IMG/VR virus record: IMGVR_UViG_3300045988_073134 | Length of the DNA stretch: 64,000 nucleotides | Origin: a virus | Strand: one strand, 5' to 3' | Part shown: in pieces, positions 1 through 64,000 of the stretch | Position numbering within the stretch: position 1 is the stretch's first letter | Layout: each line of letters starts with the position of its first letter | The notes under the pieces: generated by a model | Database searches by the model: none | What the model saw: the letters and a program-made list of their open reading frames with translations, nothing else | Told to the model about the DNA's origin: nothing | Translations under genes and position numbers: made by a program

Positions 1-2470
1 GTTCTGCCACTTGTTCTAATGTTGGAGTTGTATAAGTAGTTGATGTAGGATTTTGCCATACTAATTTATATCTTAACCATAAGTATTTATTTTCTGTTAC
101 AGCAGGCATACTCTCAACCCAATTACCACCAGTTTGTGTTGTGTTACTAGTAGATAGATACCATTGTGGAGTTGAGTTAGTTAATGATTGTCCTTTATCA
201 CCAGGTTTACCATTTGCTCCTTGTTCACCTTTTATCTTACTCCATGTGTACGTAGTAACAGACTCACTATCTTTATTGTTTGTATCAGTATAAACTCCTA
301 TATAAGCTCCAGGAGTTTCGCCTTTATTCGCAGTAAAAGTTTTACCTCCATCATCACTATATTTTATGTGTAGGTAATAAGTTTTACCGTCTGTACCATT
401 AGTTCCAGGTATACCTTGTTCACCTTGTTGACCTTCAAATCTACTCCATGTATAAGCTGTATAATCAGTGCTATCATTTGGATTATAATCAACATATGTA
501 CCTATATAAGTACTTGGAGTTTCACTCATTGGATTACCATTCGCATTGGCACTATATTTTATATGAAAATATGTTGTCTTACCATCTTTTCCTGGTGTTC
601 CTGGTGCACCATCTTTACCAGGTGTACCATCTTTTCCTGGTGTTCCAGGGATACCTTGCTCCCCTTGTTCACCTTGTAAACCTTGTAGTCCTTGTGGACC
701 CTGTTCACCTTGTGGACCTTGAATACCTTGTGAGCCTTGTTCACCTTTATCTCCTTTATCTCCCTTAGCACCTTGAATACATACTGGTGTTGAGTATGTT
801 ACACTACCATCACCTTGAGTGTATTTTATTCTTTGCCATATATATTTTCCACTTTCCCATTCAGGAGTAGTTTCTATCCAACTACCTCCAGTTTGAGTAG
901 TATTACTTGTAGATACATAGTACTGAGATACAGTCTTTGTTAATGTTCCGTTAAAACTAGTTTCTAATTTTCCTATTGCAGTTGTATGTTTATTTACAGT
1001 ATCTACAGTGCTATTATATTCATCTTTTAGTTGAGTAACAGTACCATCTGTCTTAGTGATAGTTGTATTACTAATTAACTGACTAATTTGACCTTGTGCT
1101 ATGCCTATATTAGTTGTATTGGTAGATACCTGCTCAATAACACTACTTAAATCTCCACCGATAGTAACATCTTTTATAGTTTCAACTGTCTTCTTAAGTT
1201 GGTTAAATGATACATCTAAAGTTTGGTCAGTATCACTAAATTTTATTTGACTTGCTTTTATAGTATTAGTGTTATTATTGATATTACTGATAACACTACT
1301 AATATCTAATTTACTACCACTTATATTGGCATTGTCTGCCACTTTACTATCAACTATTAATCCATCTTTTATAGCGTCACTTGATTGAATACCATTCTGA
1401 TTAATAAGTTGACCTTTACCAGTTTCATCATATAATACAAAAGTAAAATTACCTTTAGCATCTTTTCCTAGTTGAATACGTACATTACCTTTGCTATCTT
1501 TAAATTGTTGAAGATTACCTTGTAATAACATAGAGCCATCATCACTCTGAATATTTACATTGTTAGTATTAATTGTACCAGTATTGATTTTATTTGCACT
1601 TACAGTATCTATCATGGCATCTTTTATAAGTGCGTCTGCTATAGTGACTTTACCAGCAGTAAGATTTAATGATTGTATATTATCCATAGTAAGATGACCA
1701 CCAATTAAGGTTTGTATTTCTGCCACTGTAGCTTTTAAGTTTGTTATAGTGGCGTTAATGGCATCTAAATCACCGACTTTTAAGTTATCAATTTTAGCAT
1801 TTATAGCTGTAAAGTTATTTGTTGTAAGGTCTTTGAACTCACCATAATCTGCTTTTATCTTTTGTGCCTCTAACTCAACTACTTTTAATTTTGGAACGCT
1901 TTCTCCGTCTAATAATAGATTACCTTCATCATCTATATATAGCCATGGAGCCTTTCCATCTTTTGTAAGTGTTTCTAATAGTTCTTGTAAGTTTTGAGGA
2001 ATTTTCGTATCAGGGTCAGTTTCTAATACTTTAGTATCAGGGTCACCACATAAATCAGTTATTGTTTGTTTAGCAGTTTCCATATTGTTAGTGGCGTCTT
2101 GTAGTTCTGCACTCATCTCCTCTGTCATTTCTTCTGTACTTAATGCTTGTATTAATACAGAGACAATTCTATCCATGGCCTCGTTATAATCTTCTCCAGC
2201 CTGTTGAATATCTCCTATCTTAGCGTCCTCACATTCTTCATCTTCGATACCCTCAACTTGTACATCAATTCTATCTTGGTCATCTTCTACAGTGTCAGGT
2301 ACTTCATAATACGTATCATCTTCTGTAGTATCGTCAGAAGCAGCTACAGTAGCTACTTCTGATTCCTCTGCAAATTCTTCCATATCTTCATCTAATGTTG
2401 GCCATATAATCATCTCACCGTCATCATCGTATATCGGTCTATCAACGTGTTCTCGTCCATCATCCATCAT
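1..2470 (-). CDS. Tail fibre / receptor-binding protein with collagen-like Gly-X-Y tracts; the C-terminal end runs off the left window edge
   Basis: The minus frame is open from ATG 2470 (GGAGGG 6 nt upstream) to base 1. It has no stop codon, so it is absent from the ORF track. Hand translation starts [20 protein letters not shown]. An acidic N-terminus is followed by a long helical/repeat region and three Gly-X-Y tracts (581-775, 386-433, 191-229). These alternate with duplicated modules (GKT.Y.HIKYS...YTWS and [11 protein letters not shown]). Confidence 0.8.
581..775 (-). repeat. Collagen-like triplet repeat: 65 uninterrupted Gly-X-Y codons inside the tail fibre gene
   Basis: The reverse complement translates to [64 protein letters not shown]. 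Track ORFs 416-679, 448-768 and 559-771 are wrong-frame readings of this repeat. Confidence 0.9.
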
Positions 2471-2481
2471 GTAAATCCCTC

Positions 2482-5400
2482 CTATCCAATCATAAATCTA
2501 CCAACAAATAATATATTTTTACTTGATAAACTTTTTACTTTTACTTTTCTGAATACTCCGTTTGTCAATCCATTTGTACATTCAAGTGCCACAAAGTCGC
2601 CATCTTTGTCTTTTTCAACTACTATAGCTGTATGAGATATGGCCATAAATTCACCATTATTCTTACTGTCAGCGTCCATAAATATAATATCTCCAATGGC
2701 TAAATTTTTAAATGTTTCTAAGTCTGCCACGTCTACCACCCAGTTTTTCTGCACAAAATATTTTCCTATATTAGCTTCATTTCTAGTGCTTGGAATTGCC
2801 CAACTAATACTATTATTTCTATTATTATCAGCTTTCTTTTCGTTGCCATATGGAGATTTTTCATAAGTCCAACCAGTTAATACATAATTAAGAAAACAAC
2901 TATCATCTATTTGATATTTTCCGTTTACTTTCCACTTACTGATATTCTCAGCAGGATTCTTGAAGTCACAAGGTGTAGTAGAATTATAACTGAACTTACT
3001 ATTATTTTTATAATAACTATCAGCTATTTTAACTAGGTCTGAGGAATATTTAAAAAGAGGCTGTGCATAATTTGTGCCTTTTTTCTTAGCTCCAACACTT
3101 CCCAAATATGCCTTATCACTAATAGTAGTATCTGGGTTATAATAAACTGATACAATATAAGTAGTATTTTCTTTTGGTAATAATACCCCATTCTTACAAT
3201 CTACACCTTCCAAATACACGCTGTCAGGTTGTATTAATTTAAAACCTTTTGCAGCAGTGAAAACAATACGTGCATAGTAACTATCATTATAATTTGTTGA
3301 TGAAGTTGCTGGCACCCTAAATTGTAGTTTTGTTAGTGGTTTATTATAAGTGTACACTCTTTGGCTATCCAACATTTTATTACTAGTAGCACTGTCACTT
3401 TCCCATTCTGCTCCTTCACCAAAGTATAATATTTTCTTTTTATATTCCTTATAATATGTTTGTGTACTTGCTTTGTCCTTCATTCTATACCCGTCTGTAG
3501 TTAAGCTACTTAGCCAGTAATATTTATCAGTGGCATCACACATATCCTTTGGTTTTCTTAAGAATATTACGTATTTTGTTTTATTGCAGTAGTCTAACAT
3601 CATATTATTAAGTGAGTCTATCGCCTCGTTCATTTGTTTGTAGTTGCCGGACTGTGAACTTCTTAAACGAGCTTCTTCACATACAAATATAGGTTTCTTT
3701 GGATATTTCTTCAATAGTGCTTTTATAAGAGATTGATAGTCTTCCACAACGTTATCAACATTATCCCCAAGTGCAGGAACTCCGAAAGCTAACATGACAT
3801 GACTGACAGTCTTAGGATATGGTGTTTTATCAGTAACTCCATTGACAGTAATATTAGTAATAAGGTTTCCATTCTCTACAAAGTCTTTAGGAGCCGCGCT
3901 ATTAAGTCCTTTATAAGTAACTTCGTAAGTTGTTCCGTCATCATCATCTACTATGTCTTTTGGAGGAGTTGGTTTTGTAGCTGATTGATTTTTCACTTTT
4001 GCCTCTTTGTCTGCTCTTGCTAAATCCCAAGGTCTAAGTATTATACCATGTGTATACCAATGTGTCATACTACCTCTTGAGCTATATGTTATGCTCATGT
4101 CTTCATATCTTATCGCTCTTGGCCATTTATGACCTCCACTTGCATGAGCTATCATACGTTTACCCTTAACTTTTCCACAATACACAACTACGTGGTGAGT
4201 ACCGGCTTTGGCATATTTAGAATCACCACCTGGTTTTGATGCCCAATCAACAGTTACATTTGATGGAACTGTGGCATTACTTAACATTATTAAGTCTCCA
4301 GGTAATAGTTCGTCAATTGTTTTACTTGTTAATTTCTTTAATGTATACCCACTATATTTTGTAGCATATCTTACTAAAGAACCATAAGCACAATTGGCTC
4401 CACCATATTTTGCAGTTACACTTCTAAGTCCTGCATATAAGTAAGCACAACTACTAAGAGAACTACATACGTAGCAGTATGGGTTTTTAATACCGTGTAT
4501 AGTACCGCTTACTCTAAATCTTTTACTGTCGTCGTAAATACAAGCTCCACCATAATAAGTAGCTTTTTTATATTTTTGATGTAGGTCACAAATTTCACGT
4601 GCTTTATTTACTATTTTCTTTCTTACGTTCTCAGCAACCCCTTTTGTATTTGTAGTATTACCATCTATTTTCCATGTAGGAGCATTTTTAACACTGGCTG
4701 CTCTAGTCATAGAAGACTCAGTAGATACAGCAGTAGCTTCTGCACTCTTATTAGAAGTACCAGGTTTTACTGCTCCATACCCTCTTTTTTTACCTTTATC
4801 ATCAATACAATATGGTAATTGTCCGTCTACTACCTTATACCATCTTAAATAGTATTCTATATTTTTTGCTGTACCCGCATGTTTTGTAGATACATACCAT
4901 TCTCTACCACCAGCCCATGCGGCAGTACCTTTTTCCAATTCTTTAAAATATAAAGATTGTACTTTAGAACTTTGTACTGTATATCCATATTTATTAACCC
5001 ATGATAAGTTGTTCTTCATTGCAACATATCTACATATTAATAAATCACATCCATATAAACCAAAGTTATAGCCAACTAACGCTGCGAATATATTCCATTT
5101 AAAACGTTTTAGGGATTTTCTAAGTTCATTACAACCAAACATTACTTGATTAGCTACACCCTTATCCACTTTTATCCCATTAATAGTACGTGTGCCACAA
5201 CTTTTAGGTTTCATATTACTATAGCTTGGGGTAAAGTAGTCTTTACTGCCATCCATAAATTCTATAGTTTGCTTTTTATTAAAATATGCCGCACGTTCGC
5301 ATTGCATAAGTCCATATCCACCAGCACTTGATTTAGTAGCGTCATATGGATTGCCACTGGATTCTGCATATATCATAGCATAAACTAGCTGTGGGTCAAG

Positions 5401-7035
5401 TCCAAATTTTTTACTATAATGTTCTACCATAACATATATTTTCCATGTATTGGATTTACTTCTTAGATTTTTTAAATCACTATACTTATCACTCCATTTA
5501 CCTAAATCAAATTTAGCATAATAATCTACGGCTGCTTTGTACTGTTTTGCAGTTTTACTGCTATCCTCTTTCTTGTCTGGTTGTGGTTGTGTAGTAGGTG
5601 TTTTACCTTTTATTTCGCCACATTTATATTTAATACAGTCATGAATTCTACTATCACCTATCCATAGTCCATTATCTATTTTCTTTATGTTAATACTTCT
5701 ATAGTCTTCCGTATCTTCACTTATTTTGTCTGAGTCATCACCTGGTTTTATAGGGTCAGGCACTACTTTGTCTGTATATTGTTTAATAAGTTTGTCTATT
5801 AATTTCTTATCAATGCCTAGTTGATTTAGATAATTTCTAATAGCAAGTAAATCACTAGCAGTCAATTTTCCGTGTTTCTTAATTATATCTACAACATCAT
5901 TGACAATGTCATCTTTATTCAAAGACTTCATCTTACTACGTATTTGTTTGTAGTTTCCTAAAGTTATACTGTTTTTAGTTCTGTCAGTAAAACTGATTTC
6001 AAATTTTGTAATACGTGCTTCTAACTGAACTGGAGGATTAAATTTTCTACTAACAACATAGTTAGTATCACCAATATCAATTTCCTCATAATCTTGCTCA
6101 GTCATATATACTGGTATCTCATAACTGAATTTAGTTTTATTTAGTTCTTTTAATTTTGCATACCCTTCGTGTATCAATGTATATATATCTTCTGCATCAC
6201 TTTTATATTTCATCAATACATATTTACCACCATTATTCAACATCTCATGCGCTTTCTCATCAAATATATAGTTCTGACCAAGCGGTTTGTCGGTTGGGTC
6301 GCCTTGTTCTTTTTCCCACTTCACATCACTAATAGTAAGTCCATTTTTACCTACTGGAATAATACCGCTACAAAAGTTTGTAATATCTCCAGTACGTTTC
6401 ATACCATAACTATTTCTGTCACTCTCAAATCTTTTATATCTTTTAGTTCCTCTCTCACCATTCGCAAAGCAGTCTACAAAGAAGTTAAATTTACCTCTTT
6501 TTATGTCTACTGGAACTGTTCTAAATTGCCATTCACATTCATATAATATTGAAGTCGCATTCTGTATGACTGAATATACACTAGTAACTTCTGTAGTCTC
6601 TACTCTAAAGGCTTCCTCATCTAATGAAGGACTTACATAGCCAACTTTATAGTTAGTATCCATTAGTATAGTTTCCAATAATTTTGTCGCGTTTCCGTCT
6701 GCCACAAATTTATCCACATAACTATTATACAATTCAATACCAATAAACTCTGCATAAACTGTAATAGTCACATCATCTATGTGTTCAATACTAGAGGTTT
6801 TCTTAATCTGCATAAGTTTAAAATTATCTTGCCAATAAAATCCAATATAGTTACCTTCTAAAAATATTGGTTGGTCTTGATAACTTACTTTAAAGGAGGC
6901 AGTATAAGTCTCTGCCCCCGTTATAAGTTCACTAGTATAAGTGTCATCATATACTTTTATGCTATTGGTATTTGTGGTATTTATTAGTTTTAATAGTTTT
7001 TTCGTATTGTCAAATATATATAAGTTTTTAATCAT
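2482..7035 (-). CDS. Tail-associated lysin (Tal-like), 1517 aa, multi-domain: N-terminal tail-tip domain, SLT lytic transglycosylase and two NlpC/P60-like peptidase regions
   Basis: It sits directly after TMP and Dit. It has the SLT motif YAMIYAESSGNP...GGYGLMQ. One Cys/His peptidase signature is CYVCSSLSSCAY ... GTHHVVVYCG. A second, C-terminal one is DDSCFLNYVLTGW ... AISHTAIVVEKD. Confidence 0.8.
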   Translation of the reverse strand: MIKNLYIFDNTKKLLKLINTTNTNSIKVYDDTYTSELITGAETYTASFKVSYQDQPIFLEGNYIGFYWQDNFKLMQIKKTSSIEHIDDVTITVYAEFIGIELYNSYVDKFVADGNATKLLETILMDTNYKVGYVSPSLDEEAFRVETTEVTSVYSVIQNATSILYECEWQFRTVPVDIKRGKFNFFVDCFANGERGTKRYKRFESDRNSYGMKRTGDITNFCSGIIPVGKNGLTISDVKWEKEQGDPTDKPLGQNYIFDEKAHEMLNNGGKYVLMKYKSDAEDIYTLIHEGYAKLKELNKTKFSYEIPVYMTEQDYEEIDIGDTNYVVSRKFNPPVQLEARITKFEISFTDRTKNSITLGNYKQIRSKMKSLNKDDIVNDVVDIIKKHGKLTASDLLAIRNYLNQLGIDKKLIDKLIKQYTDKVVPDPIKPGDDSDKISEDTEDYRSINIKKIDNGLWIGDSRIHDCIKYKCGEIKGKTPTTQPQPDKKEDSSKTAKQYKAAVDYYAKFDLGKWSDKYSDLKNLRSKSNTWKIYVMVEHYSKKFGLDPQLVYAMIYAESSGNPYDATKSSAGGYGLMQCERAAYFNKKQTIEFMDGSKDYFTPSYSNMKPKSCGTRTINGIKVDKGVANQVMFGCNELRKSLKRFKWNIFAALVGYNFGLYGCDLLICRYVAMKNNLSWVNKYGYTVQSSKVQSLYFKELEKGTAAWAGGREWYVSTKHAGTAKNIEYYLRWYKVVDGQLPYCIDDKGKKRGYGAVKPGTSNKSAEATAVSTESSMTRAASVKNAPTWKIDGNTTNTKGVAENVRKKIVNKAREICDLHQKYKKATYYGGACIYDDSKRFRVSGTIHGIKNPYCYVCSSLSSCAYLYAGLRSVTAKYGGANCAYGSLVRYATKYSGYTLKKLTSKTIDELLPGDLIMLSNATVPSNVTVDWASKPGGDSKYAKAGTHHVVVYCGKVKGKRMIAHASGGHKWPRAIRYEDMSITYSSRGSMTHWYTHGIILRPWDLARADKEAKVKNQSATKPTPPKDIVDDDDGTTYEVTYKGLNSAAPKDFVENGNLITNITVNGVTDKTPYPKTVSHVMLAFGVPALGDNVDNVVEDYQSLIKALLKKYPKKPIFVCEEARLRSSQSGNYKQMNEAIDSLNNMMLDYCNKTKYVIFLRKPKDMCDATDKYYWLSSLTTDGYRMKDKASTQTYYKEYKKKILYFGEGAEWESDSATSNKMLDSQRVYTYNKPLTKLQFRVPATSSTNYNDSYYARIVFTAAKGFKLIQPDSVYLEGVDCKNGVLLPKENTTYIVSVYYNPDTTISDKAYLGSVGAKKKGTNYAQPLFKYSSDLVKIADSYYKNNSKFSYNSTTPCDFKNPAENISKWKVNGKYQIDDSCFLNYVLTGWTYEKSPYGNEKKADNNRNNSISWAIPSTRNEANIGKYFVQKNWVVDVADLETFKNLAIGDIIFMDADSKNNGEFMAISHTAIVVEKDKDGDFVALECTNGLTNGVFRKVKVKSLSSKNILFVGRFMIG

Positions 7036-7046
7036 TTAAATACCTC

Positions 7047-9257
7047 CTATTCACTAGTTAAATTTAAATTCTCAGCTGGAGTACTTCTATCTTCATCTAC
7101 TACTCCTAACCATTTTTCTCTTATCAATACACCTAGACTTGCAGATGTATCATCGCTAACTACTTGTAATGTTGTTTCACCTTCATCTACAGTAAAATAT
7201 GAACTACCAATATCTACTAAATCATTTCTCAACTCATTGTTTAAATAACAATCACCATTCTCAAAATCCAAGTCTAATTTATCTCCAGACTCAAAGTATT
7301 TTATATTAGAAATTTCTTCACTCTCAGGATTCAATTCATATACTTTTATATCACTAATACCTACTCCACAAGCATTTTCTAATTTATCTGCCATAGTTCC
7401 AATATATATTGCTAAGTAACTTAATGGTTCTGTAGAGTATTCACTACTACGCTTGTTATTAGCTGATACAGACTGAGTAAATGTTCCATCATCATTCTTT
7501 TGTACTTGAGCACTATATACATAGTTTTTACCAGTTTTCTTCCTAGTTAATGTAAAGTATGCGTTGGCATCATTCCAACTACCATATTTACCACTCATAT
7601 AATGATTAGTAACAATTTTACCATTATTATCAACAGTTTGGTCAGTTTTTTCCTTTGGCGTATCATTACTTGTTATCAATATAGATTTTTTACTAACACT
7701 TACTTCTGCTTGGTTATACTCAAAATATTGATTAATATCACCTAAATACAATCTAAATATCTGAGTACCGTTTATATCGAATCCATATACCTCAGCTATT
7801 CCTGTCTTGTGGTCTGCGTATGCAGGGTCATCACTATAATCAACACTATTATCCATTGCTGCCGCACCTTTAAGATTGTCTACATTTATATAACCAGTAT
7901 GTTTCTTACCATTCTTATCTTTCCAAGGTTTATATATTCTGTAGTAAGTTATTGTCTGAGAGGCACTATTAGAATCTTTTGGTTTATATGTATATGTTCT
8001 TTGTATTATTCTAAGTTTTGTGCCATATGGTATAGTACATTCTACTTTACTGCCAGGGTTAGGTTTCGTATATACTACACAACTACCGCCTGTTAGTGTT
8101 TTACTTGGAGTCAACCACATATTAGCTACTGTGAATTCCTTTACAACACTTTTAGAATTGTCTTTTACTTGTTTCTTTATATATTTTGCTGATACATAAT
8201 AGGTTTTAGTTTTGTATTTTATCTTTGCCCATCCATTCTGAATTGTTACATCGGTTAATTTAGTGCCTTTTGGAATAATCCCTTGAGATTTTCCCTTTGT
8301 ACTTGGTTGAGTTCTGTAATTAACTCCGTTGGCAGTTACTTCATAATAAGTAACTTTGCCACCTTCCACTACAGTTTCTTTGACTTTTTCTTGCTCACTC
8401 AAGACATTGTTAGGGTCTCCATTTTTACCACTTGACCTACATTGCATTCTCACCATTACTTTAAAATCATCAATATTTTTACTCAACGCAATACGTGCGC
8501 ACGCTCCTTTTATTTTCTCTGTACTGCTACTACCCAATTCACTAAGAATAAAACTATTACCACTTGATGAAATAGTAAAGGAACCACCTGTGCCACGGCC
8601 ACTGTTAATATTTGCGCCGCTTTGAATTAATGTACCTACACTTTCACAAGGGTTGTGTAGTATTAATGTCTGTTCCTTCTTTGTAGTGCTTAATTGTAGT
8701 TGTGGATAATCTCCTACCAATATTTTTTCTCCAGTCTTATTATTTTGAAGTTGAGCAAAATGAGCGTCTGCTCCAAAGCCTATACTTACATATGGTAGAG
8801 TTGCTAACTCACCATTGTTCTCAACTACCACAGTCTGTTGACCATCTTCGGCATTGTATGCCTGTACATTATCACTGTAACTATATGGTGTATGACATAT
8901 TAATTCTATGTCAGCGTACCCACTCATACTATTCTTTTTCTTTACTTTAAGTGCTCCTTTTAACATTCCATATATGGTGATATTCTCACAAAACTTTATT
9001 GGTACTTCTTGTTTTGTATTAAGAATATCATGAAGACATTGAACACGAGTCTTATATTCTTCCTCAGTATCACCTATTATCACAAGTGAGATAGGAATAG
9101 AGACAGGGTCATATTTGGCCCCGTCAAATATCTCACCGTCTCTACTAGATACATTAATAGTATCAATAGATTTTTCAGGTATATATGGTTTCTCTATACT
9201 AGTTACTATCGCTAAATCATTTATCTGAGTTCCATTAAAATTAAAATAATTATACAT
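7047..9257 (-). CDS. Distal tail protein (Dit), enlarged ('evolved') form with SH3b-like insertions
   Basis: It lies between the TMP and the Tal. The N-terminus MYNYFNFNGTQINDL...SSRDGEIFDG is Dit-like. Internal SH3b-like segments are GVNYRTQPSTKGKSQGIIPKGTKLTDVTIQNGWAKIKY and VVYTKPNPGSKVECTIPYGTKLRII. The start was moved to ATG 9257 (GAGGTGAGAGAG upstream). The track start at 9293 has no RBS. Confidence 0.75.
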   Translation of the reverse strand: MYNYFNFNGTQINDLAIVTSIEKPYIPEKSIDTINVSSRDGEIFDGAKYDPVSIPISLVIIGDTEEEYKTRVQCLHDILNTKQEVPIKFCENITIYGMLKGALKVKKKNSMSGYADIELICHTPYSYSDNVQAYNAEDGQQTVVVENNGELATLPYVSIGFGADAHFAQLQNNKTGEKILVGDYPQLQLSTTKKEQTLILHNPCESVGTLIQSGANINSGRGTGGSFTISSSGNSFILSELGSSSTEKIKGACARIALSKNIDDFKVMVRMQCRSSGKNGDPNNVLSEQEKVKETVVEGGKVTYYEVTANGVNYRTQPSTKGKSQGIIPKGTKLTDVTIQNGWAKIKYKTKTYYVSAKYIKKQVKDNSKSVVKEFTVANMWLTPSKTLTGGSCVVYTKPNPGSKVECTIPYGTKLRIIQRTYTYKPKDSNSASQTITYYRIYKPWKDKNGKKHTGYINVDNLKGAAAMDNSVDYSDDPAYADHKTGIAEVYGFDINGTQIFRLYLGDINQYFEYNQAEVSVSKKSILITSNDTPKEKTDQTVDNNGKIVTNHYMSGKYGSWNDANAYFTLTRKKTGKNYVYSAQVQKNDDGTFTQSVSANNKRSSEYSTEPLSYLAIYIGTMADKLENACGVGISDIKVYELNPESEEISNIKYFESGDKLDLDFENGDCYLNNELRNDLVDIGSSYFTVDEGETTLQVVSDDTSASLGVLIREKWLGVVDEDRSTPAENLNLTSE

Positions 9258-11847
9258 AATCTCTCTCACCTCTAAATCTTTCCTTTTGGTCATTGTAGTA
9301 GTCGTTTGTCTCTTGTACTGACTTAGCCACCTTTTGTCCTACCACTACTTTGTCCATAAGTATTGGAGTATTAGTATCTTGTAATGCCTTTTTATATTCT
9401 TTTCCCATTTCTTTATAGTCGAATTCTTGCTTACTATCTTGCATTGCTTGTGCCATACCTTTTATCGCATACAATAAATTATTATCCACTGTGTTTTCAC
9501 TATTTATATTAATACCTGCTGTACTCATATTAACTTTACCTAGGAATTTATTTGTGTCTATAGTTTCTACTAAATTACTAGCATAATCTTTAATTGCTTT
9601 TATAGTTTGACCTGCATTCGCCTCAATACCAACAGTAACACCAGCCGGTATCATTTTCCCTACCATGTCTCTAAATACTGTTGATGGAGAATGAATACCC
9701 AAAGCGTCTTTTGCTGCATTTAAAGCTCTACTTGCTATATTTTGCATTGTACTAAATAGTTGACCAGCCGCATTAGTAATACCAGTAATAATACCATGTA
9801 TGATATTACTTCCTATAGTCACCATTCTTCCAGGTAAACTACTAATACCATTTATGATATTATCTTTGAATCTCTGTGCAGCTTCTCTACCCTTTTGAGC
9901 AAAACTTGCCGCAAAAGATATTACTCTTGAAATTGTTGATACTAGGAAAGACCATACACGACCTGGTAATTGTTGTATGAATGTACTTACACCATTTAAA
10001 AATCTACTACCAGCTTGTTGAGCTCTACTTGCCATTTGAACTACCCAACTTCCAACACGACTAATAGTAGTTGTTAGCCAAGTCCAAATACGTCCTGGTA
10101 GTTGTTGAATAAATGTAATTACATTTTGTACAAATTTACTACCTGCTTCATAGGCCTTTTGAGCCATCTGTCCAACCCATAGTACCGCATAAGCTACTGC
10201 ATAACATAGCCAATACCAAATAGTTTCAGGTAAGTTACTGAACCAATTTCCTATATTACTTATCATTTCAGGCACAGTTTGAGTAAAGAAGTTTTTTAGT
10301 GAATCTATCGCATTACTGGCTATAGTTTTTATATTCTCCCAAAGATTAATCCAAAACTCTTTGAATCCATCAATATTATTCCATGCCCATATAAAAGCAG
10401 CTACAAGTGCAGCTATAGCTGCCACAACTAATACAATTGGATTAGCTAATAATACTCCCCATAGACTTTGTAAGGCGGGTATTACAGTATCAACTATTAC
10501 TGGTACAATTGTATCCATTATAACTGATTTAAATATTAAAAAGGCTGTTCGTGCTGCGCCGAATGCAGCTTTTAATATTCCTATTGCTTGCTTCATTTTT
10601 AAAAATGCCTGAATACCTTTACCAATAACAAGTAGTATAGGCCCTACGGCTGCAAGTAATAGTGCCAGTGATACTATTACTTGTTTAATAGGCCCCGGTA
10701 AGTTTAAGAAGGATTGAAGTAATTTTGTTAGCATACCTACAACTAATGATAATGGACCTGTAGTATTCCCAATATCAAGTTGTACTGCCTCCCAAGCACT
10801 ACTCAATTGTTTTAATGCTCCAGTTAAATCTGAGTTCATCATATCAGACATTTTTTTCGCAGTGCCTTTACTTTTTTCTAATTCTTTAGTAAAGTTATCA
10901 ATACTGTCTGCTCCTGTATTACATAAGATACCCATACCTTTTATAGAGTCAGCAGTAAATGTTGTCATAAGAGCAGCCGTCTTCTGAGCATCTCCCATGC
11001 CTTCTGTTGCCTTATCTACATCTCGTATAATATCAGTCATACTTCTAAAGTTACCATTAGCATCTTGAACTTTTACTGACGTATTTCCTATTTGTATTGC
11101 ACCATTTTTCATCTTCTGAGTCATATCTCTTATGATTGCATTTAAGGCAGTACCACCTTCACTACCTTTAAGACCTGCATCTGCAAATTTACTTAAGATT
11201 GCAGTAGTTTCTTCTAGTGTCATACCTGCGTTGTGAGCATTAACTGCACAGTTCTTAAATGCTTCTCCAAGCATCTCAGTAGTTGTATTTGAGTTAGCTT
11301 GTGCATAAGATAGTACGTCTGCCATACGACCTGCTTGGTCAGCCTCTAACCCGAATGCAGTTAAGTAATCAGTTACCAAATCGGATGCTTGTGCTAAGTC
11401 CATTCCAGAGGCTGCCGCCAAATTAAGTACTCCAGGTAAACCTGCTGCCGATTGTTGAGCATCCCAACCCGCCAGTGCCATATATCCTAACGCATCGGCT
11501 GCCTCACTCGCACTATATACAGTAGATGCCCCCATCTGTTTTGCAGTATCTTCCAATAATTTTAAGTCACTACCAGTAGCTCCTGATAATGCTTTTACTT
11601 TTGACATTGAATGCTCGAATGTCATCTGAGTTTTAACAACACTGGCTCCCAAAGCCATTACTGGAGCAGTTACTCCTGCTGTAAGAGCAGTACCTACACT
11701 TGACAAACTTTCCCCAGTAGCCTTTAAGCCACTAAAGCTACTTTGTGTCTGATTTACTTGCTCAACTGCTCTATTTAAGTTACTATTAAAATCACTCATT
11801 TCCAATTTTAGGTGAGCAACAATGCTCCCTAAATCTACACCAGCCAT
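9250..11847 (-). CDS. Tape measure protein
   Basis: A roughly 865 aa ORF between the chaperone pair and Dit. It has an Ala/Gly-rich helical N-terminal half, a central hydrophobic block (LALLLAAVGPILLVIG, VLLANPIVLVVAAIAALVAAFIWAW) and the internal duplication FIQQLPGR(I/V)W x2. The preferred start is ATG 11847 (GAAGGTGGTG upstream); 11865 is possible. Confidence 0.85.
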   Translation of the reverse strand: MAGVDLGSIVAHLKLEMSDFNSNLNRAVEQVNQTQSSFSGLKATGESLSSVGTALTAGVTAPVMALGASVVKTQMTFEHSMSKVKALSGATGSDLKLLEDTAKQMGASTVYSASEAADALGYMALAGWDAQQSAAGLPGVLNLAAASGMDLAQASDLVTDYLTAFGLEADQAGRMADVLSYAQANSNTTTEMLGEAFKNCAVNAHNAGMTLEETTAILSKFADAGLKGSEGGTALNAIIRDMTQKMKNGAIQIGNTSVKVQDANGNFRSMTDIIRDVDKATEGMGDAQKTAALMTTFTADSIKGMGILCNTGADSIDNFTKELEKSKGTAKKMSDMMNSDLTGALKQLSSAWEAVQLDIGNTTGPLSLVVGMLTKLLQSFLNLPGPIKQVIVSLALLLAAVGPILLVIGKGIQAFLKMKQAIGILKAAFGAARTAFLIFKSVIMDTIVPVIVDTVIPALQSLWGVLLANPIVLVVAAIAALVAAFIWAWNNIDGFKEFWINLWENIKTIASNAIDSLKNFFTQTVPEMISNIGNWFSNLPETIWYWLCYAVAYAVLWVGQMAQKAYEAGSKFVQNVITFIQQLPGRIWTWLTTTISRVGSWVVQMASRAQQAGSRFLNGVSTFIQQLPGRVWSFLVSTISRVISFAASFAQKGREAAQRFKDNIINGISSLPGRMVTIGSNIIHGIITGITNAAGQLFSTMQNIASRALNAAKDALGIHSPSTVFRDMVGKMIPAGVTVGIEANAGQTIKAIKDYASNLVETIDTNKFLGKVNMSTAGININSENTVDNNLLYAIKGMAQAMQDSKQEFDYKEMGKEYKKALQDTNTPILMDKVVVGQKVAKSVQETNDYYNDQKERFRGERDYV

Positions 11848-11908
11848 ATTATTCACCACCTTCATATAATTAAAAAACAGTAGAACCTTCGTCCTACTGT
11901 TAATTTTA

Positions 11909-12175
11909 TTAGCTCATCAGTAAATCTAAACCAGGATTTTTATTCTTAGTTTTACTTTCAATTTCATCTTCTCTAAATATTGGTTTTTTAGTTTTGCCTT
12001 CTTTGTCAGGCTGCATCATATTGTATAGATATGTAGCCGCCTCATCTATACAGTAACGACCATACACATCATCTTCATCTATACCTAATAAGTCACTAGG
12101 TCTACATCCAAAGGTCTTAGCAGTAGAAATAACATTTAGTATTCTTCTACTTTCGAATAGAGGGTATGGCAGCAT
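11909..12175 (-). CDS. Tail assembly chaperone, downstream (gpT-like) frame
   Basis: An 88 aa ORF that overlaps the 3-prime end of 12147-12545 by 29 nt, immediately upstream of the TMP. It is in the +1 frame relative to the upstream ORF. Confidence 0.55.
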   Translation of the reverse strand: MLPYPLFESRRILNVISTAKTFGCRPSDLLGIDEDDVYGRYCIDEAATYLYNMMQPDKEGKTKKPIFREDEIESKTKNKNPGLDLLMS

Positions 12176-12545
12176 TTACATTTCCTTGTGCCTCTCCCAT
12201 TATCTGCATTTTTTGAGTATCTGTTATTACATCTTTAATTTCTTCAAACGTAGGTTCCACCAAACTTTGTTCACATACTAAATCTATTATTTCCATTATA
12301 TCTTTTATTTTATTCTCATCTTGTTCAAATAATTCCATTGGTTTATCTTTTCCAGTTCGTTCAAATAAATCATTTACTGTTCCTAAAAGATTATTTGGAA
12401 GTTTTCCACTCATCAAAAGATTTAATAGACTAGCTGGTTTTATTCTTACTGCTATTTTCTCACCAGGTTCAAATCCATCTATTTCTATTATTCTAGTTGC
12501 TTTTTTTCTAAATTCTCTTGCACTTATTACTTTTAACTCACTCAT
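12147..12545 (-). CDS. Tail assembly chaperone (gpG-like)
   Basis: A 132 aa acidic protein in the conserved position between the major tail protein and the TMP. Confidence 0.65.
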   Translation of the reverse strand: MSELKVISAREFRKKATRIIEIDGFEPGEKIAVRIKPASLLNLLMSGKLPNNLLGTVNDLFERTGKDKPMELFEQDENKIKDIMEIIDLVCEQSLVEPTFEEIKDVITDTQKMQIMGEAQGNVNAAIPSIRK

Positions 12546-12570
12546 TGTATTCTCCTCCTATATACTTATA

Positions 12571-13143
12571 TTATTTTGTAGCAGGGTCAGCAGGTAACTC
12601 ATCAACAAAAGTTATTTCTTTTATTGGTAGTTTTGCTTTTGTGTTTTCTCTAGCTTTTATTTCAAACTCAGGAGCAAAGAATCCATCTCCTACAGTCATT
12701 GTAGGGAATTTTCCTGTACATTTATTCAATGTTACTTTAGCGTAGTTAACAATTGAGTCTCCGCTATAGTTAGCAACATATAAGTCTAGTTTAAATGGTT
12801 TTGCTACGTTTCCTTCACTCATCATTGGAGTTGATAACTTTTTAGTACCGCTTTTATCTCCTTCTTCCACTTTATATCCAGCTACAAGTCCTGCCATTGT
12901 GTCATCAAATTGATTATCTGTAAGTTTTATATCGTATCCATAAATTAAATCGTCTGTTCTAACAACTGCTAAGATACTAACATCATTTCTTAATATATCT
13001 TCTTCACCTTCACTAAGCACCGGTTCCAATTCTGCCTTTTGAGCAGTTTTTATATGAGCTACAACTCCTTCAGTTTTAGCTGCCCCTGTAGTTGGGTCAA
13101 GTTCAGTTATTACTGCCTTTTTAATATTGTACAATATAGCCAT
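12571..13143 (-). CDS. Major tail (tube) protein
   Basis: A 190 aa protein in the conserved position upstream of the chaperones and TMP. It has a strong RBS (AGGAGGAAAATAAA ATG). The call rests on size and position. Confidence 0.7.
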   Translation of the reverse strand: MAILYNIKKAVITELDPTTGAAKTEGVVAHIKTAQKAELEPVLSEGEEDILRNDVSILAVVRTDDLIYGYDIKLTDNQFDDTMAGLVAGYKVEEGDKSGTKKLSTPMMSEGNVAKPFKLDLYVANYSGDSIVNYAKVTLNKCTGKFPTMTVGDGFFAPEFEIKARENTKAKLPIKEITFVDELPADPATK

Positions 13144-13155
13144 TTTATTTTCCTC

Positions 13156-13506
13156 CTATTCATTATAATTAAAAATTACTGGTGTTCTGCAAGTTAGAGA
13201 ACACACATAACATCTTAAATCTTGGTCATACATATCATCGCTCATGTCGTGCGTGATTTCAATGCCAGCTACATATAACGCTTTTCTAACTTTGTTTCTC
13301 AACGTATCTAGTTGTAGAGGGCTATGTGGAGTATAGATATATATAATCCAGTTATCCCATCCACAAAGGGTATTATCAAAACTTTGGTTAGCGCTTGTTC
13401 TCATTATTATTGCAGTATCTTCTGTGATACGTGCAGGACGGTCATGTACTGGCACTGTTCTCAACACGTCTTTTACTACATTATATATATTAAGTCTCGC
13501 ACTCAT
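13156..13506 (-). CDS. Tail completion / tail terminator-like protein
   Basis: 116 aa. Fourth member of the head-tail joining gene string immediately before the major tail gene. Positional call. Confidence 0.5.
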   Translation of the reverse strand: MSARLNIYNVVKDVLRTVPVHDRPARITEDTAIIMRTSANQSFDNTLCGWDNWIIYIYTPHSPLQLDTLRNKVRKALYVAGIEITHDMSDDMYDQDLRCYVCSLTCRTPVIFNYNE

Positions 13507-13520
13507 TTTTTAACCCTCCT

Positions 13521-13871
13521 TTAAAACAAGTTGCGTATCATGCCTTTAAAATTATTTATCTCACTGTCTCTTGCTTTTTCTAATATCTGATATTTACCAT
13601 CAAAGTCAGCTCGTGTCTCTAAGTAGTAACCATAGTAAACACCATGTTTAATACTAATATCTAAATCGTTCTCAGTTACTTTATATTCACCTTTCAATTT
13701 ATTTTGCGCTGTCTTAGTTCTATTTGTCCAAGGGTGATTAGCTTTTGCATAAGTTTGCATATTTTTACTAATAGTACTACCTACTACCTTTAACTCAGCC
13801 TGCATTGTTTTGTCAAAGTTTTTTATTTTGTCATTGAATTCTTTAGTATCGAATGTTATTGTATTAGCCAT
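13521..13871 (-). CDS. Head-tail joining protein (HK97 gp10-like)
   Basis: 116 aa. Motif ANHPWTNRTKTAQNKL and its position in the connector string. Confidence 0.5.
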   Translation of the reverse strand: MANTITFDTKEFNDKIKNFDKTMQAELKVVGSTISKNMQTYAKANHPWTNRTKTAQNKLKGEYKVTENDLDISIKHGVYYGYYLETRADFDGKYQILEKARDSEINNFKGMIRNLF

Positions 13872-14265
13872 CTAAATCAACCCTTTCCAATGAAACTTGG
13901 TATAATAGATTATAATGCACTACATCTATTATCTCCAGTACTTTGTAATAAGCATTTTCATAAACTATAAAATCATCTTCCTGTAATGGAAAATCTTTTA
14001 CATATGTAGCATAAAGTGTAGCATATGAATAACCTTTTATAATACCTTGGTCATTATTAGTTATACTTTTACTTCTGCCACTGGAACTGTTATCTATTAC
14101 ACATTGTAAATCTTGTACATGAACCATTTCTTCTTTTAATACTTTACATCCCATTGCATCCACTTCATATATATCCCTATATATTGGTACTTGATAACCA
14201 TAACTATTTATGACACTCTGTACCTTCTTAATTACTCCAGCCTGTATTGTTTGTCTATTGCTCAT
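13864..14265 (-). CDS. Head closure / head-tail adaptor protein
   Basis: 133 aa, overlaps its neighbours (translational coupling). Positional call. Confidence 0.5.
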   Translation of the reverse strand: MSNRQTIQAGVIKKVQSVINSYGYQVPIYRDIYEVDAMGCKVLKEEMVHVQDLQCVIDNSSSGRSKSITNNDQGIIKGYSYATLYATYVKDFPLQEDDFIVYENAYYKVLEIIDVVHYNLLYQVSLERVDLDG

Positions 14266-14554
14266 CTACTCTACGTGGCACCTTTCCAGTTATGGAGGTC
14301 GCTTTTCCGCCGTTTATGTCTTTGTTGTATTGGTCTAAAAACATCTTGGCCATATTGTTCCACATATCAGCGCTGTTCTTTATTGTTATGGCACCAATTG
14401 TGATTTCATCTGCACTCGCTTTAGCTAAACAACATATATAGGCCAATTGATATATATTATCATACATAACCGCCATTGCCATTAGTTGTTCATCTGTAAA
14501 TGTAGGATATTGGTCTTCCATTATCAAGACTTTTAGTTGGTCAATATTTACCAC
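14255..14554 (-). CDS. Head-tail connector (gp6-like / DNA-packaging) protein
   Basis: First gene after the capsid terminator. The preferred start is GTG 14554 (AGGAGG 8 nt upstream). The track start at 14563 abuts the RBS. Confidence 0.5.
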   Translation of the reverse strand: MVNIDQLKVLIMEDQYPTFTDEQLMAMAVMYDNIYQLAYICCLAKASADEITIGAITIKNSADMWNNMAKMFLDQYNKDINGGKATSITGKVPRRVDEQ

Positions 14555-14570
14555 GCAACCCACCTCCTAT

Positions 14571-14615
14571 AAAAAAATTGAGTAGGCTAAGCTGTATTGT
14601 TAGCCTTGCCTACTC
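14571..14615 (-). terminator. Intrinsic terminator after the major capsid gene
   Basis: The minus strand reads GAGTAGG(CAAGG)CTAA-loop-TTAGCCTACTC followed by T7. Confidence 0.7.
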
Positions 14616-14648
14616 TGTATATATAAGGGAATACAATGAGCTATTTAA

Positions 14649-15749
14649 TTATGCATCTATTGCAGCTTTACCACTTACATCTATTACTGCACAATTGTCT
14701 ATTGCTTCGAATGAAGGAATCATAACACATGATACAACAGTTACAACTTGCACTGGATGTTTTTCTTTGAATGTAGTAACAGTAGTACCATAAGCAGCTT
14801 GTGCCACTTGAGCATCTGTTCCTGACATTAAGTCAGATGCTTCAGGAGTAGTACCATATACAGTATTACCTAAGTTTCCACTTGGCATTAATACAACTTT
14901 ATTATCAGGTATTAATGTTACTTGTTCTGTGGCATGAGCTAAGCCAGTTGAGTGGTCTAGTTTACCAAATTTCTTACTGTATACGTAGATTGATATTCCA
15001 GTTACTTGTTCAATGAATGATTTCTTTTGTTGTTCACTAACAAAGTAGTGCATTGTAGAATCGTCTGGATACATCATCTTTTGAACTGTATCACAGTTTA
15101 TCATATTTAAAAATGTGTTTCTATTCATTACTGCTCTAGAAGGTCTTATACCAGTTTTTAATTCCATATCATCACAGATATCAATTAAGTCTCTAACTGG
15201 GTCAGCAGTAGTTTTAGATGCTGGTAACCATGCATCTCTAACAGCTTTGTATAAGTTTGTCATACCATAATCATATACATAACGTGCTCTACCATCTGCA
15301 CTAGCAACATCTATTTTACCGTCAACCATTAGTTGACAACGCATAATTTCTGCTTGAACTCTAGCACCTTCTATTAATCTAGCAGCTTCATCAAATATTT
15401 TTCTTATAAGTGGTAGTGCCACTGTGTTATCAGGGTGAGCTAATAATAGATTTAATTGTTGTCTATCTTTTTCACCAATTCTCATAGCTTCTCTAAAGAA
15501 TGCCATTTCAGTAGCAACTGCTTCAAATCCTTCTTTTTCTCTCATACGTGCTTTAACATCGTATTCAGATGGTTGTAGTGCCACTGGAAGTCCATTAGCT
15601 CCTTTTAACCAGCTTATATCAGTTCCCATACTTGTACGTGAAGGGAATAGTGTTTCAGCAAAGTATGGTTCTTTATTTATAGGGTTTTCTTTCACATATG
15701 CAGCAATTTCTTTTGCGTTTATATAATCAAATAAGTTTACATTTGCCAT
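14649..15749 (-). CDS. Major capsid protein (lambda gpE-like family)
   Basis: 366 aa. The N-terminus ...YFAETLFPSRTSMGTDISWLKGANGLPVALQPSEYDVKA is typical of the capsid protein E family. It is preceded by scaffold and decoration genes and followed by a strong terminator. Confidence 0.8.
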   Translation of the reverse strand: MANVNLFDYINAKEIAAYVKENPINKEPYFAETLFPSRTSMGTDISWLKGANGLPVALQPSEYDVKARMREKEGFEAVATEMAFFREAMRIGEKDRQQLNLLLAHPDNTVALPLIRKIFDEAARLIEGARVQAEIMRCQLMVDGKIDVASADGRARYVYDYGMTNLYKAVRDAWLPASKTTADPVRDLIDICDDMELKTGIRPSRAVMNRNTFLNMINCDTVQKMMYPDDSTMHYFVSEQQKKSFIEQVTGISIYVYSKKFGKLDHSTGLAHATEQVTLIPDNKVVLMPSGNLGNTVYGTTPEASDLMSGTDAQVAQAAYGTTVTTFKEKHPVQVVTVVSCVMIPSFEAIDNCAVIDVSGKAAIDA

Positions 15750-15763
15750 TTACAATACACCTC

Positions 15764-16186
15764 CTAGTTATTTACCACGTGAATTAAATCACTAAAGTCT
15801 AAGTTTTCTTTGTCACCTATTAATCTATCTTTTCTTACAAATCCATGCACTAATACGGCTGCATTAACATATGGGTCTGTAACTGCATCATAGTCTTCTA
15901 TGTCTATAGTGTTGAATAATACTGCATTAGCTTTAGTACCGTCAGTAACAGTTTTAGAATAAGTTGGTTTTGATACATTACCATCTGCATCCATATAAAC
16001 TAAAGTACCTCTTGCAATAACTTTACCACTCTTTTCTCCATAAGTATCAGCATCTGTAGTTGCTAACTTAGCAAGTTCTGCAAAAGCTATTTTACCAGGT
16101 AAGTTAACATAGTGGTCAGGAAATGCTAAAAATTGTCTCTCTGGTGGTAGAATTTTCTTAGTTCTTAATTTTGGCATATAAGCCAC
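15764..16186 (-). CDS. Head decoration protein-like
   Basis: A 140 aa ORF directly upstream of the gpE-like capsid gene, matching the lambda D/E arrangement. The call rests on position and size only. Confidence 0.45.
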   Translation of the reverse strand: MAYMPKLRTKKILPPERQFLAFPDHYVNLPGKIAFAELAKLATTDADTYGEKSGKVIARGTLVYMDADGNVSKPTYSKTVTDGTKANAVLFNTIDIEDYDAVTDPYVNAAVLVHGFVRKDRLIGDKENLDFSDLIHVVNN

Positions 16187-16195
16187 CTCCTAAAT

Positions 16196-16849
16196 TTATT
16201 TATCATTATTAAAGAAATAATTACTATCGATTTGTTGAGCTTGTTCGTTACATTGTTTACCTAATAGTGACCCAAAGTCACCTTCATGTGTAGTTTTACT
16301 ACCAAAAGCATTTAAGTTACTTGGCTTTCCAGGAGAACCAAGATTTAAAAAACCCTTATTGGGTTGTGGTTGTGGCTCTGCATTATCAAATAGATAGGCC
16401 TTGTCCTTTTGTAATGCAGTTAACTGGTCTGTTAATCCTTCAACAGTACCATCATCTTTTAATACGACTTTTTCCATATCTAAGAATTTCATCAAGTCGT
16501 TTACATCTTTAGGTTTAGCCTCAGCTAACTCTTTATTTATGGCAGTTGTTAATTTCTCTTTTTTAGCAGTCGCTTCCATGCCGGCAATTTTTTCTTCTAA
16601 AGCTTTAACTTGTTTCTCAGCTTCAGTAGGATTTTTTACTTGCTTTTGTAAGGACTCAATCTCATCATTAGCCTCTGCTAACTCCGCTATCTTGGCATCT
16701 AAGCGATTTTTAGGTACATATTTATTATCCTTACCATCATCTATCAGTACTTTGCATCCCTGCTCTTCTAGGGCTTTTGTTATAGCTAATTCTACCTCAG
16801 CTGCATTATCAAGTCCTGCTAAAAATTCTCTTAATTTTCTTTTCGCCAT
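16196..16849 (-). CDS. Scaffolding protein (GP20-like)
   Basis: A highly charged coiled-coil protein (LDAKIAELAEANDEIESLQKQV...). The preferred start is ATG 16849 (CTGGAGGTAAGT upstream). Confidence 0.65.
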   Translation of the reverse strand: MAKRKLREFLAGLDNAAEVELAITKALEEQGCKVLIDDGKDNKYVPKNRLDAKIAELAEANDEIESLQKQVKNPTEAEKQVKALEEKIAGMEATAKKEKLTTAINKELAEAKPKDVNDLMKFLDMEKVVLKDDGTVEGLTDQLTALQKDKAYLFDNAEPQPQPNKGFLNLGSPGKPSNLNAFGSKTTHEGDFGSLLGKQCNEQAQQIDSNYFFNNDK

Positions 16850-17013
16850 ACTTACCTCCAGTTTAACGTCCATCGACGATTATATGCAGTGTTTTGAGAA
16901 AACAAAGAAAACATTATTAATACTTAATACGAGGATTTAAAGGGTATCCAAGAACCTCTTGTCGTATTTATATATTACATTCATTGGAAAAATATTAACT
17001 AAAATTGAGCAAT

Positions 17014-17042
17014 AAAAAACACCCAACAATTAAGTTAGGTGT
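17014..17042 (-). terminator. Intrinsic terminator closing the 17051-17608 cassette
   Basis: CACCTAAC-TTAATT-GTTGGGTG (one G.U pair on the minus-strand RNA) followed by T6. Confidence 0.7.
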
Positions 17043-17050
17043 TTAATAAT

Positions 17051-17419
17051 CTATTTAGTTTCCTCCACTGGTGGGTATTTCTTATCATATTCCTCTGGTG
17101 TTAGTGTTAGGTCGGGGTTGTCTAGTAATACCTGGTGCATCATCATTCCCATACCGTCTATAACTTTTTCAAAGTCATCATAGCTAAGTCCCATTGCTTG
17201 TAAGTCTATGCCACGCTCAAACATCATTGCGTGTGCTAACTCGTGGTAAAATGTTTGCATCAAACCTTGGTCATCTTGTAGTGTTGGGTCTAGTTGTATA
17301 GTATGGATATCTTTATCACATACTCCCAAACACTGTCTATCATTAAATGATATTGGTCTATCAGTTAACTCCACTTTATAAAATACACTTCCAACTCTTA
17401 CTTCTTCAGGTATTACCAT
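17051..17419 (-). CDS. Small HExxH zinc-metallopeptidase-like protein
   Basis: 122 aa with FYHELAHAMMFERG. It lies in a promoter-plus-terminator bounded cassette between the MuF and scaffold genes. Confidence 0.5.
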   Translation of the reverse strand: MVIPEEVRVGSVFYKVELTDRPISFNDRQCLGVCDKDIHTIQLDPTLQDDQGLMQTFYHELAHAMMFERGIDLQAMGLSYDDFEKVIDGMGMMMHQVLLDNPDLTLTPEEYDKKYPPVEETK

Positions 17420-17431
17420 ATAAATCCCTCC

Positions 17432-17608
17432 CTATTTTATTATATCTTTATTTTTACCATCTGCATAAAATATTTCACCATAAGTTTTATTGCTAGATAT
17501 ACATCTATCTATGATGTCTATTATCTCTTGTTCAGTAAGTCCTTCTACTTCCATTAATGGAAAGTATTCTTCAAATTTGTCTAAATAGTTTTGTAATTTT
17601 TCTCTCAT
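17432..17608 (-). CDS. Hypothetical small acidic protein
   Basis: ATG 17608 has AAGGAG 9 nt upstream. It lies immediately downstream of motif copy 17624-17660. Confidence 0.5.
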   Translation of the reverse strand: MREKLQNYLDKFEEYFPLMEVEGLTEQEIIDIIDRCISSNKTYGEIFYADGKNKDIIK

Positions 17609-17623
17609 TCTTATCAACTCCTT

Positions 17624-17660
17624 ACATATATAGTATAGTAAATCTCATCTATTTACTAAC
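17624..17660 (-). promoter_or_regulatory. Phage 'GTTAGTAAA / TATACTATATATGT' promoter motif, copy 1
   Basis: The plus strand reads acatatatagtatagtaaatctcatctatttactaac. AAGGAG of ORF 17432-17608 starts 1 nt downstream. Confidence 0.65.
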
Positions 17661-19555
17661 TACTTTTTAAATTGTTTTAATGTATCTTTTACTATTTTAT
17701 CATATGACTTCATCATCTCAGGGAAGTTTTCATATAGGAATTTTCTAGTCTCGGGTTGTGTCATATTCGAACTAATCTCAGCCCATAGTTCACTAGATAC
17801 TTCTATACAAGCTGACTCATATGCACTAATATTTCCATCTTGATTTCTTGTATAGTACTTAGCATCATGTCCCCATTTAGTCTTCACTGCTCCTGCCGAC
17901 ATCCCTTTAGCTGCATCTTGTAATGCTATTGTAAATACTTCATTATCATGTAAGAAGTCTGCAAATTTACCATTAACTAAAGCTGCTGGTGTATTTTCTA
18001 ATGTTTTCTTACCATGGAATTTTTCTTGTACCCATTTAGCCTGCCAGTTATTCATATCTCGCTCAAAAGCTTGAGCTAACCCAGTAGGTTTTATGGCGTT
18101 CTTTAATGTTATCTTAGAATACATAGGTTCACTACCTCCGGAGAACCTATACATTTTAAAATCATCGGGTGTTGCTTGGTCGTCTATCATATGTCCCCAC
18201 TCGTGGAATAATACGTCATATCTATGTTTTTCCCCAAACTGTATTCTAAGGTTTCGTTCATCTTTTAAGGACATATGTATCTTTTTATCAGTAGGTGAAT
18301 AAAATGCTCCACCAGTTGAATTTGTACGTTGGAACTTACCTATACTTAAGTACATATCTTGTACCTCTAATGGTGCTTGTTTTAACGCCTCTAATATACC
18401 TTCAGTAGTGTATTTTTTATTTGTTTTGGATATTTGTTTTTTAAGTGTTTCATGTAATTCAGTATATTTAGCTGCACGCTCTTCCTCAGTATAAATACCA
18501 CGTTGTTTAACTGCTTTCTTAATTGTCTTCTTAATTGATTTAGCTGGTTGCTTAGTTCCTCCAAGACCTTTATACTCAGGTATTTTGTTCATAGCACCGC
18601 TATTCTTCTCGCCATTCGCCCATGCTCTCATGTCTTTAGCAATCTCCTCAGGTGTTGCCTCTTTGCCATTTATCATCCATACTGGTTCTAGCCAACACGC
18701 TCCATTTGGATGGTCAAGTGGGATATCTTCTTTATCAACTATAAATATATGACCATCTCTCTCGTTACACAAATCACAAGTTCTACCTGCTTCGTGATTA
18801 CTATGCCATTTAACACCTCCCATGTATGGATTAACTTTTCTAGTATTAATTGTCTCTATCTGAGATTGATGTGTGATTGTAGTTCGTGCTAATCTTAATG
18901 ACTCATAGTCTAGTCCACTACTATATTTTCTAGCATAACCACTACCTAGTTTTTCTCTTATCTTATTTCTACTCCATGTATGATGCCCACCCATAGCAAA
19001 CTGTTTTAAGTTCTCAGCCATCTCAGCAGCTCCCATACCTTCTGCCATACAACTAGCTACTGCGTCCTCTATTTTTTCACCGCTAGTATTAGTGCAGCTC
19101 CATAGTCTTTTATCCAGTCCTTTTCTATCCTGGTATAGTTTTCCCCTTATTACTTGGTCTACTGTATCTGCATTAACTATGTCCACTAAAGTATCCACTT
19201 GGTCTTTAATTTGTTTATATCCATCTCCCATTAATAGTTGCATCATTTGTTTATTTATATCAGCTAAATCATTAGCAACCTTACTATTATATTTCTTAAC
19301 TACCTTTAGTAATTCGTCGTATATTTGCTGGCTGTATGCAGCAGTTAAGTTCTTTACAGCCTTACTATCTCCATAAGCATTTTTTATTCCTCTATTAATT
19401 GTATCCATATAAGCCTTTTTATAGACTTGTATTATCTGTTGTTGTTGATATTTAGTCAGCTCTCTTGGTTTATTTCTCAATTGTTTATTTAATGTTTCTA
19501 AGTACTCTAATCCGTTCTGTGTTTGTGTATCGCTAATAAACTGAGTCTTTGCCAT
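17660..19555 (-). CDS. Minor head protein, MuF/SPP1 gp7 family, with a roughly 300 aa C-terminal extension carrying an HExxH motif
   Basis: The MuF core is RTCDLCNERDGHIFIVDKEDIPLDHPNGACWLEPV. The C-terminal extension contains YDVLFHEWGHMIDD. Confidence 0.8.
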   Translation of the reverse strand: MAKTQFISDTQTQNGLEYLETLNKQLRNKPRELTKYQQQQIIQVYKKAYMDTINRGIKNAYGDSKAVKNLTAAYSQQIYDELLKVVKKYNSKVANDLADINKQMMQLLMGDGYKQIKDQVDTLVDIVNADTVDQVIRGKLYQDRKGLDKRLWSCTNTSGEKIEDAVASCMAEGMGAAEMAENLKQFAMGGHHTWSRNKIREKLGSGYARKYSSGLDYESLRLARTTITHQSQIETINTRKVNPYMGGVKWHSNHEAGRTCDLCNERDGHIFIVDKEDIPLDHPNGACWLEPVWMINGKEATPEEIAKDMRAWANGEKNSGAMNKIPEYKGLGGTKQPAKSIKKTIKKAVKQRGIYTEEERAAKYTELHETLKKQISKTNKKYTTEGILEALKQAPLEVQDMYLSIGKFQRTNSTGGAFYSPTDKKIHMSLKDERNLRIQFGEKHRYDVLFHEWGHMIDDQATPDDFKMYRFSGGSEPMYSKITLKNAIKPTGLAQAFERDMNNWQAKWVQEKFHGKKTLENTPAALVNGKFADFLHDNEVFTIALQDAAKGMSAGAVKTKWGHDAKYYTRNQDGNISAYESACIEVSSELWAEISSNMTQPETRKFLYENFPEMMKSYDKIVKDTLKQFKK

Positions 19556-19616
19556 ACCTCCACCTCCTATACAATTTATTCTATTAAAAAAGGAGGTTTA
19601 TTAACCCCCTTTACTG

Positions 19617-20048
19617 CTACTTAATGTAGCCTTTATATTTTTCTTTTAATACTTTACCACGTGCAGCTATATCACGTCTAAGTTCTGTTATTGTGTCTAA
19701 ATAATCTTTTTCCTTTTTATTTATTCTGTCCTGTATATCTTGTGGAACAAATCCATGTATTTTAAGTTGTTCTTTTACTTCATATCTATTGCTATATTGT
19801 ATTTTCTTTAGTTCTTCTAATAAATCTTGTAGTTGTGCCATCTCTCTACGTAGTTGATTGTCAGTTACAACTGTTACATATTGAGCTCCACATCTACATT
19901 CAAATCCTCTAATAATAATACAACCTTTTAATATAGCTAATTCTTTTTCTCTTGGATAAAACTCTCTGCCACACTTATCACATTTACATTTGAACTTCAA
20001 TTGTTTTTCCCCTCTACGTCCTTTTGTCCATCCACCTTGTTTACTCAT
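19617..20048 (-). CDS. Zinc-ribbon / coiled-coil protein, unknown function
   Basis: CKCDKCGREF...CRCGAQY followed by a coiled coil. ATG 20048 has GGAGG 9 nt upstream. It has its own motif-type promoter (20078-20114). Confidence 0.55.
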   Translation of the reverse strand: MSKQGGWTKGRRGEKQLKFKCKCDKCGREFYPREKELAILKGCIIIRGFECRCGAQYVTVVTDNQLRREMAQLQDLLEELKKIQYSNRYEVKEQLKIHGFVPQDIQDRINKKEKDYLDTITELRRDIAARGKVLKEKYKGYIK

Positions 20049-20077
20049 ATCAATCAACCTCCTACACTTTTTTATCT

Positions 20078-20114
20078 ACATATATAGTATAGAAAATTAG
20101 TTGTTTTTACTAAT
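20078..20114 (-). promoter_or_regulatory. Phage promoter motif, copy 2 (variant -35 ATTAGTAAA)
   Basis: acatatatagtatagaaaattagttgtttttactaat. It overlaps the portal 3-prime end, 30 nt upstream of ATG 20048. Confidence 0.6.
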
Positions 20115-21689
20115 AGAGCCATTTAAATCGGCCATACTATTTTGAGTCATGTTGACTTTATCCATCTCATCTAGGATTTCATCAAACTCTTTATCAGCTT
20201 CCTCAGCAGAACCAAATTCTCTAATGTAACTTTGTTTACTACGTACATTGGCTTCTACTTCTTTGATTGCTATTGTCTTAGTATCAACTTCATCATCAGG
20301 AATTGGATAGTTATGGTCTAAATCTAGACTTACTTTATATTGCATAGATTGTTTAATAGTTGGGTCTTCAGGATATAAATCACTCTTTAATACTATTTCT
20401 TCAATTAATCTTAATAGCCATACAATCGCCTCATCCCATGTTGCCCATTTTTCTTCACAACGAGTAATAAGGTCATCATATAACATACGTAGAGCTTTAC
20501 CACTGGCCACATTTACTAATGACTCAGGTAATGGTTGTTCCATGCATTCATACATATCTTTTTTCAATCTCTCAAGATAAGCATCGGCTGCTCCTTGGAA
20601 GGTGAACTCACTACCGACCTTTTGTACAGAGGCTTGTTTATAGCTACCATTAGAAGTACCCATTCCTAAAGATGTATCAGTTTTTATATCTAGTATTGCT
20701 CCTGGAGCAATAACAATTCCTTCAATAGAAGCACTATCTGCATCTATGAATGCAGTTTGGTCAAACATAGCAAATCTTAAACTGTCTCTGTAGTCACTGA
20801 CAGTCTTGTTATAGTCTATCTGCATATCCATTAAATCTTTGACATCACTACGTCCTCTAATATCACCTGTAAGGCCATCGTTAAATACAACAGTGCAAGG
20901 TATGCAGCTCAACCCAGTATTCCATTCACTACGTATTTCTACTTGTTGCATCTGTTGTTCATCTTGTTCCTCACCAGCTATACTACTATTTAATATGTTT
21001 GGTACTTCGGCATAGGCTATTGTGTTAGTACCATCTACTACCATATAAGTACACCAGCATTCTTCGCCTCTCATCTCATAAATCCATTTATGCCATCTTT
21101 GTTCGTTTTGTAGTTTACCCACTGTACTCTCATCTTGATATGCTATCTGAACTTTAATTAATTTGTCACAGTCGTTTGGGTCATATTCATATAAGAACTC
21201 AGGCATTGTATAAAATCTAAATTTGATAGGAGCATTGTCTATTGGATTGCCATAGTCATCTACATCTAACATTAATGCTAATAATACACGTTTACCTATA
21301 ACACAGTCCATAAATGCTTTACTGAACTTATTCCAAAACTTTCCATCATCTAATATTTTCTCAAAGGCAATACGTTTATCATCAACTAGTGTTGGGTCAG
21401 TACCATCTACACTCTTTACTACTATAGTAGGTGGTACACTGGTCATAAATCTTCCTTGTTTCTTTAGTAGTTTCTTTGTTAGGTTTCTTATCTCTCTTGT
21501 TGGTCTATAATCTCTGTCTTTTACTGCCCATAGTTGGCCAGTTCCATCTTCTAAATCATCTTCTAATTGTTCAGGTCTACCTTCATAGAATTCATAGTAA
21601 GCTTTTACTTGTTGAAGTTCTTCTAAAAATCTTCTATCTGTACTGTATAATCCTACTAAGGCTCTATCTATACTGTTATACAAACTCAT
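20097..21689 (-). CDS. Portal protein
   Basis: 530 aa, between the terminase and MuF genes, with an acidic C-terminus. The call rests on size and position. Confidence 0.75.
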   Translation of the reverse strand: MSLYNSIDRALVGLYSTDRRFLEELQQVKAYYEFYEGRPEQLEDDLEDGTGQLWAVKDRDYRPTREIRNLTKKLLKKQGRFMTSVPPTIVVKSVDGTDPTLVDDKRIAFEKILDDGKFWNKFSKAFMDCVIGKRVLLALMLDVDDYGNPIDNAPIKFRFYTMPEFLYEYDPNDCDKLIKVQIAYQDESTVGKLQNEQRWHKWIYEMRGEECWCTYMVVDGTNTIAYAEVPNILNSSIAGEEQDEQQMQQVEIRSEWNTGLSCIPCTVVFNDGLTGDIRGRSDVKDLMDMQIDYNKTVSDYRDSLRFAMFDQTAFIDADSASIEGIVIAPGAILDIKTDTSLGMGTSNGSYKQASVQKVGSEFTFQGAADAYLERLKKDMYECMEQPLPESLVNVASGKALRMLYDDLITRCEEKWATWDEAIVWLLRLIEEIVLKSDLYPEDPTIKQSMQYKVSLDLDHNYPIPDDEVDTKTIAIKEVEANVRSKQSYIREFGSAEEADKEFDEILDEMDKVNMTQNSMADLNGSISKNN

Positions 21690-21703
21690 CTTTACCTACC
21701 TCC

Positions 21704-21949
21704 TTATTTAATCTTCTCATATTTCTTTTCAAATACATCTGGTTTACAAGGGTAAAATTCACCCCTTAAACCCTTTATTATATAATCATTAATATTCGCT
21801 TTCATTCTACCTTCTAATGTATCAATAAATAAATCATCTACATCATTCCAAAGTATTTTACCTTGGCCCCAATCTAATAGTTCTATTATATTTTTACCTG
21901 TCCATTGAATAGCCTCAATCTCGCATGGTTTTGTTTTGTATCTTGCCAT
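21704..21949 (-). CDS. Hypothetical protein (possibly PGDYG-like)
   Basis: ATG 21949 has GGAGGATTAAT upstream. Motif INDYIIKGLRGEFYPCKPDVFEKKYE. Confidence 0.45.
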   Translation of the reverse strand: MARYKTKPCEIEAIQWTGKNIIELLDWGQGKILWNDVDDLFIDTLEGRMKANINDYIIKGLRGEFYPCKPDVFEKKYEKIK

Positions 21950-21962
21950 ATTAATCCTCCTT

Positions 21963-23321
21963 TTAATATATAGCACCTTTACCACTTAATACTCTTAGTG
22001 CATCATCTAATGTTCTATAGTTAATACTGTCTGTCATTACTGCATAACGTATTTTATCCATAGCATGGTCATTCATCTTTAGTATTTCCTCCACGCCTTT
22101 GTCCAGTTTGTCTTCATCCCAACAATATGAACCAAATTCTTCAATATCACTTCTACAGCTTGGGTCTAATGTAAATCTATCTTGATTTAATAGATAACTC
22201 ACTAGTTGAATTCCAAGCTCAACATTATTCTTAGCTGGTACTACTTTGATATTATGTCTTTGGAAGAACTTATTCTTCTTTACTTCTACTATCAGTGGAG
22301 CTGCACTTGGGTCAATCGTTATGTATTCAGGCATTACATTATTCTCTTGTATAAATGCAATTAAATCTGTCACGTACTCAGCGACAGTTTTCTGTCCTTC
22401 TTTTCTACCATTATGATAGTAACTTGCTATTTGGTGATATCTCTTTGTAGGAGCATAATATCCAAATATACCAAAAGTAGTAGCATTCTGAATACCAAAG
22501 TCAGCACTAATAAATATTCTCGTCCAATTAAGACTTAATTTCTTAGCATGTCTATCAGGGTCAAACATTGGATATATAACTCCATCTGCCATTACCCATA
22601 GTCCTAAAATAAATCTCTTATAGAACACTCCACTGTACATTGATTTATATCTCTCTATGACATCTTGACTTAGACTTAAATTATCTTCCATTGTAAAATG
22701 TATATGTAGTGCGTTTCTCTCTTTACTCTTTTGAATCCATTCTTGATTGAACCAGTGGAAAGGACTATCAGGGTTACAGTTGAACCAAAACTTAGCACCT
22801 GTTACTGAGCAACGAGCAGTCGCTTGGTTGACAAAAGATTGTGGCATAAGTGCTACCTCGTCAAAGAATACACCAGCTAAAGTTATCCCTTGTATTAAGT
22901 CTTGTGAACTCTCGTCCTTCCCACCAAATATATAAAAATAGTTTATTGCTTTCCTTATATTACCTTGCTTAGTTTTCCATGTTCTGCTAATAGTTAATAA
23001 GTTTTCACTTCTATTGTCATGGACTACATAACCTCTACTCATTAGCATTTGTTTCAGTGGCTGCACAACATTACGTCTACATGACGCTATTGTTTTACCA
23101 CACAATGCAAAGTTCATACCATTAAATCTTTCTGTAGCCCAGTTTATATAGCTGAAACTCATACAAACTGTTTTCCCACTACGTACTGCACCGTCACATA
23201 TTAGTGCAGTATTGTTTTTATAACGTGGGTCTAACCACCAAGACAACACTTGTATTTGTTTGGGGCTAAATGGTTTCCAACCGAATGGCACTACTTTATT
23301 TAGTTTACTCATAGTCATCAC
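21963..23321 (-). CDS. terL: Terminase large subunit
   Basis: 452 aa. Walker A-like ALICDGAVRSGKT, Walker B VFFDEV, and a C-terminal nuclease region (ISADFG...DHAMDKIRY). ATG 23312 is a possible alternative start. Confidence 0.85.
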   Translation of the reverse strand: MMTMSKLNKVVPFGWKPFSPKQIQVLSWWLDPRYKNNTALICDGAVRSGKTVCMSFSYINWATERFNGMNFALCGKTIASCRRNVVQPLKQMLMSRGYVVHDNRSENLLTISRTWKTKQGNIRKAINYFYIFGGKDESSQDLIQGITLAGVFFDEVALMPQSFVNQATARCSVTGAKFWFNCNPDSPFHWFNQEWIQKSKERNALHIHFTMEDNLSLSQDVIERYKSMYSGVFYKRFILGLWVMADGVIYPMFDPDRHAKKLSLNWTRIFISADFGIQNATTFGIFGYYAPTKRYHQIASYYHNGRKEGQKTVAEYVTDLIAFIQENNVMPEYITIDPSAAPLIVEVKKNKFFQRHNIKVVPAKNNVELGIQLVSYLLNQDRFTLDPSCRSDIEEFGSYCWDEDKLDKGVEEILKMNDHAMDKIRYAVMTDSINYRTLDDALRVLSGKGAIY

Positions 23322-23862
23322 CCTCGTTGATACGTTTTAATGAATCCGCTAATATTGCCACAAAGTCGTCTTGTACACTTTCATCACCACCAAGTCCTGC
23401 AATAGCTTTTTTAAGTTCCATTTGTTCGTATTTCATCTTAAGCTCCATAGCTTCTTTAAATGGAATAGTACCAGTACACTCATCTAAGAATGTCTTTATG
23501 GCCACCATATTCTGTATTGCCTGAGCTAATTTAAAATGAGATATCTTTCCTTCTTTGTCTAATATACTGCTGCTATTGTTTACCATTGATTGTTCCCAAA
23601 GACATAGTAGCTTATATCCTGCTTGATAATATCTATCTACTAACTCTTTATTGGCATCTACATATACTGCTTGGCATTTATCTAATGCTAGTTGTTTTGT
23701 TGCTTTTCTTTTCTCAGCCCAACCTTCGTTGTGTATTAGCTTTGTTAATGTACTGTTACTAATATTCCACTTATCACACAATTGTTTATGAGTCATATTA
23801 GCACAATAATCTAAGAATAATTGGTCAATCTCATCTCCTGTTAGTTTTGCTTTTCTCGCCAT
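23305..23862 (-). CDS. terS: Terminase small subunit
   Basis: 185 aa with an N-terminal HTH (HKQLCDKWNISNSTLTKLI). It overlaps the terL start. Confidence 0.7.
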   Translation of the reverse strand: MARKAKLTGDEIDQLFLDYCANMTHKQLCDKWNISNSTLTKLIHNEGWAEKRKATKQLALDKCQAVYVDANKELVDRYYQAGYKLLCLWEQSMVNNSSSILDKEGKISHFKLAQAIQNMVAIKTFLDECTGTIPFKEAMELKMKYEQMELKKAIAGLGGDESVQDDFVAILADSLKRINEGDDYE

Positions 23863-23870
23863 GTTATCAC

Positions 23871-24179
23871 CTACTTTCTAAAATGTTTTGGAGTATTATG
23901 ATAGTGTTCTATCTCCACTTCCCCATCAATTCTCCTTTGTATTTGCTCTCTATATTTCTTGCTATTACTCAATCTTACTAGGCTAACTAAAAAGTACTTG
24001 TTTACCTTCTTTGGTATCTTGTTATTGATAATACAATCAACTAGATACATTGCTTGTTTGTAACTATGAATGTGAGTATGTCCTTCATCCCATTCCTTCT
24101 TTGTATTATATACTACAAATTCATCATGTTCCTCTCTTTGGAATACTACCATATATTTCTTAGCAAATACTTTTTTCAT
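23871..24179 (-). CDS. Hypothetical protein, first gene of the late (packaging) operon
   Basis: A 102 aa ORF with GGAGGATGGTCTT before the ATG. No recognisable motif. Confidence 0.5.
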   Translation of the reverse strand: MKKVFAKKYMVVFQREEHDEFVVYNTKKEWDEGHTHIHSYKQAMYLVDCIINNKIPKKVNKYFLVSLVRLSNSKKYREQIQRRIDGEVEIEHYHNTPKHFRK

Positions 24180-24319
24180 AAGACCATCCTCCTATCACAA
24201 ATTTATATTAGTTATCAGTAACAATTATTAATGTAAGAATTCCTATTTTATGTCTTATTTTAGTACAATTAAAACTCATTTAGGACTTAATTATATAGGT
24301 TTATTGTTCTATTTGTATT

Positions 24320-24352
24320 AAAAAAGGGCAATTAATGTACTATTAATCACCC
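24320..24352 (-). terminator. Intrinsic terminator after the methyltransferase gene, marking the boundary before the late operon
   Basis: An 11-bp stem GGGUGAUUAAU/AUUAAUUGCCC. Both non-Watson-Crick pairs are G.U on the minus-strand RNA. It is followed by T6. Confidence 0.7.
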
Positions 24353-24366
24353 TATTTAGCTGTTAT

Positions 24367-25290
24367 TTAATTGTTATTAGATACATTTTCCAATCTTTTA
24401 TATATTATATTCTCTATATACTCATTGTTTATCTCTGTCGCTATATAATTTCTATTATACTTTACACAAGATATTATCTCTGAACCACTACCTGCAAAGG
24501 GTATATAAACTAAATCATTTGGATTACTTGAGGCATTTATTATTCTGTCTGTTACATCTTGTGGTTTCTGTGTTTTATGACCATATCTAACTTTATCAGG
24601 AATAAAATCCCATACATCAGTTACCCCAACAGGAAGATTAAATATATATCTTTCATTTTTATATTGCTCTATAAGAGTATTGTATTCGTTTCTTATGTTG
24701 AATAATTTACAAATCTTTATCCATTGTTTTTCTGTTGGTACTTGAATTCCTTTTAATTTATTATGCACCCATCCAGTAGGTTTACCATTTTTACTCAATT
24801 CTAATTTTGAAATGTCTGATTGTGTTAAATTTAATTCTTTCATTTTTTGTTTCATAATTCTACTAAATGGAGTATCAAAGAACTCATCTTGTTTTACATA
24901 ATAAAGCAAATATTCGCTTGCTGTTGGAAACATTCTTAATTTATCATTTGTTCTGCCGGCTATTGCTCTTAATCCTTTAGATAAGGTTATATTCTGCCTA
25001 AAGTTTAATTGTTTATCAAATATTAATACCTTTTGCTTAGATAATATATCAAAATTACCATAACAATAAAATACCCCTGTTGGTTTTAATACTCTCACAC
25101 ATTCATTAAACCATTGTTGTGTCCAATTAAGATATTCATCCTCAGTCTTCCATTGTTTATCCCACTTCTCGTTTATAGCCTTATAATATGGTGGGTCAGC
25201 TATTATTAGGTCCACACATTCATTTGGTAGAGTTCTCATATATTCCACACAATCACAGTTATATACTTTATTTAATTCCAAAATAATCAT
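24367..25290 (-). CDS. DNA methyltransferase (N6-adenine/N4-cytosine, beta class); no cognate endonuclease is visible
   Basis: Motif IV DLIIADPPYY is N-terminal and motif I IPFAGSGSE is C-terminal. The ATG at 25290 abuts GGGAGG, so TTG 25281 may be the real start. Confidence 0.8.
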   Translation of the reverse strand: MIILELNKVYNCDCVEYMRTLPNECVDLIIADPPYYKAINEKWDKQWKTEDEYLNWTQQWFNECVRVLKPTGVFYCYGNFDILSKQKVLIFDKQLNFRQNITLSKGLRAIAGRTNDKLRMFPTASEYLLYYVKQDEFFDTPFSRIMKQKMKELNLTQSDISKLELSKNGKPTGWVHNKLKGIQVPTEKQWIKICKLFNIRNEYNTLIEQYKNERYIFNLPVGVTDVWDFIPDKVRYGHKTQKPQDVTDRIINASSNPNDLVYIPFAGSGSEIISCVKYNRNYIATEINNEYIENIIYKRLENVSNNN

Positions 25291-25301
25291 CCTCCCAATA
25301 T

Positions 25302-25338
25302 AAATAGGAATTATCGCAGTGGTAGATAATTCCTATTT
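25302..25338 (-). promoter_or_regulatory. Perfect 14-bp stem-loop immediately upstream of the methyltransferase RBS
   Basis: aaataggaattatc-gcagtggta-gataattcctattt. There is no clean U-tract after it on the minus strand (TTTATATT). Confidence 0.5.
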
Positions 25339-25343
25339 GGTTG

Positions 25344-25550
25344 TTATTTAGTTGTATTATTATTATTTGGTAGTGTATATTCAGTAATTAATTGTGTAAG
25401 ATTATTAATAATTTTAGGTACGTCGTTTGCTTCTATACAATCTTCCTCTAATAATGCTTGTATTACTCTTACTACTATGCTTGTAGCTTCTACTAATAAG
25501 TCTTCACTACTACCATCTAACATTATTTCTCCATCTTTACTTTTAATCAT
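25344..25550 (-). CDS. Small protein, member of a local paralogue family
   Basis: 68 aa. The N-terminus MIK..DG... is followed by a helix pattern shared with 26112-26312 and with the N-terminus of 25554-26099. Confidence 0.5.
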   Translation of the reverse strand: MIKSKDGEIMLDGSSEDLLVEATSIVVRVIQALLEEDCIEANDVPKIINNLTQLITEYTLPNNNNTTK

Positions 25551-25553
25551 ATA

Positions 25554-26099
25554 TTAATCCTCCTTACTTTGTTTATCTATCATTGCATCTAATAAGTCAT
25601 CCATATCTATTCCTGCATCCTTAGCTTCTTTACGTAGTTGAATCATTTCTTCTTTACTCATTATATGGTCATTCATTACTGGCCACCATTTTTCTATTAA
25701 TACACTCATCGCATACATTTCCCATGTTAAGTTATCCATATCTATTCCTAATCCTCCTTTTATAATATCATTTACAGTTATTTCTTCCGCCTCCTCTTTT
25801 GGCTCCTCTTGTAGTGGTTTTATGTGTTGCACTGTAGTTGATGTATCACTAGTATATTTATGGTTACTCTCTATAGATATTTTTGTTGTTTGTGCTATTG
25901 TATCTATCATATTAAACTTAGCAGTTAATTCATCAACACCTGGTTGTAAGTTTTCTTTATTTTGCTCCACTATACTATTTACTAGCGTAGATTGTAGTGC
26001 AGTTAATTCATATAATAAATCTTTTAATGTACCTCTTACTATTGTACCTTCCTTTACTATTTGTACTCCATTTTTAGTATCCACAGTTATTTTAATCAT
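25554..26099 (-). CDS. Hypothetical protein; the N-terminal domain belongs to the local paralogue family
   Basis: 181 aa. MIKITVDTKNGVQIVKEGTIVRGTLKDLLYELTALQ, then an acidic C-terminal half. Confidence 0.5.
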   Translation of the reverse strand: MIKITVDTKNGVQIVKEGTIVRGTLKDLLYELTALQSTLVNSIVEQNKENLQPGVDELTAKFNMIDTIAQTTKISIESNHKYTSDTSTTVQHIKPLQEEPKEEAEEITVNDIIKGGLGIDMDNLTWEMYAMSVLIEKWWPVMNDHIMSKEEMIQLRKEAKDAGIDMDDLLDAMIDKQSKED

Positions 26100-26111
26100 A
26101 TATAGCCCTCC

Positions 26112-26312
26112 TTAATTATTTAAATTATTTTTTACTTGTTGTGCAAATTCGTCTATAAAATCATTTATATGCTCTTTATCTAAATTACCCCTTTCTACTA
26201 ATGTCATTATTATACTTATTGTGGCATTTAATAATTGCTCCACTACATCTTCTACTTCTCCTTTAACTCTTGTTTTTACAGTTCCATCGTTATTTCTTGT
26301 TACTTTAATCAT
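26112..26312 (-). CDS. Small protein, member of a local paralogue family
   Basis: ATG 26312 follows GAGGAGGAG. The sequence is MIKVTRNNDGTVKTRVKGEVEDVVEQLLNATISII. Confidence 0.5.
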   Translation of the reverse strand: MIKVTRNNDGTVKTRVKGEVEDVVEQLLNATISIIMTLVERGNLDKEHINDFIDEFAQQVKNNLNN

Positions 26313-26313
26313 A

Positions 26314-26472
26314 TTATTTCTCCTCCTCATTTTTAATATCAATAAAATATTTAGTTGTATCTAAATTACTCAAACTTAGTAATATGTATTTTAAATCTTC
26401 TATTGTAGAATGTCTATATATAAAACAATTCATGCCATTCTCTTTATTTACTACTCTTACTGTATACTTCAC
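26314..26472 (-). CDS. Possible 52 aa ORF with a GTG start (not in the track)
   Basis: GGAGGCTAAATA precedes the GTG at 26472, which overlaps the upstream stop (TAGTG). My translation is (M)KYTVRVVNKENGMNCFIYRHSTIEDLKYILLSLSNLDTTKYFIDIKNEEEK. Confidence 0.35.
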   Translation of the reverse strand: MKYTVRVVNKENGMNCFIYRHSTIEDLKYILLSLSNLDTTKYFIDIKNEEEK

Positions 26473-26705
26473 TATTTAGCCTCCTTACTATTTAGTTCTT
26501 TTTCCATTGCCTCTACAGCCTCTTTAATATGTTGTATAGCTGCGAAGTCTGAGTAGTCCTTTAAGACTACATCTCTGTAGCCCATTAACAGGGCTACTAA
26601 TTCATATTGAGATATTAATGGTTCTTGATGTGGTGTTACTTTCATCTTTACAAACGCTTGAACCTTTCCATTAATTGGTTTTAATTTACTTTTTACTTTT
26701 AACAT
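26472..26705 (-). CDS. Small protein, possibly related to the local paralogue family
   Basis: ATG 26705 follows GGGAGGTACAAT. It is the first gene after motif copy 26739-26775. Confidence 0.5.
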   Translation of the reverse strand: MLKVKSKLKPINGKVQAFVKMKVTPHQEPLISQYELVALLMGYRDVVLKDYSDFAAIQHIKEAVEAMEKELNSKEAK

Positions 26706-26738
26706 ATTGTACCTCCCGTTATTTCCTTCATTCATCTT

Positions 26739-26775
26739 ACATATATAGTATAGAAATAATGCTCAATTTACTAAG
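26739..26775 (-). promoter_or_regulatory. Phage promoter motif, copy 3
   Basis: acatatatagtatagaaataatgctcaatttactaag, 34 nt upstream of ATG 26705. Confidence 0.6.
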
Positions 26776-26782
26776 TAGATAT

Positions 26783-27385
26783 TTAATTATTTTCTATTGT
26801 TTCACTTGGAGATTCCTCAACATCGTTGTCTGTACTAGTTGTATCTTCAGGGTCTATACAGCTATCATGTACGTCCTTATTAGGATAATCTTCATCGTCG
26901 TCATAATTTTCATGTCTATTCCATTCTTCTTGTTTCTTTTGTTCATATTCAGGTGTATAGTTACCATTTTCATCATTTATTTGAGTACCATCTTCATCAT
27001 AGCAAATAGGATATTTACCTTCTTGTTGTTCTTGGTCTTCTTGTTCATGTATTTTTTCTTGTTTCTTAGCTTCATCTTCTAGATGTCCACCATTTTTCTT
27101 AATTAATCCTTTTTCTTGCATTTCGTCGTCTGTCATATCGTCTTCATCTTTAGGTTGTTCTTTTGTAGTTTGTTCTTTTTTATCAGTGTCAGTAGTTTGT
27201 TGTTTTCTCTCTATTTGTTTGGCTTCATCTTTAGTTACTTTTTCTCTTTTAACGTTGCCATTTTCATCAACGTATTTAATTGTTACAGTGTCATCATCTT
27301 TACTGTCGTTATTACTACTACATCCAACTAATAAACTTGCACTTAAAATACCAGCTAATCCTAAACTCATTAATTTTTTCATCAT
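26783..27385 (-). CDS. Lipoprotein with a very acidic/charged low-complexity ectodomain
   Basis: Signal peptide plus lipobox MMKKLMSLGLAGILSASLLVGC|SSNN. The rest is rich in D/E/K/Q. ATG 27385 follows GGAGGTAAGTAAT. Confidence 0.7.
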   Translation of the reverse strand: MMKKLMSLGLAGILSASLLVGCSSNNDSKDDDTVTIKYVDENGNVKREKVTKDEAKQIERKQQTTDTDKKEQTTKEQPKDEDDMTDDEMQEKGLIKKNGGHLEDEAKKQEKIHEQEDQEQQEGKYPICYDEDGTQINDENGNYTPEYEQKKQEEWNRHENYDDDEDYPNKDVHDSCIDPEDTTSTDNDVEESPSETIENN

Positions 27386-27386
27386 A

Positions 27387-27644
27387 TTACTTACCTCCAT
27401 TTAAACTTTTTATTTTTTTAGTGTTGTATTGTTGCTCACTTGTTTTGTAAGCAGTTAAAAAATTGTTATCTTTGTCTAATACTATTGTAGTCAAGTTCAT
27501 TGTGTATATTAACTTGTTGCTTTGTTTACCAGTTACTACATCTTTGATGCCAGTTTCTAATGCTTCTAATATCTTAGATTTGTTAAGGCCATGCTTTTGA
27601 TAACTATGAAGTAATTCCATCTTGCCAAATTTTATATCTAACAT
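27387..27644 (-). CDS. Hypothetical early protein
   Basis: 85 aa. First gene behind the sigma-A-type promoter 27682-27710, with the conserved leader. Confidence 0.55.
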   Translation of the reverse strand: MLDIKFGKMELLHSYQKHGLNKSKILEALETGIKDVVTGKQSNKLIYTMNLTTIVLDKDNNFLTAYKTSEQQYNTKKIKSLNGGK

Positions 27645-27681
27645 TTACCTCAACCCCTTTTTCTTATCTTTTATTAACTTA

Positions 27682-27710
27682 ATTATACATCTACTTGTAT
27701 AATTAATCAA
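27682..27710 (-). promoter_or_regulatory. Sigma-A-type (early) promoter A: TTGATT-N17-TATAAT with an extended TG
   Basis: The minus strand reads TTGATTAATTATACAAGTAGATGTATAAT. The -35 is at 27705-27710 and the -10 at 27682-27687. The spacer and -10 form the 10-bp inverted repeat TTAATTATAC/GTATAATTAA. The conserved leader TTAATAAAAGATAAG follows. Confidence 0.75.
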
Positions 27711-27728
27711 GTGTTTTTTGAAAAAAAA

Positions 27729-27760
27729 TAAAAAAAATCCCACATTTTTTTATGTGGGAT
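27729..27760 (-). terminator. Intrinsic (bidirectional-looking) terminator upstream of early promoter A
   Basis: ATCCCACAT-A6-ATGTGGGAT with flanking T8/A-runs. Confidence 0.7.
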
Positions 27761-27772
27761 TGTGAAGTACGT

Positions 27773-28276
27773 CTATTGGTTTTTATATTCTTTTTCCACC
27801 AACCATAGTAAACAATAATTAGCTAAGTCCAATATAGTGTCATCTATTTTCTCGTCCTTTACCTTTTGTTCGTTGTTTGGGTTGCACAATGTTAATAGTC
27901 TATTATATTTGTCTGTAATCCTTACTAAGAATGATAAATCACCAAATTTTTTATATGTGTCTGCAACACTATTACCATAGTCATTATTTTTATTTTTATA
28001 AGTTTCCTCTAAGTTGTTTAATATATATTGGTATATATCCAATCTATCCATTTTAGCTTGGTTTATTGTTAGTGCCGGTTCTAACATATCTTTATTCCAT
28101 ACATAAGGGTTATTATAAGTAGCTAAATGGTAATCCCCGTCTTGGTCTATATACTCTATAGTATCAACTAAACCTCTAAATTGCAGCATATCTTCTATAA
28201 CACTACACTCTCCATATTTTTCACCTGCTTGTATACTATCTTTTATTTTAACTAAATCACCTATTTTATATTCCAT
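27773..28276 (-). CDS. Two-domain protein: an N-terminal SH3/KOW-like module and a C-terminal all-alpha MazG/DUF1599-like nucleotide-associated domain
   Basis: The C-terminal half KNKNNDYGNSVADTYKKFGDLSFLVRITDKYNRLLTL...DDTILDLANYCLLWL matches, from memory, the K-x-DYG...R-x-x-DK-x-x-R pattern of DUF1599/MazG-like proteins. Confidence 0.4.
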   Translation of the reverse strand: MEYKIGDLVKIKDSIQAGEKYGECSVIEDMLQFRGLVDTIEYIDQDGDYHLATYNNPYVWNKDMLEPALTINQAKMDRLDIYQYILNNLEETYKNKNNDYGNSVADTYKKFGDLSFLVRITDKYNRLLTLCNPNNEQKVKDEKIDDTILDLANYCLLWLVEKEYKNQ

Positions 28277-28294
28277 ACTATTTACCTCCCTTTA

Positions 28295-28537
28295 CTATTC
28301 ATTAAAACTTAATACTATATCACACGCTTTTATAATTCTATTATTTTTATATTTAGTTCTAATTTCGTCACCATTATTATATATTCTTACATTATTAGTA
28401 GTTTCGCTTAAATCTATTGTAATTGCTTTTTGCTTAACATAATCCCAGCCTACTAATAAATAACTATCTCCATCTATAATTATATCTCCACTAGTAACCA
28501 AATCCCCTTTAGGGTAGTTTTTCTTTTTAATTTCCAT
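28295..28537 (-). CDS. Hypothetical small protein
   Basis: 80 aa. It has the same RBS context (AAAGGGAGGTAAATAGT ATG GAA) as the following gene. Confidence 0.5.
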   Translation of the reverse strand: MEIKKKNYPKGDLVTSGDIIIDGDSYLLVGWDYVKQKAITIDLSETTNNVRIYNNGDEIRTKYKNNRIIKACDIVLSFNE

Positions 28538-28538
28538 A

Positions 28539-28628
28539 CTATTTACCTCCCTTTGTTACTATATAAAAATATATAAGTCCTAATAATAACTCACCAACAA
28601 CACCAAATATTAAAACTTTAATTATCAT
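28539..28628 (-). CDS. Tiny single-pass membrane peptide (29 aa, not in the track)
   Basis: GGAGGATAAAGACG precedes the ATG. The peptide is MIIKVLIFGVVGELLLGLIYFYIVTKGGK. It is stop/start coupled to its neighbours. Confidence 0.4.
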   Translation of the reverse strand: MIIKVLIFGVVGELLLGLIYFYIVTKGGK

Positions 28629-28716
28629 CGTCTTTATCCTCCACACATAATAAAACCATAACTATTAACCAAAGTATTGCTGCTAACCCTAATAAACATC
28701 CCATTAATTGTATCAT
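28618..28716 (-). CDS. Tiny single-pass membrane peptide (32 aa, not in the track)
   Basis: AGGAGGAAAAATAGT precedes the ATG. The peptide is MIQLMGCLLGLAAILWLIVMVLLCVEDKDDDN. Confidence 0.4.
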   Translation of the reverse strand: MIQLMGCLLGLAAILWLIVMVLLCVEDKDDDN

Positions 28717-28717
28717 A

Positions 28718-28906
28718 CTATTTTTCCTCCTTTAAATAATTGTCCAAGAACTGGCACAAATTTATTTTATTTCTATCCTTATATACAATGCAGTCAAAGC
28801 ATAAATGGCAAAACTCACATTGTCTATGCTCTTTTAACCTTGCTATATTGCAGGGTGCTAAGACCCTGCATTCTATTTGTTCATTAGTGTAATAATATTC
28901 GTCCAT
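28718..28906 (-). CDS. Cys-rich small protein (possible zinc-binding)
   Basis: 62 aa with C..C...CEFCHLCFDC...C. Its start overlaps the upstream stop (TAATG). Confidence 0.5.
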   Translation of the reverse strand: MDEYYYTNEQIECRVLAPCNIARLKEHRQCEFCHLCFDCIVYKDRNKINLCQFLDNYLKEEK

Positions 28907-29055
28907 TATTTATCCTCCTTATATGTTAAATATGCACATCCTATTGTTGTTGCTCCAATAATTCCCAAACTTACTGGGAATGAAAATCCAGCTATTATAG
29001 TAGCTATTGTAATTCCACCTATAGTAGCTAAGTTTGCAACTGTTGTATTATTCAT
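28906..29055 (-). CDS. 49 aa glycine-rich hydrophobic peptide (not in the track)
   Basis: AGGAGGGGG lies 6 nt before the ATG. The peptide is MNNTTVANLATIGGITIATIIAGFSFPVSLGIIGATTIGCAYLTYKEDK, with several small-xxx-small (GxxxG/A-like) spacings. Confidence 0.45.
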   Translation of the reverse strand: MNNTTVANLATIGGITIATIIAGFSFPVSLGIIGATTIGCAYLTYKEDK

Positions 29056-29068
29056 TCTTTTCCCCCTC

Positions 29069-29251
29069 CTATTTTATTTCTGTTAAATCTATTAATTTAG
29101 CGATACCGTAACATACTATCACACATGAGCCACTTATTATAGCCCATGTATACTCTCTTAAACGTATATCACCAAACATAAGTATAAAATTTACTATTGC
29201 AAATACTTTGAAAATAAATCCTAAAAATTTTAATACATTATTGTTATTCAT
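29069..29251 (-). CDS. Small two-TM membrane protein
   Basis: 60 aa. FLGFIFKVFAIVNFILMF ... WAIISGSCVIVCYGIA. RBS GGTGAGGTGGAG. Confidence 0.5.
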   Translation of the reverse strand: MNNNNVLKFLGFIFKVFAIVNFILMFGDIRLREYTWAIISGSCVIVCYGIAKLIDLTEIK

Positions 29252-29452
29252 TTACTCCACCTCACCTTTACTTAATATATATTGCATATATGCCAACCTA
29301 CAGTCCGCCGTGTCGTATTGTGCTAGGGGGCAATCTTTGCAGCCCCTAGTTTTACCATCATACATACTATCACAAAATAATTTAACTCTGTCTGTCAAGT
29401 CTGCCACTAATTCTCTATCACTTTTACTTTTTCTTCGGCTCATACATTCCAC
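29252..29452 (-). CDS. Cys-containing small protein
   Basis: 66 aa. FCDS...GCKDCPLAQYDTADC. It overlaps the thyX 3-prime end; ATG 29443 is an alternative start. Confidence 0.45.
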   Translation of the reverse strand: MECMSRRKSKSDRELVADLTDRVKLFCDSMYDGKTRGCKDCPLAQYDTADCRLAYMQYILSKGEVE

Positions 29453-30116
29453 ACCCTTTCATCTCTGGACAATAACCTAACTTCTTACATTGTGGTACTA
29501 ATAACTCTTTGTATCTCGGCTCAACTGCCACTACTTCTTTTACCATTTCTTGTACTAAATAATGTATTGGTAATTCAGCTCTATTACATAATCTTACATT
29601 AGCTAAATGTATAAGACCTTCAATGTTTACTGCAAAACTACAAGCACTTGCTATTCCTATTGGTACAAAAGTTCTTGCTATCTCGTTTGCACGTTCTTTA
29701 TCAACTCCTGCCTGCTTCATCTTTTCAATTGTTAATTGATAACAAGTGGCTGCATATTCTTCAGTTAAAAAATGGTCTCTAACTAGTAGAGGGTTTTTTC
29801 TTATCTCAGGAGCTGCGTATACATCCATTCTATCTTTTGTAACATATCTTAAAGATTGAACATTTTTAACTACTCCTACCTCATGTCTTACTAGTTGGTC
29901 AATTGTAAAACGTGGAACTCTTTGTAAGTCAAATACAAAATATAGATGTCTGCTACCGCTTAAATGTCCACTCTTAAGACAATGTAGTCCTACTTTTTCC
30001 GCCTGCTCTTTTGGTGTGTCATAACATACACAAGCAAATTCTCCATGTTTCTTGATAAATTGTGTTACCTCATCTTTATTAACTAAAGTTACTTGAAAAT
30101 TATTTTCTCCAAACAT
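29424..30116 (-). CDS. thyX: Flavin-dependent thymidylate synthase
   Basis: 230 aa with the ThyX signature region LVRHEVGVVKNVQSLRY (the RH....S......S.RY pattern). Confidence 0.75.
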   Translation of the reverse strand: MFGENNFQVTLVNKDEVTQFIKKHGEFACVCYDTPKEQAEKVGLHCLKSGHLSGSRHLYFVFDLQRVPRFTIDQLVRHEVGVVKNVQSLRYVTKDRMDVYAAPEIRKNPLLVRDHFLTEEYAATCYQLTIEKMKQAGVDKERANEIARTFVPIGIASACSFAVNIEGLIHLANVRLCNRAELPIHYLVQEMVKEVVAVEPRYKELLVPQCKKLGYCPEMKGCGMYEPKKK

Positions 30117-30373
30117 TATCTCATTACCTCCTCGTATTCTTCTTTTGTTATATTAACAACTTCACCACATCTAACACATTTTACAAAATAGTGAGTTGGA
30201 ACTAATAACATTAATATTGCTAATATAAAACATATTGGGGCAGCAATCCAACCAAGTATTGGTATCCACATCATACATCCACCAGTTAATAAAAATATTA
30301 AACTGTAGCTACCTCTACCCATTTTACAATATTGTACATCACCATTACATTTTTTACATTTACGTCTAGTCAT
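30116..30373 (-). CDS. Membrane-anchored zinc-ribbon protein
   Basis: CKKCNG...C at the N-terminus, two TM segments, and CVRCGE at the C-terminus. Confidence 0.5.
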   Translation of the reverse strand: MTRRKCKKCNGDVQYCKMGRGSYSLIFLLTGGCMMWIPILGWIAAPICFILAILMLLVPTHYFVKCVRCGEVVNITKEEYEEVMR

Positions 30374-30622
30374 TTATTTTCCCTCCTTTAAACTCTTTTT
30401 AATATCCTTTTCCAGTTTATTTAAGGTATCTAATACGGTTTTTAAATCTTTTAATTCAGTTTGCAATATACCTAATTTTAAACAATCAACTAACGCTTTC
30501 TCTAATGTCGGATAATATCTCTCTTTTGTTGTGTATGTTCCAACTTTACTCTTATAAGTTTGAATTAATACATAATTTTTATCCTTATCAGTAGTAATTT
30601 CAAATTCTTTGTTTATTTTCAT
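30374..30622 (-). CDS. Hypothetical small protein
   Basis: ATG 30622 lies 9 nt after AAGGAG. It is the first gene behind motif copy 30636-30672. Confidence 0.5.
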   Translation of the reverse strand: MKINKEFEITTDKDKNYVLIQTYKSKVGTYTTKERYYPTLEKALVDCLKLGILQTELKDLKTVLDTLNKLEKDIKKSLKEGK

Positions 30623-30635
30623 TACTATCATCTCC

Positions 30636-30672
30636 TTGTATATAGTATAGAAAAATTTAACATTTTACTAAC
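30636..30672 (-). promoter_or_regulatory. Phage promoter motif, copy 4
   Basis: ttgtatatagtatagaaaaatttaacattttactaac, 14 nt upstream of ATG 30622. Confidence 0.6.
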
Positions 30673-31567
30673 AACAACTTAAAATTTCTACAATTAAACT
30701 ATAACAAGCCATTACACCGTCATATTTACCAGTTTTAATCCCTTTATCATATTTCTGTACCAATCGTAGTGCAGTAAGTAATTTAGAAGGTTCTATACGG
30801 TTATCACGTAGTATATTATTACATATCCAACTATTAATACCAGTTACTTTGCTTATATTCTTCTCGCCTCTGTATCCTTCTACTAATACACATTTATGAA
30901 GTTGAGAATATATAGCATATATAATACCCATTACATTATTTTTATCTTCTAGTAATTGGTCTAATAACTTGAATGTTAGTTGCTCATCTTTTCTCATTAC
31001 TGCATCGGCTAACTGGAATACAGTTACATCTTCTTTTGTTGGAATATACTCATCTACTATCTTTTTATTCAACTCTTTTATTCCTGCTCTCTTGAATATA
31101 TCAAGATAATTATTTATTGTATTCAGGTCATTATTACAGGCTTCAATAAAATATTGTTTATTACTCACACTACAGTTCATATTGACTACATTCAATAATT
31201 GTTTTGTAGTCATGTGATTGAATTCAACTACACAATCATTTAATTCTTTTATGAACTTCTTACATTTATTTGGTGTTGTAACTTGTATTACTAATACTGC
31301 ATTTCTAATTCTATCACTTATACTGCTCCACGTTTTCTCACTCTTTATAAAATCCATATCATCTCTAACTACATATACTGCAAATTTACCACTTATTAAT
31401 TTACTAGTTATTTTGTTATAGATGTCTGCCACTCTGTCTACTCTTATTACATTGCCCATCTGTTTTAAGTAGATATTCTGTAATTCTATTTCTTCTCCAG
31501 TAAAAACATAAAAGGGAAGTAAACTACCTTCCCTTATTTGTGTTTGTAAGTCTAATAAACCTAACAT
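30668..31567 (-). CDS. holA: Clamp-loader delta-like subunit (HolA-like)
   Basis: About 300 aa. The N-terminus FYVFTGEEIELQN and the overall length and pattern are HolA-like. It follows the DnaX and delta-prime genes. ATG 31567 follows GTAGGAGGAATAAAATT. Confidence 0.5.
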   Translation of the reverse strand: MLGLLDLQTQIREGSLLPFYVFTGEEIELQNIYLKQMGNVIRVDRVADIYNKITSKLISGKFAVYVVRDDMDFIKSEKTWSSISDRIRNAVLVIQVTTPNKCKKFIKELNDCVVEFNHMTTKQLLNVVNMNCSVSNKQYFIEACNNDLNTINNYLDIFKRAGIKELNKKIVDEYIPTKEDVTVFQLADAVMRKDEQLTFKLLDQLLEDKNNVMGIIYAIYSQLHKCVLVEGYRGEKNISKVTGINSWICNNILRDNRIEPSKLLTALRLVQKYDKGIKTGKYDGVMACYSLIVEILSCC

Positions 31568-31725
31568 AATTTTATTCCTCCTACTATTTGTACTAAGTAC
31601 CATATTGCTATTGAAATTGCTATTGCGCTCATCCCGTCAATGTCTCTATCTCCTATTGTTTGTGTTATCCAATCAATTACTATACTCATCGCAACTATTA
31701 AACACATAAAATTAAATATTATCAT
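31561..31725 (-). CDS. 54 aa membrane peptide (not in the track)
   Basis: My translation is MIIFNFMCLIVAMSIVIDWITQTIGDRDIDGMSAIAISIAIWYLVQIVGGIKLC. The ATG lies 2 nt after the upstream stop. Confidence 0.4.
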   Translation of the reverse strand: MIIFNFMCLIVAMSIVIDWITQTIGDRDIDGMSAIAISIAIWYLVQIVGGIKLC

Positions 31726-31726
31726 A

Positions 31727-32050
31727 CTATTTTCCTCCCTTTTGTTTTTTTCTCTTTACTCCATGTTTCTTCATGTCTTGTTTTTCCCTTTGGTTGTGTT
31801 CTTGTTTCATATATAGTATATTATTTAATGTTATTTTGCTAAATTCATCTACAAATAATTTTTTATTTTTCTTACTTATCTTGATGCCATTCTCATCTTC
31901 ATTGATAGCACATACAGTTTCAAAATGTCTCGTAGCAAACCCACGGACATATTTCTCCTCGCTATACCAGGCAAAACAATCTTTATAAGCCTCTGCAAAT
32001 TGTTTGGCAAACTTTTTAATTGCTCTTGCATCATTTTGTAGTGGTAACAT
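31727..32050 (-). CDS. Hypothetical basic protein
   Basis: 107 aa with a Lys-rich C-terminus. Confidence 0.5.
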   Translation of the reverse strand: MLPLQNDARAIKKFAKQFAEAYKDCFAWYSEEKYVRGFATRHFETVCAINEDENGIKISKKNKKLFVDEFSKITLNNILYMKQEHNQREKQDMKKHGVKRKKQKGGK

Positions 32051-32051
32051 A

Positions 32052-32855
32052 TTATTTCCCCCTTAAAGTTCTAATATTTAATACCCAAATATCGAATATC
32101 AATGGTTTATTGGCTCCTCTTATTCTTAAGTCCCATAGAGCTGAGCTAGTATACTCTATCATCTTATAATCTACATAGCTGTTATGTTTCTGCTCATCTA
32201 TTACTACTTGTTTAAACAATTCTAAAAATAATTCCACTGGATAACCATCATTCTCTTTAAATCCTATTGGATTACATATCTTAAAAGCATTGCCAGTGCT
32301 GACCTTCAATATATTGTTGTATACCTTTAACGCGTATTGATACATATTAATAAAATCTTTATCAACATATTCCAATATCTGTCCAGGTGTTGTGGCTACT
32401 CTACATAATATATCTCTAGGTACTTCTCCTAAGTCGTATAAATCAAAGATGTCATTTAACTCATGTACACTGTAATTATCCATTATTAATAGTTTTGCTC
32501 TACTACGTATTGTAGCTAATAAGTTATCAATGTTTCTTACTCCAATCATTATATATCCCTTACTAGGTGGTTCTTCTGCTAATTTAAGAAGTGCATTCTG
32601 TGCTGGTATAGATAACTCATCTCCCTTTATATAAAATAATGTCGGTGTTGATATAGCAGTACAGTCTTCTATTAACTGTCTAATACCTTCTATATTATTC
32701 TCTACTGATACATAATTGTAGTGGTTATTATTAGCTATTTGTTTACTCATCAAATACTTTCCAGCTCCTCTATCACCCCACAATATAAAAAAGTGGGGGA
32801 TAGGTTGACCATTCAACTTAGCTTGTAATTTACTTTGTCCTATTATTTTAGACAT
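32052..32855 (-). CDS. holB: Clamp-loader delta-prime-like subunit (HolB-like)
   Basis: HFFILWGDRGAGKY, QNALLKLAEEPP and TIRSRA motifs. Confidence 0.7.
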   Translation of the reverse strand: MSKIIGQSKLQAKLNGQPIPHFFILWGDRGAGKYLMSKQIANNNHYNYVSVENNIEGIRQLIEDCTAISTPTLFYIKGDELSIPAQNALLKLAEEPPSKGYIMIGVRNIDNLLATIRSRAKLLIMDNYSVHELNDIFDLYDLGEVPRDILCRVATTPGQILEYVDKDFINMYQYALKVYNNILKVSTGNAFKICNPIGFKENDGYPVELFLELFKQVVIDEQKHNSYVDYKMIEYTSSALWDLRIRGANKPLIFDIWVLNIRTLRGK

Positions 32856-33856
32856 AAAATAATCAACTCGCTTTCAATCAAATTTTTAGGATTCTGCTCA
32901 TATTTTATCTTGTCTAATAAGTTATTTACTCCGTCTAATATATCTACTAAGTCATATTTTGAAGTATTAGTTGCTATGTGGATACACTGTCTCATTATGT
33001 CAGTTGGTATCATTGTTAGTTCTTTATTTCTTGTTATGTTCAGCTTACATAGGTCTAGTACAAACTTATTTAAATCTTTTACAAATAGTTTTAAGTCCTT
33101 GCCGTCTCTGTATATACTGTCTATTATTTGTATTGGCTCATCTGCTTGTTTATTTATAATACCTTGTACTATCTTTAATAGATGTTCATAGTTAGTAATA
33201 CCTAGACAATCTAATACAGCTTGTAATGTAATATCAGTTGTGTAACCAAGTACTGTATCTAGTTTCATTATGGCATCTCTCATTCCACCGTCGGCCAACT
33301 TAGCTATATACTCCAATGCCTCTATGTCATAAGTTATTTTTCCCTCTTGTTGTAATATATATTTCAATCTTTGTACTATCTCAAACTGAGGAATACGTTT
33401 AAAGTCAAATCTTTGTAGTCTGCTCAATATAGTTGCAGGTATTTTATGAGGGTCAGTAGTACATAGTATGAATATAACTCCTTTTGGTGGTTCTTCTAAT
33501 ACCTTTAATAGTGCATTAAATGCACCAATGCTTAACATGTGCACCTCGTCTATTATATATACCTTGTATTTACTATCCAGGCTCTTCATTCTACAGTCGT
33601 CAATTATACTACGTATATTATCAACCCCGTTGTTACTGGCACCGTCTATTTCAATTGGTTTTCCTTTACCACCATTTACATCACTTGCAAATATTCTTGC
33701 ACTCGTAGTTTTCCCAGTACCACTTGAGCCACAAAATAGATAAGCCTGTTTTATCTCACCAGTTTGTAATTGATTACTTAATACCTTTTTCACATTATCT
33801 TGACACACTACATCCTCAAAATGTTGTGGTCTATATTTAACAGCTAAATTCATCAT
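32843..33856 (-). CDS. dnaX: Clamp-loader ATPase, DnaX (gamma/tau-like)
   Basis: KYRPQHFEDVV, GSSGTGKTT, IIDEVHMLS, FNALLKVLEEPP and ILSRLQRF motifs. The start was set at ATG 33856 (AGGGAGGATATATTAT upstream). Confidence 0.85.
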   Translation of the reverse strand: MMNLAVKYRPQHFEDVVCQDNVKKVLSNQLQTGEIKQAYLFCGSSGTGKTTSARIFASDVNGGKGKPIEIDGASNNGVDNIRSIIDDCRMKSLDSKYKVYIIDEVHMLSIGAFNALLKVLEEPPKGVIFILCTTDPHKIPATILSRLQRFDFKRIPQFEIVQRLKYILQQEGKITYDIEALEYIAKLADGGMRDAIMKLDTVLGYTTDITLQAVLDCLGITNYEHLLKIVQGIINKQADEPIQIIDSIYRDGKDLKLFVKDLNKFVLDLCKLNITRNKELTMIPTDIMRQCIHIATNTSKYDLVDILDGVNNLLDKIKYEQNPKNLIESELIILCLK

Positions 33857-34355
33857 ATAATATATCCTCCCTTTGTATATGTTTATAAGTTTCATAATAA
33901 TAACAACTTATTATAGTACTTTCCTTTATTTCTGGAAATAAATTACATACTTCAAATCTACTTAATCCAGCTAACCTAAGGCGTCTAATTAAAATAACCT
34001 GGTCATCTGTTAATTTACAATTACCACTTTTACCTCGTTGATACCCATGTTTATATGAATGCTGTGTATTATGGGCTATTGTACACCATTCCAAATTACT
34101 TACAGTATTATCCAATTTATTACCATTTATATGATTAACACAAGGATAATTATTGGCATTGGGTAAAAACGCTTCGGCTACTAATCTATGTACTCTTTTA
34201 TAATAACGTTTATAGTTAACACATAAACATATTTCCTCATAACCACTAGACCCTATAACAGTACTCATTATTTTATTATACTTATTTTTTATACGTCCTT
34301 TATTACTTACATAATAAATCCGTCCTTGTATATTAAAAGGTCTCCACTCCTCCAT
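33837..34355 (-). CDS. HNH homing endonuclease (NUMOD4/HNH_3-like), free-standing
   Basis: EEWRPF...YYVSNKGRI, VHRLVAEAFLPN and VNHINGNKLDNTVSNLEWCTIAHNTQH motifs. It is a paralogue of 37069-37662. Confidence 0.8.
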   Translation of the reverse strand: MEEWRPFNIQGRIYYVSNKGRIKNKYNKIMSTVIGSSGYEEICLCVNYKRYYKRVHRLVAEAFLPNANNYPCVNHINGNKLDNTVSNLEWCTIAHNTQHSYKHGYQRGKSGNCKLTDDQVILIRRLRLAGLSRFEVCNLFPEIKESTIISCYYYETYKHIQREDILYDEFSC

Positions 34356-34687
34356 TATAACTCCTCCTTTAATTTCTCAATATAATCTTTTAAATCTTGT
34401 AAAGGTATTACTGCATATTCTTCCCCTACTTTTCCAAAGTCAAAGACTAATGCAGTATAAGGTCTATGCATTGCTAATGATTGTTGTTGTAGTTTTGTCA
34501 GCCACTCCCTTTTTATTGTGAACTGTGTTGTAGGTTGCATTTTTGTCTTACATTCTACTAAATAGAAGTTATCAACTAGCACATCACCTTTTTTAGTGTG
34601 GCCAGCTCCACTATTTGGTGTCACTTCTCCTTCTAAGTAATTTGCTACATATTGCTCCTGTTCATCACTTTTACTTCTCGTACTCAT
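34355..34687 (-). CDS. PD-(D/E)XK nuclease, Holliday-junction-resolvase-like
   Basis: E..V..YL ... GDVLVDNFYLVECKT matches the D-x(n)-E-x-K core. ATG 34687 lies 9 nt after GGAGG. Confidence 0.5.
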   Translation of the reverse strand: MSTRSKSDEQEQYVANYLEGEVTPNSGAGHTKKGDVLVDNFYLVECKTKMQPTTQFTIKREWLTKLQQQSLAMHRPYTALVFDFGKVGEEYAVIPLQDLKDYIEKLKEEL

Positions 34688-34699
34688 TAAAAACACCTC

Positions 34700-34736
34700 C
34701 TATATATAGTATAGGAGGTATCTCTTATTCGCTAAC
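34700..34736 (-). promoter_or_regulatory. Phage promoter motif, copy 5 (weaker -35 GTTAGCGAA)
   Basis: ctatatatagtataggaggtatctcttattcgctaac. The -10 part lies inside palindrome 34696-34718, which includes the downstream RBS. Confidence 0.45.
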
Positions 34737-35351
34737 TTGGTCTTTAACTTTTTTAAAAAAATCTTTTACTACTCTTGATACATAAGCAGGTGATACACTG
34801 TACTGATATGCTATGTATGTACCTTTTATGCCACACAGATAATCTGCTATTATAGCACGTTGTTTGTCATTCTTCACGTTCTTTAATTCTTCTCTAATAA
34901 TTTCTTTTAACTCACGTACTAATGCACTAAGCTCTACATCTTCTTTACTTTCCAAATAATTCTCTAATGATGTGTATCTAATATGACCATGATGTTTGAG
35001 TTGTATATATCCATCTATGGATAATATCTTATATATATTTTGTTCACCATCTGTAGTATATCTATTATGTTTGTCTATTCTATTTCTGTACTGTCTTAAT
35101 TCTCTTTTTATTGAGGGATATGCAAAAGTTGTGAATAGTGTACCATATGAAGGGTCATAATGGTCTACACACTTCATTATACACTGCCATGCGACCTGGT
35201 ACAGCTCATCTCTATCATTGTATAATTTATATGGTTTTAATAGGGAATATACCATATTGTCTATGTACTGTGGTAATTCGTTTATCGCCTCTTTATCTCC
35301 GTTTTTATATCTCATAACAATTTCCTGGCACTTATTTCCATTATTACTCAT
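34725..35351 (-). CDS. Sigma-70 family sigma factor (phage-encoded, second copy)
   Basis: Region 2-like DELYQVAWQCIMKCVDHYDPSYGTLFTTFAYPSIKRELRQY and region 4 HTH YIAYQYSVSPAYVSRVVKDF. Confidence 0.7.
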   Translation of the reverse strand: MSNNGNKCQEIVMRYKNGDKEAINELPQYIDNMVYSLLKPYKLYNDRDELYQVAWQCIMKCVDHYDPSYGTLFTTFAYPSIKRELRQYRNRIDKHNRYTTDGEQNIYKILSIDGYIQLKHHGHIRYTSLENYLESKEDVELSALVRELKEIIREELKNVKNDKQRAIIADYLCGIKGTYIAYQYSVSPAYVSRVVKDFFKKVKDQVSE

Positions 35352-36510
35352 CTAACATCACCTCATTTAGTCTAGTTAATAACTCATGTACCACGTCTTC
35401 ATGTTCATGTAGATAATTAATAAATCTAGTCATACCTTGGAAGTTCAGTTCATTCCCTTCTTTATCTAATACTATATTACCTTGCTCATCTATTACTCTA
35501 TACCAAGAACCTGCTTGTTGTACTATTTTATAAAACATACAAACATTAATCATATCGTATAGTGTATCTACACCCTCTAAGTATTTTAATGTGTAATATC
35601 CTAATCTTCTATTTGGTTTGCATACTTTAGTTTTTATTATCTCCATGCCAACTCTGTTGCCGGCAGGATTTTCAGCTTTACTACTCAACTCTTTATTATT
35701 CTCATCTAATAATGTATCTTTTCTAAATCTTATTCTTAAACTACAAGCATGTTTCCATCCTTTTCCTCCAGGTGTGCTTATAGTACTGAACATACTACCT
35801 AAGTCTTCACGTATTTGATTAATTCCTATGAACGCACATTGATTTACTGTTAAATGAGGTAAAATTTTACTACAAAATACAGTTAGTGGTTGAGATACAC
35901 CACCATACGCTTTCTTTTCCATACTCTCATCAAATATTTGTTGAGGAACTAGACATGGTATACTGTCTAATACACATAAACCTACATTGCCAGTTGATAT
36001 TAATTCAATTATTATTTGTAGTACCTGTTCAGCAGTCTGTTCTTGTGGTCTTACTAATATCATCTTCTCTGTATCTACTCCAAGTAACTTAGCCCATTCA
36101 GTATCCAATGTTTGTTCTGTATCTATGTATAATACTAATTTTTCTCCTTTTTCTTGTACTTTATCTAATTCTGCACTCAACTTATTAAGTTCCTTTTGAG
36201 ATTGTTTTGTATTAGTTTGTTGTAATAGTTCTATCTGTTGTATCAATTCACCAACTTTTTTACTATACACCTCAGCAAATTTCTTTTGTGCATTACCACA
36301 AATATCAAGAGCAGATGTTGTTTTTCCTCCACCTTCACCTCCAAAGAACTCAGTTATTTTTCCAATTGGTATTCCTCCATATGTCATATAGTTTGCCATA
36401 GGTGAACTAAAAGGTATTTTATCTACCTCTATTATGTCAGTACCTCGTTGTATTATATCTGCACCAAATTTTTTATTTAATGCAGCCATTTTTAAATCTA
36501 TTTCTCTCAT
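35344..36510 (-). CDS. recA: RecA-family recombinase
   Basis: The N-terminus LNKKFGADII resembles RecA. Walker A FGGEGGGKTT, Walker B-like GLCVLDS, and a coiled-coil insertion. Confidence 0.75.
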   Translation of the reverse strand: MREIDLKMAALNKKFGADIIQRGTDIIEVDKIPFSSPMANYMTYGGIPIGKITEFFGGEGGGKTTSALDICGNAQKKFAEVYSKKVGELIQQIELLQQTNTKQSQKELNKLSAELDKVQEKGEKLVLYIDTEQTLDTEWAKLLGVDTEKMILVRPQEQTAEQVLQIIIELISTGNVGLCVLDSIPCLVPQQIFDESMEKKAYGGVSQPLTVFCSKILPHLTVNQCAFIGINQIREDLGSMFSTISTPGGKGWKHACSLRIRFRKDTLLDENNKELSSKAENPAGNRVGMEIIKTKVCKPNRRLGYYTLKYLEGVDTLYDMINVCMFYKIVQQAGSWYRVIDEQGNIVLDKEGNELNFQGMTRFINYLHEHEDVVHELLTRLNEVMLDE

Positions 36511-36511
36511 A

Positions 36512-36988
36512 TTAATACATCTCCTTATTAGTTTCTTGGTATTCTTTGTATAGTTCTCTTACTTTGTCTCTAGATTTAGGGTCATGCTCCACGGGAACCA
36601 CTTCTCTATTCTTACAATCTCCTTTTATAAAATCATATATAAAATCATCTCTAAAACCTATTTCTTCAGCATCTTTTACATCACCAGCATATATCACTTT
36701 ATCCAAGTTAGCCCATATTATTGCAGCCATACACATTGGACAAGGATACCCAGTTGCATATAGAGTATATCCTGTCAAATCAAAAGTATTTAGTATCTTA
36801 CACGCAGTTCTTATAGCACATATCTCAGCATGAGCAGTTGGGTCATTATTACCTAATACATGATTACTATCTACACAAATTATTTCTCCAGTTTTACTAT
36901 TTACTATAGCAGCTCCAAAGGGACCTCCTATTCCTTTACTCATAGTCATTTTAGCTTGTTTAATTCCTAAATCCATTGGTTTACTCAT
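36512..36988 (-). CDS. CDA-fold deaminase, closest by eye to the guanine deaminase (GuaD) subfamily
   Basis: GIGGPFGAAIV, DPTAHAEICAIRTACK, YPCPMCMAAIIWA and the C-terminal GFRDDFIYDFI. These match my recollection of B. subtilis GuaD (GIGGPFGAVIV, DPTAHAEVTAIRKACK, EPCPMCLGAIYWA, GFDDSFIYKEI). Confidence 0.6.
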   Translation of the reverse strand: MSKPMDLGIKQAKMTMSKGIGGPFGAAIVNSKTGEIICVDSNHVLGNNDPTAHAEICAIRTACKILNTFDLTGYTLYATGYPCPMCMAAIIWANLDKVIYAGDVKDAEEIGFRDDFIYDFIKGDCKNREVVPVEHDPKSRDKVRELYKEYQETNKEMY

Positions 36989-37018
36989 ACTTATCACTCC
37001 TTACAGTTTATTTATCTT

Positions 37019-37055
37019 ACATATATAGTATAGAAAAAGTGGGTGATTTACTAAC
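37019..37055 (-). promoter_or_regulatory. Phage promoter motif, copy 6
   Basis: acatatatagtatagaaaaagtgggtgatttactaac, 31 nt upstream of ATG 36988. The -35 lies in the loop of terminator hairpin 37038-37063. Confidence 0.7.
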
Positions 37056-37063
37056 CACCCACT
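37033..37063 (-). terminator. Terminator hairpin whose loop carries the -35 element of promoter copy 6
   Basis: The minus strand reads AGTGGGTG-GTTAGTAAAT-CACCCACT followed by TTTTT, which runs into the -10 region. Confidence 0.6.
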
Positions 37064-37068
37064 TTGTT

Positions 37069-37662
37069 TTATTTACCAGTAGTATATTTAAAAATATATC
37101 CACCTGTAGAGTTCCATACACCATTACATACATCCACAATATACTGTCGTTTAATACCTGTTTGTTTGGAGGTTTCACCTGCATTAATAAACGTTTTAAC
37201 GTATTGTCCTTGTTTGGTATACATCTCTACGGGTTTTAAATCGCGTTCCCAACGTTTTTTACTCATATTTGATAAATGTTCTTTACTACTATAATCTCTG
37301 TTCCCACATTCTAAGGCGTGTATATTATTATGTTGTACCGTACACCATTCTAAATTTTCTACTCGATTATCATCTCTTATACTATTAATATGATTAACTA
37401 CGGGCAGATTATTTGGGTTAGGTATAAAGGTCATTGCAACTAATCTATGCACTTGGTAGTAATAACATTTACCTTCCTTATATAAATTTACTTTTAAATA
37501 ACCATCCTTACTATATGGCAAGTGCATCCAATGTTTTCGTTTAACACCATATATTTTCCCATCTCTTGTTATTTTATATAGACCTTCAAAACCAGGTATA
37601 TCATATAATTGATTATCGATTCGTAGTTCCATAACCGCCTCTATCTGGGTTGCCAAGCTCAT
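37069..37662 (-). CDS. HNH homing endonuclease (NUMOD4/HNH_3-like), free-standing
   Basis: IPGFEGLYKITRDGKIYG, VHRLVAMTFIPNPNNLPVVNHINSIRDDNRVENLEWCTVQHN. It overlaps the dut 3-prime end; ATG 37632 is an alternative start. Confidence 0.8.
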   Translation of the reverse strand: MSLATQIEAVMELRIDNQLYDIPGFEGLYKITRDGKIYGVKRKHWMHLPYSKDGYLKVNLYKEGKCYYYQVHRLVAMTFIPNPNNLPVVNHINSIRDDNRVENLEWCTVQHNNIHALECGNRDYSSKEHLSNMSKKRWERDLKPVEMYTKQGQYVKTFINAGETSKQTGIKRQYIVDVCNGVWNSTGGYIFKYTTGK

Positions 37663-38071
37663 CCACCTCCTCTATGTCTAAAGGAGTACTTTTTTTCACA
37701 CTTATCTGAACTAATCTATCACCTTTTTTAAATGCTCCATATCTAGTACTATAAAACATTGCTAACCATTCATCATTATCTCCACAATACGTATCATCAA
37801 CTAATCCCATGCTATTAGTAAGTAATAGACCAGTATTTTTAAAGGTGCTACTACGTGGTAGTATATACCCCTCGTAGCCTTTTCCCATGTCCATTGCAAA
37901 TCCTAAATTGACTACTATTATATCTCCAGGTGAGAACCTTATTATATTACCTGTAGGTTCCACACCATTCACACTTGCAGTACGTACATAACAGTCATAC
38001 CAATTACCATTTTTACTTTGTGGAGCTTTACCTCCTTCAAATAATCTTACTTTTACTTTTTTATTTGCCAT
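37613..38071 (-). CDS. dut: dUTPase
   Basis: 152 aa. Motifs GYEGYILPRSS, GLVDDTYCGDNDEW and the C-terminal RGGYGTT. Confidence 0.75.
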   Translation of the reverse strand: MANKKVKVRLFEGGKAPQSKNGNWYDCYVRTASVNGVEPTGNIIRFSPGDIIVVNLGFAMDMGKGYEGYILPRSSTFKNTGLLLTNSMGLVDDTYCGDNDEWLAMFYSTRYGAFKKGDRLVQISVKKSTPLDIEEVDELGNPDRGGYGTTNR

Positions 38072-38580
38072 TAATAATCCCTCCCATTGGCCATCATATT
38101 ATTTCTTGTTACATTAAATTCATTAAGTCTCAAGTTCATTAATTTCTTCAAGCTACTGTGTAGCATATCTGCTATATCTAATTTCTTCTCACATTGTTTA
38201 TACACTCTTATATATATGTCTTCAATAAATTGTTCTTCTTCCACCATTAGTTGAGCATCACTTGTTTTAGCTGCCACTGTACTCTCATCACTGTGCATAT
38301 AAGCAGTGTTAAAACGTGTTTTCTTTTGAGTCTTAGCTGCATCAACTCTAACTCCTAGTACCTGCATTTTATCTATTAGTTCATACATCAACACTGGTAA
38401 TAGTGCTATATATTTCTCTAAGTCATCATTACTTAGTGTAGAGGTATTTTGTAGTAGTTCTTTAACTTCATATATGCAATCATCCAATGTACTTGTATAT
38501 TTTTCACTAATAGTTAATGCAGTATTAACTACATCACCACATTGTTTATTGAACTCTTTTATAATATCTAATTTACTCAT
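38071..38580 (-). CDS. Hypothetical helical protein
   Basis: ATG 38580 lies 9 nt after GAAGGAG. No recognisable motif. Confidence 0.5.
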   Translation of the reverse strand: MSKLDIIKEFNKQCGDVVNTALTISEKYTSTLDDCIYEVKELLQNTSTLSNDDLEKYIALLPVLMYELIDKMQVLGVRVDAAKTQKKTRFNTAYMHSDESTVAAKTSDAQLMVEEEQFIEDIYIRVYKQCEKKLDIADMLHSSLKKLMNLRLNEFNVTRNNMMANGRDY

Positions 38581-39058
38581 TATCAGCACACTCCTTCAAT
38601 TGAGCCATTAAGAATATTCTACTGTTAAAAGTTTCCTTGTCCAGTTTAAAATTTATCCTTTGGTATTCCACCGGTAGTCTACAAACACTAACTATTACTG
38701 CACAATCATGTATAGTTAAACTTTGCTTATTGTTTGCTATTGTTCTTTTTATAGTACTCCAGGGTATCATATATACTTCTTTATAATCTCTGAACTCAAC
38801 AACTACCATTGGATTACAGCCTTTTATATGGCTGTAAAAATCCAATTGTTCCTTTTGATTGTCGGTTATATTGCTAAAATCAAATCTACTACCTTTTACA
38901 CTTTTTAACTCAAATAAGTACTGATAAGGGTATCTGTAATAGATAAAATCACAAGGATTCTTTACTCCTGCATATCCATTAGTAGTATCATATAATCTCA
39001 CTAATTCTTTTCCGACTCCCTTCTTAAAGTTATTCTCGAATTTCTTTCCATAGTTCAT
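38573..39058 (-). CDS. recU: RecU-like Holliday junction resolvase
   Basis: GKKFENNF..., DFIYYRYPYQYLFELKS (D...E.K) and ITDNQKEQL motifs. ATG 39058 lies 6 nt after AAGGAGG. Confidence 0.6.
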   Translation of the reverse strand: MNYGKKFENNFKKGVGKELVRLYDTTNGYAGVKNPCDFIYYRYPYQYLFELKSVKGSRFDFSNITDNQKEQLDFYSHIKGCNPMVVVEFRDYKEVYMIPWSTIKRTIANNKQSLTIHDCAVIVSVCRLPVEYQRINFKLDKETFNSRIFLMAQLKECADNE

Positions 39059-39824
39059 TGGCATCCTCCTTAGCACAGATAGTTTTATATTTACAGTACG
39101 TGCATTTCGGCTCTTTTGGTGGTACTACATTCAATCTCACACAGTCATCTACGTACTGTATAGTATCTTCTATGTTCTCAATCATTTCTTTTGGTACTTC
39201 AAATAAATAACCTTTTTTACTACAATTATCTCTATTCTCATAGATGAATATTACTTTTGGTACGCCTATACACATAGAATAACAAGCTGCTTGTAGTTTA
39301 TGTGCTTGATGTGGTCCCTCGTGTGAGTTATATTTATGTGTACTCTCAGTTTTAATCTCTATTATATAGTACTCTCCTTTATAGTTCACTAATCCATCAC
39401 ACATAAATCTCATATTATATTTCTTACTGAATAACTTAGTTTCATTTCCTTCTTGAGATACCACCTGAGGGTCAGTAATTCCTTGTCTGTGTAAATACTC
39501 AGCTACATTAATCCATTTACAATTATTAGTGTATTTTGCCATTTGTTGTATATAATCTTGTATTGTCTCATGTCTATCAGTTCCACTCTCACAGATACCG
39601 ATTAAATTTAATCCACTACTTTGTTCATCTGGTTGAGCACCTATCATCTGATAATATAGACCTCTCTTACAACCTGCTATCCCACTAGGTTTATAAGACC
39701 TAGTTGGGATATAATCACTTTCATTCTCCTTCTCTATTGTATATATTAAGTCATTCACAAACTGTTGGGCAATCTCATTACTCTTTTCAGCTCTGACCAT
39801 TTTGGCTATTTTATTCAACTTCAT
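39030..39824 (-). CDS. Cas4/RecB-like PD-(D/E)XK exonuclease with a 4-Cys (Fe-S type) signature
   Basis: An N-terminal Cys (GIAGCKRGLYY) plus the C-terminal C-x2-C-x5-C (CTYCKYKTIC). The core is DGLVNYKGEYYIIEIKT. ATG 39824 follows GGAGGTTTCAT. Confidence 0.65.
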   Translation of the reverse strand: MKLNKIAKMVRAEKSNEIAQQFVNDLIYTIEKENESDYIPTRSYKPSGIAGCKRGLYYQMIGAQPDEQSSGLNLIGICESGTDRHETIQDYIQQMAKYTNNCKWINVAEYLHRQGITDPQVVSQEGNETKLFSKKYNMRFMCDGLVNYKGEYYIIEIKTESTHKYNSHEGPHQAHKLQAACYSMCIGVPKVIFIYENRDNCSKKGYLFEVPKEMIENIEDTIQYVDDCVRLNVVPPKEPKCTYCKYKTICAKEDANELWKEIRE

Positions 39825-39834
39825 ATGAAACCTC

Positions 39835-40893
39835 CTATTCTTCATCGGCAGTTGCCAACAACATTATACTATCTTTAGTTTGTAGTTTAAGTGTTTCCTC
39901 TGCCCCAAATTCTATAGTTACATTAGGTTCATCTACTGCACTAAATAAGTCCTTCATATAAGCGCTATTTACACTGATAATAAATGGCTCTGATAAATCT
40001 ATCGGCTTAGTATATTCAATCACCTCTAGGGACTTACTAGAAGTTGATATGACCATATTAGTTTCACTAAATACTAAATCTATAATACCTTTATCGTATA
40101 TACCTATAAATAAATCTAATCTATCTAATGCTTGTAAAACTTGCTTAACGTCTACTTCACAAGTATGAGGATAATTACTAGTCAATAATGGAAATACATC
40201 GGGATACTCATCTGCTCCCTCTTGTAAGGCTCCAGTAATAGTTATATTTTGTCCTACCGCTCTCAATGTTGAGCAATCTTTATCTACCATAAATTTTATG
40301 TTCTCAACATCTATTGATTGTAATAAGTTTGCTAATGTTGGAGGTATTAATAATTCTATTTCTTCTAAATCTTTACCGTCTAACTCAGTACTATATACTT
40401 TTATTGCATCAGCAGTAACTATCTCACTATCTCTTACTAAGTAACTAAATAATACACCATCTGTTGGTACATTACTCTTAGCTTTAGCGCCACTAGTTAT
40501 TGCATTACTTAAAGTTGTATAAGTTATAGTAAATTCCTTATCAACATCTATGTCTAAAGTTGGGTAAACTTCATCATTAACTATTTCAACTTTGTAATTA
40601 CCATTACCTTTTACTTCTAAGTAGTTATCTGTCAATTTAAGTGTCACTGTATCTTTAGTAGTTTTATTAATTAATTTACTAAATTGGTCAGCTTTTACTA
40701 TAACTGACATGTTCTCATCACATTCTGTTGGGTGATTAATTGTTATGAAGTTTATGCCGTCTGTTGCTCTCAATGATAATCCTTCTACACTAAAATCTAA
40801 CTCATAGTAATTAGTTATTTCTAATATTTTACTTGGTTTACAACTACTTACCGCTTTCAACATATCTTTTAATATACTTGTATTTACTTTCAT
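39835..40893 (-). CDS. dnaN: DNA polymerase sliding clamp, bacterial beta (DnaN)-like
   Basis: 352 aa. The N-terminus MKVNTSILKDMLKAVSSCKPSKILEITNYYELDFSVEGLSLRATDG shows the DnaN-like three-domain length and pattern. The phage also encodes a clamp loader. Confidence 0.7.
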   Translation of the reverse strand: MKVNTSILKDMLKAVSSCKPSKILEITNYYELDFSVEGLSLRATDGINFITINHPTECDENMSVIVKADQFSKLINKTTKDTVTLKLTDNYLEVKGNGNYKVEIVNDEVYPTLDIDVDKEFTITYTTLSNAITSGAKAKSNVPTDGVLFSYLVRDSEIVTADAIKVYSTELDGKDLEEIELLIPPTLANLLQSIDVENIKFMVDKDCSTLRAVGQNITITGALQEGADEYPDVFPLLTSNYPHTCEVDVKQVLQALDRLDLFIGIYDKGIIDLVFSETNMVISTSSKSLEVIEYTKPIDLSEPFIISVNSAYMKDLFSAVDEPNVTIEFGAEETLKLQTKDSIMLLATADEE

Positions 40894-40904
40894 AATTTTC
40901 CCTC

Positions 40905-41816
40905 CTAAAATAATCTTTTTTGGTATCTGTTATTACCTTTATATTTATAGTTATCTGCCCAATCTTTAAAGTAATTTATATTGTATAATTGTCTACTCTC
41001 TTGGTTTTCCATACATTGCTCTATTGATGTTCCATATGAAACGCATTGCTCATCTATTTGTCTCTGTACTAACTGTGGTAATTTATTGTAATGACTGACT
41101 TTGTGTTGTACTTTTGGTGATACACATATTCTACCATATTTGGTACATAACTCTCCATTTATTGCAGCCATTAACCACGTTGTACTGTCTGCACTCTCAA
41201 AGGGATAATTTTCTAATATGTCTAAGTTAGTCATCCCAAACGCATGAACTTTTACTTTTGGATTCTTACTTTGTTGTATAATCTTAAAACATTGTTTATA
41301 CCAATCTTCTTTTACTGAGCTGGCCAATCCAACAGTTCCACCAAGTCCTATATATGGAATATGTTTCCCATGAAACGTTGCCTCTAACATATTTTGTAGA
41401 TGTCTAAAGTCTTCTCCAATATGAAATACTGGTAATAATTTGTCTTTGTCTCTTACTTGCTCTCTCATATATAAATAATTGTGCCATGACTTCTCAGGCG
41501 ATTCACGTTGCTCTAATAATGTAGGTTTTCTTTTTAACTCACCTGGAATGTCATCTACACTTGCAAACAAAGTAAATTTGTCTGTATTATCATTTATAAA
41601 CTTTATATAATCTTCTACGTCTATATGTTTATTTTTACTCCAAGCACTGTATGCTCCCGAGTCTATAAATAACTTATTATTGGACATTACTTCTAAAAAC
41701 TTCATTATAACTTTTCTGTCATTTATTTGTGAAAATAGTACATCACATTCTCTTTTTATTATTATGTCATTCTGAGTATTTACTTTACTTCCCGCTAAAT
41801 ATAAGTTAAAACTCAT
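40905..41816 (-). CDS. dpdA: DpdA-like DNA-guanine transglycosylase, paralogue 1
   Basis: 303 aa. The TGT-superfamily-like motifs FIDSGAYSAW and ESADSTTW are present. It is adjacent to folE-queE-queD-queC. The C-terminus is KYKGNNRYQKRLF. Confidence 0.7.
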   Translation of the reverse strand: MSFNLYLAGSKVNTQNDIIIKRECDVLFSQINDRKVIMKFLEVMSNNKLFIDSGAYSAWSKNKHIDVEDYIKFINDNTDKFTLFASVDDIPGELKRKPTLLEQRESPEKSWHNYLYMREQVRDKDKLLPVFHIGEDFRHLQNMLEATFHGKHIPYIGLGGTVGLASSVKEDWYKQCFKIIQQSKNPKVKVHAFGMTNLDILENYPFESADSTTWLMAAINGELCTKYGRICVSPKVQHKVSHYNKLPQLVQRQIDEQCVSYGTSIEQCMENQESRQLYNINYFKDWADNYKYKGNNRYQKRLF

Positions 41817-41828
41817 TCAGCTCACCTC

Positions 41829-42752
41829 CTAAAATAATCTCTTTTGAAACCTATTGTTACCTTTGTATTTATACTTATCTGCCCAGTTTTGTATATAATG
41901 AATATTAACAACAGTTCTCAAGTTAGTATTTTCTACACATTCTTCTAATGTCAAATTACATTCAGCTATTTGTGCTTCCACTTGTTTCTGTACATCTTTT
42001 GGTAATTTTAATATGTGGTTAGGTCTGTGTTGAGCAGAATTAGATAATCCTACAACACCATATTTTGTAAGAATATTTCCATTAATTGCCAACATCATCC
42101 AGGTAGTACTATCAGCACTTGTAAATGGATAATTCTCTAATATATTCAAACTAGTCATTCCAAAAGCATGTGTTTTTATATTTGGGTTATTACTCTCTTT
42201 TATTACTTTAAAACATTGTTTATACCAATTACTCTTTACTGAACTTGGTCTAACTCCAACTGTTCCTCCTAACGCTATATATGGTATATGTTTTCCGTCT
42301 AATATTGTATTACACATATTACTCAGATGTTTAAAATCTTCTCCCATATGAAAAACTGGTAATAATTTGTCGGGTTCTTTAACTCGCTCTCTCATATATA
42401 AATAATTTTCCCACGATAATAATGGAGATTGTTGTTTCTCTTTTAGTGTTGGTGTTCTCGTTAATTCTCCTGGTATATTATCTACACTAGCAAACAATGT
42501 TAACTCATTGGTATTCTCATTTAAATAATTTATATACTCATCTGTATCAATACTTTTACCTCTTGACCAGGCACTATATGCTCCACTATCTACAAATACT
42601 TTTGTACCTGGTTTTTCTTTAGCTTGTTGTAACCATAATTTTCCTCTACTCCTATCACGTAGTTGAGAATATAATCTACAACTTCCTCTTGCCATCATGG
42701 CTTCATCAGCTTCAATATCTCTCACTCCTGCGAAGTATAAATCAAAACTCAT
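41829..42752 (-). CDS. dpdA: DpdA-like DNA-guanine transglycosylase, paralogue 2
   Basis: 307 aa. FVDSGAYSAW and TSADSTTW motifs. Roughly half to two-thirds of residues are identical to paralogue 1 by eye. The two genes are separated by 12 nt. Confidence 0.7.
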   Translation of the reverse strand: MSFDLYFAGVRDIEADEAMMARGSCRLYSQLRDRSRGKLWLQQAKEKPGTKVFVDSGAYSAWSRGKSIDTDEYINYLNENTNELTLFASVDNIPGELTRTPTLKEKQQSPLLSWENYLYMRERVKEPDKLLPVFHMGEDFKHLSNMCNTILDGKHIPYIALGGTVGVRPSSVKSNWYKQCFKVIKESNNPNIKTHAFGMTSLNILENYPFTSADSTTWMMLAINGNILTKYGVVGLSNSAQHRPNHILKLPKDVQKQVEAQIAECNLTLEECVENTNLRTVVNIHYIQNWADKYKYKGNNRFQKRLF

Positions 42753-42773
42753 GTTATCAACTCCTTTTTAATT

Positions 42774-42810
42774 ACATATATAGTATATAAAAAGTGGCCA
42801 GTTTACTAAC
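42774..42810 (-). promoter_or_regulatory. Phage promoter motif, copy 7
   Basis: acatatatagtatataaaaagtggccagtttactaac, 22 nt upstream of dpdA paralogue 2. The -35 lies in a hairpin loop. Confidence 0.7.
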
Positions 42811-42817
42811 TGACCAC
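42787..42817 (-). terminator. Terminator hairpin whose loop carries the -35 element of promoter copy 7
   Basis: GTGGTCAG-TTAGTAAA-CTGGCCAC (one G.U pair on the minus RNA) followed by TTTT. Confidence 0.55.
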
Positions 42818-42825
42818 TTAATTTT

Positions 42826-43395
42826 TTATCTAAATAATTCATATGCTTCTTGTCTTAATTCAATATTAGTTTTAAATCTACCTCTTATAGTTGCAGTTCT
42901 TGTTTTAGCTCCACGAGATTTAATTCCTCTTGCAGTCATACAACTATGTTCACCTTCTACTACTACAATTATATCTTCTGTATCTAATATCATCTGTAGT
43001 ATATCAGCAATATCTTCTCCAATACGTTCTTGTAATTGTAGTCTCTTAGCTACCATGTCTGCCACTCTAGCAATTTTACTAAGTCCTATAACCTTTCCGT
43101 TTGCTATGTATCCAACACTGACAGTCATATTATACATTAATGCCAAGTGGTGTTCACAATAACTAAAAATTGGTATTTTAGATACAGTTACAAGGTCATC
43201 TGCTCCCTCATCATAAAAACATTTATCGAACATCTCAGCTATTTCTTCATTTGTATAGTTCATACCTTCAAATACTTCTTGATACATTTTAGCGACTCTT
43301 TTAGGAGTCTCTTTTAGTCCTGCTCTGTCTGGGTCATCTCCTAACGCCACTAATATATCTCTTACTGCACTTTCAATTTTCTTAGTATCTATCAT
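42826..43395 (-). CDS. folE: GTP cyclohydrolase I
   Basis: Motifs [21 protein letters not shown] and [13 protein letters not shown] 43395 follows AGAGGTG; the track start is a GTG at 43404. Confidence 0.85.
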
Positions 43396-43396
43396 A

Positions 43397-44053
43397 TTAT
43401 ACACCTCTCATATTTGGATTCCATATTATTTTATGCAACTGAACTTGTACTTTTACATTGTTTAATCTATTATCCAGTATATACTCAACTAATTCTTTTG
43501 GTTCTATTTTACCAAATACTGGTGATACATAAGGCTGAGCTTTACATTCGCTCTCCTCTAGTATATATTCCATTTTCTCTAATTCATTGTAATTACTAAC
43601 TACAAATTTAATTACATCTTTAGGTTGAAGTAATTTTAAATTCCACAACTTCATTTTATCTTCCATGCCACTACTTGCACATTTATAATCCATTGTGAAT
43701 ATTACTTTACTATTATACTTGTATTCCCAAAACTTATCTAAATCAACTGCTCCATTAGTTTCTATATTTACTTCAACATCATTAGCTACTAAAGAGTTGA
43801 TTAAATCTTTTACATTCTCATGTATTAATGGTTCTCCTCCAGTTAATGTTACACGAGGAACTCCGTATGTTAATACCTCATCTAATATATCCATTAATGG
43901 CATTTCAGTATATTCACTATTTTCACAACTATAACGAGTATCACAGTAACTACATTTTAAATTACAGCCATACAGTCTTATAAAGACTGTAGGCAACCCA
44001 GTTCTAACTCCTTCTCCATCTATACTAAGAAATATTTCATTTACTTTATACAT
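43397..44053 (-). CDS. queE: 7-carboxy-7-deazaguanine synthase (radical SAM)
   Basis: [36 protein letters not shown] 44053 lies 1 nt after the queD stop. Confidence 0.85.
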
Positions 44054-44054
44054 T

Positions 44055-44429
44055 TTATCTTCCACAATTACATCCCCCTTTAACTTCATATATTGCAGTG
44101 TTATGAGCACTTTCCTCAACGCTTACTCTAGTACATTTTACATATATGCCATCAAACATACCAGTTAATTGGTCAGCTATCCATTTAGCAATATTCTCAG
44201 CAGTTGGATTAACTCCAACAACATCATTTATATACGCATGGTCTAATTGGTTTACAACTCTTTTTATATGAGTAAAATCCATTACCATTCCATACTCAGT
44301 TAATTCTTCACTCTCTATTTGAACTTCTATATTCCAGTTATGACCATGTAGGTTACTACATTTACTTTCATAAGGTAAATCTAATTTATGAGCTCCTGCA
44401 ACTTCCATTTTCTTTATTATTTTATACAT
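44055..44429 (-). CDS. queD: 6-carboxy-5,6,7,8-tetrahydropterin synthase
   Basis: 124 aa. CSNLHGHNW motif and DHAYIND. Confidence 0.8.
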   Translation of the reverse strand: MYKIIKKMEVAGAHKLDLPYESKCSNLHGHNWNIEVQIESEELTEYGMVMDFTHIKRVVNQLDHAYINDVVGVNPTAENIAKWIADQLTGMFDGIYVKCTRVSVEESAHNTAIYEVKGGCNCGR

Positions 44430-44430
44430 A

Positions 44431-45165
44431 TTATTTTTCCTCCCAATCTATTTTTATTTTATATGGTACAGGGTCAACTGCTCCATTTGCCTTAAAGGCA
44501 TTTATTCTATCTATACAAGTACCACAAGTACCACAACAAGGTCTTTCACCTTCATAACAGCTATGAGTTAATTCGTATGGCACTTTTAAATCTAATCCCA
44601 AACGTACAATATCTTTTTTAGTCATATTTACAAAAGGAGCATGAACTCTAACTTTGTCATAAGTACCAATTGATATAGCTTTATCCATAGTCTCAGTAAA
44701 TTCAGGACTACAGTCAGCATAGGCTTCACCGGCTGCATCATCTACATGAGCTCCTAAATATATAGTAGCAATTGTGTCTGGTTTGTCTTCAACTAGACTC
44801 ATCGCTATGGCAGCTACACTACTTAATAATAATCCATTTCTAAATGGTACATAAGTTCTTACCATTCCCTCTCCATCTTTGGCTATTTGGTCTGCATAAC
44901 TCTCATGTCTAATTTCTTCTGTACTATTAGATAATAGAGAACAGTTACTATATGCAAATATTTTACTTAAATCTATTTCTATATGTTTTACATCATAATA
45001 CTCAGCTATATCTTTTGCACATTTCAATTCAATACTGTGCTTTTGTCCATAATACGCACTAACTGTAACAACATTCTCTTTTCCATATAAATCTACTGCT
45101 AATCCCACTGCTGTTGTACTATCTACACCACCACTATTTAATACTACTGCAATTTCTTTACTCAT
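44431..45165 (-). CDS. queC: 7-cyano-7-deazaguanine (preQ0) synthase
   Basis: PP-loop VVLNSGGVDSTT and the C-terminal Zn cluster SCYEGERPCCGTCGTCIDR. Confidence 0.85.
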   Translation of the reverse strand: MSKEIAVVLNSGGVDSTTAVGLAVDLYGKENVVTVSAYYGQKHSIELKCAKDIAEYYDVKHIEIDLSKIFAYSNCSLLSNSTEEIRHESYADQIAKDGEGMVRTYVPFRNGLLLSSVAAIAMSLVEDKPDTIATIYLGAHVDDAAGEAYADCSPEFTETMDKAISIGTYDKVRVHAPFVNMTKKDIVRLGLDLKVPYELTHSCYEGERPCCGTCGTCIDRINAFKANGAVDPVPYKIKIDWEEK

Positions 45166-45196
45166 TATTACACATCTCCTTTTTCTTATTTGTTAT

Positions 45197-45233
45197 ACAT
45201 ATATAGTATATAAAAAACTCGGCTTTTACTAAC
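45197..45233 (-). promoter_or_regulatory. Phage promoter motif, copy 8
   Basis: acatatatagtatataaaaaactcggcttttactaac, 32 nt upstream of queC. The -35 lies in a hairpin loop. Confidence 0.7.
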
Positions 45234-45238
45234 CGAGT
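45212..45238 (-). terminator. Weak terminator hairpin whose loop carries the -35 element of promoter copy 8
   Basis: ACTCGG-TTAGTAAAAG-CCGAGT followed by T6. The stem is only 6 bp. Confidence 0.4.
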
Positions 45239-45250
45239 TTTAAATATTTA

Positions 45251-47605
45251 TTAAATTTCTATTCCCTCTCCATACCATCTATACGTACATTCAATATCAG
45301 TTTTCATTGGTATTTCAAATTTTCCGTCTACTACGTGTACCATAATGTACTCTAATATATCTCTCACCTCTTTGGCATTCTCTTTTGGACATACTCCTAA
45401 TACTTCATCATGCACCGGTATGATTAATTTATATCCCAATTCTTGTAGTCTTTTATTGTCATGAATTCTTATCATTGCTATCTTTGTCATATCAGCCGCA
45501 CTACCTTGTATTATACTGTTAACACATTGTCTCTGAGCATCTGCTATATACCCACCATTATCAACTATTTTATAACCTTCATCTTTGGCCAGTTGTTTAA
45601 TCTTCTCTTTTGCCTCTCTACCAAAGGCTCTATTCATTAATTTAAGATATTTGAAGTAAACTTCGTCACTCACCTCTGTATTAGCAGTTCCAGTAAAATC
45701 TAATGGATTAAATGTATCAACTAAGTTAGGATTCTCAACTGTTATTTCAATTGGGTCTAACTGCATATTTGGTAATCTTCTTTTTCTTCCCCACGCAGTC
45801 TCTACAAAACCATACTCTCTCGCATTCTCTTGAGCAAAGTCTACAAATCCTTTTACTTTTGGGAACTGATTGTAAAAATCGTTAATAACTTGCTGTGCCT
45901 CCTCTTTACTGATATTCATCTGCTCAGCTATACTTGTTACACCTCTACCATACATAATTCCTAGTAATATAGGTTTTACTGAACTTCTACGTTGTTTCCC
46001 TTCAGGGTTAACTGTACCGTCAGGTCTGAACTCTTTACACTCATCATATGGCATATTATACAACTTACTGGCTATAGTACTATATAAATCTTTACCGTCT
46101 AAATATGCTTGTATCATATGTTCGTCCTGACTCATATGTGCCAAACATCTCGGTTCTTGTTGTGAGAAGTCACCACCAATTATTACATTACCTGGGCCTG
46201 CAACAAACATCTGTCTAATATCATGTCCAGCATCTATTACAGTGCCATCACTTAATTTTTTAGTCCTACTTGGTATATTTTGTAAGTTTGGGTCACTACT
46301 ACTAAATCTACCAGTTTTAGCTCCATACTGATTAAAGTTTGCGTGTAACTTACCAGTTCTTTTGCTTATATGTTCAGGAATAGCATCAATATAAGTACTT
46401 AATAGTTTACTCATACCTCTATACTCTAAAATACTGTTAACTAATGGATGATGTAATTGTTTTAGCTGCTCTTCACCAACACTACGTTGTCCTTTCGGTG
46501 GCTCTAATTTTAAGACATCGTAGAATAATATTACTAACTGTTGATTACTTCCTATATTAATATTTACTTCTCCAAACTCACTTATTTTGTTATATTTATC
46601 AGGATGTTTTACTCTTAAGTCATTGAATACTCCTTGTTTATCAAGTTCAGATACTTGTGTATTGAACTCATTAAGTGCATTATCCATATACGTAGTATAT
46701 CGCTCTTTAAGTTGTTGTGCTAAGTTTGTATCTATGTCTACTCCTTGAGCCTCCATATCAAATACTACTTCTATTAATGGCATTTCTATATTTCTAAATA
46801 CATCTGCCACTCTCTCAAGTCCTTTTTTATAACAGTATTTTCCGTCTCTGTCCAAATACTCACGTTGAAATTCATATAATTCAAAAGTCATTATAGGGTC
46901 AAAGGCTGCATACATATAGCCAACATCGGGAGGTATTTTGTTGAACTCAATACCATTGAACAATTCACCAAATTTCCCTACCTCAGCACTCTCTCCTGTA
47001 CAATACTTTTGCCATAATACTTTTAAGCCATGAGGTTCATTTTCATTAAGTAAATACCCTCCAATTAATGTATCCCAGTATGGCACTATTTTTACTCCTA
47101 TCATCCAATATAGTATATGCATATCGAACTTAGCATTATGGAGTACAAATCTAATATTATTATCTGACCAAGATTGTATTAATTTCCTAACTACTTCAAT
47201 AGATACATTACTTTGTAATTCCATATTTGTCATATAACTTATATGTCCTACTGGAATATATATCCCTTTTTCATATGGAGTATAAAGACATATACCAGCT
47301 ACTTTTCCATCTATTCTATCAAGTCCGTTTGTCTCAGTATCTAATGCTACTATGCCATTGGCTACTACTTTTTTATCAAACTGTCTTAATCTATCTTCAC
47401 TAGTTACTAATTCCATTCTATCCAGTCTGTCAGCAAATATTTTAGTAGACATCATCTTTGCATATTCTACTTTATCCTTCATTGTCTTAGGTACTATTGA
47501 TGTTACTGGCGCTCTTTTATTTTTCTTTTTATTCAACACTTCTAACGCTTTTTTATTCGCTTCTTTATTATTACAACGACTAAATGTATCTTTAAACAAA
47601 CTCAT
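45251..47605 (-). CDS. polA: Family A DNA polymerase with a 3-prime-5-prime exonuclease domain
   Basis: Exo I is VALDTETNGL. The pol motifs are GGDFSQQEPR (A), SVKPILLGIMYG (B) and IPVHDEVL (C). Confidence 0.9.
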   Translation of the reverse strand: MSLFKDTFSRCNNKEANKKALEVLNKKKNKRAPVTSIVPKTMKDKVEYAKMMSTKIFADRLDRMELVTSEDRLRQFDKKVVANGIVALDTETNGLDRIDGKVAGICLYTPYEKGIYIPVGHISYMTNMELQSNVSIEVVRKLIQSWSDNNIRFVLHNAKFDMHILYWMIGVKIVPYWDTLIGGYLLNENEPHGLKVLWQKYCTGESAEVGKFGELFNGIEFNKIPPDVGYMYAAFDPIMTFELYEFQREYLDRDGKYCYKKGLERVADVFRNIEMPLIEVVFDMEAQGVDIDTNLAQQLKERYTTYMDNALNEFNTQVSELDKQGVFNDLRVKHPDKYNKISEFGEVNINIGSNQQLVILFYDVLKLEPPKGQRSVGEEQLKQLHHPLVNSILEYRGMSKLLSTYIDAIPEHISKRTGKLHANFNQYGAKTGRFSSSDPNLQNIPSRTKKLSDGTVIDAGHDIRQMFVAGPGNVIIGGDFSQQEPRCLAHMSQDEHMIQAYLDGKDLYSTIASKLYNMPYDECKEFRPDGTVNPEGKQRRSSVKPILLGIMYGRGVTSIAEQMNISKEEAQQVINDFYNQFPKVKGFVDFAQENAREYGFVETAWGRKRRLPNMQLDPIEITVENPNLVDTFNPLDFTGTANTEVSDEVYFKYLKLMNRAFGREAKEKIKQLAKDEGYKIVDNGGYIADAQRQCVNSIIQGSAADMTKIAMIRIHDNKRLQELGYKLIIPVHDEVLGVCPKENAKEVRDILEYIMVHVVDGKFEIPMKTDIECTYRWYGEGIEI

Positions 47606-47670
47606 TATATCCCTCCTATAAAAAATACCAGGTAATTACTACCTGGTATTAACTTGTTATTTATTTGTTA

Positions 47671-48354
47671 TTAAAATTCATCATCTACAACTCTACGTCT
47701 TCTACTCTCCCTTCTAGGTGTCTCATCACGTCTACTTGGAGCAGGTTCAACATCATTATGAGCTTTATTACCGCCCCAATCATATATGCCATCTACAATA
47801 TCTATCATGTCAGCTTTACTTACTTTTGTAATATATGTTCCTTCTATATTGACCTTCTCAGGAAAATCTTCTAGTCCTTTACCATCTTTTTCTAATGCAA
47901 ACATCTCATAAGTAGTATTAGTATCACCTTTTTTACCTTTTCTCTCAATCTCGATAGGACGCTCAACTAAGCTACCGTATCTATTCAAGAAACTTACTAT
48001 TTTACCTACAAAGTTTTTACCTCTCTCCCAAACTTTAAGCTTGCCATCAGTTTCGTCATATAATTGTAGGAATAATTTTTCCTGTGTTCTATACCCAGCT
48101 TTACATAATGGGCAATCATCTTTGTGTATATGTCCATCTTCGTCCACTGCTAAGCAACTTACATATTTTCTTACTTTTTTACCGTTAACTTCAATTTCTA
48201 TTTGGTGTACTAAAAAGAAGTCCATATCTCCACCTTCTGGGTCAGTATATAACATTCTTACTTGTGCAATATCACCATCATCTTTTAGTGTAAAGTATTC
48301 ACTTGAACCAACGTTTGTAAATTTACCTGCATCCTTTATATTTATTTTAGCCAT
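47671..48354 (-). CDS. ssDNA-binding protein, T4 gp32-like, with an acidic C-terminal tail
   Basis: AQVRMLY...FFLVHQ...YVSCLAVDEDGHIHKDDCPLCKAG...KLKVWERGKNFVGKI parallels gp32 (VIRFLP...H...C...H...CPVC...KVFKYRFGKKIWDKI). It ends RRRRVVDDEF. Confidence 0.6.
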   Translation of the reverse strand: MAKINIKDAGKFTNVGSSEYFTLKDDGDIAQVRMLYTDPEGGDMDFFLVHQIEIEVNGKKVRKYVSCLAVDEDGHIHKDDCPLCKAGYRTQEKLFLQLYDETDGKLKVWERGKNFVGKIVSFLNRYGSLVERPIEIERKGKKGDTNTTYEMFALEKDGKGLEDFPEKVNIEGTYITKVSKADMIDIVDGIYDWGGNKAHNDVEPAPSRRDETPRRESRRRRVVDDEF

Positions 48355-48388
48355 TTAACACCACTCCTTATTTTTTATTTATTTAACT

Positions 48389-48425
48389 TACATATATAGT
48401 ATAGAAAACCAGGTTATTTTACTAA
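48389..48425 (-). promoter_or_regulatory. Phage promoter motif, copy 9
   Basis: acatatatagtatagaaaaccaggttattttactaac, 35 nt upstream of the SSB gene. The -35 lies in a hairpin loop. Confidence 0.7.
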
Positions 48426-48434
48426 CCTGGTTTT
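48403..48434 (-). terminator. Terminator hairpin whose loop carries part of the -35 element of promoter copy 9
   Basis: ACCAGGTT-AGTAAAAT-AACCTGGT (8 bp) followed by TTTTC. Confidence 0.6.
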
Positions 48435-48442
48435 TAAACTTT

Positions 48443-48802
48443 TTACATATTAAAATCATTTAGTGGCTCTTCGCTAAGTATTATATTAACCATTGTTTCG
48501 TATCCAAGCCAAGCTAATGTATCTACATGAACTTCTTCTTTAGGGTCTAAATATACTTTAGCTTCATTATATATGTCTAATATTTCACTTAAATGTTCTT
48601 TTACAAATTCTTTACACTCGTCGTAGTAAATTAAATTTGGTATTGCTGAATTAATGCCACCATGTTTATATACATTCATTAAATAATTTTGTACTTCTTC
48701 GTCTGTATCACATTTATCCAATACATCTTCAATTACATATGCCATTAAACCACTTTCAGTAGTATTTAACATTCTCCATAAATCTTTTTTAGTTACTGCC
48801 AT
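48443..48802 (-). CDS. Hypothetical acidic protein
   Basis: ATG 48802 lies 8 nt after AAGGAG. Confidence 0.5.
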   Translation of the reverse strand: MAVTKKDLWRMLNTTESGLMAYVIEDVLDKCDTDEEVQNYLMNVYKHGGINSAIPNLIYYDECKEFVKEHLSEILDIYNEAKVYLDPKEEVHVDTLAWLGYETMVNIILSEEPLNDFNM

Positions 48803-48817
48803 ATAACTCACTCCTTT

Positions 48818-49003
48818 TTATAAATATAAATCATATAAATCTTGTTCAGCTTCTTCTACAGTTTTATATGAACATCCATTAACTAATTCACCAACTGTAC
48901 CAAAGTTATCACTGATTTTATTTTGTCTATAAATGTAATATTTATTATCCATCCAATGTTGTTCAATATAGAATACACCTTTTTTACTTTCATATGTTTT
49001 CAT
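48818..49003 (-). CDS. Hypothetical early protein
   Basis: 61 aa. First gene behind the sigma-A-type promoter 49043-49071. Confidence 0.5.
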   Translation of the reverse strand: MKTYESKKGVFYIEQHWMDNKYYIYRQNKISDNFGTVGELVNGCSYKTVEEAEQDLYDLYL

Positions 49004-49042
49004 CTAACTTCAACTCCTCTTTTCTTATCTTTTATTAACATA

Positions 49043-49071
49043 ATTATACATCTACTTATATAATTATACAA
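49043..49071 (-). promoter_or_regulatory. Sigma-A-type (early) promoter B: TTGTAT-N17-TATAAT with an extended TG
   Basis: TTGTATAATTATATAAGTAGATGTATAAT, with the same palindromic architecture and leader TTAATAAAAGATAAG. It drives 48818-49003. Confidence 0.7.
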
Positions 49072-49105
49072 CACTTTTTTGAAAAATTTTTTTTAATTTT
49101 TTTTC

Positions 49106-49146
49106 AAATAAAAAAGATAGGTCAATAAAATGACCTATCTTTTTTC
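49106..49146. terminator. Bidirectional intrinsic terminator after nrdJ
   Basis: A perfect 10-bp stem AGATAGGTCA/TGACCTATCT with A-runs on the left and T-runs on the right. Confidence 0.75.
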
Positions 49147-49234
49147 TATTTATAATATAATTTATAAAACATTAACATTGACATTCTTAGTCTTGTTATA
49201 CTCTTAAACATTTGTTCATTCATATAATCACCCC

Positions 49235-51385
49235 TTAATCACATTTTGTATATCCACATTCAGGACAACTATTACATCCACCAGTGAAGTTTAATTTGGC
49301 TCCACATTCAGGACAATTATTTACTGTCATTTCTTCTCGCTTAAGTTCTCCAGTACTCATCTCAATGTGGTCTTCAATATATCTTTGTTTTAATTCCATT
49401 AATGCTCTTCCTATTGCACTTGGACAACATTTACCAGCACTGGTATCTTTTTTCAACGCAGTTCTAACAGAATAAGATGGACAAGCAGGAACACTATTTA
49501 ATTGGTCGCATATACCTTCTACTGTTCCACCTAATTTACCTGCATAACTTATCATTCTACTAAGTCCTATCATGAAACTATTACATCCACCTTGACTACC
49601 CTTATCTAAGAAGATATGACATAGCTGACCTGTTTTCTTATGGAAGTATACTGACATCCATAAACTACCACATCCAGTTGTTAGTTGAGTACCATATGCT
49701 ACACAGTTATCAATAGATGTGTCAGTTATTGGTATGTGTATAGTATTCTCTGTTGTTTGTTCTTTTGGTTTATCTACTACTAATACACCTTCCTTTTTAC
49801 AACCGGCTCTATAAATTGTTAACCCTTTACAACCTTCTTCCCATGCAGCTTGGTATAAATCTCTTATAGTTTCAACAGTTGTATCATTAGTAACGTTAAC
49901 AGTACTGCTTATACTAGCATCAATAAATCTTTGCCATTGTGCTTGTATTGTAACTCTGTCAAACGGGTCTATATTTTGAGCAGTGGCTATAGTACTTACA
50001 TTTTCCTCAGATATTACTCCTGTATCAATCATCTTTTGTATTATTGGAGTATATACATTATAATATATATCTTCTCCATGTAGGGATTGAGTTTTTCTTG
50101 TATAATGTGTAGCAAATATTGGTTCTACTCCACCACTAACTCCTAACATTGTACTTATGCTTCCAGTTGGCGCTATTGTGAATAATTGAGAATTTCTAAG
50201 GCCATAACGTTTTATCAAATCAATTGTATTATCTTCAATAACATTACTATTTCTTAATACGGTTATAAAAGTACTTGCTAGTATTAAACGTAGGTCACAT
50301 TCAGGGAAGGATTCAGTATCCATAGCTAGTAGAGCACTTTCCTCTAATCCTGTATTAACTAAAGTTTTACCTATTATCTCAATTATATCAAGTGCTCTTG
50401 ATGAGTCATATTGACATCTCATCTTTAGTAACATATCAGCAAACCCCATAATACCAAGTCCTATTTGTCTCCAATCACGTACGCTGTTTCTTTGTTCTTC
50501 TAATGGATGTAATTCTAGTCCTTCATCTAACACATCATTTAAGGCACGTATCGCTATTCTTACTGCACTTTTGAACTCAGGTATATTAAAGGCAGCTTTA
50601 TCTGTAAATGGGTTTTCTACAAATTCACTTAAGTTTAATGCTCCTAATAGACAACTACCACCTGCCGGTAATGGTTCCTCAGCACAAGGATTTACTCCTG
50701 CATATTCAAAATATGCAAATTCATCTAATAAGTTATAACGTTTTATTGTGTCCCAGTACAGTATGCCAGGCTCTGCCCAGTCATAATTATTTAATGCGAT
50801 ATGGTCTAATATATCAGGTTTATTTTCCATATCATCATCACTCATACGTACTGAGATATTACATTTTTCTAATTTGTTATCTAGTTTAGCATCTATAAAG
50901 TCATGTATATCAGGATGACTACTGTCCATACTTATCATCAAGGCTCCACGTCTCCCATTCTGACCAATAACTCTCGCAGTTTGTTCCAAGACATCCATAA
51001 ATGAGACTGCACCACTAGTTGTAAGAGCTGCATTATGTACCTCTGCTCCTTTTGGTCTTAATGTACTAATATCAACACCACATCCACCACCATAGCTAAA
51101 TGTACGGGCTAACTTCATTGCAGCCTCATATATACCCTCGATACTATCATGTGGAGGTTCTATTACATAACAATTACTGTAAGTTACACCTCTGTCTGTA
51201 ATACCTCTATTACTAAGTATTCTACCACCAAATAAAAATTTCTTATCCACTATCAGTTGAGCAACTTGTGTATCTCCACCACTAACTCTCTCTAGCCAGT
51301 CTTCAAAACTTTCACCATTGCGTTGATATTTTTTCTTCCAAATATCTTCTCCTAACTCACTTAATTTCCAATCTTGTAGTTCCAT
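49235..51385 (-). CDS. nrdJ: Class II (adenosylcobalamin-dependent) ribonucleotide reductase with a C-terminal zinc ribbon
   Basis: 716 aa. Active-site region GVNPCAEEPLPAGGSCLLGALNLSEF. C-terminal CPECGAKLNFTGGCNSCPECGY. No NrdB/NrdF or NrdG partner is present. Confidence 0.8.
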   Translation of the reverse strand: MELQDWKLSELGEDIWKKKYQRNGESFEDWLERVSGGDTQVAQLIVDKKFLFGGRILSNRGITDRGVTYSNCYVIEPPHDSIEGIYEAAMKLARTFSYGGGCGVDISTLRPKGAEVHNAALTTSGAVSFMDVLEQTARVIGQNGRRGALMISMDSSHPDIHDFIDAKLDNKLEKCNISVRMSDDDMENKPDILDHIALNNYDWAEPGILYWDTIKRYNLLDEFAYFEYAGVNPCAEEPLPAGGSCLLGALNLSEFVENPFTDKAAFNIPEFKSAVRIAIRALNDVLDEGLELHPLEEQRNSVRDWRQIGLGIMGFADMLLKMRCQYDSSRALDIIEIIGKTLVNTGLEESALLAMDTESFPECDLRLILASTFITVLRNSNVIEDNTIDLIKRYGLRNSQLFTIAPTGSISTMLGVSGGVEPIFATHYTRKTQSLHGEDIYYNVYTPIIQKMIDTGVISEENVSTIATAQNIDPFDRVTIQAQWQRFIDASISSTVNVTNDTTVETIRDLYQAAWEEGCKGLTIYRAGCKKEGVLVVDKPKEQTTENTIHIPITDTSIDNCVAYGTQLTTGCGSLWMSVYFHKKTGQLCHIFLDKGSQGGCNSFMIGLSRMISYAGKLGGTVEGICDQLNSVPACPSYSVRTALKKDTSAGKCCPSAIGRALMELKQRYIEDHIEMSTGELKREEMTVNNCPECGAKLNFTGGCNSCPECGYTKCD

Positions 51386-51406
51386 ATAACTACCTCCTTT
51401 GTATTT

Positions 51407-51439
51407 AAAAAGTCTTACTATATATAGTATAGTAAGACT
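51407..51439 (-). terminator. 12-bp-stem palindrome after the sigma factor gene, overlapping the -10 of promoter copy 10
   Basis: agtcttactata-tatag-tatagtaagact. On the minus strand it is followed by TTTTAAAT. Confidence 0.4.
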
Positions 51440-51454
51440 TCGGTTTTTACTAAC
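51418..51454 (-). promoter_or_regulatory. Phage promoter motif, copy 10
   Basis: ctatatatagtatagtaagacttcggtttttactaac, 33 nt upstream of nrdJ. The -10 lies inside the 12-bp-stem palindrome 51411-51439. Confidence 0.6.
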
Positions 51455-52052
51455 TTAATAAATAATTTAATTTCTTTTGAAGTGCACGTCTAATTCCAAC
51501 AACACCTGCAGTACTAACTCCAATTTCCCTTGCCATGTGAGATTGTTGTAAGTCACACATATGGTCAAGTGCTACCATACAATATTGTAATTGTTTTTCA
51601 GATAAATCTTCCTTATGTACTAAGTCAGATAATTCAACTTTGTCATATTCATCTTCAACACTTGCTTCCTCCCATCTATCTTCAGTTGTCTCATAACAAC
51701 TCATTGGAGTACATTGGTCGCCGTTGTTCGCTTTACGTTTATTACTTGCATTACTTTGTGTTAGAGTTCTAAGAGCATTCTTGATATAAACACATATCAT
51801 AGAAGTTAATTTACCACTAGTACTCTTTTCAGCATCAAAGTTTTCAAAACATTTCCATATTTGTTCTAATATTACACTTGTAACTTCATCATCACTTACA
51901 CCAACGTATTTTTTACTTACTTGATAAAATAGACTCTTATTTGTCTCAAATACATATGCAATAACTTCATCATGAAAACCTGCTTGGTAATCTCTAACTA
52001 ATTCCTCATCAGTGTGTTTTAAACCATAAACTTTAACTACATCTTTAAACAT
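51450..52052 (-). CDS. Sigma-70 family sigma factor (phage-encoded), expressed from a sigma-A-type promoter
   Basis: 200 aa. Region 2-like VTSVILEQIWKCFENFD...SMICVYIKNALR and region 4 HTH QQSHMAREIGVSTAGVVGIRRALQKK. Confidence 0.6.
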   Translation of the reverse strand: MFKDVVKVYGLKHTDEELVRDYQAGFHDEVIAYVFETNKSLFYQVSKKYVGVSDDEVTSVILEQIWKCFENFDAEKSTSGKLTSMICVYIKNALRTLTQSNASNKRKANNGDQCTPMSCYETTEDRWEEASVEDEYDKVELSDLVHKEDLSEKQLQYCMVALDHMCDLQQSHMAREIGVSTAGVVGIRRALQKKLNYLLS

Positions 52053-52101
52053 ACATCATTCCCCCTGAACTGTTTTTTTTATTTACTTTTTATACTTATA
52101 A

Positions 52102-52130
52102 TTATATAGACCTTTATATAATTAATCAAC
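52102..52130 (-). promoter_or_regulatory. Sigma-A-type (early) promoter C: TTGATT-N17-TATAAT, upstream of the phage sigma factor gene
   Basis: TTGATTAATTATATAAAGGTCTATATAAT. The inverted repeat is TAATTATATA/TATATAATTA. It lies about 50 nt upstream of ATG 52052. Confidence 0.7.
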
Positions 52131-52136
52131 CATTTT

Positions 52137-53135
52137 TTATAAATTTATTGGAGAAATTTTTAAATTGTCAAATTCAGTGTCTAAATCGTTGATGTCTCTA
52201 CTATCTAAATAGTTTACTTTACTCAGTAACTTAGTCTTTCCTAAATGATGTAATAATTTTCTACTACCATTCTTGCCAGCTTCGTCTGGGTCTAGTGCTA
52301 TTATATAATGTCTTATAGGCAATTTATTCAACATAGAATACTGATTTCCTCCTCCAGTACCAAATATACATATAGCGGGATGACCTAACTTCCAAAGAGT
52401 TAACATATTAAATGGAGATTCCACTATATATACTGGCTGTCTATATAATTTCTGTCTCAGTATCTCACTTGCTCCCAGTAGGTAATCAGTTTTATTTATG
52501 CCACTTGGTATATAATATCTCTTACCTATAATACTTCTACGTTGTATCCACTTTACTTCACCTTTTAAGTTGGTAACTGGGATAGTTATACAATCATCTT
52601 TTCTGTCATACCCTATGTCGAACTGTTCTATTATATCATCGGTCAAACCTCTGTTATACATATAACCAACAGTGTATCTATAACCTTGTAACACCTCCTC
52701 AGGGACGTTTGGTAGCTCCTCTTGAGTAATTGTTCCTCTGCTTAAATTTAGCTCCACCTTGCGGGTTTTATGAGTTAGACCTGTATTATATTGAGCCTTA
52801 ATCCATTTATTCCCAAATACTCCACCATCGTTATAGCCAAAGCAAGAACTAATAAAACTTATCAGTGATGCAGTATAGCCACAAGTAAAACAATGTACTG
52901 TGCCAGGTTCTATTATTTTAGTACCCTGATACTTTGGAACAATAGAAACCCCACAAGAGGGCTTTCGTTCATGTCCATCTTTATGTACTGGACAAGTTAT
53001 CATGATGTTATCTCCTGTGGGTTTTATATCATTCAATAAAAATATTCCATTACTCATCAAACTACCTTTTAAATCAATTAATAACTGTTGATACGTTGTA
53101 TCAAGTTCCATGCCATTTACATTAATCATCTTCAC
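52137..53135 (-). CDS. dnaG: DNA primase (DnaG-like: zinc finger plus TOPRIM)
   Basis: CPVHKDGHERKPSCG...HCFTCGY, TOPRIM VYIVESPFNMLTL and ALDPDEAG. The track start is a GTG; ATG 53129 is also possible. Confidence 0.8.
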   Translation of the reverse strand: MKMINVNGMELDTTYQQLLIDLKGSLMSNGIFLLNDIKPTGDNIMITCPVHKDGHERKPSCGVSIVPKYQGTKIIEPGTVHCFTCGYTASLISFISSCFGYNDGGVFGNKWIKAQYNTGLTHKTRKVELNLSRGTITQEELPNVPEEVLQGYRYTVGYMYNRGLTDDIIEQFDIGYDRKDDCITIPVTNLKGEVKWIQRRSIIGKRYYIPSGINKTDYLLGASEILRQKLYRQPVYIVESPFNMLTLWKLGHPAICIFGTGGGNQYSMLNKLPIRHYIIALDPDEAGKNGSRKLLHHLGKTKLLSKVNYLDSRDINDLDTEFDNLKISPINL

Positions 53136-53280
53136 ATAACTCCCATCTACTATGGTCTTCTATCCACTCGTCTAAGCATTCAGTGCTGCAAAAGTTTAAT
53201 TCCTTATAACCACAATAATCTGGTAGTTCTAATACTAAATAATCCCAATCTAATCTTTCTTCACATTGTTCACACTTCAT
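53122..53280 (-). CDS. 52 aa zinc-ribbon-like protein (not in the track)
   Basis: GGAGGGGTAAAT precedes the ATG. The protein is MKCEQCEERLDWDYLVLELPDYCGYKELNFCSTECLDEWIEDHSRWELCEDD. Confidence 0.5.
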   Translation of the reverse strand: MKCEQCEERLDWDYLVLELPDYCGYKELNFCSTECLDEWIEDHSRWELCEDD

Positions 53281-53282
53281 AT

Positions 53283-53438
53283 TTACCCCTCCTGTACTTT
53301 ATATAATAAATCAAATAGTGGGTCTAGGTGCTCAAATACTAAATCACCTTCATCCACTGCTTTATTTATGAGCCATTTTAATTCTCTTACTAAATCTTTT
53401 TCAATTTCCATTTCTCTTATTTTTCTACCAGTTAACAT
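53283..53438 (-). CDS. 51 aa hypothetical protein (not in the track)
   Basis: AAAGGAGTTGATTAT precedes the ATG. The protein is MLTGRKIREMEIEKDLVRELKWLINKAVDEGDLVFEHLDPLFDLLYKVQEG. Confidence 0.45.
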   Translation of the reverse strand: MLTGRKIREMEIEKDLVRELKWLINKAVDEGDLVFEHLDPLFDLLYKVQEG

Positions 53439-53451
53439 ATAATCAACTCCT

Positions 53452-53488
53452 TTAAATATATTATATTATATTTCTATAATTTACTAAC
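53452..53488 (-). promoter_or_regulatory. Degenerate copy of the phage promoter motif (intact -35 GTTAGTAAA, -10 region ATATAATATAT)
   Basis: The plus strand reads ttaaatatattatattatatttctataatttactaac, 14 nt upstream of ATG 53438 (small ORFs plus primase operon). Confidence 0.35.
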
Positions 53489-53499
53489 TAACAATTTTA

Positions 53500-53541
53500 A
53501 AAAAGAAAAACCCCTGACATTGTCCGCTCCAATGCCAGGGT
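53500..53541 (-). terminator. Intrinsic terminator downstream of orphan promoter copy 11
   Basis: An 11-bp stem CCCTGGCATTG/CAATGTCAGGG. The single mismatch is G.U only on the minus RNA. It is followed by TTTTTCTTTTTT. Confidence 0.7.
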
Positions 53542-53596
53542 AAAAAAGGGGAGTTATATTATGAGTAGAAGAATGTGCCTCCACATTTCCTCTACA
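53500..53596 (-). ncRNA. Candidate small RNA of about 95 nt (orphan promoter 11 to terminator)
   Basis: No ORF or RBS lies between the promoter and the terminator. There is a 5-prime hairpin GTAGAGGAAATGTG-GAGG-CACATTCTTCTAC and a single-stranded ACTCCCCTTTTTT segment before the terminator. Confidence 0.3.
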
Positions 53597-53630
53597 TATA
53601 TAGTATAGAAAAAAGTGCCATTTTACTAAC
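53594..53630 (-). promoter_or_regulatory. Phage promoter motif, copy 11 ('orphan': followed by a terminator, not a gene)
   Basis: acatatatagtatagaaaaaagtgccattttactaac. It abuts the dnaB stop. The next element downstream is terminator 53500-53541. Confidence 0.65.
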
Positions 53631-54925
53631 TAAAAAACATCAGTAACGTCATTTATTTTATTATTATTTCTAAGTGGTAATTGTGGCTCAATCTCAGCTC
53701 CATCTTCCAGTTGTTCAGTCACAAAGGAAAATATACCGTTGTCTATGTCCCACACATATAATAATTGCTTATTATTTTCTCCATATCTATTCTTAGTTAT
53801 TTTAAGACTCAATCCCGCTTTAGTCTGTACTAAAGAAATTACTCTACTGCTATTCTGAGCAATACCATCACTCTCGCCTATGTCTGCTAATTCAGGATTC
53901 TCAGGTTTATCAATGTCCGCCTTGTTTCTATTTGCTTGAGCATCAACTATAATTGGAATACTAAATTCAGTACTCATATTAAATAAATCTTGTGCAATAT
54001 GAGTGTACTGAGTTCTTGTTTGGTCTCCCTTTGCTCGTCTCTCATCTTCCATTAATGATATTTGGTCAATACCAACTATGTCTGGTTTATACTCTTTTAT
54101 AAGAGCACGTAGTTTGCTCACTGTTAACATTTTTCCACCAAAGTCTACTGGTGTTACTACTATATATGGAGGTAATTCTTTATTGTTCTCTAAGTCATTA
54201 ATATATTGAGTATAATCTCCATCTGCTATTGTACCTCTCATTAATTGAGAGTTTGTGTAGTTCATACCTAAAGTATCATTTCTATACGCCACTTGTAATA
54301 CTCCCATCTCACCACTATAATGTAATACTTTTTTATGTTGTTTATTTGCCTCTGTTAGAAACTTTTGTAATAGCCAAGATTTACCTTGGTTTACTCTACC
54401 AACTATAGTCACTAATTCTTCACCTGGTAGCCATCCATTAAGTATCTTATCTAGTTCAGGTAAGCCACTACCAATTCCTAACATACCGCCTTTAGCACGT
54501 TTATTCTCTAAGTCCTTTATTTTCTCATCAACCATGTTGTTAATATTTACACCATTACTTTGAACAGTTTGGTCAAGTAGTCGTTGTGCCCTTGTGACTA
54601 TATGTTGTAAGCCATCAAAAGCATTCTGTTCTAATACATCACCACTAGCTTGAAATAGTGCCACTCCTTGGTCAAATAGATAGTTTTCTTTTAGATTATA
54701 AATAATATATTTTAGTGGCTCTAATACTTCAACAACATCAAAGTCAGGAAATTTTCCCATGAATGTTTCCCAGTCAGGTACTTTTCCATAAGTTCTAAAG
54801 TGAGTACATATAAAATCAAACTCATCTTGATAGTCTTTAAAATACTCTTTTGTTATCCCTTGACTCGTATATGCGTCTAAATTATTATTATTCAGTATAT
54901 CATTTATAGCTTGTAACTGTACCAT
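53630..54925 (-). CDS. dnaB: Replicative DNA helicase (DnaB-like)
   Basis: 431 aa. GLPELDKILNGWLPGEELVTIVGRVNQGKSW (Walker A), VGIDQISLM, and a RecA-like C-terminal domain. Confidence 0.85.
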   Translation of the reverse strand: MVQLQAINDILNNNNLDAYTSQGITKEYFKDYQDEFDFICTHFRTYGKVPDWETFMGKFPDFDVVEVLEPLKYIIYNLKENYLFDQGVALFQASGDVLEQNAFDGLQHIVTRAQRLLDQTVQSNGVNINNMVDEKIKDLENKRAKGGMLGIGSGLPELDKILNGWLPGEELVTIVGRVNQGKSWLLQKFLTEANKQHKKVLHYSGEMGVLQVAYRNDTLGMNYTNSQLMRGTIADGDYTQYINDLENNKELPPYIVVTPVDFGGKMLTVSKLRALIKEYKPDIVGIDQISLMEDERRAKGDQTRTQYTHIAQDLFNMSTEFSIPIIVDAQANRNKADIDKPENPELADIGESDGIAQNSSRVISLVQTKAGLSLKITKNRYGENNKQLLYVWDIDNGIFSFVTEQLEDGAEIEPQLPLRNNNKINDVTDVF

Positions 54926-55638
54926 TATATTCTCACCCCTTTTGGTTTCCTTTGTGTTTTGTTGGTGAATTCAACTATCGTGCTTGTATCTAATATTCTA
55001 CTCGACAATCTACCTCCAATATTATCATCTAATTGCTCATCAATAACATTACTTGTAAATATGTTAGCTTTGTTATTGACTATACGCGGATTGATTAAGC
55101 TGAATAATATTTGATGGTCATATTCTTTTAACTTAGTTACTCCTATGTCATCCCACACTATTAAGTCTACAGTTGGTATTAATTTCTCCATTTCTTCTAA
55201 TCTTATATCAGGTCGTTTTATCGCATTTCTTTTGGCCATTAAGAACTCATCTACATTTATAAATAGTCCTCTACAACGAGTGCCATTACCATTCCAAATA
55301 TTACTAAAATATTTACTCATCAACTTTATTGCCCACGTAGTCTTGCCATTACCAAAGTAAGGACTATATAGATACAAGTTACATCCATCATGTACAAAGT
55401 CATTGATATTTTCTTTTATACTATTAAGATACTCATACTTTTTAATATCATTACCTGCACTCAACTTCAAATCCTCAGGCTGTTGTTTATTTGGTGGAAT
55501 ATTAGCTAAGTTAACTAAATAATAATATTGAAAATATACACTACAGCTACAATTACAATCTTTTGTGCCATACATAGGGCAGTTAGTTCTAAACCAACAT
55601 TTATCTTTAATAAATTTAAATTCTTTTACATCATACAT
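54925..55638 (-). CDS. dnaC: DnaC/IstB-like AAA+ helicase loader with an N-terminal Cys-rich region
   Basis: Walker A SPYFGNGKTTWA, Walker B LIVWDDIG, and the N-terminal CWFRTNCPMYGTKDCNCSC. Confidence 0.7.
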   Translation of the reverse strand: MYDVKEFKFIKDKCWFRTNCPMYGTKDCNCSCSVYFQYYYLVNLANIPPNKQQPEDLKLSAGNDIKKYEYLNSIKENINDFVHDGCNLYLYSPYFGNGKTTWAIKLMSKYFSNIWNGNGTRCRGLFINVDEFLMAKRNAIKRPDIRLEEMEKLIPTVDLIVWDDIGVTKLKEYDHQILFSLINPRIVNNKANIFTSNVIDEQLDDNIGGRLSSRILDTSTIVEFTNKTQRKPKGVRI

Positions 55639-55653
55639 ATGTAAAACCTCCTT

Positions 55654-55690
55654 TTATCTATAGTATAGTAAAAAATGCACTTTTACTAAC
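55654..55690 (-). promoter_or_regulatory. Phage promoter motif, copy 12
   Basis: ttatctatagtatagtaaaaaatgcacttttactaac, 16 nt upstream of the dnaC-like ATG 55638. Confidence 0.6.
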
Positions 55691-55692
55691 AT

Positions 55693-55730
55693 AAAAAAAC
55701 CCTCGATACCAAAGGGGGTAGGTACCGAGG
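55693..55730 (-). terminator. Intrinsic terminator downstream of orphan promoter copy 13
   Basis: A 10-bp stem CCTCGGTACC/GGTATCGAGG (G.U on the minus RNA), a C-rich loop TACCCCCTTT, then T7. Confidence 0.7.
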
Positions 55731-55789
55731 TAAAAAACAAATAGATATTAAGGGTTGAGTATATAAGGAGGTTTCCCATATTCCTTACA
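55693..55789 (-). ncRNA. Candidate small RNA of about 95 nt (orphan promoter 13 to terminator)
   Basis: No ORF. It contains ACCTCCTTA and a CCCCC terminator loop. Confidence 0.3.
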
Positions 55790-55823
55790 TATATAGTATA
55801 GAAAAAATCATTGTTTTACTAAC
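55787..55823 (-). promoter_or_regulatory. Phage promoter motif, copy 13 (orphan)
   Basis: acatatatagtatagaaaaaatcattgttttactaac. It is followed after about 60 nt by terminator 55693-55730. Confidence 0.65.
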
Positions 55824-55831
55824 TTTAAAAT

Positions 55832-55865
55832 AAAAAAATCCCAACGGGTTACCAAGCCGTTGGGA
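55832..55865 (-). terminator. Intrinsic terminator downstream of orphan promoter copy 14
   Basis: A perfect 9-bp stem TCCCAACGG/CCGTTGGGA, then T7. Confidence 0.75.
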
Positions 55866-56005
55866 TATATTTGGGGATTGTTAATAATTTCTTATTAGTT
55901 GGTTATATGAAGTTAATCACCTACTCTCTTATTATACACTATTGGGTCATATAAGAAAATAATAAAAATTAAAATAATATAAAAATAATTTAATAATAAG
56001 TTACA
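55832..56005 (-). ncRNA. Candidate non-coding transcript of about 170 nt (orphan promoter 14 to terminator), extremely AT-rich at its 5-prime half
   Basis: The longest ATG or GTG ORFs on this strand are 3-5 codons. An internal TGTATAAT (55931-55938) could be an extra sigma-A-type -10. Confidence 0.25.
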
Positions 56006-56039
56006 TATATAGTATAGAAAAATTGTGTAGTTTACTAAC
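56003..56039 (-). promoter_or_regulatory. Phage promoter motif, copy 14 (orphan)
   Basis: acatatatagtatagaaaaattgtgtagtttactaac. It is followed by about 140 nt with no ORF, then terminator 55832-55865. Confidence 0.65.
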
Positions 56040-56307
56040 TAAAAAATAATTTTATTTCTTCTTTATCTAATTTTATTACATATATATTATCTTTAATTAT
56101 AAACTTATTTCTAGTACCTCCCTTTTTAATAGGTTCTCTAAAATTATCATTTTTAATATGTGTTCTAATACAACTATTAAAACTTTTTAATTGAGTAGCA
56201 TTTAATCTATAACAACTATGTTTAATACTATTAATAATATGTCTAATATCATTACATAAAAAATAATTGTCAGGTGTAACTACTAAATAATTATTAGTAC
56301 TTATCAT
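56035..56307 (-). CDS. Hypothetical basic protein (90 aa)
   Basis: ATG 56307 follows AAAGGAGGAATTTAT. The longer track ORF (to 56355) would run through a 5-prime UTR hairpin. Confidence 0.4.
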   Translation of the reverse strand: MISTNNYLVVTPDNYFLCNDIRHIINSIKHSCYRLNATQLKSFNSCIRTHIKNDNFREPIKKGGTRNKFIIKDNIYVIKLDKEEIKLFFS

Positions 56308-56335
56308 ATAAATTCCTCCTTTTTTAGTTGAGAGA

Positions 56336-56358
56336 ATTATGCACTTTCGGTGCATAAT
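56336..56358 (-). promoter_or_regulatory. 5-prime UTR hairpin (9-bp stem, CGAAA loop) upstream of ORF 56035-56307
   Basis: The minus strand reads ATTATGCAC-CGAAA-GTGCATAAT, with no U-tract. It lies between promoter copy 15 and the RBS. Confidence 0.5.
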
Positions 56359-56411
56359 AATCTTCCACCGACCGATTCTTTATTTATTTTCAGTCTAACT
56401 AATTTATTTAT

Positions 56412-56448
56412 TTATATATAGTATAGTAAAAAAGTCGATTTTACTAAC
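56412..56448 (-). promoter_or_regulatory. Phage promoter motif, copy 15
   Basis: ttatatatagtatagtaaaaaagtcgattttactaac, 105 nt upstream of ATG 56307. Confidence 0.6.
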
Positions 56449-56451
56449 TCC

Positions 56452-56473
56452 AAATTTAAAAAATTTTAAATTT
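56452..56473. repeat. A/T-only perfect palindrome between tandem promoter copies 16 and 15
   Basis: aaatttaaaa-aa-ttttaaattt. Confidence 0.6.
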
Positions 56474-56494
56474 TTTTCATCTTAAAAAAGGTTT

Positions 56495-56531
56495 TTTTAT
56501 ATAGTATAGAAAATTTGTTCGTTTTACTAAC
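56495..56531 (-). promoter_or_regulatory. Phage promoter motif, copy 16 (tandem with copy 15)
   Basis: ttttatatagtatagaaaatttgttcgttttactaac, directly after terminator 56541-56568. Confidence 0.55.
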
Positions 56532-56540
56532 TTGAGTATA

Positions 56541-56568
56541 AAAAAAATAGAAGGATTAAATCCTTCTA
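56541..56568 (-). terminator. Intrinsic terminator overlapping the stop codon of the DnaD-like gene
   Basis: TAGAAGGA-TTTAA-TCCTTCTA, then T7. The TAA stop lies in the loop. Confidence 0.65.
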
Positions 56569-56915
56569 TTAGTTGTGTCATGTTTATAGTCATTCTCAAC
56601 TTGATAACTAGCACGGTTACTACGTGGCATTGGTTGATTGACATAGTTTTCCATTTTATTACTGAATAGAGTTTGAGGTCTAATATACATTTCCATATTA
56701 GTTCCTCCCCACTCAGCAACTTTTACATCTATAACATATTTAAAGTCCTCTATTGTATATCCTTCTCTCAAACGAGCTGAGATGTATTTGACAGTATTTT
56801 TAGCATCGTGTTTATATTTAGTTCCTGCTCTAGTATTTAAATAGTCTACAATTTCTTCTATTAGTTTATTTTGTACAGTAGGTACTTTTTTTACATTGAA
56901 TCCAGGAAGTGCCAT
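56556..56915 (-). CDS. DnaD-like / phage replisome-organizer C-terminal domain protein
   Basis: YLNTRAGTKYKHDAKNTVKYISARLREGYTIEDFKYVIDVKVAEW...YIRPQTLFSNKMENYVNQ matches the conserved phage DnaD-type C-terminal domain pattern. Confidence 0.65.
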   Translation of the reverse strand: MALPGFNVKKVPTVQNKLIEEIVDYLNTRAGTKYKHDAKNTVKYISARLREGYTIEDFKYVIDVKVAEWGGTNMEMYIRPQTLFSNKMENYVNQPMPRSNRASYQVENDYKHDTTNRRI

Positions 56916-57298
56916 TATTTCACCCTCTTTACTCTTAAAGTTTTATATGTTTTCTCTCTGTATGCAGGTGCTATGTCATCTGTACTTATTATTCCACCAT
57001 ACATTAATTCTTCCAGCTTATCTTCATCTATAATATATGTTGGCACTAGACAATCCATTATCTCAGGTTTTTCTTGTGCCATATTTAGTAATATCTGAAT
57101 AAGTGTATCATCATCTAATTCACTCTTTGTATTAGTAGTATAAGAAACTTTTATACCGTCGTATTCACCTTTAGTAATTCCCTGCTCATCTAACATAGTT
57201 TTAGTACTCTTAATTAAGTTATTTTCACGCTCTTTATTCTTTTTATTCAGTTCTTTTATCTCAGCCAGTTCAGCTAATAAAACCCTTAATTCCTTCAT
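56915..57298 (-). CDS. Hypothetical coiled-coil protein
   Basis: 127 aa, stop/start coupled to the DnaD-like gene. Confidence 0.5.
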   Translation of the reverse strand: MKELRVLLAELAEIKELNKKNKERENNLIKSTKTMLDEQGITKGEYDGIKVSYTTNTKSELDDDTLIQILLNMAQEKPEIMDCLVPTYIIDEDKLEELMYGGIISTDDIAPAYREKTYKTLRVKRVK

Positions 57299-57373
57299 TT
57301 TTTACCCTCCTTAAGTAATTAATCTATGAGCCCTATAAAACCTATTTTAAGTAGGTCATATGAGCTCATATCA

Positions 57374-57410
57374 CTATATATAGTATAGAATTTATCTATT
57401 ATTTACTAAG
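57374..57410 (-). promoter_or_regulatory. Phage promoter motif, copy 17
   Basis: ctatatatagtatagaatttatctattatttactaag. It overlaps the 3-prime end of 57392-57670, 76 nt upstream of ATG 57298. Confidence 0.55.
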
Positions 57411-57670
57411 TTGCCATTGTATTTATCACTGACATTTTTCATAGTGCCTCTTTTAGTTTTCTTCATAAACTCCGTGAATGTATCAATATCTTGTGCTGCA
57501 AAGTATTTAGCATGTTGCTCTCCTAATGTTATGTATTCAGGTAATGTACGTTGTTCCACGGGTAACATTTCTTCATACTCATACCATCTTAATATGGTAG
57601 CTTTTGTTCTACCAATAATGGCTCCAATCTCAGTAAGACTATAATACATCTTTCCATCTATTATTTTCAT
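57392..57670 (-). CDS. MerR/excisionase-type HTH DNA-binding protein
   Basis: YYSLTEIGAIIGRTKATILRWYE is a typical MerR-like HTH. Confidence 0.55.
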   Translation of the reverse strand: MKIIDGKMYYSLTEIGAIIGRTKATILRWYEYEEMLPVEQRTLPEYITLGEQHAKYFAAQDIDTFTEFMKKTKRGTMKNVSDKYNGNLVNNR

Positions 57671-57672
57671 AT

Positions 57673-59316
57673 CTATCCCTCCATAATCTCTTTAAATAAT
57701 TTTTTATTATCAACTACTTTACTTGATAATTCTTGTTTACTATTAATTATATTATGTACTTTTTCATCTATAGTATCCTTACATATTAGAGTAATTATAT
57801 TAACTGTACCTTTTGTTCCTATTCTGTGACATCTGTCCTCAGCTTGTTGTTTATCAGCACTCGTCCAAGGCTCATCTAAAAATATTACTGTATTAGCTTC
57901 ATTAAGAGTAAACCCAGTACCTAGACAGCCGATTGTACCTAATATAACATGGCAATCAGCGTTTTCTTTGAATTCCCTTAGTACTTCATCCTTGTTCTTG
58001 ACCTCAGACGTTATACAAGCTGGATTGTACTTTTCTAGTAGTTGAGCGGCAGGTTCAATTACTTTTGCCCAGTTACTAAAAATGATAACTTTACCTCCAT
58101 TGTTAACTACTTCCTCAACTAATTCTTCCATACGTTTATATTTGACATTGTTCACTTTATGAGTAGTCAGAATATCGGGATTGCCAGTAGCTTGTCTCAA
58201 ACGTATTAATGCAGTTAATGGATTTGGTAGTAAAAGTATCTTATCAATGTTCTCTTGTATAGTCTGCTCTACTTCTTTATATATTTTAGTCTGACCTACA
58301 TCCATCTCTAATAACTCATTAGTATAAATCTTAGGTGGTAAATCTAATACATCTTCTTTTTTTCTTCTCAACATATATTTGTCTAACCTACTCTGTAATT
58401 CATTGAGATGTTTATATCCAACTATTTGATATCCACCAAATCCACCCATGATACAATAATGATTCTTGAACTGAGTTAAACTGTGATTCTCAACTTCTAG
58501 CCATTTTAATACATTGTATAGGTCTATAGCAGCATTCATTATCGGCGTTCCAGTTAGTGCTAACTTATAATATGTGCAGCAACAATGAATGGCCTTACCT
58601 TGCATACTAGTAGAGTTCTTGCATTTATGTATCTCATCTATAATAGTCATACCTATTACTCCACACGTACACAATATTTTAATGTACTCTTGTATTTTAA
58701 CGTCTCTTAAGGTCTCAATATTAGTTACAAGGAAGAATTCATCATGTTTATTTTGTAGGTCTAATAATCTCTCATGAACACTACCAATTTTTCCATCTTT
58801 AAATCCTAATATATGAGCACGTTCGTTAGTATGTACTGCCACCTCATGTACCCAGTTCCACTTTAATTCATTAACTCCGCATACAATTAAACAATGTTTC
58901 ATCTGTTCTTTTTTACTCACTGCTATGTCCAAGGCTTGTTTGGTCTTACCAAGTCCTTGCTCATCTGCTAATAGAAATTTAGTATGGTCTTTAGAGTATA
59001 GGAAACTTTCCATCTGATAACTATATGGTGTAGTTTTACTTTTATATTCAGCTAGTGGCTTATCGTAGTTATCCAGTAATTCTAAATAATTCTCAAATTC
59101 TTTAGGTATTTTACCAATTATATCAATAGCACAATTACTACACTTATCTAGTATAGTTTTAAATGCTACTTTGGGTAGTTCCCACATATTTTTACTTTTA
59201 TGGTAATATGAGTTAAAGGACTTAATAACATCTAAATATTCCAACTCATCTCTACCCATTTTTACAAACAAGGAGCTACCCCTAAATTTAATACCTTTGT
59301 CAATTTTTAATTTCAT
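57673..59316 (-). CDS. SNF2-family helicase/ATPase
   Basis: LLADEQGLGKTKQAL (I), IIDEIHKCKN (II), and a helicase-C region with QQAEDRCHRIGT. Confidence 0.85.
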   Translation of the reverse strand: MKLKIDKGIKFRGSSLFVKMGRDELEYLDVIKSFNSYYHKSKNMWELPKVAFKTILDKCSNCAIDIIGKIPKEFENYLELLDNYDKPLAEYKSKTTPYSYQMESFLYSKDHTKFLLADEQGLGKTKQALDIAVSKKEQMKHCLIVCGVNELKWNWVHEVAVHTNERAHILGFKDGKIGSVHERLLDLQNKHDEFFLVTNIETLRDVKIQEYIKILCTCGVIGMTIIDEIHKCKNSTSMQGKAIHCCCTYYKLALTGTPIMNAAIDLYNVLKWLEVENHSLTQFKNHYCIMGGFGGYQIVGYKHLNELQSRLDKYMLRRKKEDVLDLPPKIYTNELLEMDVGQTKIYKEVEQTIQENIDKILLLPNPLTALIRLRQATGNPDILTTHKVNNVKYKRMEELVEEVVNNGGKVIIFSNWAKVIEPAAQLLEKYNPACITSEVKNKDEVLREFKENADCHVILGTIGCLGTGFTLNEANTVIFLDEPWTSADKQQAEDRCHRIGTKGTVNIITLICKDTIDEKVHNIINSKQELSSKVVDNKKLFKEIMEG

Positions 59317-59353
59317 ATCGCACCTCCAATAAAGTTAGGGGAGTTTTCTCCCC

Positions 59354-59914
59354 CTACATTGTTGCAGCTATTATTACATTTTGTAATACTTCTAAATCAT
59401 TTACTCCACTTATTCTAAAGTAACCTCTAGTTTTATCATATATACCAGTGTCATATCTAGTTTCTAATGTGTATCTATAATTTGAGTCTAATTTTTCATA
59501 TACACTAGGTTTCATGTCTATGTGCATATTACCTTTTTTACTAAATCTTATCATACATATTGCTCCACGTTGACCTTCTTTATATACTCCTAGATATTCC
59601 TTCTTTTGGCTAGGGAAGCATCCATTATTAGTTATGACTGTATTTACATCATCTCTATTAACTTCAATACCAGTTTGAGCAGGTAATGGACGACGGTTAT
59701 TTCTAGTTCTATATTCATCTATTACTACTGGAGCTACATATTCTTCATACATTTTAAACCATCTTTTTATTGTAGCTAATTTGTTTATTTTACTAACGCC
59801 ATTCTCATCTGTTAAAACTAGTGACTCACTACAAACATCTGCCACTGTATATATTTGATTATTTCTTATGTTTTGTAATTTATCTCCTTTTATAGCTTCT
59901 ATACTTTTTCTCAT
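59354..59914 (-). CDS. Hypothetical early protein
   Basis: ATG 59914 lies 9 nt after AAGGGG. First gene behind the sigma-A-type promoter 59960-59988. Confidence 0.5.
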   Translation of the reverse strand: MRKSIEAIKGDKLQNIRNNQIYTVADVCSESLVLTDENGVSKINKLATIKRWFKMYEEYVAPVVIDEYRTRNNRRPLPAQTGIEVNRDDVNTVITNNGCFPSQKKEYLGVYKEGQRGAICMIRFSKKGNMHIDMKPSVYEKLDSNYRYTLETRYDTGIYDKTRGYFRISGVNDLEVLQNVIIAATM

Positions 59915-59959
59915 TAATAACAACCCCTTTTTTCTTTTTATTTATCTTTTATTAATTAT

Positions 59960-59988
59960 ATTATACTGCTACTTACATAATTATTCAC
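59960..59988 (-). promoter_or_regulatory. Sigma-A-type (early) promoter D: weaker -35 (GTGAAT), N17, TATAAT
   Basis: GTGAATAATTATGTAAGTAGCAGTATAAT, then the leader TTAATAAAAGATAAA. It drives the 59354-59914 / SNF2 operon. Confidence 0.55.
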
Positions 59989-60175
59989 CTGTTTTATCCA
60001 AAGTTTTTAAAAATTTATATATGAACTCATCTGATATTTGTTCCTCAGGTATGCCATACCATTGAGCTAATCTAAATCTTACACCGTCAATATACGTATT
60101 TATATTTATATTGCAGGTAAAAGGACTTCCGTCCTTTACCTTGCATATCTCTCTATATTGGTCTAATGTTAACAT
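59981..60175 (-). CDS. Hypothetical small protein
   Basis: 64 aa, coupled to the amidoligase gene. Confidence 0.5.
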   Translation of the reverse strand: MLTLDQYREICKVKDGSPFTCNININTYIDGVRFRLAQWYGIPEEQISDEFIYKFLKTLDKTGE

Positions 60176-60176
60176 A

Positions 60177-60968
60177 CTATGCCACCTCCTTAAAGTTATT
60201 AAATCTTGTTGTTAGGTAATCACCTATACAAGTATTATCTAAGTTTGTTCTTTTTAATAATCGGTTTAAATTTTTAAGTGTTACTGTGTATGGTCTACAA
60301 CATAAATCTATTTTTTCTTCTTGTTTGGCACTGTCTAATAATTGATACATTAATATTATCCAAGATTCCATTTTATCGAACTCAGTTGTTCCACCATGTT
60401 GTCTTATTTCTATTGTGCCATATTTTACATAACTTTGTAAATTTACCTTGCGATATCTTGTATTTAGTAGATATGATATATCACTTATACTTGTAACCCA
60501 GTCTTGATTAATCTTTACTAAATCATCTTTTTTAAGAGGTTTACAATACTCATTTCTACGTCTACTAGGTGGTACTAAGTAATTTATAATTCCTTGATAA
60601 TTATAGTATAAGTTTAAAAAGTTCTTACAATTTTGTACTGTAAAATCAGCTATATCAAAATGTACATGAGTACCACAAGTTTTATCCACTTTCGCTCCAC
60701 AACTATTTAATACTTCATATACTTTTTGAAGTTCGTCTAAACCTTCATCTCCGTATAGTATTGGACTTACAAGTTCTAATCCTCTATATAATCCAGTATC
60801 TCGTGAAGTAACACTTGCATCTGTTGTAAGTTTCCATTGAGGTATAACTTTATGAGTATATCCACTAAAATCTGCTACTGATATACCTGCTGCTCTAAGT
60901 TTTTCTATAACTGTTACATAGTTTGCACCAAAGAACTCAATTTCAACACCAAATTTTAAATCTCTCAT
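60177..60968 (-). CDS. Amidoligase (Amidoligase_2 / glutamine-synthetase-fold family)
   Basis: KFGVEIEFFG, WKLTTDASV, GLELVSPIL and CGTHVHFD. This is the canonical order of amidoligase motifs. ATG 60968 lies 9 nt after AGAGGAG. Confidence 0.75.
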   Translation of the reverse strand: MRDLKFGVEIEFFGANYVTVIEKLRAAGISVADFSGYTHKVIPQWKLTTDASVTSRDTGLYRGLELVSPILYGDEGLDELQKVYEVLNSCGAKVDKTCGTHVHFDIADFTVQNCKNFLNLYYNYQGIINYLVPPSRRRNEYCKPLKKDDLVKINQDWVTSISDISYLLNTRYRKVNLQSYVKYGTIEIRQHGGTTEFDKMESWIILMYQLLDSAKQEEKIDLCCRPYTVTLKNLNRLLKRTNLDNTCIGDYLTTRFNNFKEVA

Positions 60969-61003
60969 TATTAACAACTCCTCTTTTATCTTTTATTAAG
61001 ATA

Positions 61004-61032
61004 ATTATATCACTACTCATATAATTAATCAA
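61004..61032 (-). promoter_or_regulatory. Sigma-A-type (early) promoter E: TTGATT-N17-TATAAT, upstream of the amidoligase gene
   Basis: TTGATTAATTATATGAGTAGTGATATAAT. The inverted repeat is TAATTATAT/ATATAATTA. The leader is TTAATAAAAGATAAAAGAGGAG. Confidence 0.7.
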
Positions 61033-61043
61033 CTATTTTAAAT

Positions 61044-61073
61044 AAAAAAATTCCTACATTTATTATGTAGGAA
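61044..61073 (-). terminator. Intrinsic terminator after the endolysin gene (end of the late region)
   Basis: A 9-bp stem TTCCTACAT/ATGTAGGAA, then T7. Early promoter E follows immediately. Confidence 0.75.
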
Positions 61074-61084
61074 CTCTTATAAAT

Positions 61085-61966
61085 TTATACGTATCTAACA
61101 AATTCTAAATATTTTTTATTTACCCAGTAGTCAGCTTTTCCTCTACACCAAGTACCGCCATCAACTTCTTTTTCTTCAACTATTGTTATTGCTACTCCTT
61201 TATCTATTGTATCAACTACGTCATATTTTACTCCAGGTCCTTTTCTACAATTAAGTCCGTTAGTAGTGCAACGTGCTATATATTCTTTAAATTTAGTATC
61301 AGGTTTGGATTCTTCTTTTTTAGGTTCTTCTTTGCCATTTACATATTTCTTTACATCGTTTATAAAATGTGCAAACCCTTTAGGGCTACAACCATAACCC
61401 CAAAATGCAGTACCTGGACAGTCTTTAGCACTTCTATTCACATCATATTTTCCTAAATATGTACCACCGGCAGTAAACCAACAGTGGGGTCTTATATGTG
61501 TAGTGTTTACTGGTATATGGAATTTTTTACACAACTCTCCATATAGATATATTACTGCTTTCTTTTGTGCAGCAGTCATTTTGTCACGTCCTTTATCAAA
61601 ACAACCATATATTTCTATACAAATGGCATTGGTATTCCAACCTGTAATACCTATTGGAGTGGAGTTTAAATTACGTCCAGTTGTTATTTTACCGTCTGGG
61701 AATACATTGAAGTGTTGAGCAATATAATGACCATGTCCGTCACTATCATGCCATTTAGATTTTCCATAAGAATCCAATGACTCAGTACGTCCAAAATGTG
61801 GCTCTGAAAATACTTTTTTATCAGTTTTTTCCCAAGTTGAATAACTTGGCATATCCATATGATGTACTTGTAATTTAGTTATTGTTCTACTTACGTGTTG
61901 TTTTGCTAACCAATTTTTTACATCTTTCGCATTTTCTAATAAAGTAAATCCATTTTTAGTTTTCAT
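61085..61966 (-). CDS. Endolysin: N-acetylmuramoyl-L-alanine amidase (Amidase_2/PGRP-type) with a C-terminal SH3b domain
   Basis: LQVHHMDMP...NTNAICIEIYG...HCW...DCPG. The C-terminal segment is NGLNCRKGPGVKYDVVDTIDKGVAITIVEE...WCRGKADYWVNKKYL. Confidence 0.8.
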   Translation of the reverse strand: MKTKNGFTLLENAKDVKNWLAKQHVSRTITKLQVHHMDMPSYSTWEKTDKKVFSEPHFGRTESLDSYGKSKWHDSDGHGHYIAQHFNVFPDGKITTGRNLNSTPIGITGWNTNAICIEIYGCFDKGRDKMTAAQKKAVIYLYGELCKKFHIPVNTTHIRPHCWFTAGGTYLGKYDVNRSAKDCPGTAFWGYGCSPKGFAHFINDVKKYVNGKEEPKKEESKPDTKFKEYIARCTTNGLNCRKGPGVKYDVVDTIDKGVAITIVEEKEVDGGTWCRGKADYWVNKKYLEFVRYV

Positions 61967-62120
61967 TTATTATATCACCTCGTTTAAATTATAAGCCATG
62001 CCAACACTCCTTTTTATTACAAAGTATTAACATGACTTCATTTTTATAAACATATTTCTTACGCAATTGATTCAAATTGTGTAATTCATAATATTAATTT
62101 TTATGACATTAAAAGTTTAA

Positions 62121-64000
62121 TTAGTTTGATATATTTAATACTGAAATAAACTTATCGCGCATAGTTTCAGTATTAAATTTATTTAGTGTAAATCTTCTTA
62201 CATATACACAAGTAGAAGAACTGCCTGTACTAGATATATAATAATAATCTCCGTATTTAACAATAGAAGGATAAACATAACTAACTAAATTACCTTGTAA
62301 TATTATTCTACTATCACTCAAATAGTTTTTATCAATTTTTAAAAATTCTATAGTTAACCTTTTATTCATACTATGTGCTAAATATATATTATTAGAAGCG
62401 TCTTTAAACCAACACGCCCTTGAACCTGCATCAGGTATTATTATTTCGTCAACTCTATTTTTAGTTGCTATATCAAATTTAGCAATTATTATGTAATTGC
62501 TCCATAAAGCCTTTTTATTTCCGTCTTGTCGCAAAGCATAATATAATTTCCCATTATCACATAAACAAGCCCCTTCAAACTTACAATTACATTCGTTATC
62601 AAAATTAGGTTCTAACCAAAACTCGAATGTATAAAAGTCTTTAGTTCTAAAAATTAAACTATTTTTTATTTTATTTTCAGTACATACACCACAATAATAA
62701 TATTGGTCAGTTTCATTATATGAAATTTGAGCATTCATACTAACCATTGAGTCTAAATTTCCAGTATAAGAACTTGCTATTGTGGATAAATTATTAGTTG
62801 TAAAATCATATGTTGTCCCGTCTTTTGTAAATTTACAAAGTTTGGCATCTTCAAAAGTTTTAGTATCCGTATTAAAAACTCTACTGCACAAATACCAAAT
62901 ATCTTCAAGTTTTACAGAAAATATGCAATATACTTTAGTACCTATTACAACACAGTTAGGGACTCCAGCTCCCAAGTCAATAGTTTTACCTGCTATTAAG
63001 TCATTATGCTTAGCTACATGAAATCTTTCTACAGTTGTAGATGTTGATAGGTTTTTTAAGTCTAATACTGCTAATTCAGTATAAGCATTTACAGAACCTG
63101 GATTATCGGCTAAATCTACATCATTTTGAACATAACATATATAACCTATACCATTCTCATCAACTACTAATGTTGAATCATGTGAAAAATTTCCTTGACC
63201 TATATGATTTCTATAAACAGTGGCTTCATTGTCAAAATTTATACTATTCATAAAACAAGTTAGTATATCCTCAGCATTATTAAAACTATTTAATAACAAG
63301 TGCGCATCTGATACCGGCATATTTGGGTTAGTACCGATATTATCAATTTTTCCATCAACATATTTCTTTGTATTATCAATTTTTTCATCAACGTATTTCT
63401 TTGTATTATCAATTTTTTCATCGACATATCCCTGTGAAGCGTATCCACCAAAGTAAGGTGTATATGTTTTAGTTAACTCACTTGTTTTTGAAAAGTTAAT
63501 TTCTTTACAATTAACAATAACATCGCGCATTTGTAATCTAGCATATTTTGTTCCTTCAGGAGTAGCATATCTCTTTCCTCTTATACGCACTCCATCAATT
63601 ATTTGTTCCTCATCAAACACGTCCATCTGTGAACCACGAATTCCGTCACTTTTACTTATATATTTTTTATTTTCATCATAGAAACACATGAAAACTCTAT
63701 AACCAGTTGTATAATCATTAAAATCATAAACGTTAAAATAATAACTTTCATTGGGTTCAACTTCCATATAATCAGTTGATATAAACCACAACGGATTATC
63801 TGTCTCTACTCCACCTGCTTCTATTGTTTTATTTAGTAAAATGTGTTTACTATTAAATAAATTTGTTGAAGGTTTATTGTTCTTCGCAATATCTTTATAT
63901 TGTGCAGCAACTTCATTTACTGCCCCTTTAATATCTTTAGCAGTTGTATTTAATGTTTCTGTACCTAATTCAGTTTTAATACTATCTATATCTGTTTTCA
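62121..64000 (-). CDS. Tail-fibre-like / receptor-binding protein, N-terminus outside the window. It has a coiled-coil repeat and a large C-terminal (possibly beta-propeller/glycosidase-like) domain.
   Basis: The frame stays open upstream of the track start (a TTG at 63791) to the window edge. The upstream part reads ...KTDIDSIKTELGTETLNTTAKDIKGAVNEVAAQYKDI, a tail-fibre-type motif. There are three YVDxKIDNTKK repeats. Confidence 0.6.
   Translation of the reverse strand, partial: KTDIDSIKTELGTETLNTTAKDIKGAVNEVAAQYKDIAKNNKPSTNLFNSKHILLNKTIEAGGVETDNPLWFISTDYMEVEPNESYYFNVYDFNDYTTGYRVFMCFYDENKKYISKSDGIRGSQMDVFDEEQIIDGVRIRGKRYATPEGTKYARLQMRDVIVNCKEINFSKTSELTKTYTPYFGGYASQGYVDEKIDNTKKYVDEKIDNTKKYVDGKIDNIGTNPNMPVSDAHLLLNSFNNAEDILTCFMNSINFDNEATVYRNHIGQGNFSHDSTLVVDENGIGYICYVQNDVDLADNPGSVNAYTELAVLDLKNLSTSTTVERFHVAKHNDLIAGKTIDLGAGVPNCVVIGTKVYCIFSVKLEDIWYLCSRVFNTDTKTFEDAKLCKFTKDGTTYDFTTNNLSTIASSYTGNLDSMVSMNAQISYNETDQYYYCGVCTENKIKNSLIFRTKDFYTFEFWLEPNFDNECNCKFEGACLCDNGKLYYALRQDGNKKALWSNYIIIAKFDIATKNRVDEIIIPDAGSRACWFKDASNNIYLAHSMNKRLTIEFLKIDKNYLSDSRIILQGNLVSYVYPSIVKYGDYYYISSTGSSSTCVYVRRFTLNKFNTETMRDKFISVLNISN
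63340..63438 (-). repeat. 3 x 33-bp tandem repeat encoding (YVD-E/G-KIDNTKK)3
   Basis: The units are 63340-63372, 63373-63405 and 63406-63438. The first two differ at 2 positions (63352, 63361) over 33 nt; the third diverges at its end. Confidence 0.9.

Follow-up and report, generated by a model that had tools for sequence, protein, structure and literature searches.

A multi-copy bipartite element of a lytic gut phage is very probably a promoter class, most likely read by a diverged phage sigma factor

RESULTS

Sigma factor genes and a repeated element

The window, that is, the whole 64,000-nt stretch of viral DNA that we analysed (IMG/VR record IMGVR_UViG_3300045988_073134), carries two genes for sigma-70-family proteins, both on the minus strand, as a first-pass annotation had proposed. 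One of them, sigma2 (34725-35351, 208 aa), is a SigF/SigH-like sigma factor recognised by Pfam (Sigma70_r2, 5.9e-8), and it also matches phrog_351 (9e-23) and SigF in the PDB (1.7e-6). The other, sigma1 (51450-52052, 200 aa), is highly diverged and has no Pfam sigma match. It matches phrog_351 (E=1.3e-7), and the profile of its family finds WhiG (E=4.3e-9) over both region 2 and region 4. The structure model of sigma1 is of low confidence (mean pLDDT 60); its top Foldseek matches are sigma factors, with domain 2 reaching a TM of 0.82 to sigmaE region 2. Family profile and fold search together identify sigma1 as a sigma-70-family protein. The two families can be aligned with each other by hhalign (E=3.5e-5), and a LuxR/GerE-type HTH scores in 7 of 50 sigma1-family members.

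The same annotation had listed 17 copies of a fixed-length motif and a degenerate one near 53452. From the 17 we made a 41-nt weight matrix (PWM) and scanned both strands of the window with it. All the listed copies are on the minus strand and in place, except that the one put at 48389 is one base off (48390). They score 33.5-51.7 bits, the degenerate copy (53449-53489) scores 23.3 bits, and a copy missed earlier (31804-31844) scores 25.3 bits, which makes 19 in all. The next-best sites reach -0.3 on the minus and -3.8 on the plus strand, more than 23 bits below the copies, and the top of 20 shuffles is 6.5. The reported strand bias is thus borne out: all 19 copies in the window are on the coding strand, and the opposite strand has none. 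We refer to this element as M-class.

Its consensus on the minus (coding) strand is (a)GTTAGTAAA-N14-TATACTATATAT(GTAAG), with identical spacing throughout. In 18 copies TATACT stands exactly 15 nt after TTAG[TC][AG]A, equivalent to TTAGTA-16-TATACT, and copy 53449 has TATAAT in the same register, so that the length is indeed invariant. The element therefore consists of two blocks at a fixed distance of ~1.5 turns, (a)GTTAGTAAA in the -35-like position and TATACT, with an ATATAT extension, as the -10; a T-rich spacer separates them. Among 236 unique sites from IMG/VR relatives, the information lies in TTAG.AAA and TATACT and not in the spacer. The -10 block agrees with TATAAT at 5 of 6 positions and the spacing falls inside the sigma-A range; the -35 block agrees with TTGACA at 3 of 6 and is conserved as well as the -10. 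The predicted start of transcription is the G or A of GTAAG, 7-9 nt past the hexamer. The minus strand of the genome has 25 instances of TTAGTAAA against 2 on the plus strand; for TATACTAT the counts are 20 and 6. The two blocks do not occur as unlinked words spread over the genome.

Genomic context of the copies

M-class copies recur at intervals of 0.1-5 kb through the region for replication, nucleotide metabolism and recombination, and a few lie in the structural region ahead of small genes. As had been claimed, every listed copy lies between genes or runs into the 3' end of the gene upstream; the added copy at 31804 is the exception, as it is located within a 107-aa ORF, 118 nt from its end. 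Each copy is followed by an RBS or by a short terminated non-coding unit, and the distance from predicted start to next start codon is 9-225 nt.

The first copy past the early region (57371-57411, 33.5 bits, ACTTAGTAAA...TATACTATATAT AG) overlaps the 3' end of 57392-57670 and precedes gene 56915-57298, its predicted start being 77 nt before the ATG. The copy at 56492-56532 (44.8 bits) comes directly after a terminator (56570-56546), and that at 56409-56449 (45.5) is upstream of gene 56035-56307, 106 nt from the ATG. Short non-coding units follow the copies at 56000-56040 (48.8; ~170 nt, terminator near 55870-55835), 55784-55824 (51.1; ~96 nt, 55788-55693, terminator 55715-55700) and 53591-53631 (50.6; ~93 nt, 53595-53503, terminator 53540-53512). 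Between them, the copy at 55651-55691 (39.9), 17 nt from the ATG, stands upstream of genes with Pfam matches to a DnaC-like loader (54925-55638) and DnaB helicase. The variant copy 53449-53489 (GTTAGTAAA-N14-TATAATATATTT) is upstream of 53283-53438 and the primase, and is conserved in the relative L144.

The terminator of the unit before is fused to many of the copies, and its T-run then doubles as the promoter spacer. There are two layouts. In the first, the -35 block is the hairpin loop, as in 48387-48427 (49.2 bits; CCAGGTTA/TAACCTGG plus T-run, -21.1 kcal/mol), in 45194-45234 (41.9; -16.2 kcal/mol), located after the DNA polymerase gene and upstream of 7-deazaguanine genes, and in 42771-42811 (46.4; -18.5 kcal/mol), upstream of 41829-42752. 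So is the top-scoring copy, 37016-37056 (51.7; -19.4 kcal/mol), whose operon holds a 158-aa ORF (36512-36988), RecA (Pfam) and, after RecA as the final gene, sigma2. The relatives' gene at the position of 36512-36988 is a dCMP deaminase. In the second layout, the -10 block lies within the stem-loop, which is followed by a T-run. This is seen at the 3' end of the sigma1 gene (51415-51455, 43.1 bits; 11 bp, -16.5 kcal/mol), 34 nt from the ATG and upstream of ribonucleotide reductase, and at the 3' end of the sigma2 gene (34697-34737, 34.8 bits, GTTAGCGAA variant; 10 bp, -21.7 kcal/mol), ahead of a resolvase-like gene (34355-34687, PHROG match). Overall, a stable hairpin spans the -35 block in 20% of 250 unique sites versus ~3% of shuffled-flank controls, and ~19% of sites have the -10 block inside a hairpin. 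The majority of copies have no hairpin, yet keep both blocks at the exact spacing. In folds of two small non-coding units, the 5' hairpin starts exactly at the predicted +1 G.

The weaker copy at 31804-31844 (TTTAGCAAA-N14-TATACTATATAT) has the same spacing, and an equivalent site is conserved in the relative L140. Farther along are copies 30633-30673 (39.2 bits), 15 nt from the ATG of 30374-30622, and 26736-26776 (48.0, CTTAGTAAA), upstream of 26472-26705 and a methyltransferase operon. The copy at 20075-20115 (42.2, ATTAGTAAA), at the 3' end of the portal gene, precedes a single gene (19617-20048) and then a terminator, while 17621-17661 (47.9), at the 3' end of a head-morphogenesis gene, precedes two small genes (17432-17608 and 17051-17419). 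The late structural operons of the window follow terminators and have neither an M-class promoter nor one of the class described below. No multi-copy late class that could be assigned to sigma2 was found, only one conserved candidate.

A second class of promoters

Distinct from the M-class is a second set of phage promoters, E-class, with five copies of the host sigma-A type (TTGATT-17-TATAAT). On the minus strand, E-class promoters are located directly upstream of sigma1 (52087-52129, TTGATT-17-TATAAT), where the early region begins, just past the endolysin terminator (60990-61032), upstream of small genes 48818-49003 and 48443-48802 (49029-49071, TTGTAT-17-TGTATAAT) and upstream of 27387-27644 (27668-27710, TTGATT-17-TGTATAAT). 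The sigma1 gene is therefore behind a host-type promoter, as had been noted, albeit one that at 10/12 positions is near-consensus rather than consensus. E-class promoters often have a TG extension. In the lineages examined, TTG is present in the -35 of every E-class promoter and in no M-class block. Conservation of the M-class beyond what sigma-A needs had been put forward as evidence for a phage sigma; this is a weak argument, because the phage's own E-class promoters are conserved just as tightly, 5' UTR included.

Related phages and the recognition helix of sigma1

Across related phages, E-class promoters hold TTG...TATAAT, and one lies upstream of the sigma1 gene in the window, L144, L146 and phiCTP1. 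The M-class -35 block, by contrast, varies (GTTAGTAAA, GTTAACA, AACTCAAGAA or ACTTTAATTTTT), and it changes together with the DNA-recognition helix of sigma1. Counted on the coding strand, the 41 loci (599 kb) with helix STAGVVGIRR, among which sigma1 identity goes down to 64%, contain 397 TTAGTA-type sites and 0 TTAACA-type, whereas the 15 loci with SRAGANV[IV]VK contain 91 TTAACA-type sites and 0 TTAGTA-type. Helix DPSAVNYFQK is paired with AACTCAAGAA and TSAGVKYIKN (phiCTP1) with ACTTTAATTTTT. The covariation comprises four independent helix types only, and common descent is expected to account for some of the association, since diverged lineages differ everywhere; lineages C and D (TTAACA box, window-like sigma2 helix) are left out of the sigma1 comparison. 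The sigma2 helix does not track the -35 block in lineages A to E. Lineages C, D and E, all with TTAACA, have the sigma2 helices SSAYVSRVVKE, SPTCVCRVIKK and SRSHVSNTVS, that of lineage C being nearly equal to SPAYVSRVVKD of the window. In lineages E and F the M-class -10 reads TATAAT, and in phiCTP1 it reads TGATATAAT.

Among cultured relatives with this module, the Clostridium phage phiCTP1 (NC_014457; host Clostridium tyrobutyricum) is the closest; it shares the gene order helicase loader, helicase, primase, gp43, reductase, polymerase. Its gp43, annotated as "putative response regulator", is the sigma1 homologue (26% identity), and a second sigma, gp61, is encoded further downstream. Like the window phage, phiCTP1 has two sigma genes and two promoter classes: a sigma-A-type class (CTTGcAT-17-TATAAT) found upstream of gp43, and a multi-copy class (ACTTTAATTTTT...TGATATAATAaATGTAA) with at least 8 copies, all in one orientation. 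It differs in both the -35 block and the sigma1 helix. In the papers available to text search, its name turned up in endolysin, virome and review work only. In L145 and L147, the two more distant polymerase relatives covered, no sigma gene is present at the syntenic positions and no comparable multi-copy element was seen in intergenic regions.

DISCUSSION

Based on its anatomy and placement, the M-class element is very probably a promoter, and probably one that depends on a phage sigma. The most likely reader is a very diverged sigma made early; that it is sigma1 in particular we regard as an even chance. Since the analysis is sequence-based and the host is uncultured, we infer the start sites, the sigma dependence and the reader alike.

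It is tempting to propose that the M-class represents phage-specific "middle" promoters. Host RNA polymerase with host sigma-A would first use the five E-class promoters, one of which would express sigma1. Sigma1 would then displace sigma-A on the host core polymerase and switch on the M-class units, its region-4 helix reading GTTAGTAAA and its region 2 reading TATACT. One of the promoters so read would be that upstream of sigma2, making sigma2 a middle product, since it is the last gene of an M-class operon. Sigma2 itself would more probably serve the late structural operons. On balance we favour this order of events, from host sigma-A through sigma1 to the M-class, with sigma2 probably acting late. 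An early-to-middle cascade had already been suggested, and the covariation of the -35 block with the sigma1 recognition helix across phage lineages strengthens it; the earlier interpretation as a whole is partly supported.

Could M-class copies simply be strong host sigma-A promoters with a good -10 and a weak -35, requiring no phage factor and made uniform by recent duplication or recombination among promoter cassettes? The sigma-A-like -10 and spacing agree with this, and in relatives the -10 is even a perfect TATAAT or TGnTATAAT. Yet the same genomes have separate E-class promoters with a proper TTG, and the M-class -35, although conserved like the -10, does not have the G of TTG in any lineage. 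Moreover, it shifts between lineages while the E-class stays at the universal consensus. The copies are also not recent duplicates, because their spacers differ. We therefore consider this explanation unlikely. Nonetheless, because the -10 is sigma-A-like, host sigma-A could open these promoters, either alone or with a phage activator bound upstream.

The latter would amount to sigma appropriation: sigma-A reads the -10, while an early phage protein on the GTTAGTAAA box near -31, be it sigma1 acting as an activator or another early protein, recruits the polymerase. A conserved 9-mer centred near -31, a sigma-A-like -10 and no TTGACA make up the layout of T4 middle promoters as described in PMC11598898, and the LuxR/GerE-type HTH in part of the sigma1 family would suit an activator. 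However, besides its C-terminal HTH sigma1 carries a sigma region-2 domain, which counts against this role because an activator would need none, and no DNA-binding regulator appeared among the E-promoter-driven proteins scanned against PHROGs. Appropriation thus seems improbable to us.

Sigma2 rather than sigma1 might be the reader, being the clearer sigma factor of the two. Its region 2 is faintly similar to SPO1 gp34 (39% over 41 columns, E=0.0014), and the motif, written as aGTTAGt-N17-TATACT, has GTTAG and the spacing in common with the gp34-dependent late consensus CGTTAGA-N17-19-GATATT in the form quoted in PMC3601020. The first-pass annotation had noticed this likeness for the -35 block, and it is real in register; however, neither sigma is a gp34 orthologue (hhalign probabilities of 0.2% for sigma1 and 17%, not significant, for sigma2), gp34 belongs to phrog_1025 rather than phrog_351, and no gp33 homologue was found in the window phage. 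Furthermore, sigma2 is expressed from an M-class operon and so, as reader, would be required for its own synthesis; many M-class units hold replication genes needed earlier than sigma2; and its recognition helix does not follow the -35 block. We judge this assignment doubtful. Finally, that the motif is not mainly a promoter but an RNA-level signal (terminator-loop motif or processing site), a recombination or module-boundary sequence or an operator is very improbable: despite the excess of hairpins, most copies have none, the information resides in two exactly spaced DNA blocks and not in a pairing pattern, the copies are always ahead of genes, and the downstream non-coding units start at the predicted +1.

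Several known systems invite comparison with the preferred reading, in which sigma1 would read the M-class. T7-type promoters form one contiguous block of ~23 bp. They share with the M-class the many near-identical copies in one direction and the conservation into the initiation site, but the M-class is bipartite with a variable spacer, that is, of sigma type as first described, and no single-subunit polymerase was detected among the large ORFs of the window scanned against Pfam or PHROGs. In Bacillus phage SPO1, gp28 serves middle promoters and gp33/gp34 serve late promoters. There, phage sigma-like proteins redirect the host core polymerase to phage-specific bipartite promoters, the first phage sigma comes from host-type early promoters and the second later, and the same may hold for the window phage. 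However, the motif precedes middle (replication) genes here and late genes in SPO1, and the window phage is no herellevirus but a siphovirus of ~70 kb with Dp-1 and phiCTP1 among its relatives. In T4 middle promoters, a MotA box at -30 is combined with a sigma-70 -10 in AsiA/MotA sigma appropriation. As in the M-class, a conserved box upstream takes the place of the -35 hexamer next to a host-like -10. The T4 class is switched on by an early phage product, as the M-class may be; the early product of the window phage has sigma regions 2 and 4 in a sigma fold instead of a MotA fold. In phiEco32 and Salmonella phage 7-11, middle and late promoters have a consensus of their own, which belongs to a gp36-type phage sigma (PMC8948821, PMC4331800). 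There, as we suggest here, a single diverged sigma-70-family protein of a lytic phage reprogrammes the host core polymerase, and a multi-copy, tightly conserved phage promoter class exists beside sigma-70-type early promoters. The host group (Enterobacteria) and virion type differ, the sigma family appears unrelated, and those phages have a single sigma whereas the window phage has two sigma genes. In other words, a known strategy, the SPO1- or phiEco32-like phage sigma cascade, would be at work in an uncharacterised group of lytic gut phage.

Putative middle promoters of the phage

The motif under study, which we call the M-class, is real and well defined, and is very probably a class of "middle" promoters in a new group of phages. 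Both strands of the window, as well as shuffled sequences, were scored with a 41-nt weight matrix. The 17 intact copies listed by the first-pass annotation were recovered in place, with a single start one base out, and score 33.5-51.7 bits. The degenerate copy that it had added (53449-53489, with TATAAT in the same register) scores 23.3 bits. All of these are present, but the total is 19, as there is an extra, weaker copy at 31804-31844 (25.3 bits). Other sites score at most -0.3 bits on the minus strand, -3.8 bits on the plus strand and 6.5 bits in the shuffles. All 19 copies lie on the coding (minus) strand. They are intergenic or overlap the last codons of the upstream gene (copy 31804 lies inside the end of a 107-aa ORF), and what follows is either a start codon 9-225 nt further on or a terminated non-coding unit.

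The M-class pattern is GTTAGTAAA-N14-TATACT. Its consensus opens with aGTTAGTAAA; after five bases that vary and a stretch rich in T (ttTTtC) come TATACTATATAT and, usually, GTAAG. The distance between the two blocks, TTAGTA-16-TATACT, is identical in all 19 copies. In 236 unique sites of close relatives, TTAG.AAA and TATACT hold information and the spacer does not. The -10 block has A at -11 and T at -7, being TATACT in the window and TATATT or TATAAT in relatives. With two conserved blocks and a spacer of variable sequence, the length of which falls in the 16-18 bp range of such promoters, the bipartite anatomy is of the sigma-70 type. We infer that TTAGTA-16-TATACT is a sigma-70-type promoter whose predicted start is the G or the A of GTAAG. 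The original distinction between a sigma-type and a T7-type promoter therefore holds. In addition to the two-block structure, Pfam or PHROGs searches found no single-subunit RNA polymerase among the large ORFs scanned, with ~6 kb of the genome lying outside the window.

Host-type promoters

Reading all intergenic regions revealed a second class, five minus-strand copies of a host sigma-A-type promoter (E-class) at 61032-60990, ~59988-59950, 52129-52087, 49071-49029 and 27710-27668. Their pattern, TTGATTAATTATAT-N8-(TG)TATAATTA followed by a shared 5' leader TTAATAAAAGATAAG...GGAGTTG, fits the sigma-A consensus TTGATT-17-TATAAT and is frequently TG-extended. Most copies come after a terminator and an A/T-rich stretch. 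Since the copy at 52129 is located directly upstream of ORF 51450-52052, the earlier statement that a host-type promoter precedes this ORF is right; its description as a consensus promoter is too generous, the match being an imperfect 10/12. The M-class consensus differs from the host sigma-A type, the five E-class copies of which coexist with it in the same window. The conservation of the M-class had been called far tighter than host sigma-A promoters need. However, the E-class is equally uniform, and therefore tight conservation alone is no evidence for a special polymerase. Such evidence lies in the distinct M-class -35 block.

The two sigma factors

The proposal that the phage encodes two sigma-70-family proteins is borne out, in the case of sigma2 (ORF 34725-35351, minus strand) by Pfam and in the case of sigma1 (ORF 51450-52052, minus strand) by its family profile and a fold search. 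Sigma2 matches Pfam Sigma70_r2 and PHROG 351, and its family profile matches SigF-, SigB- and SigH-type structures. Sigma1 has no Pfam sigma match and a weak match to PHROG 351 only. A search of 1.84 billion cluster representatives identified 215 relatives of sigma1, each of ~200 aa, which form a family of ~215 clusters at 50% identity. Pfam sigma domains are seen in 3 of 50 family members. Among solved structures, a profile of 50 relatives matches WhiG (E=4.3e-9, in two separate stretches, one in region 2 and one in region 4), the SigE N-terminal domain (2.6e-6) and FliA (1e-4). The AlphaFold model of sigma1, which is of low confidence (pLDDT 60), has almost exclusively sigma factors among its fold-search matches, and its N-terminal domain resembles sigmaE region 2 on -10 DNA with a TM of 0.82. 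Furthermore, hhalign relates sigma1 to the sigma2 family (E=3.5e-5). Profile, fold and hhalign matches together make sigma1 a diverged sigma-70-family protein.

So far the sigma1 family is found only in phage and metagenome contigs and is nearly invisible to Pfam. Scans of the genomes of 185,579 representative species of bacteria and archaea found neither sigma1 relatives nor the M-class motif; these genomes therefore provide no clue to the host and no prophage form. The sigma nature of both proteins and the two promoter classes are well established, and so is the gene order, an E-class promoter preceding the sigma1 gene in all four cases checked (the window, the related contigs L144 and L146, and the cultured Clostridium phage phiCTP1, NC_014457). 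As far as sequence can tell, sigma1 would be made before its target promoters are used.

Promoters and sigma factors across related phages

Related loci were gathered via homologues of sigma2, sigma1 and the DNA polymerase, and their intergenic regions were read. In every lineage that has sigma1, it is accompanied by an element built in the same way, bipartite and present in multiple co-oriented copies; the -10 block of this element remains TATA-rich and its -35 block varies. The latter is GTTAGTAAA in lineages A (window, L144) and B (L140, L386-L390; sigma1 64-67% identical), GTTAACA in E and H (L146, L166, L169, L241; sigma1 35-40% identical), (C/G)TTAACA in C and D (L142, L143), AACTCAAGAA in F (L171, GC 44%) and ACTTTAATTTTT in G (phiCTP1, L173). 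In phiCTP1 the multi-copy sites read ACTTTAATTTTT...TGATATAAT and the host-type sites CTTGCAT...TATAAT; the host-type class of relatives retains TTG-17-TATAAT. In two polymerase relatives that are more distant, the syntenic positions hold no sigma gene, and the intergenic regions show nothing comparable to the multi-copy element. Two further repeats were seen in these loci. In L171, a third one, (T)GAATATTA(C/T)..TATA(T/A)A, occurs in three copies just upstream of the sigma1 gene (9780-9960) and may be the early promoter class of that lineage. L147 (a polymerase relative with GC 51% and no syntenic sigma gene) has at least two copies of a conserved host-type promoter of its own, TTTACAAACC-N9-TGTAGTAyAAT, at 5877-5983 and 19268-19362.

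The recognition helix of the sigma1 C-terminal HTH is STAGVVGIRR in lineages A and B, SRAGANV[IV]VK in E and H, DPSAVNYFQK in F and TSAGVKYIKN in G. We counted boxes on the coding strand of all collected sigma1-bearing loci (~880 kb), a set from which the sigma1 of lineages C and D is absent. Loci with the first helix have 397 TTAGTA-type and 0 TTAACA-type sites, those with the second 91 TTAACA-type and 0 TTAGTA-type sites. The third helix goes with 5 AACTCAAGAA-type and the fourth with 18 CTTTAAT-type sites. In other words, each of four helix types goes with just one of four -35 blocks, with 0 exceptions, although the types are few and confounded by descent. The most diverged sigma1 proteins with the STAGVVGIRR helix (64-67% identity) provided a test that could fail, and all contigs fetched for them carry GTTAGTAAA boxes. 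The most discriminating case for the pairing is the sigma1 of lineages C and D. For lineage C (L142), a protein search with the polymerase C-terminus returned other lineages only, and scanning metagenomes for the lineage-C motif yielded only isolated chance matches, none with a sigma homologue.

Most likely, judging from these sequence comparisons, the M-class depends on an early sigma factor that had escaped recognition, and sigma1 would be the protein that reads its sites. Less probably, host sigma-A reads the M-class, either alone or with an activator bound to the upstream box in the manner of T4 MotA. In all lineages the M-class -10 block resembles that of sigma-A promoters, phiCTP1 even having a perfect extended -10, and the helix-box covariation that speaks for sigma1 comprises four helix types confounded by descent. 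On the other hand, a PHROGs scan of the E-class-driven ORFs found none annotated as a regulator. Reading by sigma2 is disfavoured, since sigma2 itself depends on an M-class promoter and its helix does not track the box: TTAACA is common to lineages C, D and E, yet their sigma2 helices are of three kinds, and that of lineage C nearly equals the one in the window.

Promoters fused with terminators

Several M-class copies are fused with the terminator of the unit before them. In copies 37016, 42771, 45194 and 48387, a GC-rich hairpin has the -35 block as its loop and in part of its stem, and the T-run of this hairpin doubles as the promoter spacer. In copies 34697 and 51415, which come directly after the two sigma genes, it is the -10 block that is enclosed in a hairpin, here of 10-11 bp and with Ts behind it. 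Such fusion is seen again in diverged lineages, and a stable hairpin spans the -35 block in 20% of 250 unique sites of relatives versus ~3% of shuffled-flank controls. A role other than that of a promoter is nonetheless unlikely, because most copies lack a hairpin and still keep both blocks in register. Just before the RBS of the DNA polymerase gene there is also a terminator (47624-47650, minus strand) with the loop TAGTAAT, without a -10 block and with a matrix score of -2.0. It resembles the -35/terminator module and may be either a decayed copy or a plain terminator.

Copies 53591, 55784 and 56000 precede no ORF and instead drive, by position, short units ending in intrinsic terminators. 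Two of these units, at 53595-53503 (behind copy 53591; also conserved in L144) and 55788-55693 (behind copy 55784), both on the minus strand, are paralogous and ~95 nt long. Both open with a hairpin whose first base is exactly the predicted +1 G, an indirect hint at a start there, and continue through an A/U-rich linker into an intrinsic terminator, upon which the next promoter follows at once; neither has an Rfam match. The third unit (56004-55833, minus strand, behind copy 56000) is AT-rich, ~170 nt long, with an internal extended -10-like TGTATAAT and a strong terminator at its end. Five M-class copies cluster in 55651-56532, a region with little coding sequence.

Genome layout and the proposed cascade

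The window has a GC content of ~31% and carries all substantial ORFs on the minus strand. Profile searches identified a siphovirus structural module (terminase, portal, major head protein, tape measure, Dit) and a replication module with a family-A DNA polymerase, ribonucleotide reductase, DnaB-type helicase, DnaC-like loader, primase, RecA and SNF2 helicase. Rfam and tRNA scans of the window gave no matches. An INPHARED megablast with an 8-kb stretch found no near relative among deposited phage genomes, and the polymerase shares 47% identity with its counterparts in Streptococcus phage Dp-1 and Clostridium phage phiCTP1. Near-identical contigs of roughly 65-71 kb are common in IMG/VR (dozens), and assemblies from the gut of pigs and humans contain more distant relatives. 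The amidase/endolysin gene (61085-61966) lies directly before the first host-type promoter, with a terminator in between (61078-61046). This order shows that the window presents a ~70-kb genome in circularly permuted form, the late region leaving at coordinate 1 and re-entering at 64000. The early region starts near 61032 and spans only ~3.6 kb (61032-57400).

Two features near the polymerase gene deserve mention. A 7-deazaguanine (queuosine-precursor) gene set (42826-45165; QueC, QueD/PTPS, QueE, GTP cyclohydrolase I) sits downstream of it, an arrangement as in Dp-1-like phages, with a counterpart at 629-3520 of L140; it suggests modified guanines in the phage DNA. Some lineages (L142) have QueT and a short-chain dehydrogenase in its place. 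The polymerase gene itself (45251-47605) is uninterrupted in the window. In several relatives (L144, 7770-10885; L146, 7761-10894; L145 and L147 alike) it is split by an intron-like insert of ~0.8 kb, which has an HNH/NUMOD homing-endonuclease gene and structured-looking flanks.

In the cascade that we propose, the host sigma-A holoenzyme would read the E-class promoters, one of which would yield sigma1. Together with the host core polymerase, sigma1 would then read the M-class promoters, giving rise to the replication, nucleotide-metabolism and recombination genes, a few small genes that lie among the structural ones, the three short non-coding units and, as the last gene in the operon of copy 37016, sigma2. 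Finally, sigma2 probably serves the late structural operons, which come after terminators and have neither E-class nor M-class promoters. A search for a multi-copy late class gave one conserved candidate, ACCTATATAATTAA at 24287-24300, its copy number being at chance. This sole candidate lies in the region that precedes the small-terminase operon (window 24180-24366, minus strand; L140 20070-20345; L142 20105-20328), where a terminator hairpin is followed by CTATATAATTAA. The latter is single-copy and invariant in lineages A, B and C, across lineages with differing M-class boxes, and TTACATTAAT occurs twice. We regard it as a candidate late promoter or regulatory site.

Implications and known systems

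If the proposed role of sigma1 is true, an abundant group of gut phages uses an SPO1-like temporal cascade, with a sigma factor so diverged that annotation pipelines overlook it. The strategy is a known one, and the general understanding of phage transcription is left unchanged; what is new is the phage group and a probable early sigma factor that had not been recognised before. The results would also provide genomes that have no cultured host with a promoter map (early and middle units, together with candidate late ones) and define a sigma family of ~215 clusters that is open to direct testing. Four putative sigma/-35-box specificities have been seen so far, and such matched pairs might supply orthogonal expression parts for low-GC Firmicutes. 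Termination of one unit could, for example, be coupled through the fused elements to sigma1-dependent re-initiation of the next. Nonetheless, we consider it quite improbable that the sigma1 family represents natural orthogonal sigma/-35-box pairs and that promoter-terminator fusion has a function beyond mere compaction.

The -35 block had been likened to that of SPO1 late promoters, the consensus of which is CGTTAGA-N17-19-GATATT (PMC3601020). GTTAG and the spacing are indeed common to both, but the likeness falls short of a match: aGTTAGt agrees at 5/7 positions and TATACT at 4/6, with a 17-bp spacer. This is resemblance, not membership. Orthology to SPO1 gp34 was considered and rejected (hhalign probability 0.2% for sigma1 and 17% for sigma2; PHROG families differ), and a search for a gp33 homologue in the window phage gave no match. 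A text search for the name phiCTP1 returned only endolysin, virome and review papers, and literature searches on the motif strings or phiCTP1 promoters gave nothing relevant. The closest parallels to this phage are the SPO1 cascade and the phage sigma of phiEco32/7-11. PhiCTP1, in which the sigma1 homologue (gp43) is annotated as a response regulator and the sigma dependence of the M-class is directly testable, shares with it the two-class, two-sigma design.

Follow-up and report, generated by a model that had tools for sequence, protein, structure and literature searches.

A guanine deaminase gene recurs among phage 7-deazaguanine DNA modification genes and may serve to clear guanine that competes in base exchange

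Introduction

Modification of phage DNA with 7-deazaguanines is a well-studied means of evading restriction. The phage clusters described so far combine DpdA with FolE/QueD/QueE/QueC, QueF, Gat-QueC, DpdL/M/N, and YhhQ (Hutinet 2019, PMC6884629; Cui 2023, PMC10516641). DpdA works through a covalent intermediate, and its assay follows the exchange of [14C]guanine into DNA (PMC10164549). The published inventory, which comprises DpdA, the enzymes for preQ0, preQ1, ADG, and G+, DpdL/M/N, and transporters, contains no enzyme for the guanine that is excised. A deaminase is not mentioned as a cluster member in the 2019 and 2023 surveys or in a 2026 study of QueC neighborhoods (PMC13329287), and the word "deaminase" is absent from the supplements of the 2019 survey. 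The original prediction made from the DNA analyzed here knew of no description of a linkage between guanine deaminase and DpdA, and our literature search likewise found no paper that connects phage DpdA, preQ0, or queuosine with a guanine deaminase.

Two characterized enzymes are close to the protein considered here. The Bacillus subtilis guanine deaminase GuaD/YknA (bGD; 1WKQ, 1TIY) is a nitrogen-catabolic housekeeping enzyme that forms a domain-swapped dimer. The plant enzyme AtGSDA (7DBF and related structures) takes the nucleoside as its substrate and leaves guanine unconverted. In GSDA, the hydroxyl of the terminal Tyr binds purine N7 and closes a lid, for which the free carboxylate is also required; the backbone of Cys107-Glu108, just before the PCPMC motif, contacts the ribose; and 7-deazaguanosine is a poor ligand that binds loosely and leaves the lid open (PMC10663702, PMC9739398). 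Guanine deaminases of the CDA fold are also intolerant of small changes to the guanine scaffold (reviewed in PMC9081823). Here, we describe a phage-borne relative of these enzymes in a 64,000-nucleotide stretch of viral DNA (IMG/VR record IMGVR_UViG_3300045988_073134; "the window"), together with its association with DNA modification genes in other phages.

Results

A 7-deazaguanine modification cluster in the window

The deaminase gene (36512..36988, minus strand, as are the genes and promoter-like motifs below) lies 3.9 kb downstream of two tandem DpdA paralogs and a FolE-QueE-QueD-QueC set. Both paralogs of this DNA guanine transglycosylase match phrog_887, paralog 1 (40905..41816) at 6.6e-58 and paralog 2 (41829..42752), which shares 57% identity with it, at 4.9e-55. 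The acidic residues D52 (in DSGAF) and D210 (in SADST) of paralog 1 are invariant in 12 diverse DpdAs and are assigned as general acid and nucleophile by homology (PMC10164549). The closest cultured DpdA, at 42% identity to paralog 1, is that of Streptococcus phage Dp-1, where QueT adjoins the DpdA gene.

The window carries the full set for preQ0 synthesis, while relatives carry variants with QueT, YhhQ, or QueF. It comprises the GTP cyclohydrolase I FolE (42826..43404; PF01227, 1.3e-64), the radical-SAM 7-carboxy-7-deazaguanine synthase QueE (43397..44119; assigned from PF04055, PF13353, and its position in the cluster), the PTPS-family 6-carboxytetrahydropterin synthase QueD (44055..44429; PF01242, 2.9e-31), and the preQ0 synthase QueC (44431..45165; PF06508, 3.8e-52). 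One promoter-like motif (45205..45233) heads QueC-QueD-QueE-FolE, and another (42782..42810) heads DpdA2-DpdA1-clamp-Cas4-like exonuclease-RecU-dUTPase-HNH. This phage, which is known only from metagenomes, is predicted to replace guanine in its DNA by a 7-deazaguanine base. A megablast search with 15 kb of the window returned no match among GenBank phages.

The deaminase transcription unit

The deaminase gene encodes 158 amino acids, with an AAGGAG ribosome-binding site 8 nt 5' of its ATG. A GTG three codons further 5' is an unlikely start because it overlaps this site. The gene for a RecA-like recombinase (35344..36510; PF00154, 1e-37) begins 1 nt past the deaminase stop codon. A promoter-like motif, GTTAGTAAA-N11-TTTTCTATACT (37027..37055), lies 38 nt 5' of the deaminase ATG and heads a unit that runs GuaD-recA-sigma-like-resolvase and onward, and so the gene does stand at the head of its own operon with recA, as had been proposed. 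We counted 15 copies of the consensus GTTAGTAAA-N11-TTTTnTATACT in the window against 0 expected by chance, and each lies on the coding strand. A simple sigma-70 promoter scan, with 60 sites against 67 expected, was uninformative, unlike this recurring motif of the phage itself.

A GC-rich hairpin, AAGTGGGTG / CACCCACTT, with a T-run after it (37034..37065, minus strand), has the GTTAGTAAA box in its loop and resembles a terminator of the dUTPase/HNH unit that lies upstream. A similar hairpin is present at 42792-42819. In the window, the deaminase is surrounded by genes for nucleotide metabolism and recombination (dUTPase, recA, ThyX, and RNR), and the order dUTPase-GuaD-RecA is kept across the window's phage group.

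Family and fold of the deaminase

Judged by its sequence, family profile, and predicted fold, the protein is a zinc-dependent CDA-fold deaminase of the lineage of B. subtilis GuaD and plant GSDA (COG0590). It had been picked out for its segment-by-segment resemblance to bGD and its departure from the ComEB and TadA patterns, and both observations stood up to database comparison. Four segments, GIGGPFGAAIV (residues 19-29), DPTAHAEICAIRTACK (49-64), YPCPMCMAAIIWA (81-93), and GFRDDFIY (111-118), align with bGD position by position. In a phmmer search of the PDB, bGD was the best match (E=3e-30, 108 bits), followed by AtGSDA (5e-24, 88 bits) and TadA (2e-16, 63 bits), with dCMP deaminases at about 20 bits and E values near 1e-3 (1VQ2, 8e-4; 2W4L, 7e-3). 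A family profile gave 143 bits for bGD (E=3e-41), 125 for GSDA, and 84 for TadA, and the overall order of scores was bGD, GSDA, TadA, and, far below, the cytosine and dCMP deaminases.

The AlphaFold2 monomer model (pLDDT 88) most resembled AtGSDA and the guanine deaminase NE0047 (both TM 0.84), then bGD, and every one of the best 18 Foldseek matches was a guanine or guanosine deaminase. The high RMSD of the monomer model to 1WKQ reflects the domain swap in that crystal structure. In a structural alignment, the protein shares 39% identity with bGD and the same numbering of H53, E55, C83, C86, and D114; the two lengths agree within 2 residues, and the motifs GGPFG, DPTAHAE, PCPMC, and GFxDxFIY are common to both. 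With AtGSDA, its best fold match, it shares the zinc and catalytic motifs and a C-terminal lid that ends in Tyr.

Automated labels give a different picture. The best PHROGs label is "dCMP deaminase" (phrog_174, 1e-11, a partial match) and the best NCBIfam match is TadA, while homologs are called tadA in GenBank and "guanine deaminase" at JGI, the latter by homology only. We rejected TadA, as the NF008113 score of 56.6 bits falls below the cut-off of 150 and covers residues 22-104 only, and likewise the dCMP deaminase ComEB, for which TIGR02571 gave 27.3 bits against a cut-off of 219.

Active site and sub-type

By homology, H53, C83, and C86 are the zinc ligands, E55 is the catalytic residue, and N42, F24, F112, D114, and the C-terminal Y158 line the purine site; the roles of N42, of D114 in the GFxD motif, and of the capping Phe are taken from NE0047 and bGD. 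GGPFG, N42, H53-A-E55, P82-C83-P-M-C86, F24, F112, and D114 show no variation among 63 phage-linked and 81 bacterial sequences. All 63 phage-linked sequences, and 79 of the 81 bacterial ones, end in Tyr. In the profile search, the C-terminus of the window protein was co-terminal with that of bGD and within 1 residue of the end of GSDA; when the C-terminal 65 residues alone were searched against the PDB, the alignment ended at bGD residue 129. The C-terminal residue of bGD is presumably Tyr156. As the terminal Tyr of the homologous plant enzyme reads N7, its conservation here argues for guanine, rather than preQ0, as the substrate.

The phage-linked sequences form a sub-type with ATGY-PCPMC, I91, N94, R113, and Y150, where bGD and GSDA have TSCE-PCPMC, D113, and W150. 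The window deaminase accordingly lacks the S-C-E tripeptide and D113 and has T-G-Y and R113 instead, with Gly-Tyr in place of the ribose-contacting Cys-Glu of GSDA. The ATGY/R113 sub-type also occurs in about 15 bacterial chromosomal homologs, and compared with these the phage proteins have no active-site substitutions of their own. Our literature search found no assayed member of this sub-type. Its difference from the characterized enzymes lowers certainty as to base or nucleoside, not as to the fold family.

We infer that the substrate is the guanine base. It is unlikely that the enzyme is instead a GSDA-type nucleoside deaminase, acting on guanosine or deoxyguanosine from, for example, the breakdown of host DNA. 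AtGSDA does come first in the Foldseek ranking, the profile alignment to GSDA reaches nearly to the C-terminus, and the exchange of Cys-Glu for Gly-Tyr makes the pocket unlike that of bGD. However, bGD outscores GSDA in both the single-sequence and the profile search, homologs carry the homology-based JGI label of guanine deaminase, and the DpdA product is a free base, which is consistent with the genomic linkage described below.

Co-occurrence with 7-deazaguanine genes in viruses

We found relatives of the deaminase on 182 IMG/VR contigs and based our counts on 65 loci from beyond the phage group to which the window belongs. At least one 7-deazaguanine gene lies within 10 kb of GuaD in 51 of the 65 (DpdA in 35, QueC in 44, YhhQ in 29, and QueF in 12), and in the other 14 no such gene was present within that distance. 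The nearest of these genes is on the GuaD strand in all 51 linked loci; the gap has a median of 32 bp and is 100 bp or less in 30 of them. When GuaD sequences were clustered at 65% identity, 21 of 30 clusters were linked. At least ten gene orders occur, among them DpdA-QueC-GuaD-QueD-QueE-FolE, DpdA-GuaD-YhhQ, and YhhQ-QueF-QueC-QueD-QueE-FolE..GuaD, and an unrelated siphovirus with an SPP1-type portal carries DpdA-GuaD-YhhQ beside its terminase. Linkage of GuaD to 7-deazaguanine genes in phages is therefore specific, tight, and repeated, and, unlike in the clusters described to date, a guanine deaminase is here a recurrent cluster member. In most other phages the gene lies inside the cluster and so is linked far more closely than in the window, where the deaminase is in a separate transcription unit.

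Some DpdA assignments required further comparison. A 303-aa protein in one DpdA-GuaD-YhhQ locus (L009) was identified as DpdA by PHROGs and an iterated HMM, while tblastn with the window DpdA stayed below threshold. A recurrent 320-aa phrog_1221 protein 3' of GuaD, found where no DpdA was detected, was considered as a divergent DpdA and rejected (hhalign probability 0.1%; neither profile has a PDB relative).

The original prediction called for a survey of co-occurrence, and the expected association proved strong in one direction. Among related PolA-bearing phages, DpdA was present in 32 of 32 GuaD-positive loci and in 20 of 42 GuaD-negative loci (p=2e-7, kinship ignored), and GuaD was found in 0 of 22 DpdA-negative PolA phages. 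The converse is weak: of the 24 loci with DpdA in the PolA-anchored sample, only 4, or about one in six, have GuaD. In a fifth genome of that sample with both genes (L058/L233), a PHROGs scan of the other large ORFs found no DpdA within 10 kb of GuaD, and the PolA-anchored scan placed the two about 28 kb apart. No cultured DpdA phage in GenBank, including Dp-1, Flasso, and the 9g/CAjan/Seurat-like phages, has GuaD. GuaD-positive genomes span at least ten DpdA clusters (50% identity), with genomes that lack GuaD interspersed between them, and the mode of precursor supply, by synthesis or by transporter, had no obvious relationship to the presence of GuaD. As few DpdA phages carry it, GuaD is best regarded as an optional accessory.

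Bacterial homologs and the origin of the gene

Chromosomal bacterial guaD homologs lie in ordinary housekeeping neighborhoods. Across 80 bacterial or archaeal guaD-like loci (1.2 Mb), we found no DpdA, QueC, QueE, YhhQ, or QueT gene, and the difference in linkage from the viral loci is marked (Fisher p=1e-23, kinship between loci ignored). Phage GuaD proteins share 58-69% identity with chromosomal ones, and identities of 66-69% (pairs L009 vs L011 and L034 vs L093) indicate that ordinary guaD genes were captured, as opposed to a new enzyme having diverged.

A generic auxiliary metabolic gene for purine salvage or nitrogen supply, which would take guanine set free when host nucleic acids are broken down through xanthine to XMP and GMP, or liberate ammonia, and be unrelated to DpdA, would fit this closeness to housekeeping guaD, the position of the window gene outside the DpdA operon, and the 14 unlinked viral loci. 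We nevertheless consider this distinctly improbable: 51 of the 65 viral genes are linked, 30 of them closely and within the operon, none of the 80 bacterial or archaeal loci shows such linkage, and among the PolA-bearing phages GuaD was confined to those with DpdA.

Discussion

The findings above are probably best explained by a CDA-fold guanine deaminase that acts as an optional accessory of DpdA-dependent DNA modification by clearing competing guanine, from guaD genes that phages captured from low-GC bacterial hosts and recruited repeatedly for the DpdA system; we hold this account as a whole with moderate confidence. DpdA excises a genomic guanine, forms a covalent enzyme-DNA intermediate, and resolves it with a free base. 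Guanine itself can serve as substrate in this second half-reaction, so that each freed guanine could compete with preQ0 or preQ1 by driving a futile exchange of G for G. The deaminase would turn guanine into xanthine and keep guanine scarce relative to 7-deazaguanine, and a terminal-Tyr lid that reads N7 would spare the 7-deaza precursors.

The original prediction had the deaminase pulling the exchange toward preQ0 insertion. Insertion of 7-deazaguanines by tRNA-TGT is regarded as practically irreversible, so pulling an equilibrium may be the wrong picture and only competition for the covalent intermediate would count. Guanine removal is therefore better phrased as clearing a competitor of the second half-reaction. 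The window contains 20,440 G residues, and a replacement of ~16% is reported for phage iggy (PMC10484667); a similar level in 100 genome copies would release ~3e5 guanines, which would be sub-millimolar in a 1-fL cell.

Several points weigh against the presumed benefit to modification. DpdA can function without the gene, which most DpdA phages lack. In the window itself linkage is loose, and 14 of the 65 viral loci are unlinked. Likely hosts have close homologs and ordinary guanine salvage, and may already clear guanine, so the phage copy may add dosage or timing only.

A similar logic is known from other phages with non-canonical bases. The T4 dCTPase/dUTPase gp56 and the dATPase DatZ of 2-aminoadenine Z-genome phages destroy the canonical competitor nucleotides, so that the non-canonical base wins. 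Those enzymes belong to unrelated families and act on dNTP pools before replication, whereas the deaminase is proposed to act on a free base from post-replicative exchange. Its recurrence within clusters suggests that free guanine limits such exchange and that some phages apparently destroy competitor guanine as a base-level counterpart of dNTP-pool clearing. The minimal DpdA-GuaD-YhhQ module hints that the deaminase is most helpful where the precursor is only salvaged.

The deaminase might instead act on a 7-deazaguanine (preQ0, CDG, or preQ1, free or in DNA), yielding a 7-deazaxanthine-type base or detoxifying surplus precursor. The original prediction had allowed for a 7-deazapurine substrate, and if this were true, the 7-deazaxanthine-type base, carried or made transiently, would be a DNA modification not yet described. 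In many clusters the gene lies between QueC and QueD or beside the YhhQ/QueT transporters, and the sub-type (G-Y before PCPMC, R113) lacks a characterized member. The conserved terminal Tyr disfavors such a substrate, as lid closure in GSDA needs its hydrogen bond to N7, and so does the intolerance of CDA guanine deaminases to scaffold changes. The phage proteins are also near to housekeeping guaD, their active-site changes recur in bacterial members of the sub-type, and destroying a precursor would oppose the pathway. We rate the idea as remote.

Still less probable is a role as ammonia donor for QueC, although the stoichiometry would match, with one NH3 used per preQ0 made and one guanine freed per preQ0 inserted, and GuaD and QueC are immediate neighbors in 14 loci. 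Several GuaD clusters have no QueC within 10 kb, including those with QueT-DpdA...GuaD (L001, L002, and L004), DpdA-GuaD-YhhQ (L009, L038, and L048), and YhhQ-GuaD (L049, L055, L061, and L071). Moreover, cellular ammonium is not normally limiting.

A mis-assigned enzyme, in truth one that deaminates dCMP or cytidine to feed ThyX or tRNA adenosine in the manner of TadA, would suit the database labels and the presence of ThyX and dUTPase in the window, but is the least credible reading of all. Those matches cover the shared zinc-binding core only and fall far under curated cut-offs. They are outscored by guanine and guanosine deaminases by 25-60 bits, and both the GF(R/D)D motif and the lid with its terminal Tyr are conserved.

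Returning to a guanine deaminase that assists DpdA, DpdA-based modification of DNA in heterologous hosts might benefit from co-expression of such an enzyme. Annotation pipelines label the gene "dCMP deaminase" or "tadA", and its association with 7-deazaguanine genes has been hidden as a result.

Identity and neighbourhood of the deaminase

The 158-aa GuaD-like deaminase is encoded by a real gene (36512-36988, minus strand) with an AAGGAG ribosome-binding site 8 nt 5' of its ATG. It aligns residue for residue with the guanine deaminase of B. subtilis (bGD; PDB 1TIY/1WKQ; phmmer E=3e-30, 108 bits), and all four segments quoted in the original prediction were found, colinear with bGD. A family profile of 12 members scored bGD at 143 bits, the Arabidopsis guanosine deaminase (AtGSDA, or GSDA) at 125 bits and the best TadA at 84 bits, with cytosine and dCMP deaminases far below all three. 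No NCBIfam model reached its cut-off (TadA, 56.6 bits vs 150; ComEB, 27 bits vs 219), in agreement with the prediction that the protein follows neither the ComEB nor the TadA pattern. Identification as a dCMP deaminase or TadA was rejected on these curated thresholds. In Foldseek, an AlphaFold2 model (mean pLDDT 88.3, pTM 0.86) also matches AtGSDA and the guanine deaminase NE0047 of Nitrosomonas (TM 0.84 each) and bGD, with every TadA ranking below; the RMSD to bGD is inflated because its crystal structure is a domain-swapped dimer. The deaminase belongs to a known family and is unremarkable within it; routine annotation masks it because PHROGs labels its partial match "dCMP deaminase", GenBank labels its homologues tadA, and Pfam detects nothing beyond the generic dCMP_cyt_deam_1 domain.

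When 63 non-identical phage-linked sequences are compared with 81 bacterial ones, the invariant or near-invariant positions are G21-G-P-F-G, N42, D49-P-T-A-H53-A-E55, P82-C83-P-M-C86, W92, F112, D114 and a Tyr as the last residue. The C-terminus is co-terminal with that of bGD in the profile alignment, and the terminal residue of bGD is reportedly Tyr156. Phage-linked members share a sub-type signature, ATGY preceding PCPMC together with I91, N94, R113 and Y150, which is absent from both bGD and GSDA. Since the residues preceding PCPMC are unlike those of both characterised enzymes, the deaminase could be nucleoside-specific in the manner of GSDA, although we consider this unlikely. The sub-type also occurs in about 15 bacterial chromosomal homologues (Bacillota, Mycoplasmatota, Sphaerochaeta, Lachnospiraceae); one fetched locus, L093, has the exact signature of the window, and two others, L011 and L012, nearly so. 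In L011 and L012, the roughly 59%-identical homologue lies on a bacterial chromosome beside MBOAT, DHHW, UppS, P-type ATPase and HolA genes. No phage-exclusive substitutions were found between the 63 phage-linked and 81 bacterial sequences, and phage and chromosomal deaminases are 66-69% identical. As judged from sequence, these features match repeated acquisition of ordinary guaD genes from hosts and not a neofunctionalised enzyme.

The window derives from a siphovirus-type tailed phage (portal, large terminase, major head protein, tape measure, tail fibre) with a GC content of 29-36% and every gene on the minus strand. QueC, QueD, QueE and FolE lie upstream of the deaminase in transcription order, as do two tandem DpdA paralogues (40905-41816 and 41829-42752; phrog_887, E=7e-58 and 5e-55) that are 57% identical and both retain the invariant Asp residues. 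This gene set fits the prediction that the phage excises guanine from its own DNA. The two paralogues might serve two target motifs or form a heterodimer; close relatives carry one copy (L021, L024, L026) or two, and L007 has one intact copy and a second broken into two ORFs.

Between DpdA and the deaminase are genes for a sliding clamp, a Cas4-like PD-(D/E)XK exonuclease (39030-39845), a RecU resolvase (38573-39076), an unknown protein, a dUTPase and an HNH homing endonuclease, and the deaminase is followed by recA, a sigma-70-like protein, a resolvase and the clamp loader. With the exonuclease and RecU between clamp and dUTPase, recA and the second resolvase (34355-34696, phrog_2002), the phage has a rich recombination module. 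There are two HNH/NUMOD homing endonucleases (37069-37662 and 33837-34355). The one between dUTPase and deaminase is a mobile insertion, since it also occurs in L007 and is missing in L001, L002, L004 and L008.

A 29-nt promoter-like motif, GTTAGTAAA-N11-TTTT[CA]TATACT, occurs 15 times in the window, on the coding strand only, against a chance expectation of 0 (minus-strand copies at 17632, 20086, 26747, 30644, 37027, 42782, 45205, 48398, 51426, 53602, 55662, 55795, 56011, 56420 and 56503). One copy lies 38 nt 5' of the deaminase ATG, and recA starts 1 nt past the deaminase stop codon, so the gene does head its own motif-promoter operon with recA as proposed. The copy at 45205 heads the QueC unit and that at 42782 the DpdA unit; deaminase and DpdA thus belong to separate transcription units with a shared promoter class. 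A GC-rich, terminator-like hairpin with a T-run after it lies at 37034-37065 and another at 42792-42819, each with the first box of the motif as its loop. The phage-encoded sigma-70-region-2 protein (34725-35351, minus strand) might read the motif.

Linkage to 7-deazaguanine genes

Relatives of the deaminase are numerous (about 8000 in the protein database at E<=1e-10), and a family-alignment scan of IMG/VR found 182 contigs encoding one. In the best 80 of these, with 10-kb flanks, all ORFs were scanned with an iterated DpdA HMM and with profiles for FolE, QueC, QueD, QueE, QueF, QueT and YhhQ built from sequences in hand. Fifteen loci belong to the window's own phage group, and counts use the other 65. 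Within 10 kb of GuaD, DpdA was present in 35 of the 65, QueC in 44, YhhQ in 29 and QueF in 12, and at least one 7-deazaguanine gene in 51. The nearest such gene shares the GuaD strand in all 51 linked loci, at a median gap of 32 bp (<=100 bp in 30/51). When viral GuaDs are clustered at 65% identity, linkage is seen in 21 of 30 clusters. Gene orders number at least 10: DpdA-QueC-GuaD-QueD-QueE-FolE, DpdA-GuaD-QueC-QueD-QueE-FolE, DpdA-QueC-GuaD-YhhQ, DpdA-GuaD-YhhQ, DpdA-QueC-YhhQ-GuaD-QueD-QueE-FolE, QueF-QueC-QueD-GuaD-QueE-FolE-YhhQ, YhhQ-SDR-QueF-QueC-QueD-QueE-FolE-RNaseH-x-GuaD, YhhQ-GuaD and two displaced arrangements in the window's group. Because linkage is tight and widespread elsewhere, the window is a loosely linked variant.

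The same alignment recovered at least 597 bacterial and archaeal relatives in one-genome-per-species assemblies. The best 80 of these loci (1.2 Mb) held no DpdA, QueC, QueE, QueF, QueT or YhhQ and only two QueD/PTPS-family matches. Without correction for relatedness, Fisher's test puts p at 1e-23 for 7-deazaguanine genes in viral against cellular loci (51/65 vs 2/80) and at 6e-16 for DpdA alone (35/65 vs 0/80).

Since most linked loci belong to a phage group with a family-A polymerase, clamp and RecA, a second IMG/VR scan was anchored on PolA (32-99% identity) and gave 46 loci reaching 9 kb or more downstream. GuaD accompanied DpdA in four of these loci and was missing from 20 other DpdA-positive ones, and all 22 DpdA-negative loci lacked it (p=0.11 for this table alone). 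Among all PolA-bearing loci, DpdA was present in 32/32 with GuaD vs 20/42 without (p=2e-7, relatedness ignored). One locus of an apparently DpdA-less group, L058, lies on the same 148-kb contig as L233, and this contig does encode a DpdA (3.5e-75) about 28 kb from its Que-GuaD cluster. GuaD-positive genomes fall into at least 10 DpdA clusters (50% identity) interleaved with GuaD-negative genomes, which indicates repeated gain or loss. This DpdA family occurs in 193 GenBank phage records, including Dp-1, Flasso and 9g/CAjan/Seurat-like phages. Similarity to the deaminase, at any level, was confined to 32 GenBank records, made up of metagenome contigs from faeces and TadA-like matches, with no cultured DpdA phage among them. 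The predicted co-occurrence therefore stands in one direction: GuaD predicts a 7-deazaguanine system, but such a system does not predict GuaD (20 of 24 PolA-anchored DpdA-positive loci lack it). That the deaminase is a generic purine-salvage gene is quite improbable, as this would leave unexplained both its operon-level linkage to 7-deazaguanine genes and its absence from DpdA-negative relatives.

Our full-text literature search found no paper that brings guanine deaminase together with any of DpdA, preQ0 or queuosine and with phage. Deaminases and xanthine go unmentioned in the phage surveys PMC6884629 (including supplements) and PMC10516641, as do deaminases in a 2026 study of QueC neighbourhoods (PMC13329287). 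The linkage thus appears undescribed, as supposed. The modification system and the deaminase family were already known; new are the guanine deaminase as a recurrent member of a 7-deazaguanine system and the proposal that the phage needs to handle the base it excises. The finding is clearly of interest to specialists and directly testable.

Predicted substrate and proposed role

Guanine deaminases of the CDA fold must close a C-terminal lid and accept hardly any alteration of the guanine scaffold (PMC9081823). In AtGSDA, the terminal Tyr185 contacts N7 by a hydrogen bond through its hydroxyl and must have a free carboxylate (PMC9739398), and 7-deazaguanosine binds loosely with the lid open (PMC10663702). 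By analogy, the phage deaminase should accept guanine and refuse 7-deazaguanines. Action on 7-deazapurines themselves is disfavoured, with both the N7-reading Tyr and the closeness to housekeeping genes counting against it. A role in supplying ammonia to QueC is contradicted by GuaD clusters without QueC.

The DpdA reaction passes through a covalent enzyme-DNA intermediate, and its assay follows the incorporation of free [14C]guanine into DNA (PMC10164549), so free guanine is a real competitor of preQ0 in the second half-reaction. The deaminase may lower free guanine, including that released by DpdA itself, and the 7-deaza base would then win the covalent intermediate. About 16% replacement is reported for phage iggy (PMC10484667). 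At that level, with 20,440 G residues in the window and 100 genome copies, a rough estimate is ~3e5 guanines released per cell, or sub-millimolar. Such a concentration far exceeds the typical transglycosylase Km, which supports a need for guanine removal. The guanine-removal model fits the minimal DpdA-GuaD-YhhQ module particularly well, where import is the sole source of a presumably scarce precursor. This module is seen in an unrelated siphovirus (SPP1-type portal, Mu-F, ParB; L009 and L010) with a 59%-identical homologue, in the order DpdA, 46-aa ORF, GuaD, 103-aa ORF, YhhQ/Vut_1 transporter, terminase; PHROGs confirmed its DpdA (9e-20).

Variation in precursor supply

The dUTPase-GuaD-RecA order is kept in the window's phage group (close relatives, 64-75% identity), while the precursor supply module differs. 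The closest sister phages, L001, L002 and L004, have QueT and one DpdA and lack synthesis genes: QueT, an ECF S-component, sits beside DpdA in place of FolE-QueE-QueD-QueC (L001 4359-6588, L002 5086-6602, L004 4972-6578), a naturally occurring switch between synthesis and salvage in which the deaminase keeps its place. L007 and L008 instead carry QueE, FolE, QueC, DpdA and a 303-aa HNH-QueD (PTPS) fusion heading the Que cassette (L007 922-1833, L008 1771-2682).

A short-chain dehydrogenase/reductase (SDR, adh_short) recurs within 7-deazaguanine clusters as QueT-SDR-DpdA or YhhQ-SDR-QueF (L001 4943-5596, L058 5289-5960), with similar 215-226-aa ORFs past YhhQ in L044, L049 and L071. In 80-160-kb phages with YhhQ-(Que)-GuaD, a phrog_1221 protein of about 320 aa lies 1.5-2 kb downstream of GuaD (L058 12961-13929, L044 12079-13068, L049 11676-12638, L061 10924-12018, L071 11332-12330). 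Kinship with DpdA was ruled out (hhalign probability 0.1%), and no PDB relative was found. Finally, QueC is the sole synthesis gene beside DpdA, GuaD and YhhQ in L030, L034-L037 and L065 (e.g., L034 8205-11200), which suggests import of a pre-preQ0 precursor such as CDG or another role for QueC.

Follow-up and report, generated by a model that had tools for sequence, protein, structure and literature searches.

The closest characterised relative of the phage described here is Streptococcus phage Dp-1, whose queuosine-like cluster (gp1–gp7) includes a single DpdA (gp7) together with QueF and a QueT transporter, and in whose DNA dPreQ1 is present at approximately 1.7% of G (PMC6884629). Escherichia phage CAjan and Pseudomonas phage Iggy, which have hosts among the Proteobacteria, encode FolE, QueD, QueE, QueC and one DpdA each, with no QueF, and their product is dPreQ0; their DpdA1 enzymes are site-specific, that of CAjan modifying GA and GGC (PMC7544227) and that of Iggy only GA, although the authors of the latter study anticipate a broader range of motifs (PMC10484667). 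The Salmonella Montevideo Dpd system likewise relies on a TGT-fold DNA transglycosylase inserting preQ0 (DpdA, with DpdB), but the bacterial enzyme keeps its zinc site and requires the ParB-like ATPase DpdB (PMC10164549). Two adjacent DpdA genes (gp2 and gp3) beside deazaguanine biosynthesis genes are found in Microbacterium phage Megan (NC_073368), where both proteins carry DSGAF and TDSS motifs and have cores that are 46% identical and C-terminal regions that cannot be aligned. The Megan pair differs from the one described below in being an independent duplication in an actinophage; its identity to CAjan DpdA is about 24%, and a ParB-like protein and a Gat-QueC fusion are encoded alongside it, so that dG+ and not dPreQ0 is predicted.

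The locus analysed here lies within a window of 64,000 nucleotides, by which we mean the whole stretch of viral DNA under study; the phage from which it derives is uncultured and its source is the human gut. It shares with Dp-1 the same neighbourhood (queC-queD-queE-folE, followed by dpdA and then by dnaN-cas4-recU-dUTPase-recA) and a PolA that is 47% identical, but has two dpdA genes where Dp-1 has one; with CAjan and Iggy it shares the active-site residues and GG(M/T)VG motif of DpdA and the set of biosynthesis genes, the latter in a different order. All six open reading frames of the module are located on the minus strand, as are all other features given below, at the positions where the first-pass annotation had placed them, in the order queC, queD, queE, folE, a terminator hairpin, dpdA-A and dpdA-B (the two latter products are referred to as A and B).

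The first of these genes, queC (44431–45165), encodes a preQ0 (7-cyano-7-deazaguanine) synthase of 244 aa (Pfam QueC, E 4e-52; TIGR00364, 161 bits, cut-off 150), in which SGGVDS and a C-terminal CCGTCGTC cluster can be read and which represents the unfused form, having no glutamine amidotransferase domain. It is followed by queD (44055–44429), encoding a 6-carboxytetrahydropterin synthase of 124 aa with the motif CSNLHGHNW (Pfam PTPS, E 3e-31; TIGR03367, 95.5 bits, cut-off 89), and by queE (43397–44065), encoding a radical-SAM 7-carboxy-7-deazaguanine synthase of 222 aa in which the ten-residue motif of the first-pass annotation can be read (TIGR03963, Clostridial-type QueE, 275 bits, cut-off 260). 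The longest open reading frame of queE spans 43397–44119, but its orthologues are 222 aa long, and the GTG at 44065 is therefore the likely start, giving an 11-nt overlap with queD. In the same way, the folE frame (42826–43404) reaches a GTG at 43404, and since its orthologues have 189 aa the start was placed at 43395; the resulting GTP cyclohydrolase I (42826–43395, 189 aa) carries the motif CEHH (Pfam GTP_cyclohydroI, E 1e-64; NF006826, 240 bits, cut-off 162). Each of the four assignments thus exceeds a curated NCBIfam equivalog or subfamily cut-off, in addition to its Pfam match, which bears out the earlier description of a contiguous queC, queD, queE and folE block.

A junction of terminator and promoter had been proposed between folE and dpdA-A, of which only the first half is supported. 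The scan located a terminator-like hairpin at 42792–42819 (12-bp stem, 4-nt loop, then a T-run), whose stem is kept by compensatory base changes in seven lineages of related phages (L031, L029, L003, L006, L035, L097 and L099), whereas a sigma-70 scan of the 40-nt gap found no promoter, and the number of promoter-like matches in the surrounding sequence, 30, is what chance predicts (29.5). Beyond the gap lie dpdA-A (41829–42752, 307 aa; PHROG 887, E 5e-55) and dpdA-B (40905–41816, 303 aa; PHROG 887, E 7e-58), both matching PHROG 887 over their whole length and separated by a spacer of exactly 12 nt from the A stop to the B ATG (41817–41828), with the AGGAGG ribosome-binding site of B overlapping the A stop codon; the lengths and spacing of the two paralogues agree with what had been read earlier.

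With regard to the base that is made, neither QueF nor QueT was found by tblastn in the window or in the other ~5 kb of a nearly identical genome of 71 kb, no Gat-QueC was found in the genome, and the scanned open reading frames contain no DpdL/M/N-like or ArcS-like domain. QueF was present near none of 78 copies bearing the GGTVG pocket motif that is shared by A and B, while it nearly always accompanies Dp-1-like enzymes with a QueC of their own. Because QueF, Gat-QueC, ArcS and the transporter are absent, dPreQ0 is the predicted product, as the first-pass annotation had also proposed, and the unfused QueC and the GGTVG pocket point in the same direction as far as sequence allows. A and B probably use the same base, and host enzymes could modify dPreQ0 further. 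High modification coverage cannot be assumed, given the low fraction of G modified in Dp-1.

The nearest known relatives of A and B are the DpdA1 enzymes of phages with measured modifications, the closest being that of Dp-1 (42–44% identical, 44% for A), followed by those of CAjan, 9g and Iggy (29–31%); the sole NCBIfam model matched by either, NF041059, gives 20–26 bits against a cut-off of 200. AlphaFold2 models of A and B (pLDDT 91.9 and 91.1) were searched against the PDB, and the leading matches were tRNA-guanine transglycosylases without exception (probability 1.0; E 4e-9 for A and 3e-8 for B). The two proteins are modelled as TGT-like barrels and group by sequence with phage DpdA1 enzymes. 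Aligned from end to end they have 56% identity (66% nucleotide identity between the genes), in keeping with an earlier estimate by eye that put their divergence at between one third and one half, and, as previously noted, share (I/V)DSGAYSAW, SADSTTW and KYKYKGNNR(F/Y)QKRLF tails, while CxCxxC can be read in neither. Neither the zinc motif nor a ParB-like gene was found here, in contrast with the bacterial Dpd system. Of the nine active-site positions assigned in CAjan DpdA by homology modelling (PMC7544227), eight (D63, S64, D105, H132, G153, G154, F189 and D206) are identical in A and B, including both catalytic aspartates, and Phe67 is replaced by Tyr in both; the pocket reads GGTVG in A and B, GGMVG in CAjan and SPAND in Dp-1. 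Taken together with the biosynthesis genes, this supports the original proposal of a preQ0 module with a duplicated transglycosylase.

One genome encoding two paralogous TGT-fold proteins is reminiscent of eukaryotic QTRT1/QTRT2, which act on tRNA. QTRT2 is not known to keep a catalytic nucleophile, whereas here both copies keep both aspartates, and a heteromer of the QTRT1/QTRT2 type, one of the arrangements suggested in the first-pass annotation, is therefore disfavoured; more generally, we regard as distinctly unlikely an obligate A–B heterodimer, resembling either that pair or the bacterial TGT dimer, in which B would be a DNA-binding or regulatory partner. B also has the whole base pocket, unlike QTRT2, and these phage enzymes have no zinc subdomain. 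In bacterial TGT that subdomain contributes to the dimer interface. It is true that B always lies directly downstream of an A-type gene, that the two genes, only 12 nt apart, are co-transcribed, and that TGT enzymes are established to act as dimers (noted in PMC6884629), but single DpdA1 enzymes work alone, phage DpdA has been tested in E. coli without need for the host TGT (PMC6884629), and A and B partners reassort freely among phages: one A allele (99% identical) was found with B alleles that are 78% identical to each other, and one B allele (92% identical) with A alleles that are 72% identical to each other.

The conserved pocket also bears on the possibility that B has a different substrate or chemistry, acting on RNA (tRNA), inserting another 7-deazaguanine, or remodelling dPreQ0 already in DNA as the TGT paralogue ArcS does, which appears most improbable: B has a GGTVG pocket identical to that of A, both aspartates and 56% identity overall, the Pfam/NCBIfam scan detected no PUA or ArcS-type domain in it, and the genome has no gene for another base (QueF, Gat-QueC or DpdL/M/N). 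Such an arrangement would have a parallel in the Sulfolobus viruses STSV1 and STSV2, which pair DpdA with an adjacent TGT-like ArcS, and shifts in DpdA substrate are documented (PMC10516641); moreover, two of the changes in B, N92D and S201N, adjoin active-site motifs.

The first-pass annotation knew of no characterised tandem DpdA pair, and we likewise found no study in the literature characterising a pair of the Megan type; that pair is, however, already annotated, so the architecture is not unique, and A together with B is common within a single clade of gut phages with genomes of ~70 kb. In five lineages B follows an A-type gene, and it was never seen alone, while A-type genes are often solo in related phages. 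The B proteins are monophyletic and depart from A-type proteins at 18 fixed positions, where the outgroup mostly sides with A; B is a derived accessory and A occupies the ancestral slot. A clean 925-nt indel distinguishes L031 (pair) from L029 (single) and ends at 61-nt direct repeats bracketing the B cassette, one copy (41825–41885) comprising the 3' end of dpdA-A (codons for WADKYKYKGNNRFQKRLF), its stop codon and AGGAGG, and the other (40901–40961) the 3' end of dpdA-B, its stop codon and AGGAGG; the copies match at 53 of 61 nt (87%), as against 66% for the genes as a whole. There are also chimeric single genes whose product begins as A and ends as B. B is gained or lost as a clean cassette and sometimes collapses with A into a chimeric gene, and since single-copy relatives and chimeras are evidently viable, the second copy is dispensable.

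This dispensability raises the question of whether the duplication is simply redundant, A and B inserting preQ0 at the same sites with B serving as enzyme dose or as a transient passenger. The identical active-site and pocket residues, the repeated loss or fusion of B with no obvious harm and the sufficiency of a single copy in many close relatives speak for this, but we hold it to be unlikely. None of the 13 genomes examined has a broken copy of either gene, dN/dS is 0.05–0.2 (0.05–0.17 for B), and purifying selection acts on both copies, even though they are 44% diverged with a near-saturated dS of 1.26; duplicates retained for dose normally remain similar or decay. The 18 differences in B are fixed clade-wide, and B has been kept even between lineages with backbone genes only ~65–80% identical.

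Divergence among DpdA alleles is concentrated in residues 1–62 and 230–296. The A slot is hypervariable between related phages, at 66–73% identity compared with 86–97% for flanking genes, and its dS is 1.67 compared with 0.48 for B; within one allele class, the C-terminal module has dN near 0 and dS of 0.09–0.66. No signal of positive selection was detected, omega being below 1 in every module, and the diversity could therefore be the outcome of old neutral divergence and recombination. Discrete old allele classes shuffled among near-identical phages are also typical of proteins targeted by defences, and the modules might have diversified to escape a host inhibitor or a DpdA-sensing defence, B being a resistant back-up enzyme. 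We regard this as very unlikely; no host factor acting against DpdA itself is known. Defences recognising 7-deazaguanine-modified DNA have been reported (bioRxiv 10.1101/2025.10.29.685425), but those described to date respond to the modified base, and this base would be common to A and B.

Among the functional ideas first put forward for the pair, two specificities fits best, and we propose, with moderate confidence, that the locus is a dPreQ0 DNA-hypermodification module with two active preQ0 inserters that differ in DNA-context preference. A lytic-type, Dp-1-like phage with a low-GC gut Firmicute as its putative host would make preQ0, as the free base, from GTP through FolE, QueD, QueE and QueC, and the two co-transcribed DpdA1-family enzymes, both presumed catalytically competent, would exchange guanine for it in double-stranded phage DNA after replication, by TGT-type chemistry with two aspartates and a covalent intermediate. 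The dPreQ0 formed would block host restriction enzymes; anti-restriction systems of this kind are known, but the version with two enzymes is uncommon. B may have been added downstream of A when the conserved ends of the genes recombined, a route that would also delete or fuse it. A and B differ mainly in the N-terminal module (1–62) and the C-terminal helical module (230–292), which form discrete, old and strongly conserved allele classes shuffled among otherwise near-identical phages, and which may set the sequence context of the target guanine. If so, a phage with both enzymes would have guanines modified in a larger number of contexts, and be protected from more restriction systems, than one with a single copy.

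The module runs along the minus strand, as does every gene in the window (64 kb), from window position 45165 down to 40905. It starts with queC (244 aa, from 45165), followed downstream by queD (124 aa), queE (222 aa, with a GTG start at 44065 if translated as in its orthologues, the longest ORF reaching to 44119) and folE (189-192 aa); directly downstream of folE lie the paralogues dpdA-A (41829-42752, 307 aa) and dpdA-B (40905-41816, 303 aa), hereafter A and B, separated by a 12-nt spacer containing an AGGAGG ribosome-binding site. The first-pass annotation had described a complete preQ0 pathway followed by two tandem paralogues of 303 and 307 aa, 12 nt apart, and this layout was borne out, all the motifs it quoted being found in the window translations. 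All four preQ0 enzymes are encoded, each scoring past its curated NCBIfam cut-off with a concordant Pfam assignment: FolE (NF006826, 240 bits, cut-off 162), QueD (TIGR03367, 95.5 bits, cut-off 89.25), QueE (TIGR03963, Clostridial-type, 275 bits, cut-off 260) and QueC (TIGR00364, 161 bits, cut-off 150.3). The replication module is syntenic with those of Streptococcus phage Dp-1 and Bacillus phage Flasso. It is near certain that the module is a phage preQ0/DpdA1 system, DpdA1 being the phage subfamily of DNA-guanine transglycosylases.

A 73-nt gap separates folE from dpdA-A and holds, 3' of folE, a 12-bp hairpin followed by a T-run. The stem is kept through compensatory substitutions in seven related lineages, which indicates a real RNA element, most simply read as an intrinsic terminator or attenuator. 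Of the terminator/promoter junction suggested earlier, the terminator half thus holds and the promoter half is unsupported, as no sigma-70-like promoter was detected in this gap and the promoter-like matches of the region are at chance level. The phage also carries two sigma-factor-like genes (34725-35351 and 51450-52052, both minus strand; Sigma70_r2, PHROG 351 'RNA polymerase sigma factor'), through which it may have a promoter specificity of its own; phage-specific promoters, if used, would account for the missing sigma-70 promoter before the dpdA genes.

Neither A nor B has a Pfam match, but PHROG 887 ('queuine tRNA-ribosyltransferase') is matched full-length by A at E 5e-55 and by B at E 7e-58. 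Among known proteins they are closest to the DpdA proteins of Dp-1, Flasso and Streptococcus phage MS1, that of Dp-1 being 44% (A) and 42% (B) identical (tblastn, E 2e-76 and 2e-71); the DpdA proteins of CAjan, 9g, Seurat and Iggy are 29-31% identical to A and B (tblastn, E 1e-20 to 1e-27 for CAjan, 9g and Iggy). All these relatives fall in the 'DpdA' (DpdA1) column of Hutinet's 2019 table, and both copies resemble DpdA1 enzymes of phages with measured 7-deazaguanine DNA (9g, CAjan, Dp-1 and Iggy). AlphaFold (AF2) models (pLDDT 91.9 for A and 91.1 for B) share one topology, the TIM-barrel transglycosylase fold of the TGT superfamily, and tRNA-guanine transglycosylases make up all of the best 50 Foldseek PDB matches listed for each model, the best having E 4e-9 (A) and 3e-8 (B), probability 1.0 and a TM of about 0.6. 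Sequence-only PDB searches, whether with single sequences or profiles, reached no TGT or DpdA, so in the PDB this superfamily was reached solely through the fold; an hhalign comparison with E. coli Tgt is weak (E 0.055) and serves only as a consistency check. The fold and PHROG matches agree with the superfamily placement and with the earlier reading of both paralogues as DpdA.

Other families were considered as well. The CxCxxC motif is absent from both sequences, as first noted, and with neither a Pfam match nor a CxCxxC...H zinc site, A and B are not tRNA-TGTs proper (bacterial TGT or arcTGT, PF01702). Bacterial DpdA is the only NCBIfam or PADLOC model they touch (NF041059 equivalog, 20.1 and 25.7 bits against a cut-off of 200; PADLOC, E 3e-4 and 3e-7), and membership was rejected on these scores, far under cut-off, together with the lack of a ParB-like (DpdB-type) partner among the window ORFs scanned. 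The DpdA2-4 subfamilies (nt-1 DpdA2, phiST/CP220 DpdA3 and HVTV-1 DpdA4) were compared indirectly: the tblastn matches of A and B lie in the DpdA and not the DpdA2 column of Hutinet's 2019 table, the nt-1 protein appears only as a distant fold match, at rank 16, and neither protein has a Pfam match to DUF6610 (DpdA4).

Active sites were mapped by aligning A and B with CAjan DpdA, for which a homology model assigns D63 as general base, D105 as base-binding residue and D206 as nucleophile (PMC7544227). These correspond to D55, D91 and D214 in A and to D52, D88 and D210 in B, in columns that are invariant in the alignment; D63, D105, H132, G153-G154, F189 and D206 (CAjan numbering) are kept in both copies, and CAjan F67 is a tyrosine in both. 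Alignment and models together point to A and B being DNA transglycosylases of the DpdA1 type whose catalytic machinery is intact. This bears on the possibility that the two proteins form an obligate heteromer, which had been raised by analogy with QTRT1/QTRT2: since every active-site position is kept in both copies, a heterodimer in which one QTRT2-like, inactive subunit lacks the catalytic residues was rejected. An obligate heteromer is kept as a rival explanation. A changed substrate for B is a further rival, its ArcS-type version being rejected because B is 303 aa long, lacks PUA and any other Pfam domain, and has an active site identical to that of A.

As to the base inserted, tblastn with queries from Dp-1 and Flasso found neither QueF nor QueT in the window, QueC carries no amidotransferase fusion, and the larger ORFs scanned against Pfam and PHROG are replication, nucleotide-metabolism and structural genes, with no QueF-, ArcS-, DpdL-, DpdM- or DpdN-like protein among them. 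About 5 kb of the ~71-kb genome lie outside the window, and for these the near-identical relative L193 (one of the collected loci of related phages) was used, the genome end beyond the window being reached via the amidoligase gene; in L193 the remaining stretch holds genes for a holin and for tail fibres of collagen-like and Ig-like type, and QueF is absent from it as well. The earlier statement that no queF, ArcS, Gat-QueC or DpdL/M/N gene is visible is thereby confirmed for the window scans, and for QueF also at the L193 end.

Barrel strand 6 is followed by a segment which, in the same weak hhalign comparison, lines up with the GLAVGE substrate loop of TGT, and which also aligns with G206-G207-M208 of Salmonella DpdA. 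Here both A (residues 160-166) and B (residues 157-163) have the pocket motif GGTVG, the corresponding segment being GGMVG in the preQ0-inserting CAjan enzyme and SPAND in that of Dp-1, whose DNA contains dPreQ1. Among the 242 loci collected, none of the 78 GGTVG copies has QueF in its flanks and 66 have QueC, while Dp-1-like SPAND enzymes with a QueC of their own almost always have QueF too. On this pattern (window and loci L001-L192), GG(T/M)VG without QueF predicts preQ0, and SPAND in Dp-1-like enzymes with QueF predicts preQ1; the correlation backs dPreQ0 as the product, which we infer for both A and B, and the signature may permit preQ0 and preQ1 to be told apart from sequence alone. Other pocket variants (GGRHG, SPRGD, AATTD and SSSKD) often occur at loci that have a Vut_1/YhhQ-like transporter but lack pathway genes. 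Within the gut-phage clade of the window, the L003 lineage has a Vut_1 gene (YhhQ-like queuosine-precursor transporter) between polA and queC and a QueD of 303 aa with an HNH-like segment (L003:3431-4123 and L003:4856-5767); the window has neither this Vut_1 gene nor the HNH-bearing QueD.

The split between the two copies is old, as indicated by a nucleotide identity of 66%, a longest exact match of 22 nt and a dS of about 1.3. Neighbour-joining groups the B proteins into a single compact clade, which sits on a long stem as the sister of all A-type proteins together; a single-copy protein (P0063) branches at the base of the B clade. At 18 positions A-type and B-type proteins differ while each type is at least 85% conserved, and the outgroup matches A at most of these, which makes B the derived copy. 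All 13 of the pair-carrying genomes examined have both genes intact, and both are under purifying selection, with a pairwise dN/dS of 0.05-0.2 wherever substitutions suffice for an estimate.

Comparison of L031, a locus with the pair, and L029, with a single gene, reveals a clean 925-nt indel that is exactly the unit holding dpdA-B. This cassette is flanked by a 61-nt repeat formed by the 3' ends of A and B, 87% identical against 66% gene-wide, which takes in the stop codon and the ribosome-binding site as well as the conserved codons of the tail. Three database proteins (P0059, P0060 and P0062) are by sequence A/B mosaics with an A-type N-terminus and a B-type C-terminus, P0060 being a four-segment A-B-A-B mosaic. 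P0059 was examined as a sequence only; on the contigs of P0060 (L097:6001-6924) and P0062 (L099:1676-2599) the mosaic is a single gene between folE and dnaN, fitting the geometry expected of unequal crossing-over between tandem copies. The mosaics look like tandem pairs collapsed by unequal recombination, possibly after gene conversion; assembly artefacts are unlikely, the longest stretch of exact identity between A and B of the window being 22 nt. Homing endonuclease genes of the HNH/NUMOD kind lie dispersed in the replication module (window 37069-37662 and 33837-34355, both minus strand; L097:8762-9274; L006:1-428) at positions that vary among relatives, and the L006 ribonucleotide reductase has an intein, which together mark the replication module as a recombination-active region.

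The A slot is also hypervariable. Between the window and phages whose PolA, QueC, QueD, FolE, DnaN and RecA are 86-97% identical to its own, the A-slot protein is only 66-73% identical, with a dS of 1.67 (saturated) for A against 0.48 for B, and the excess divergence falls in residues 1-62 and about 230-296, which is also where A and B differ most. Representatives of the different alleles have mostly 73-93% identity in the core, mostly 51-84% in the N module and only 30-59% in the C module, with 67-100% in the last 15 residues; within an allele class the C module is nearly invariant (dN near 0 at dS 0.09-0.66). Per-module dN/dS gave no sign of positive selection, omega being below 1 in every module, and diversifying selection by point mutation was dropped on this ground. 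One A allele (99% identical) is paired with B alleles that are 78% identical to each other, and one B allele (92% identical) with A alleles that are 72% identical. The pattern is one of old and discrete allele classes, each under functional constraint, that recombination moves about, and not of rapid point-mutation drift. Diversification of A and B to escape a host factor targeting DpdA is a rival explanation for this variety.

The phages concerned form an uncultured clade with genomes of ~68-72 kb from human-gut metagenomes, distantly related to Dp-1, MS1 and Clostridium phage phiCTP1 (PolA 47%); searches of GTDB genomes for a host gave only distant MAG matches. The tandem pair is present in near relatives of the window, where A and B are 97-99% identical to those of the window, and in four more divergent lineages (L031, L003-5, L190 and L191/192), with one A-type gene alone in other members of the clade (L006/7, L028-30, L032 and L113-117); IMGVR_UViG_3300045988_117821 is among the genomes with the pair, and IMGVR_UViG_3300045988_074257 among the single-copy relatives. 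Beyond the clade, each of the ~130 more distant loci (viral, metagenomic or MAG) has a single copy, two copies occur in no INPHARED record among the 184 to 201 that A or B can detect, and megablast against 50,697 phage records found no close DNA relative of the module. The pair architecture is common in gut viromes. Hutinet's 2019 table lists one DpdA per virus, and our literature search found no paper describing a tandem pair. This is a known kind of system in an unstudied form, combining a maintained tandem pair with population-level modular allele diversity.

An independent tandem pair was located via fold search in the isolated actinophage Megan (Microbacterium phage, NC_073368; L241:670-2543), where it consists of gp2 and gp3, is annotated in RefSeq and is, as far as we could find, discussed in no paper. 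Its cores are 46% identical and its C-termini unalignable, and it is preceded by a ParB-like gene and followed by Gat-QueC, QueD, QueE and FolE. The architecture is therefore not unique to the gut clade.

DpdA1 enzymes replace G after replication and in a context-specific manner (PMC6884629, PMC7544227, PMC10484667), CAjan DpdA modifying GA and GGC (PMC7544227) and Iggy DpdA only GA (PMC10484667), and 7-deazaguanine modification blocks restriction enzymes and Cas9 (PMC6884629, PMC7544227, PMC10484667). A and B have an identical base pocket and identical catalytic residues, their differences being confined to two peripheral modules that act as swappable allele classes. Both copies are likely to be active, and different target contexts are plausible; we give about equal weight for and against the combined proposal that A and B both insert preQ0 while favouring different DNA contexts, so that the pair would broaden protection. 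Plain redundancy of the two copies is another rival. The identical pocket, the purifying selection and the swappable peripheral modules make different contexts for A and B the best supported of the explanations considered. A bolder version, which we put forward tentatively and think rather less probable, would treat the N- and C-terminal modules as exchangeable target-recognition domains by which A and B place dPreQ0 at different motifs, the gut-phage allele library, in single or tandem form, then being a combinatorial system against restriction, comparable to the specificity subunits of RM systems.

To our knowledge, modified motifs have been reported for only two phage DpdA enzymes, those of CAjan and Iggy, and no specificity determinant has been mapped. 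The clade constitutes a natural experiment in which related backbones carry one, two or fused DpdA alleles with conserved cores and two discrete differing modules, and the module differences give experiments direct access to the way in which DpdA selects the guanines it modifies. If the determinant were located, modified motifs, and hence the restriction-enzyme and Cas9 resistance of gut-virome phages, would become predictable from sequence, and the engineering of site-selective 7-deazaguanine insertion would gain a guide.

The phage probably has a second, independent DNA modification, judging by an N6/N4 DNA methyltransferase gene just upstream of the packaging genes (24367-25290, minus strand; Pfam N6_N4_Mtase, E 5e-34). 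A DUF1599 protein ('nucleotide modification associated domain 1') is encoded near the ThyX thymidylate synthase (27773-28276 and 29424-30116, both minus strand), and together with dCMP deaminase (36512-36997), dUTPase (37613-38071) and ribonucleotide reductase (49235-51385) these suggest extensive nucleotide-pool remodelling. Exact-protein look-ups of two ORFs at the window end returned no match. A 556-aa ORF (62121-63791, minus strand) has no Pfam or PHROG match, and a pattern search of IMG/VR found nothing related to it; in a close relative a 589-aa ORF takes its place, between holin and endolysin, and the gene appears to be highly variable. The endolysin is adjoined by an Amidoligase_2 protein (60177-60977, minus strand; Pfam E 8e-44, PHROG 2443), whose gene is kept across the clade in phages with or without B.
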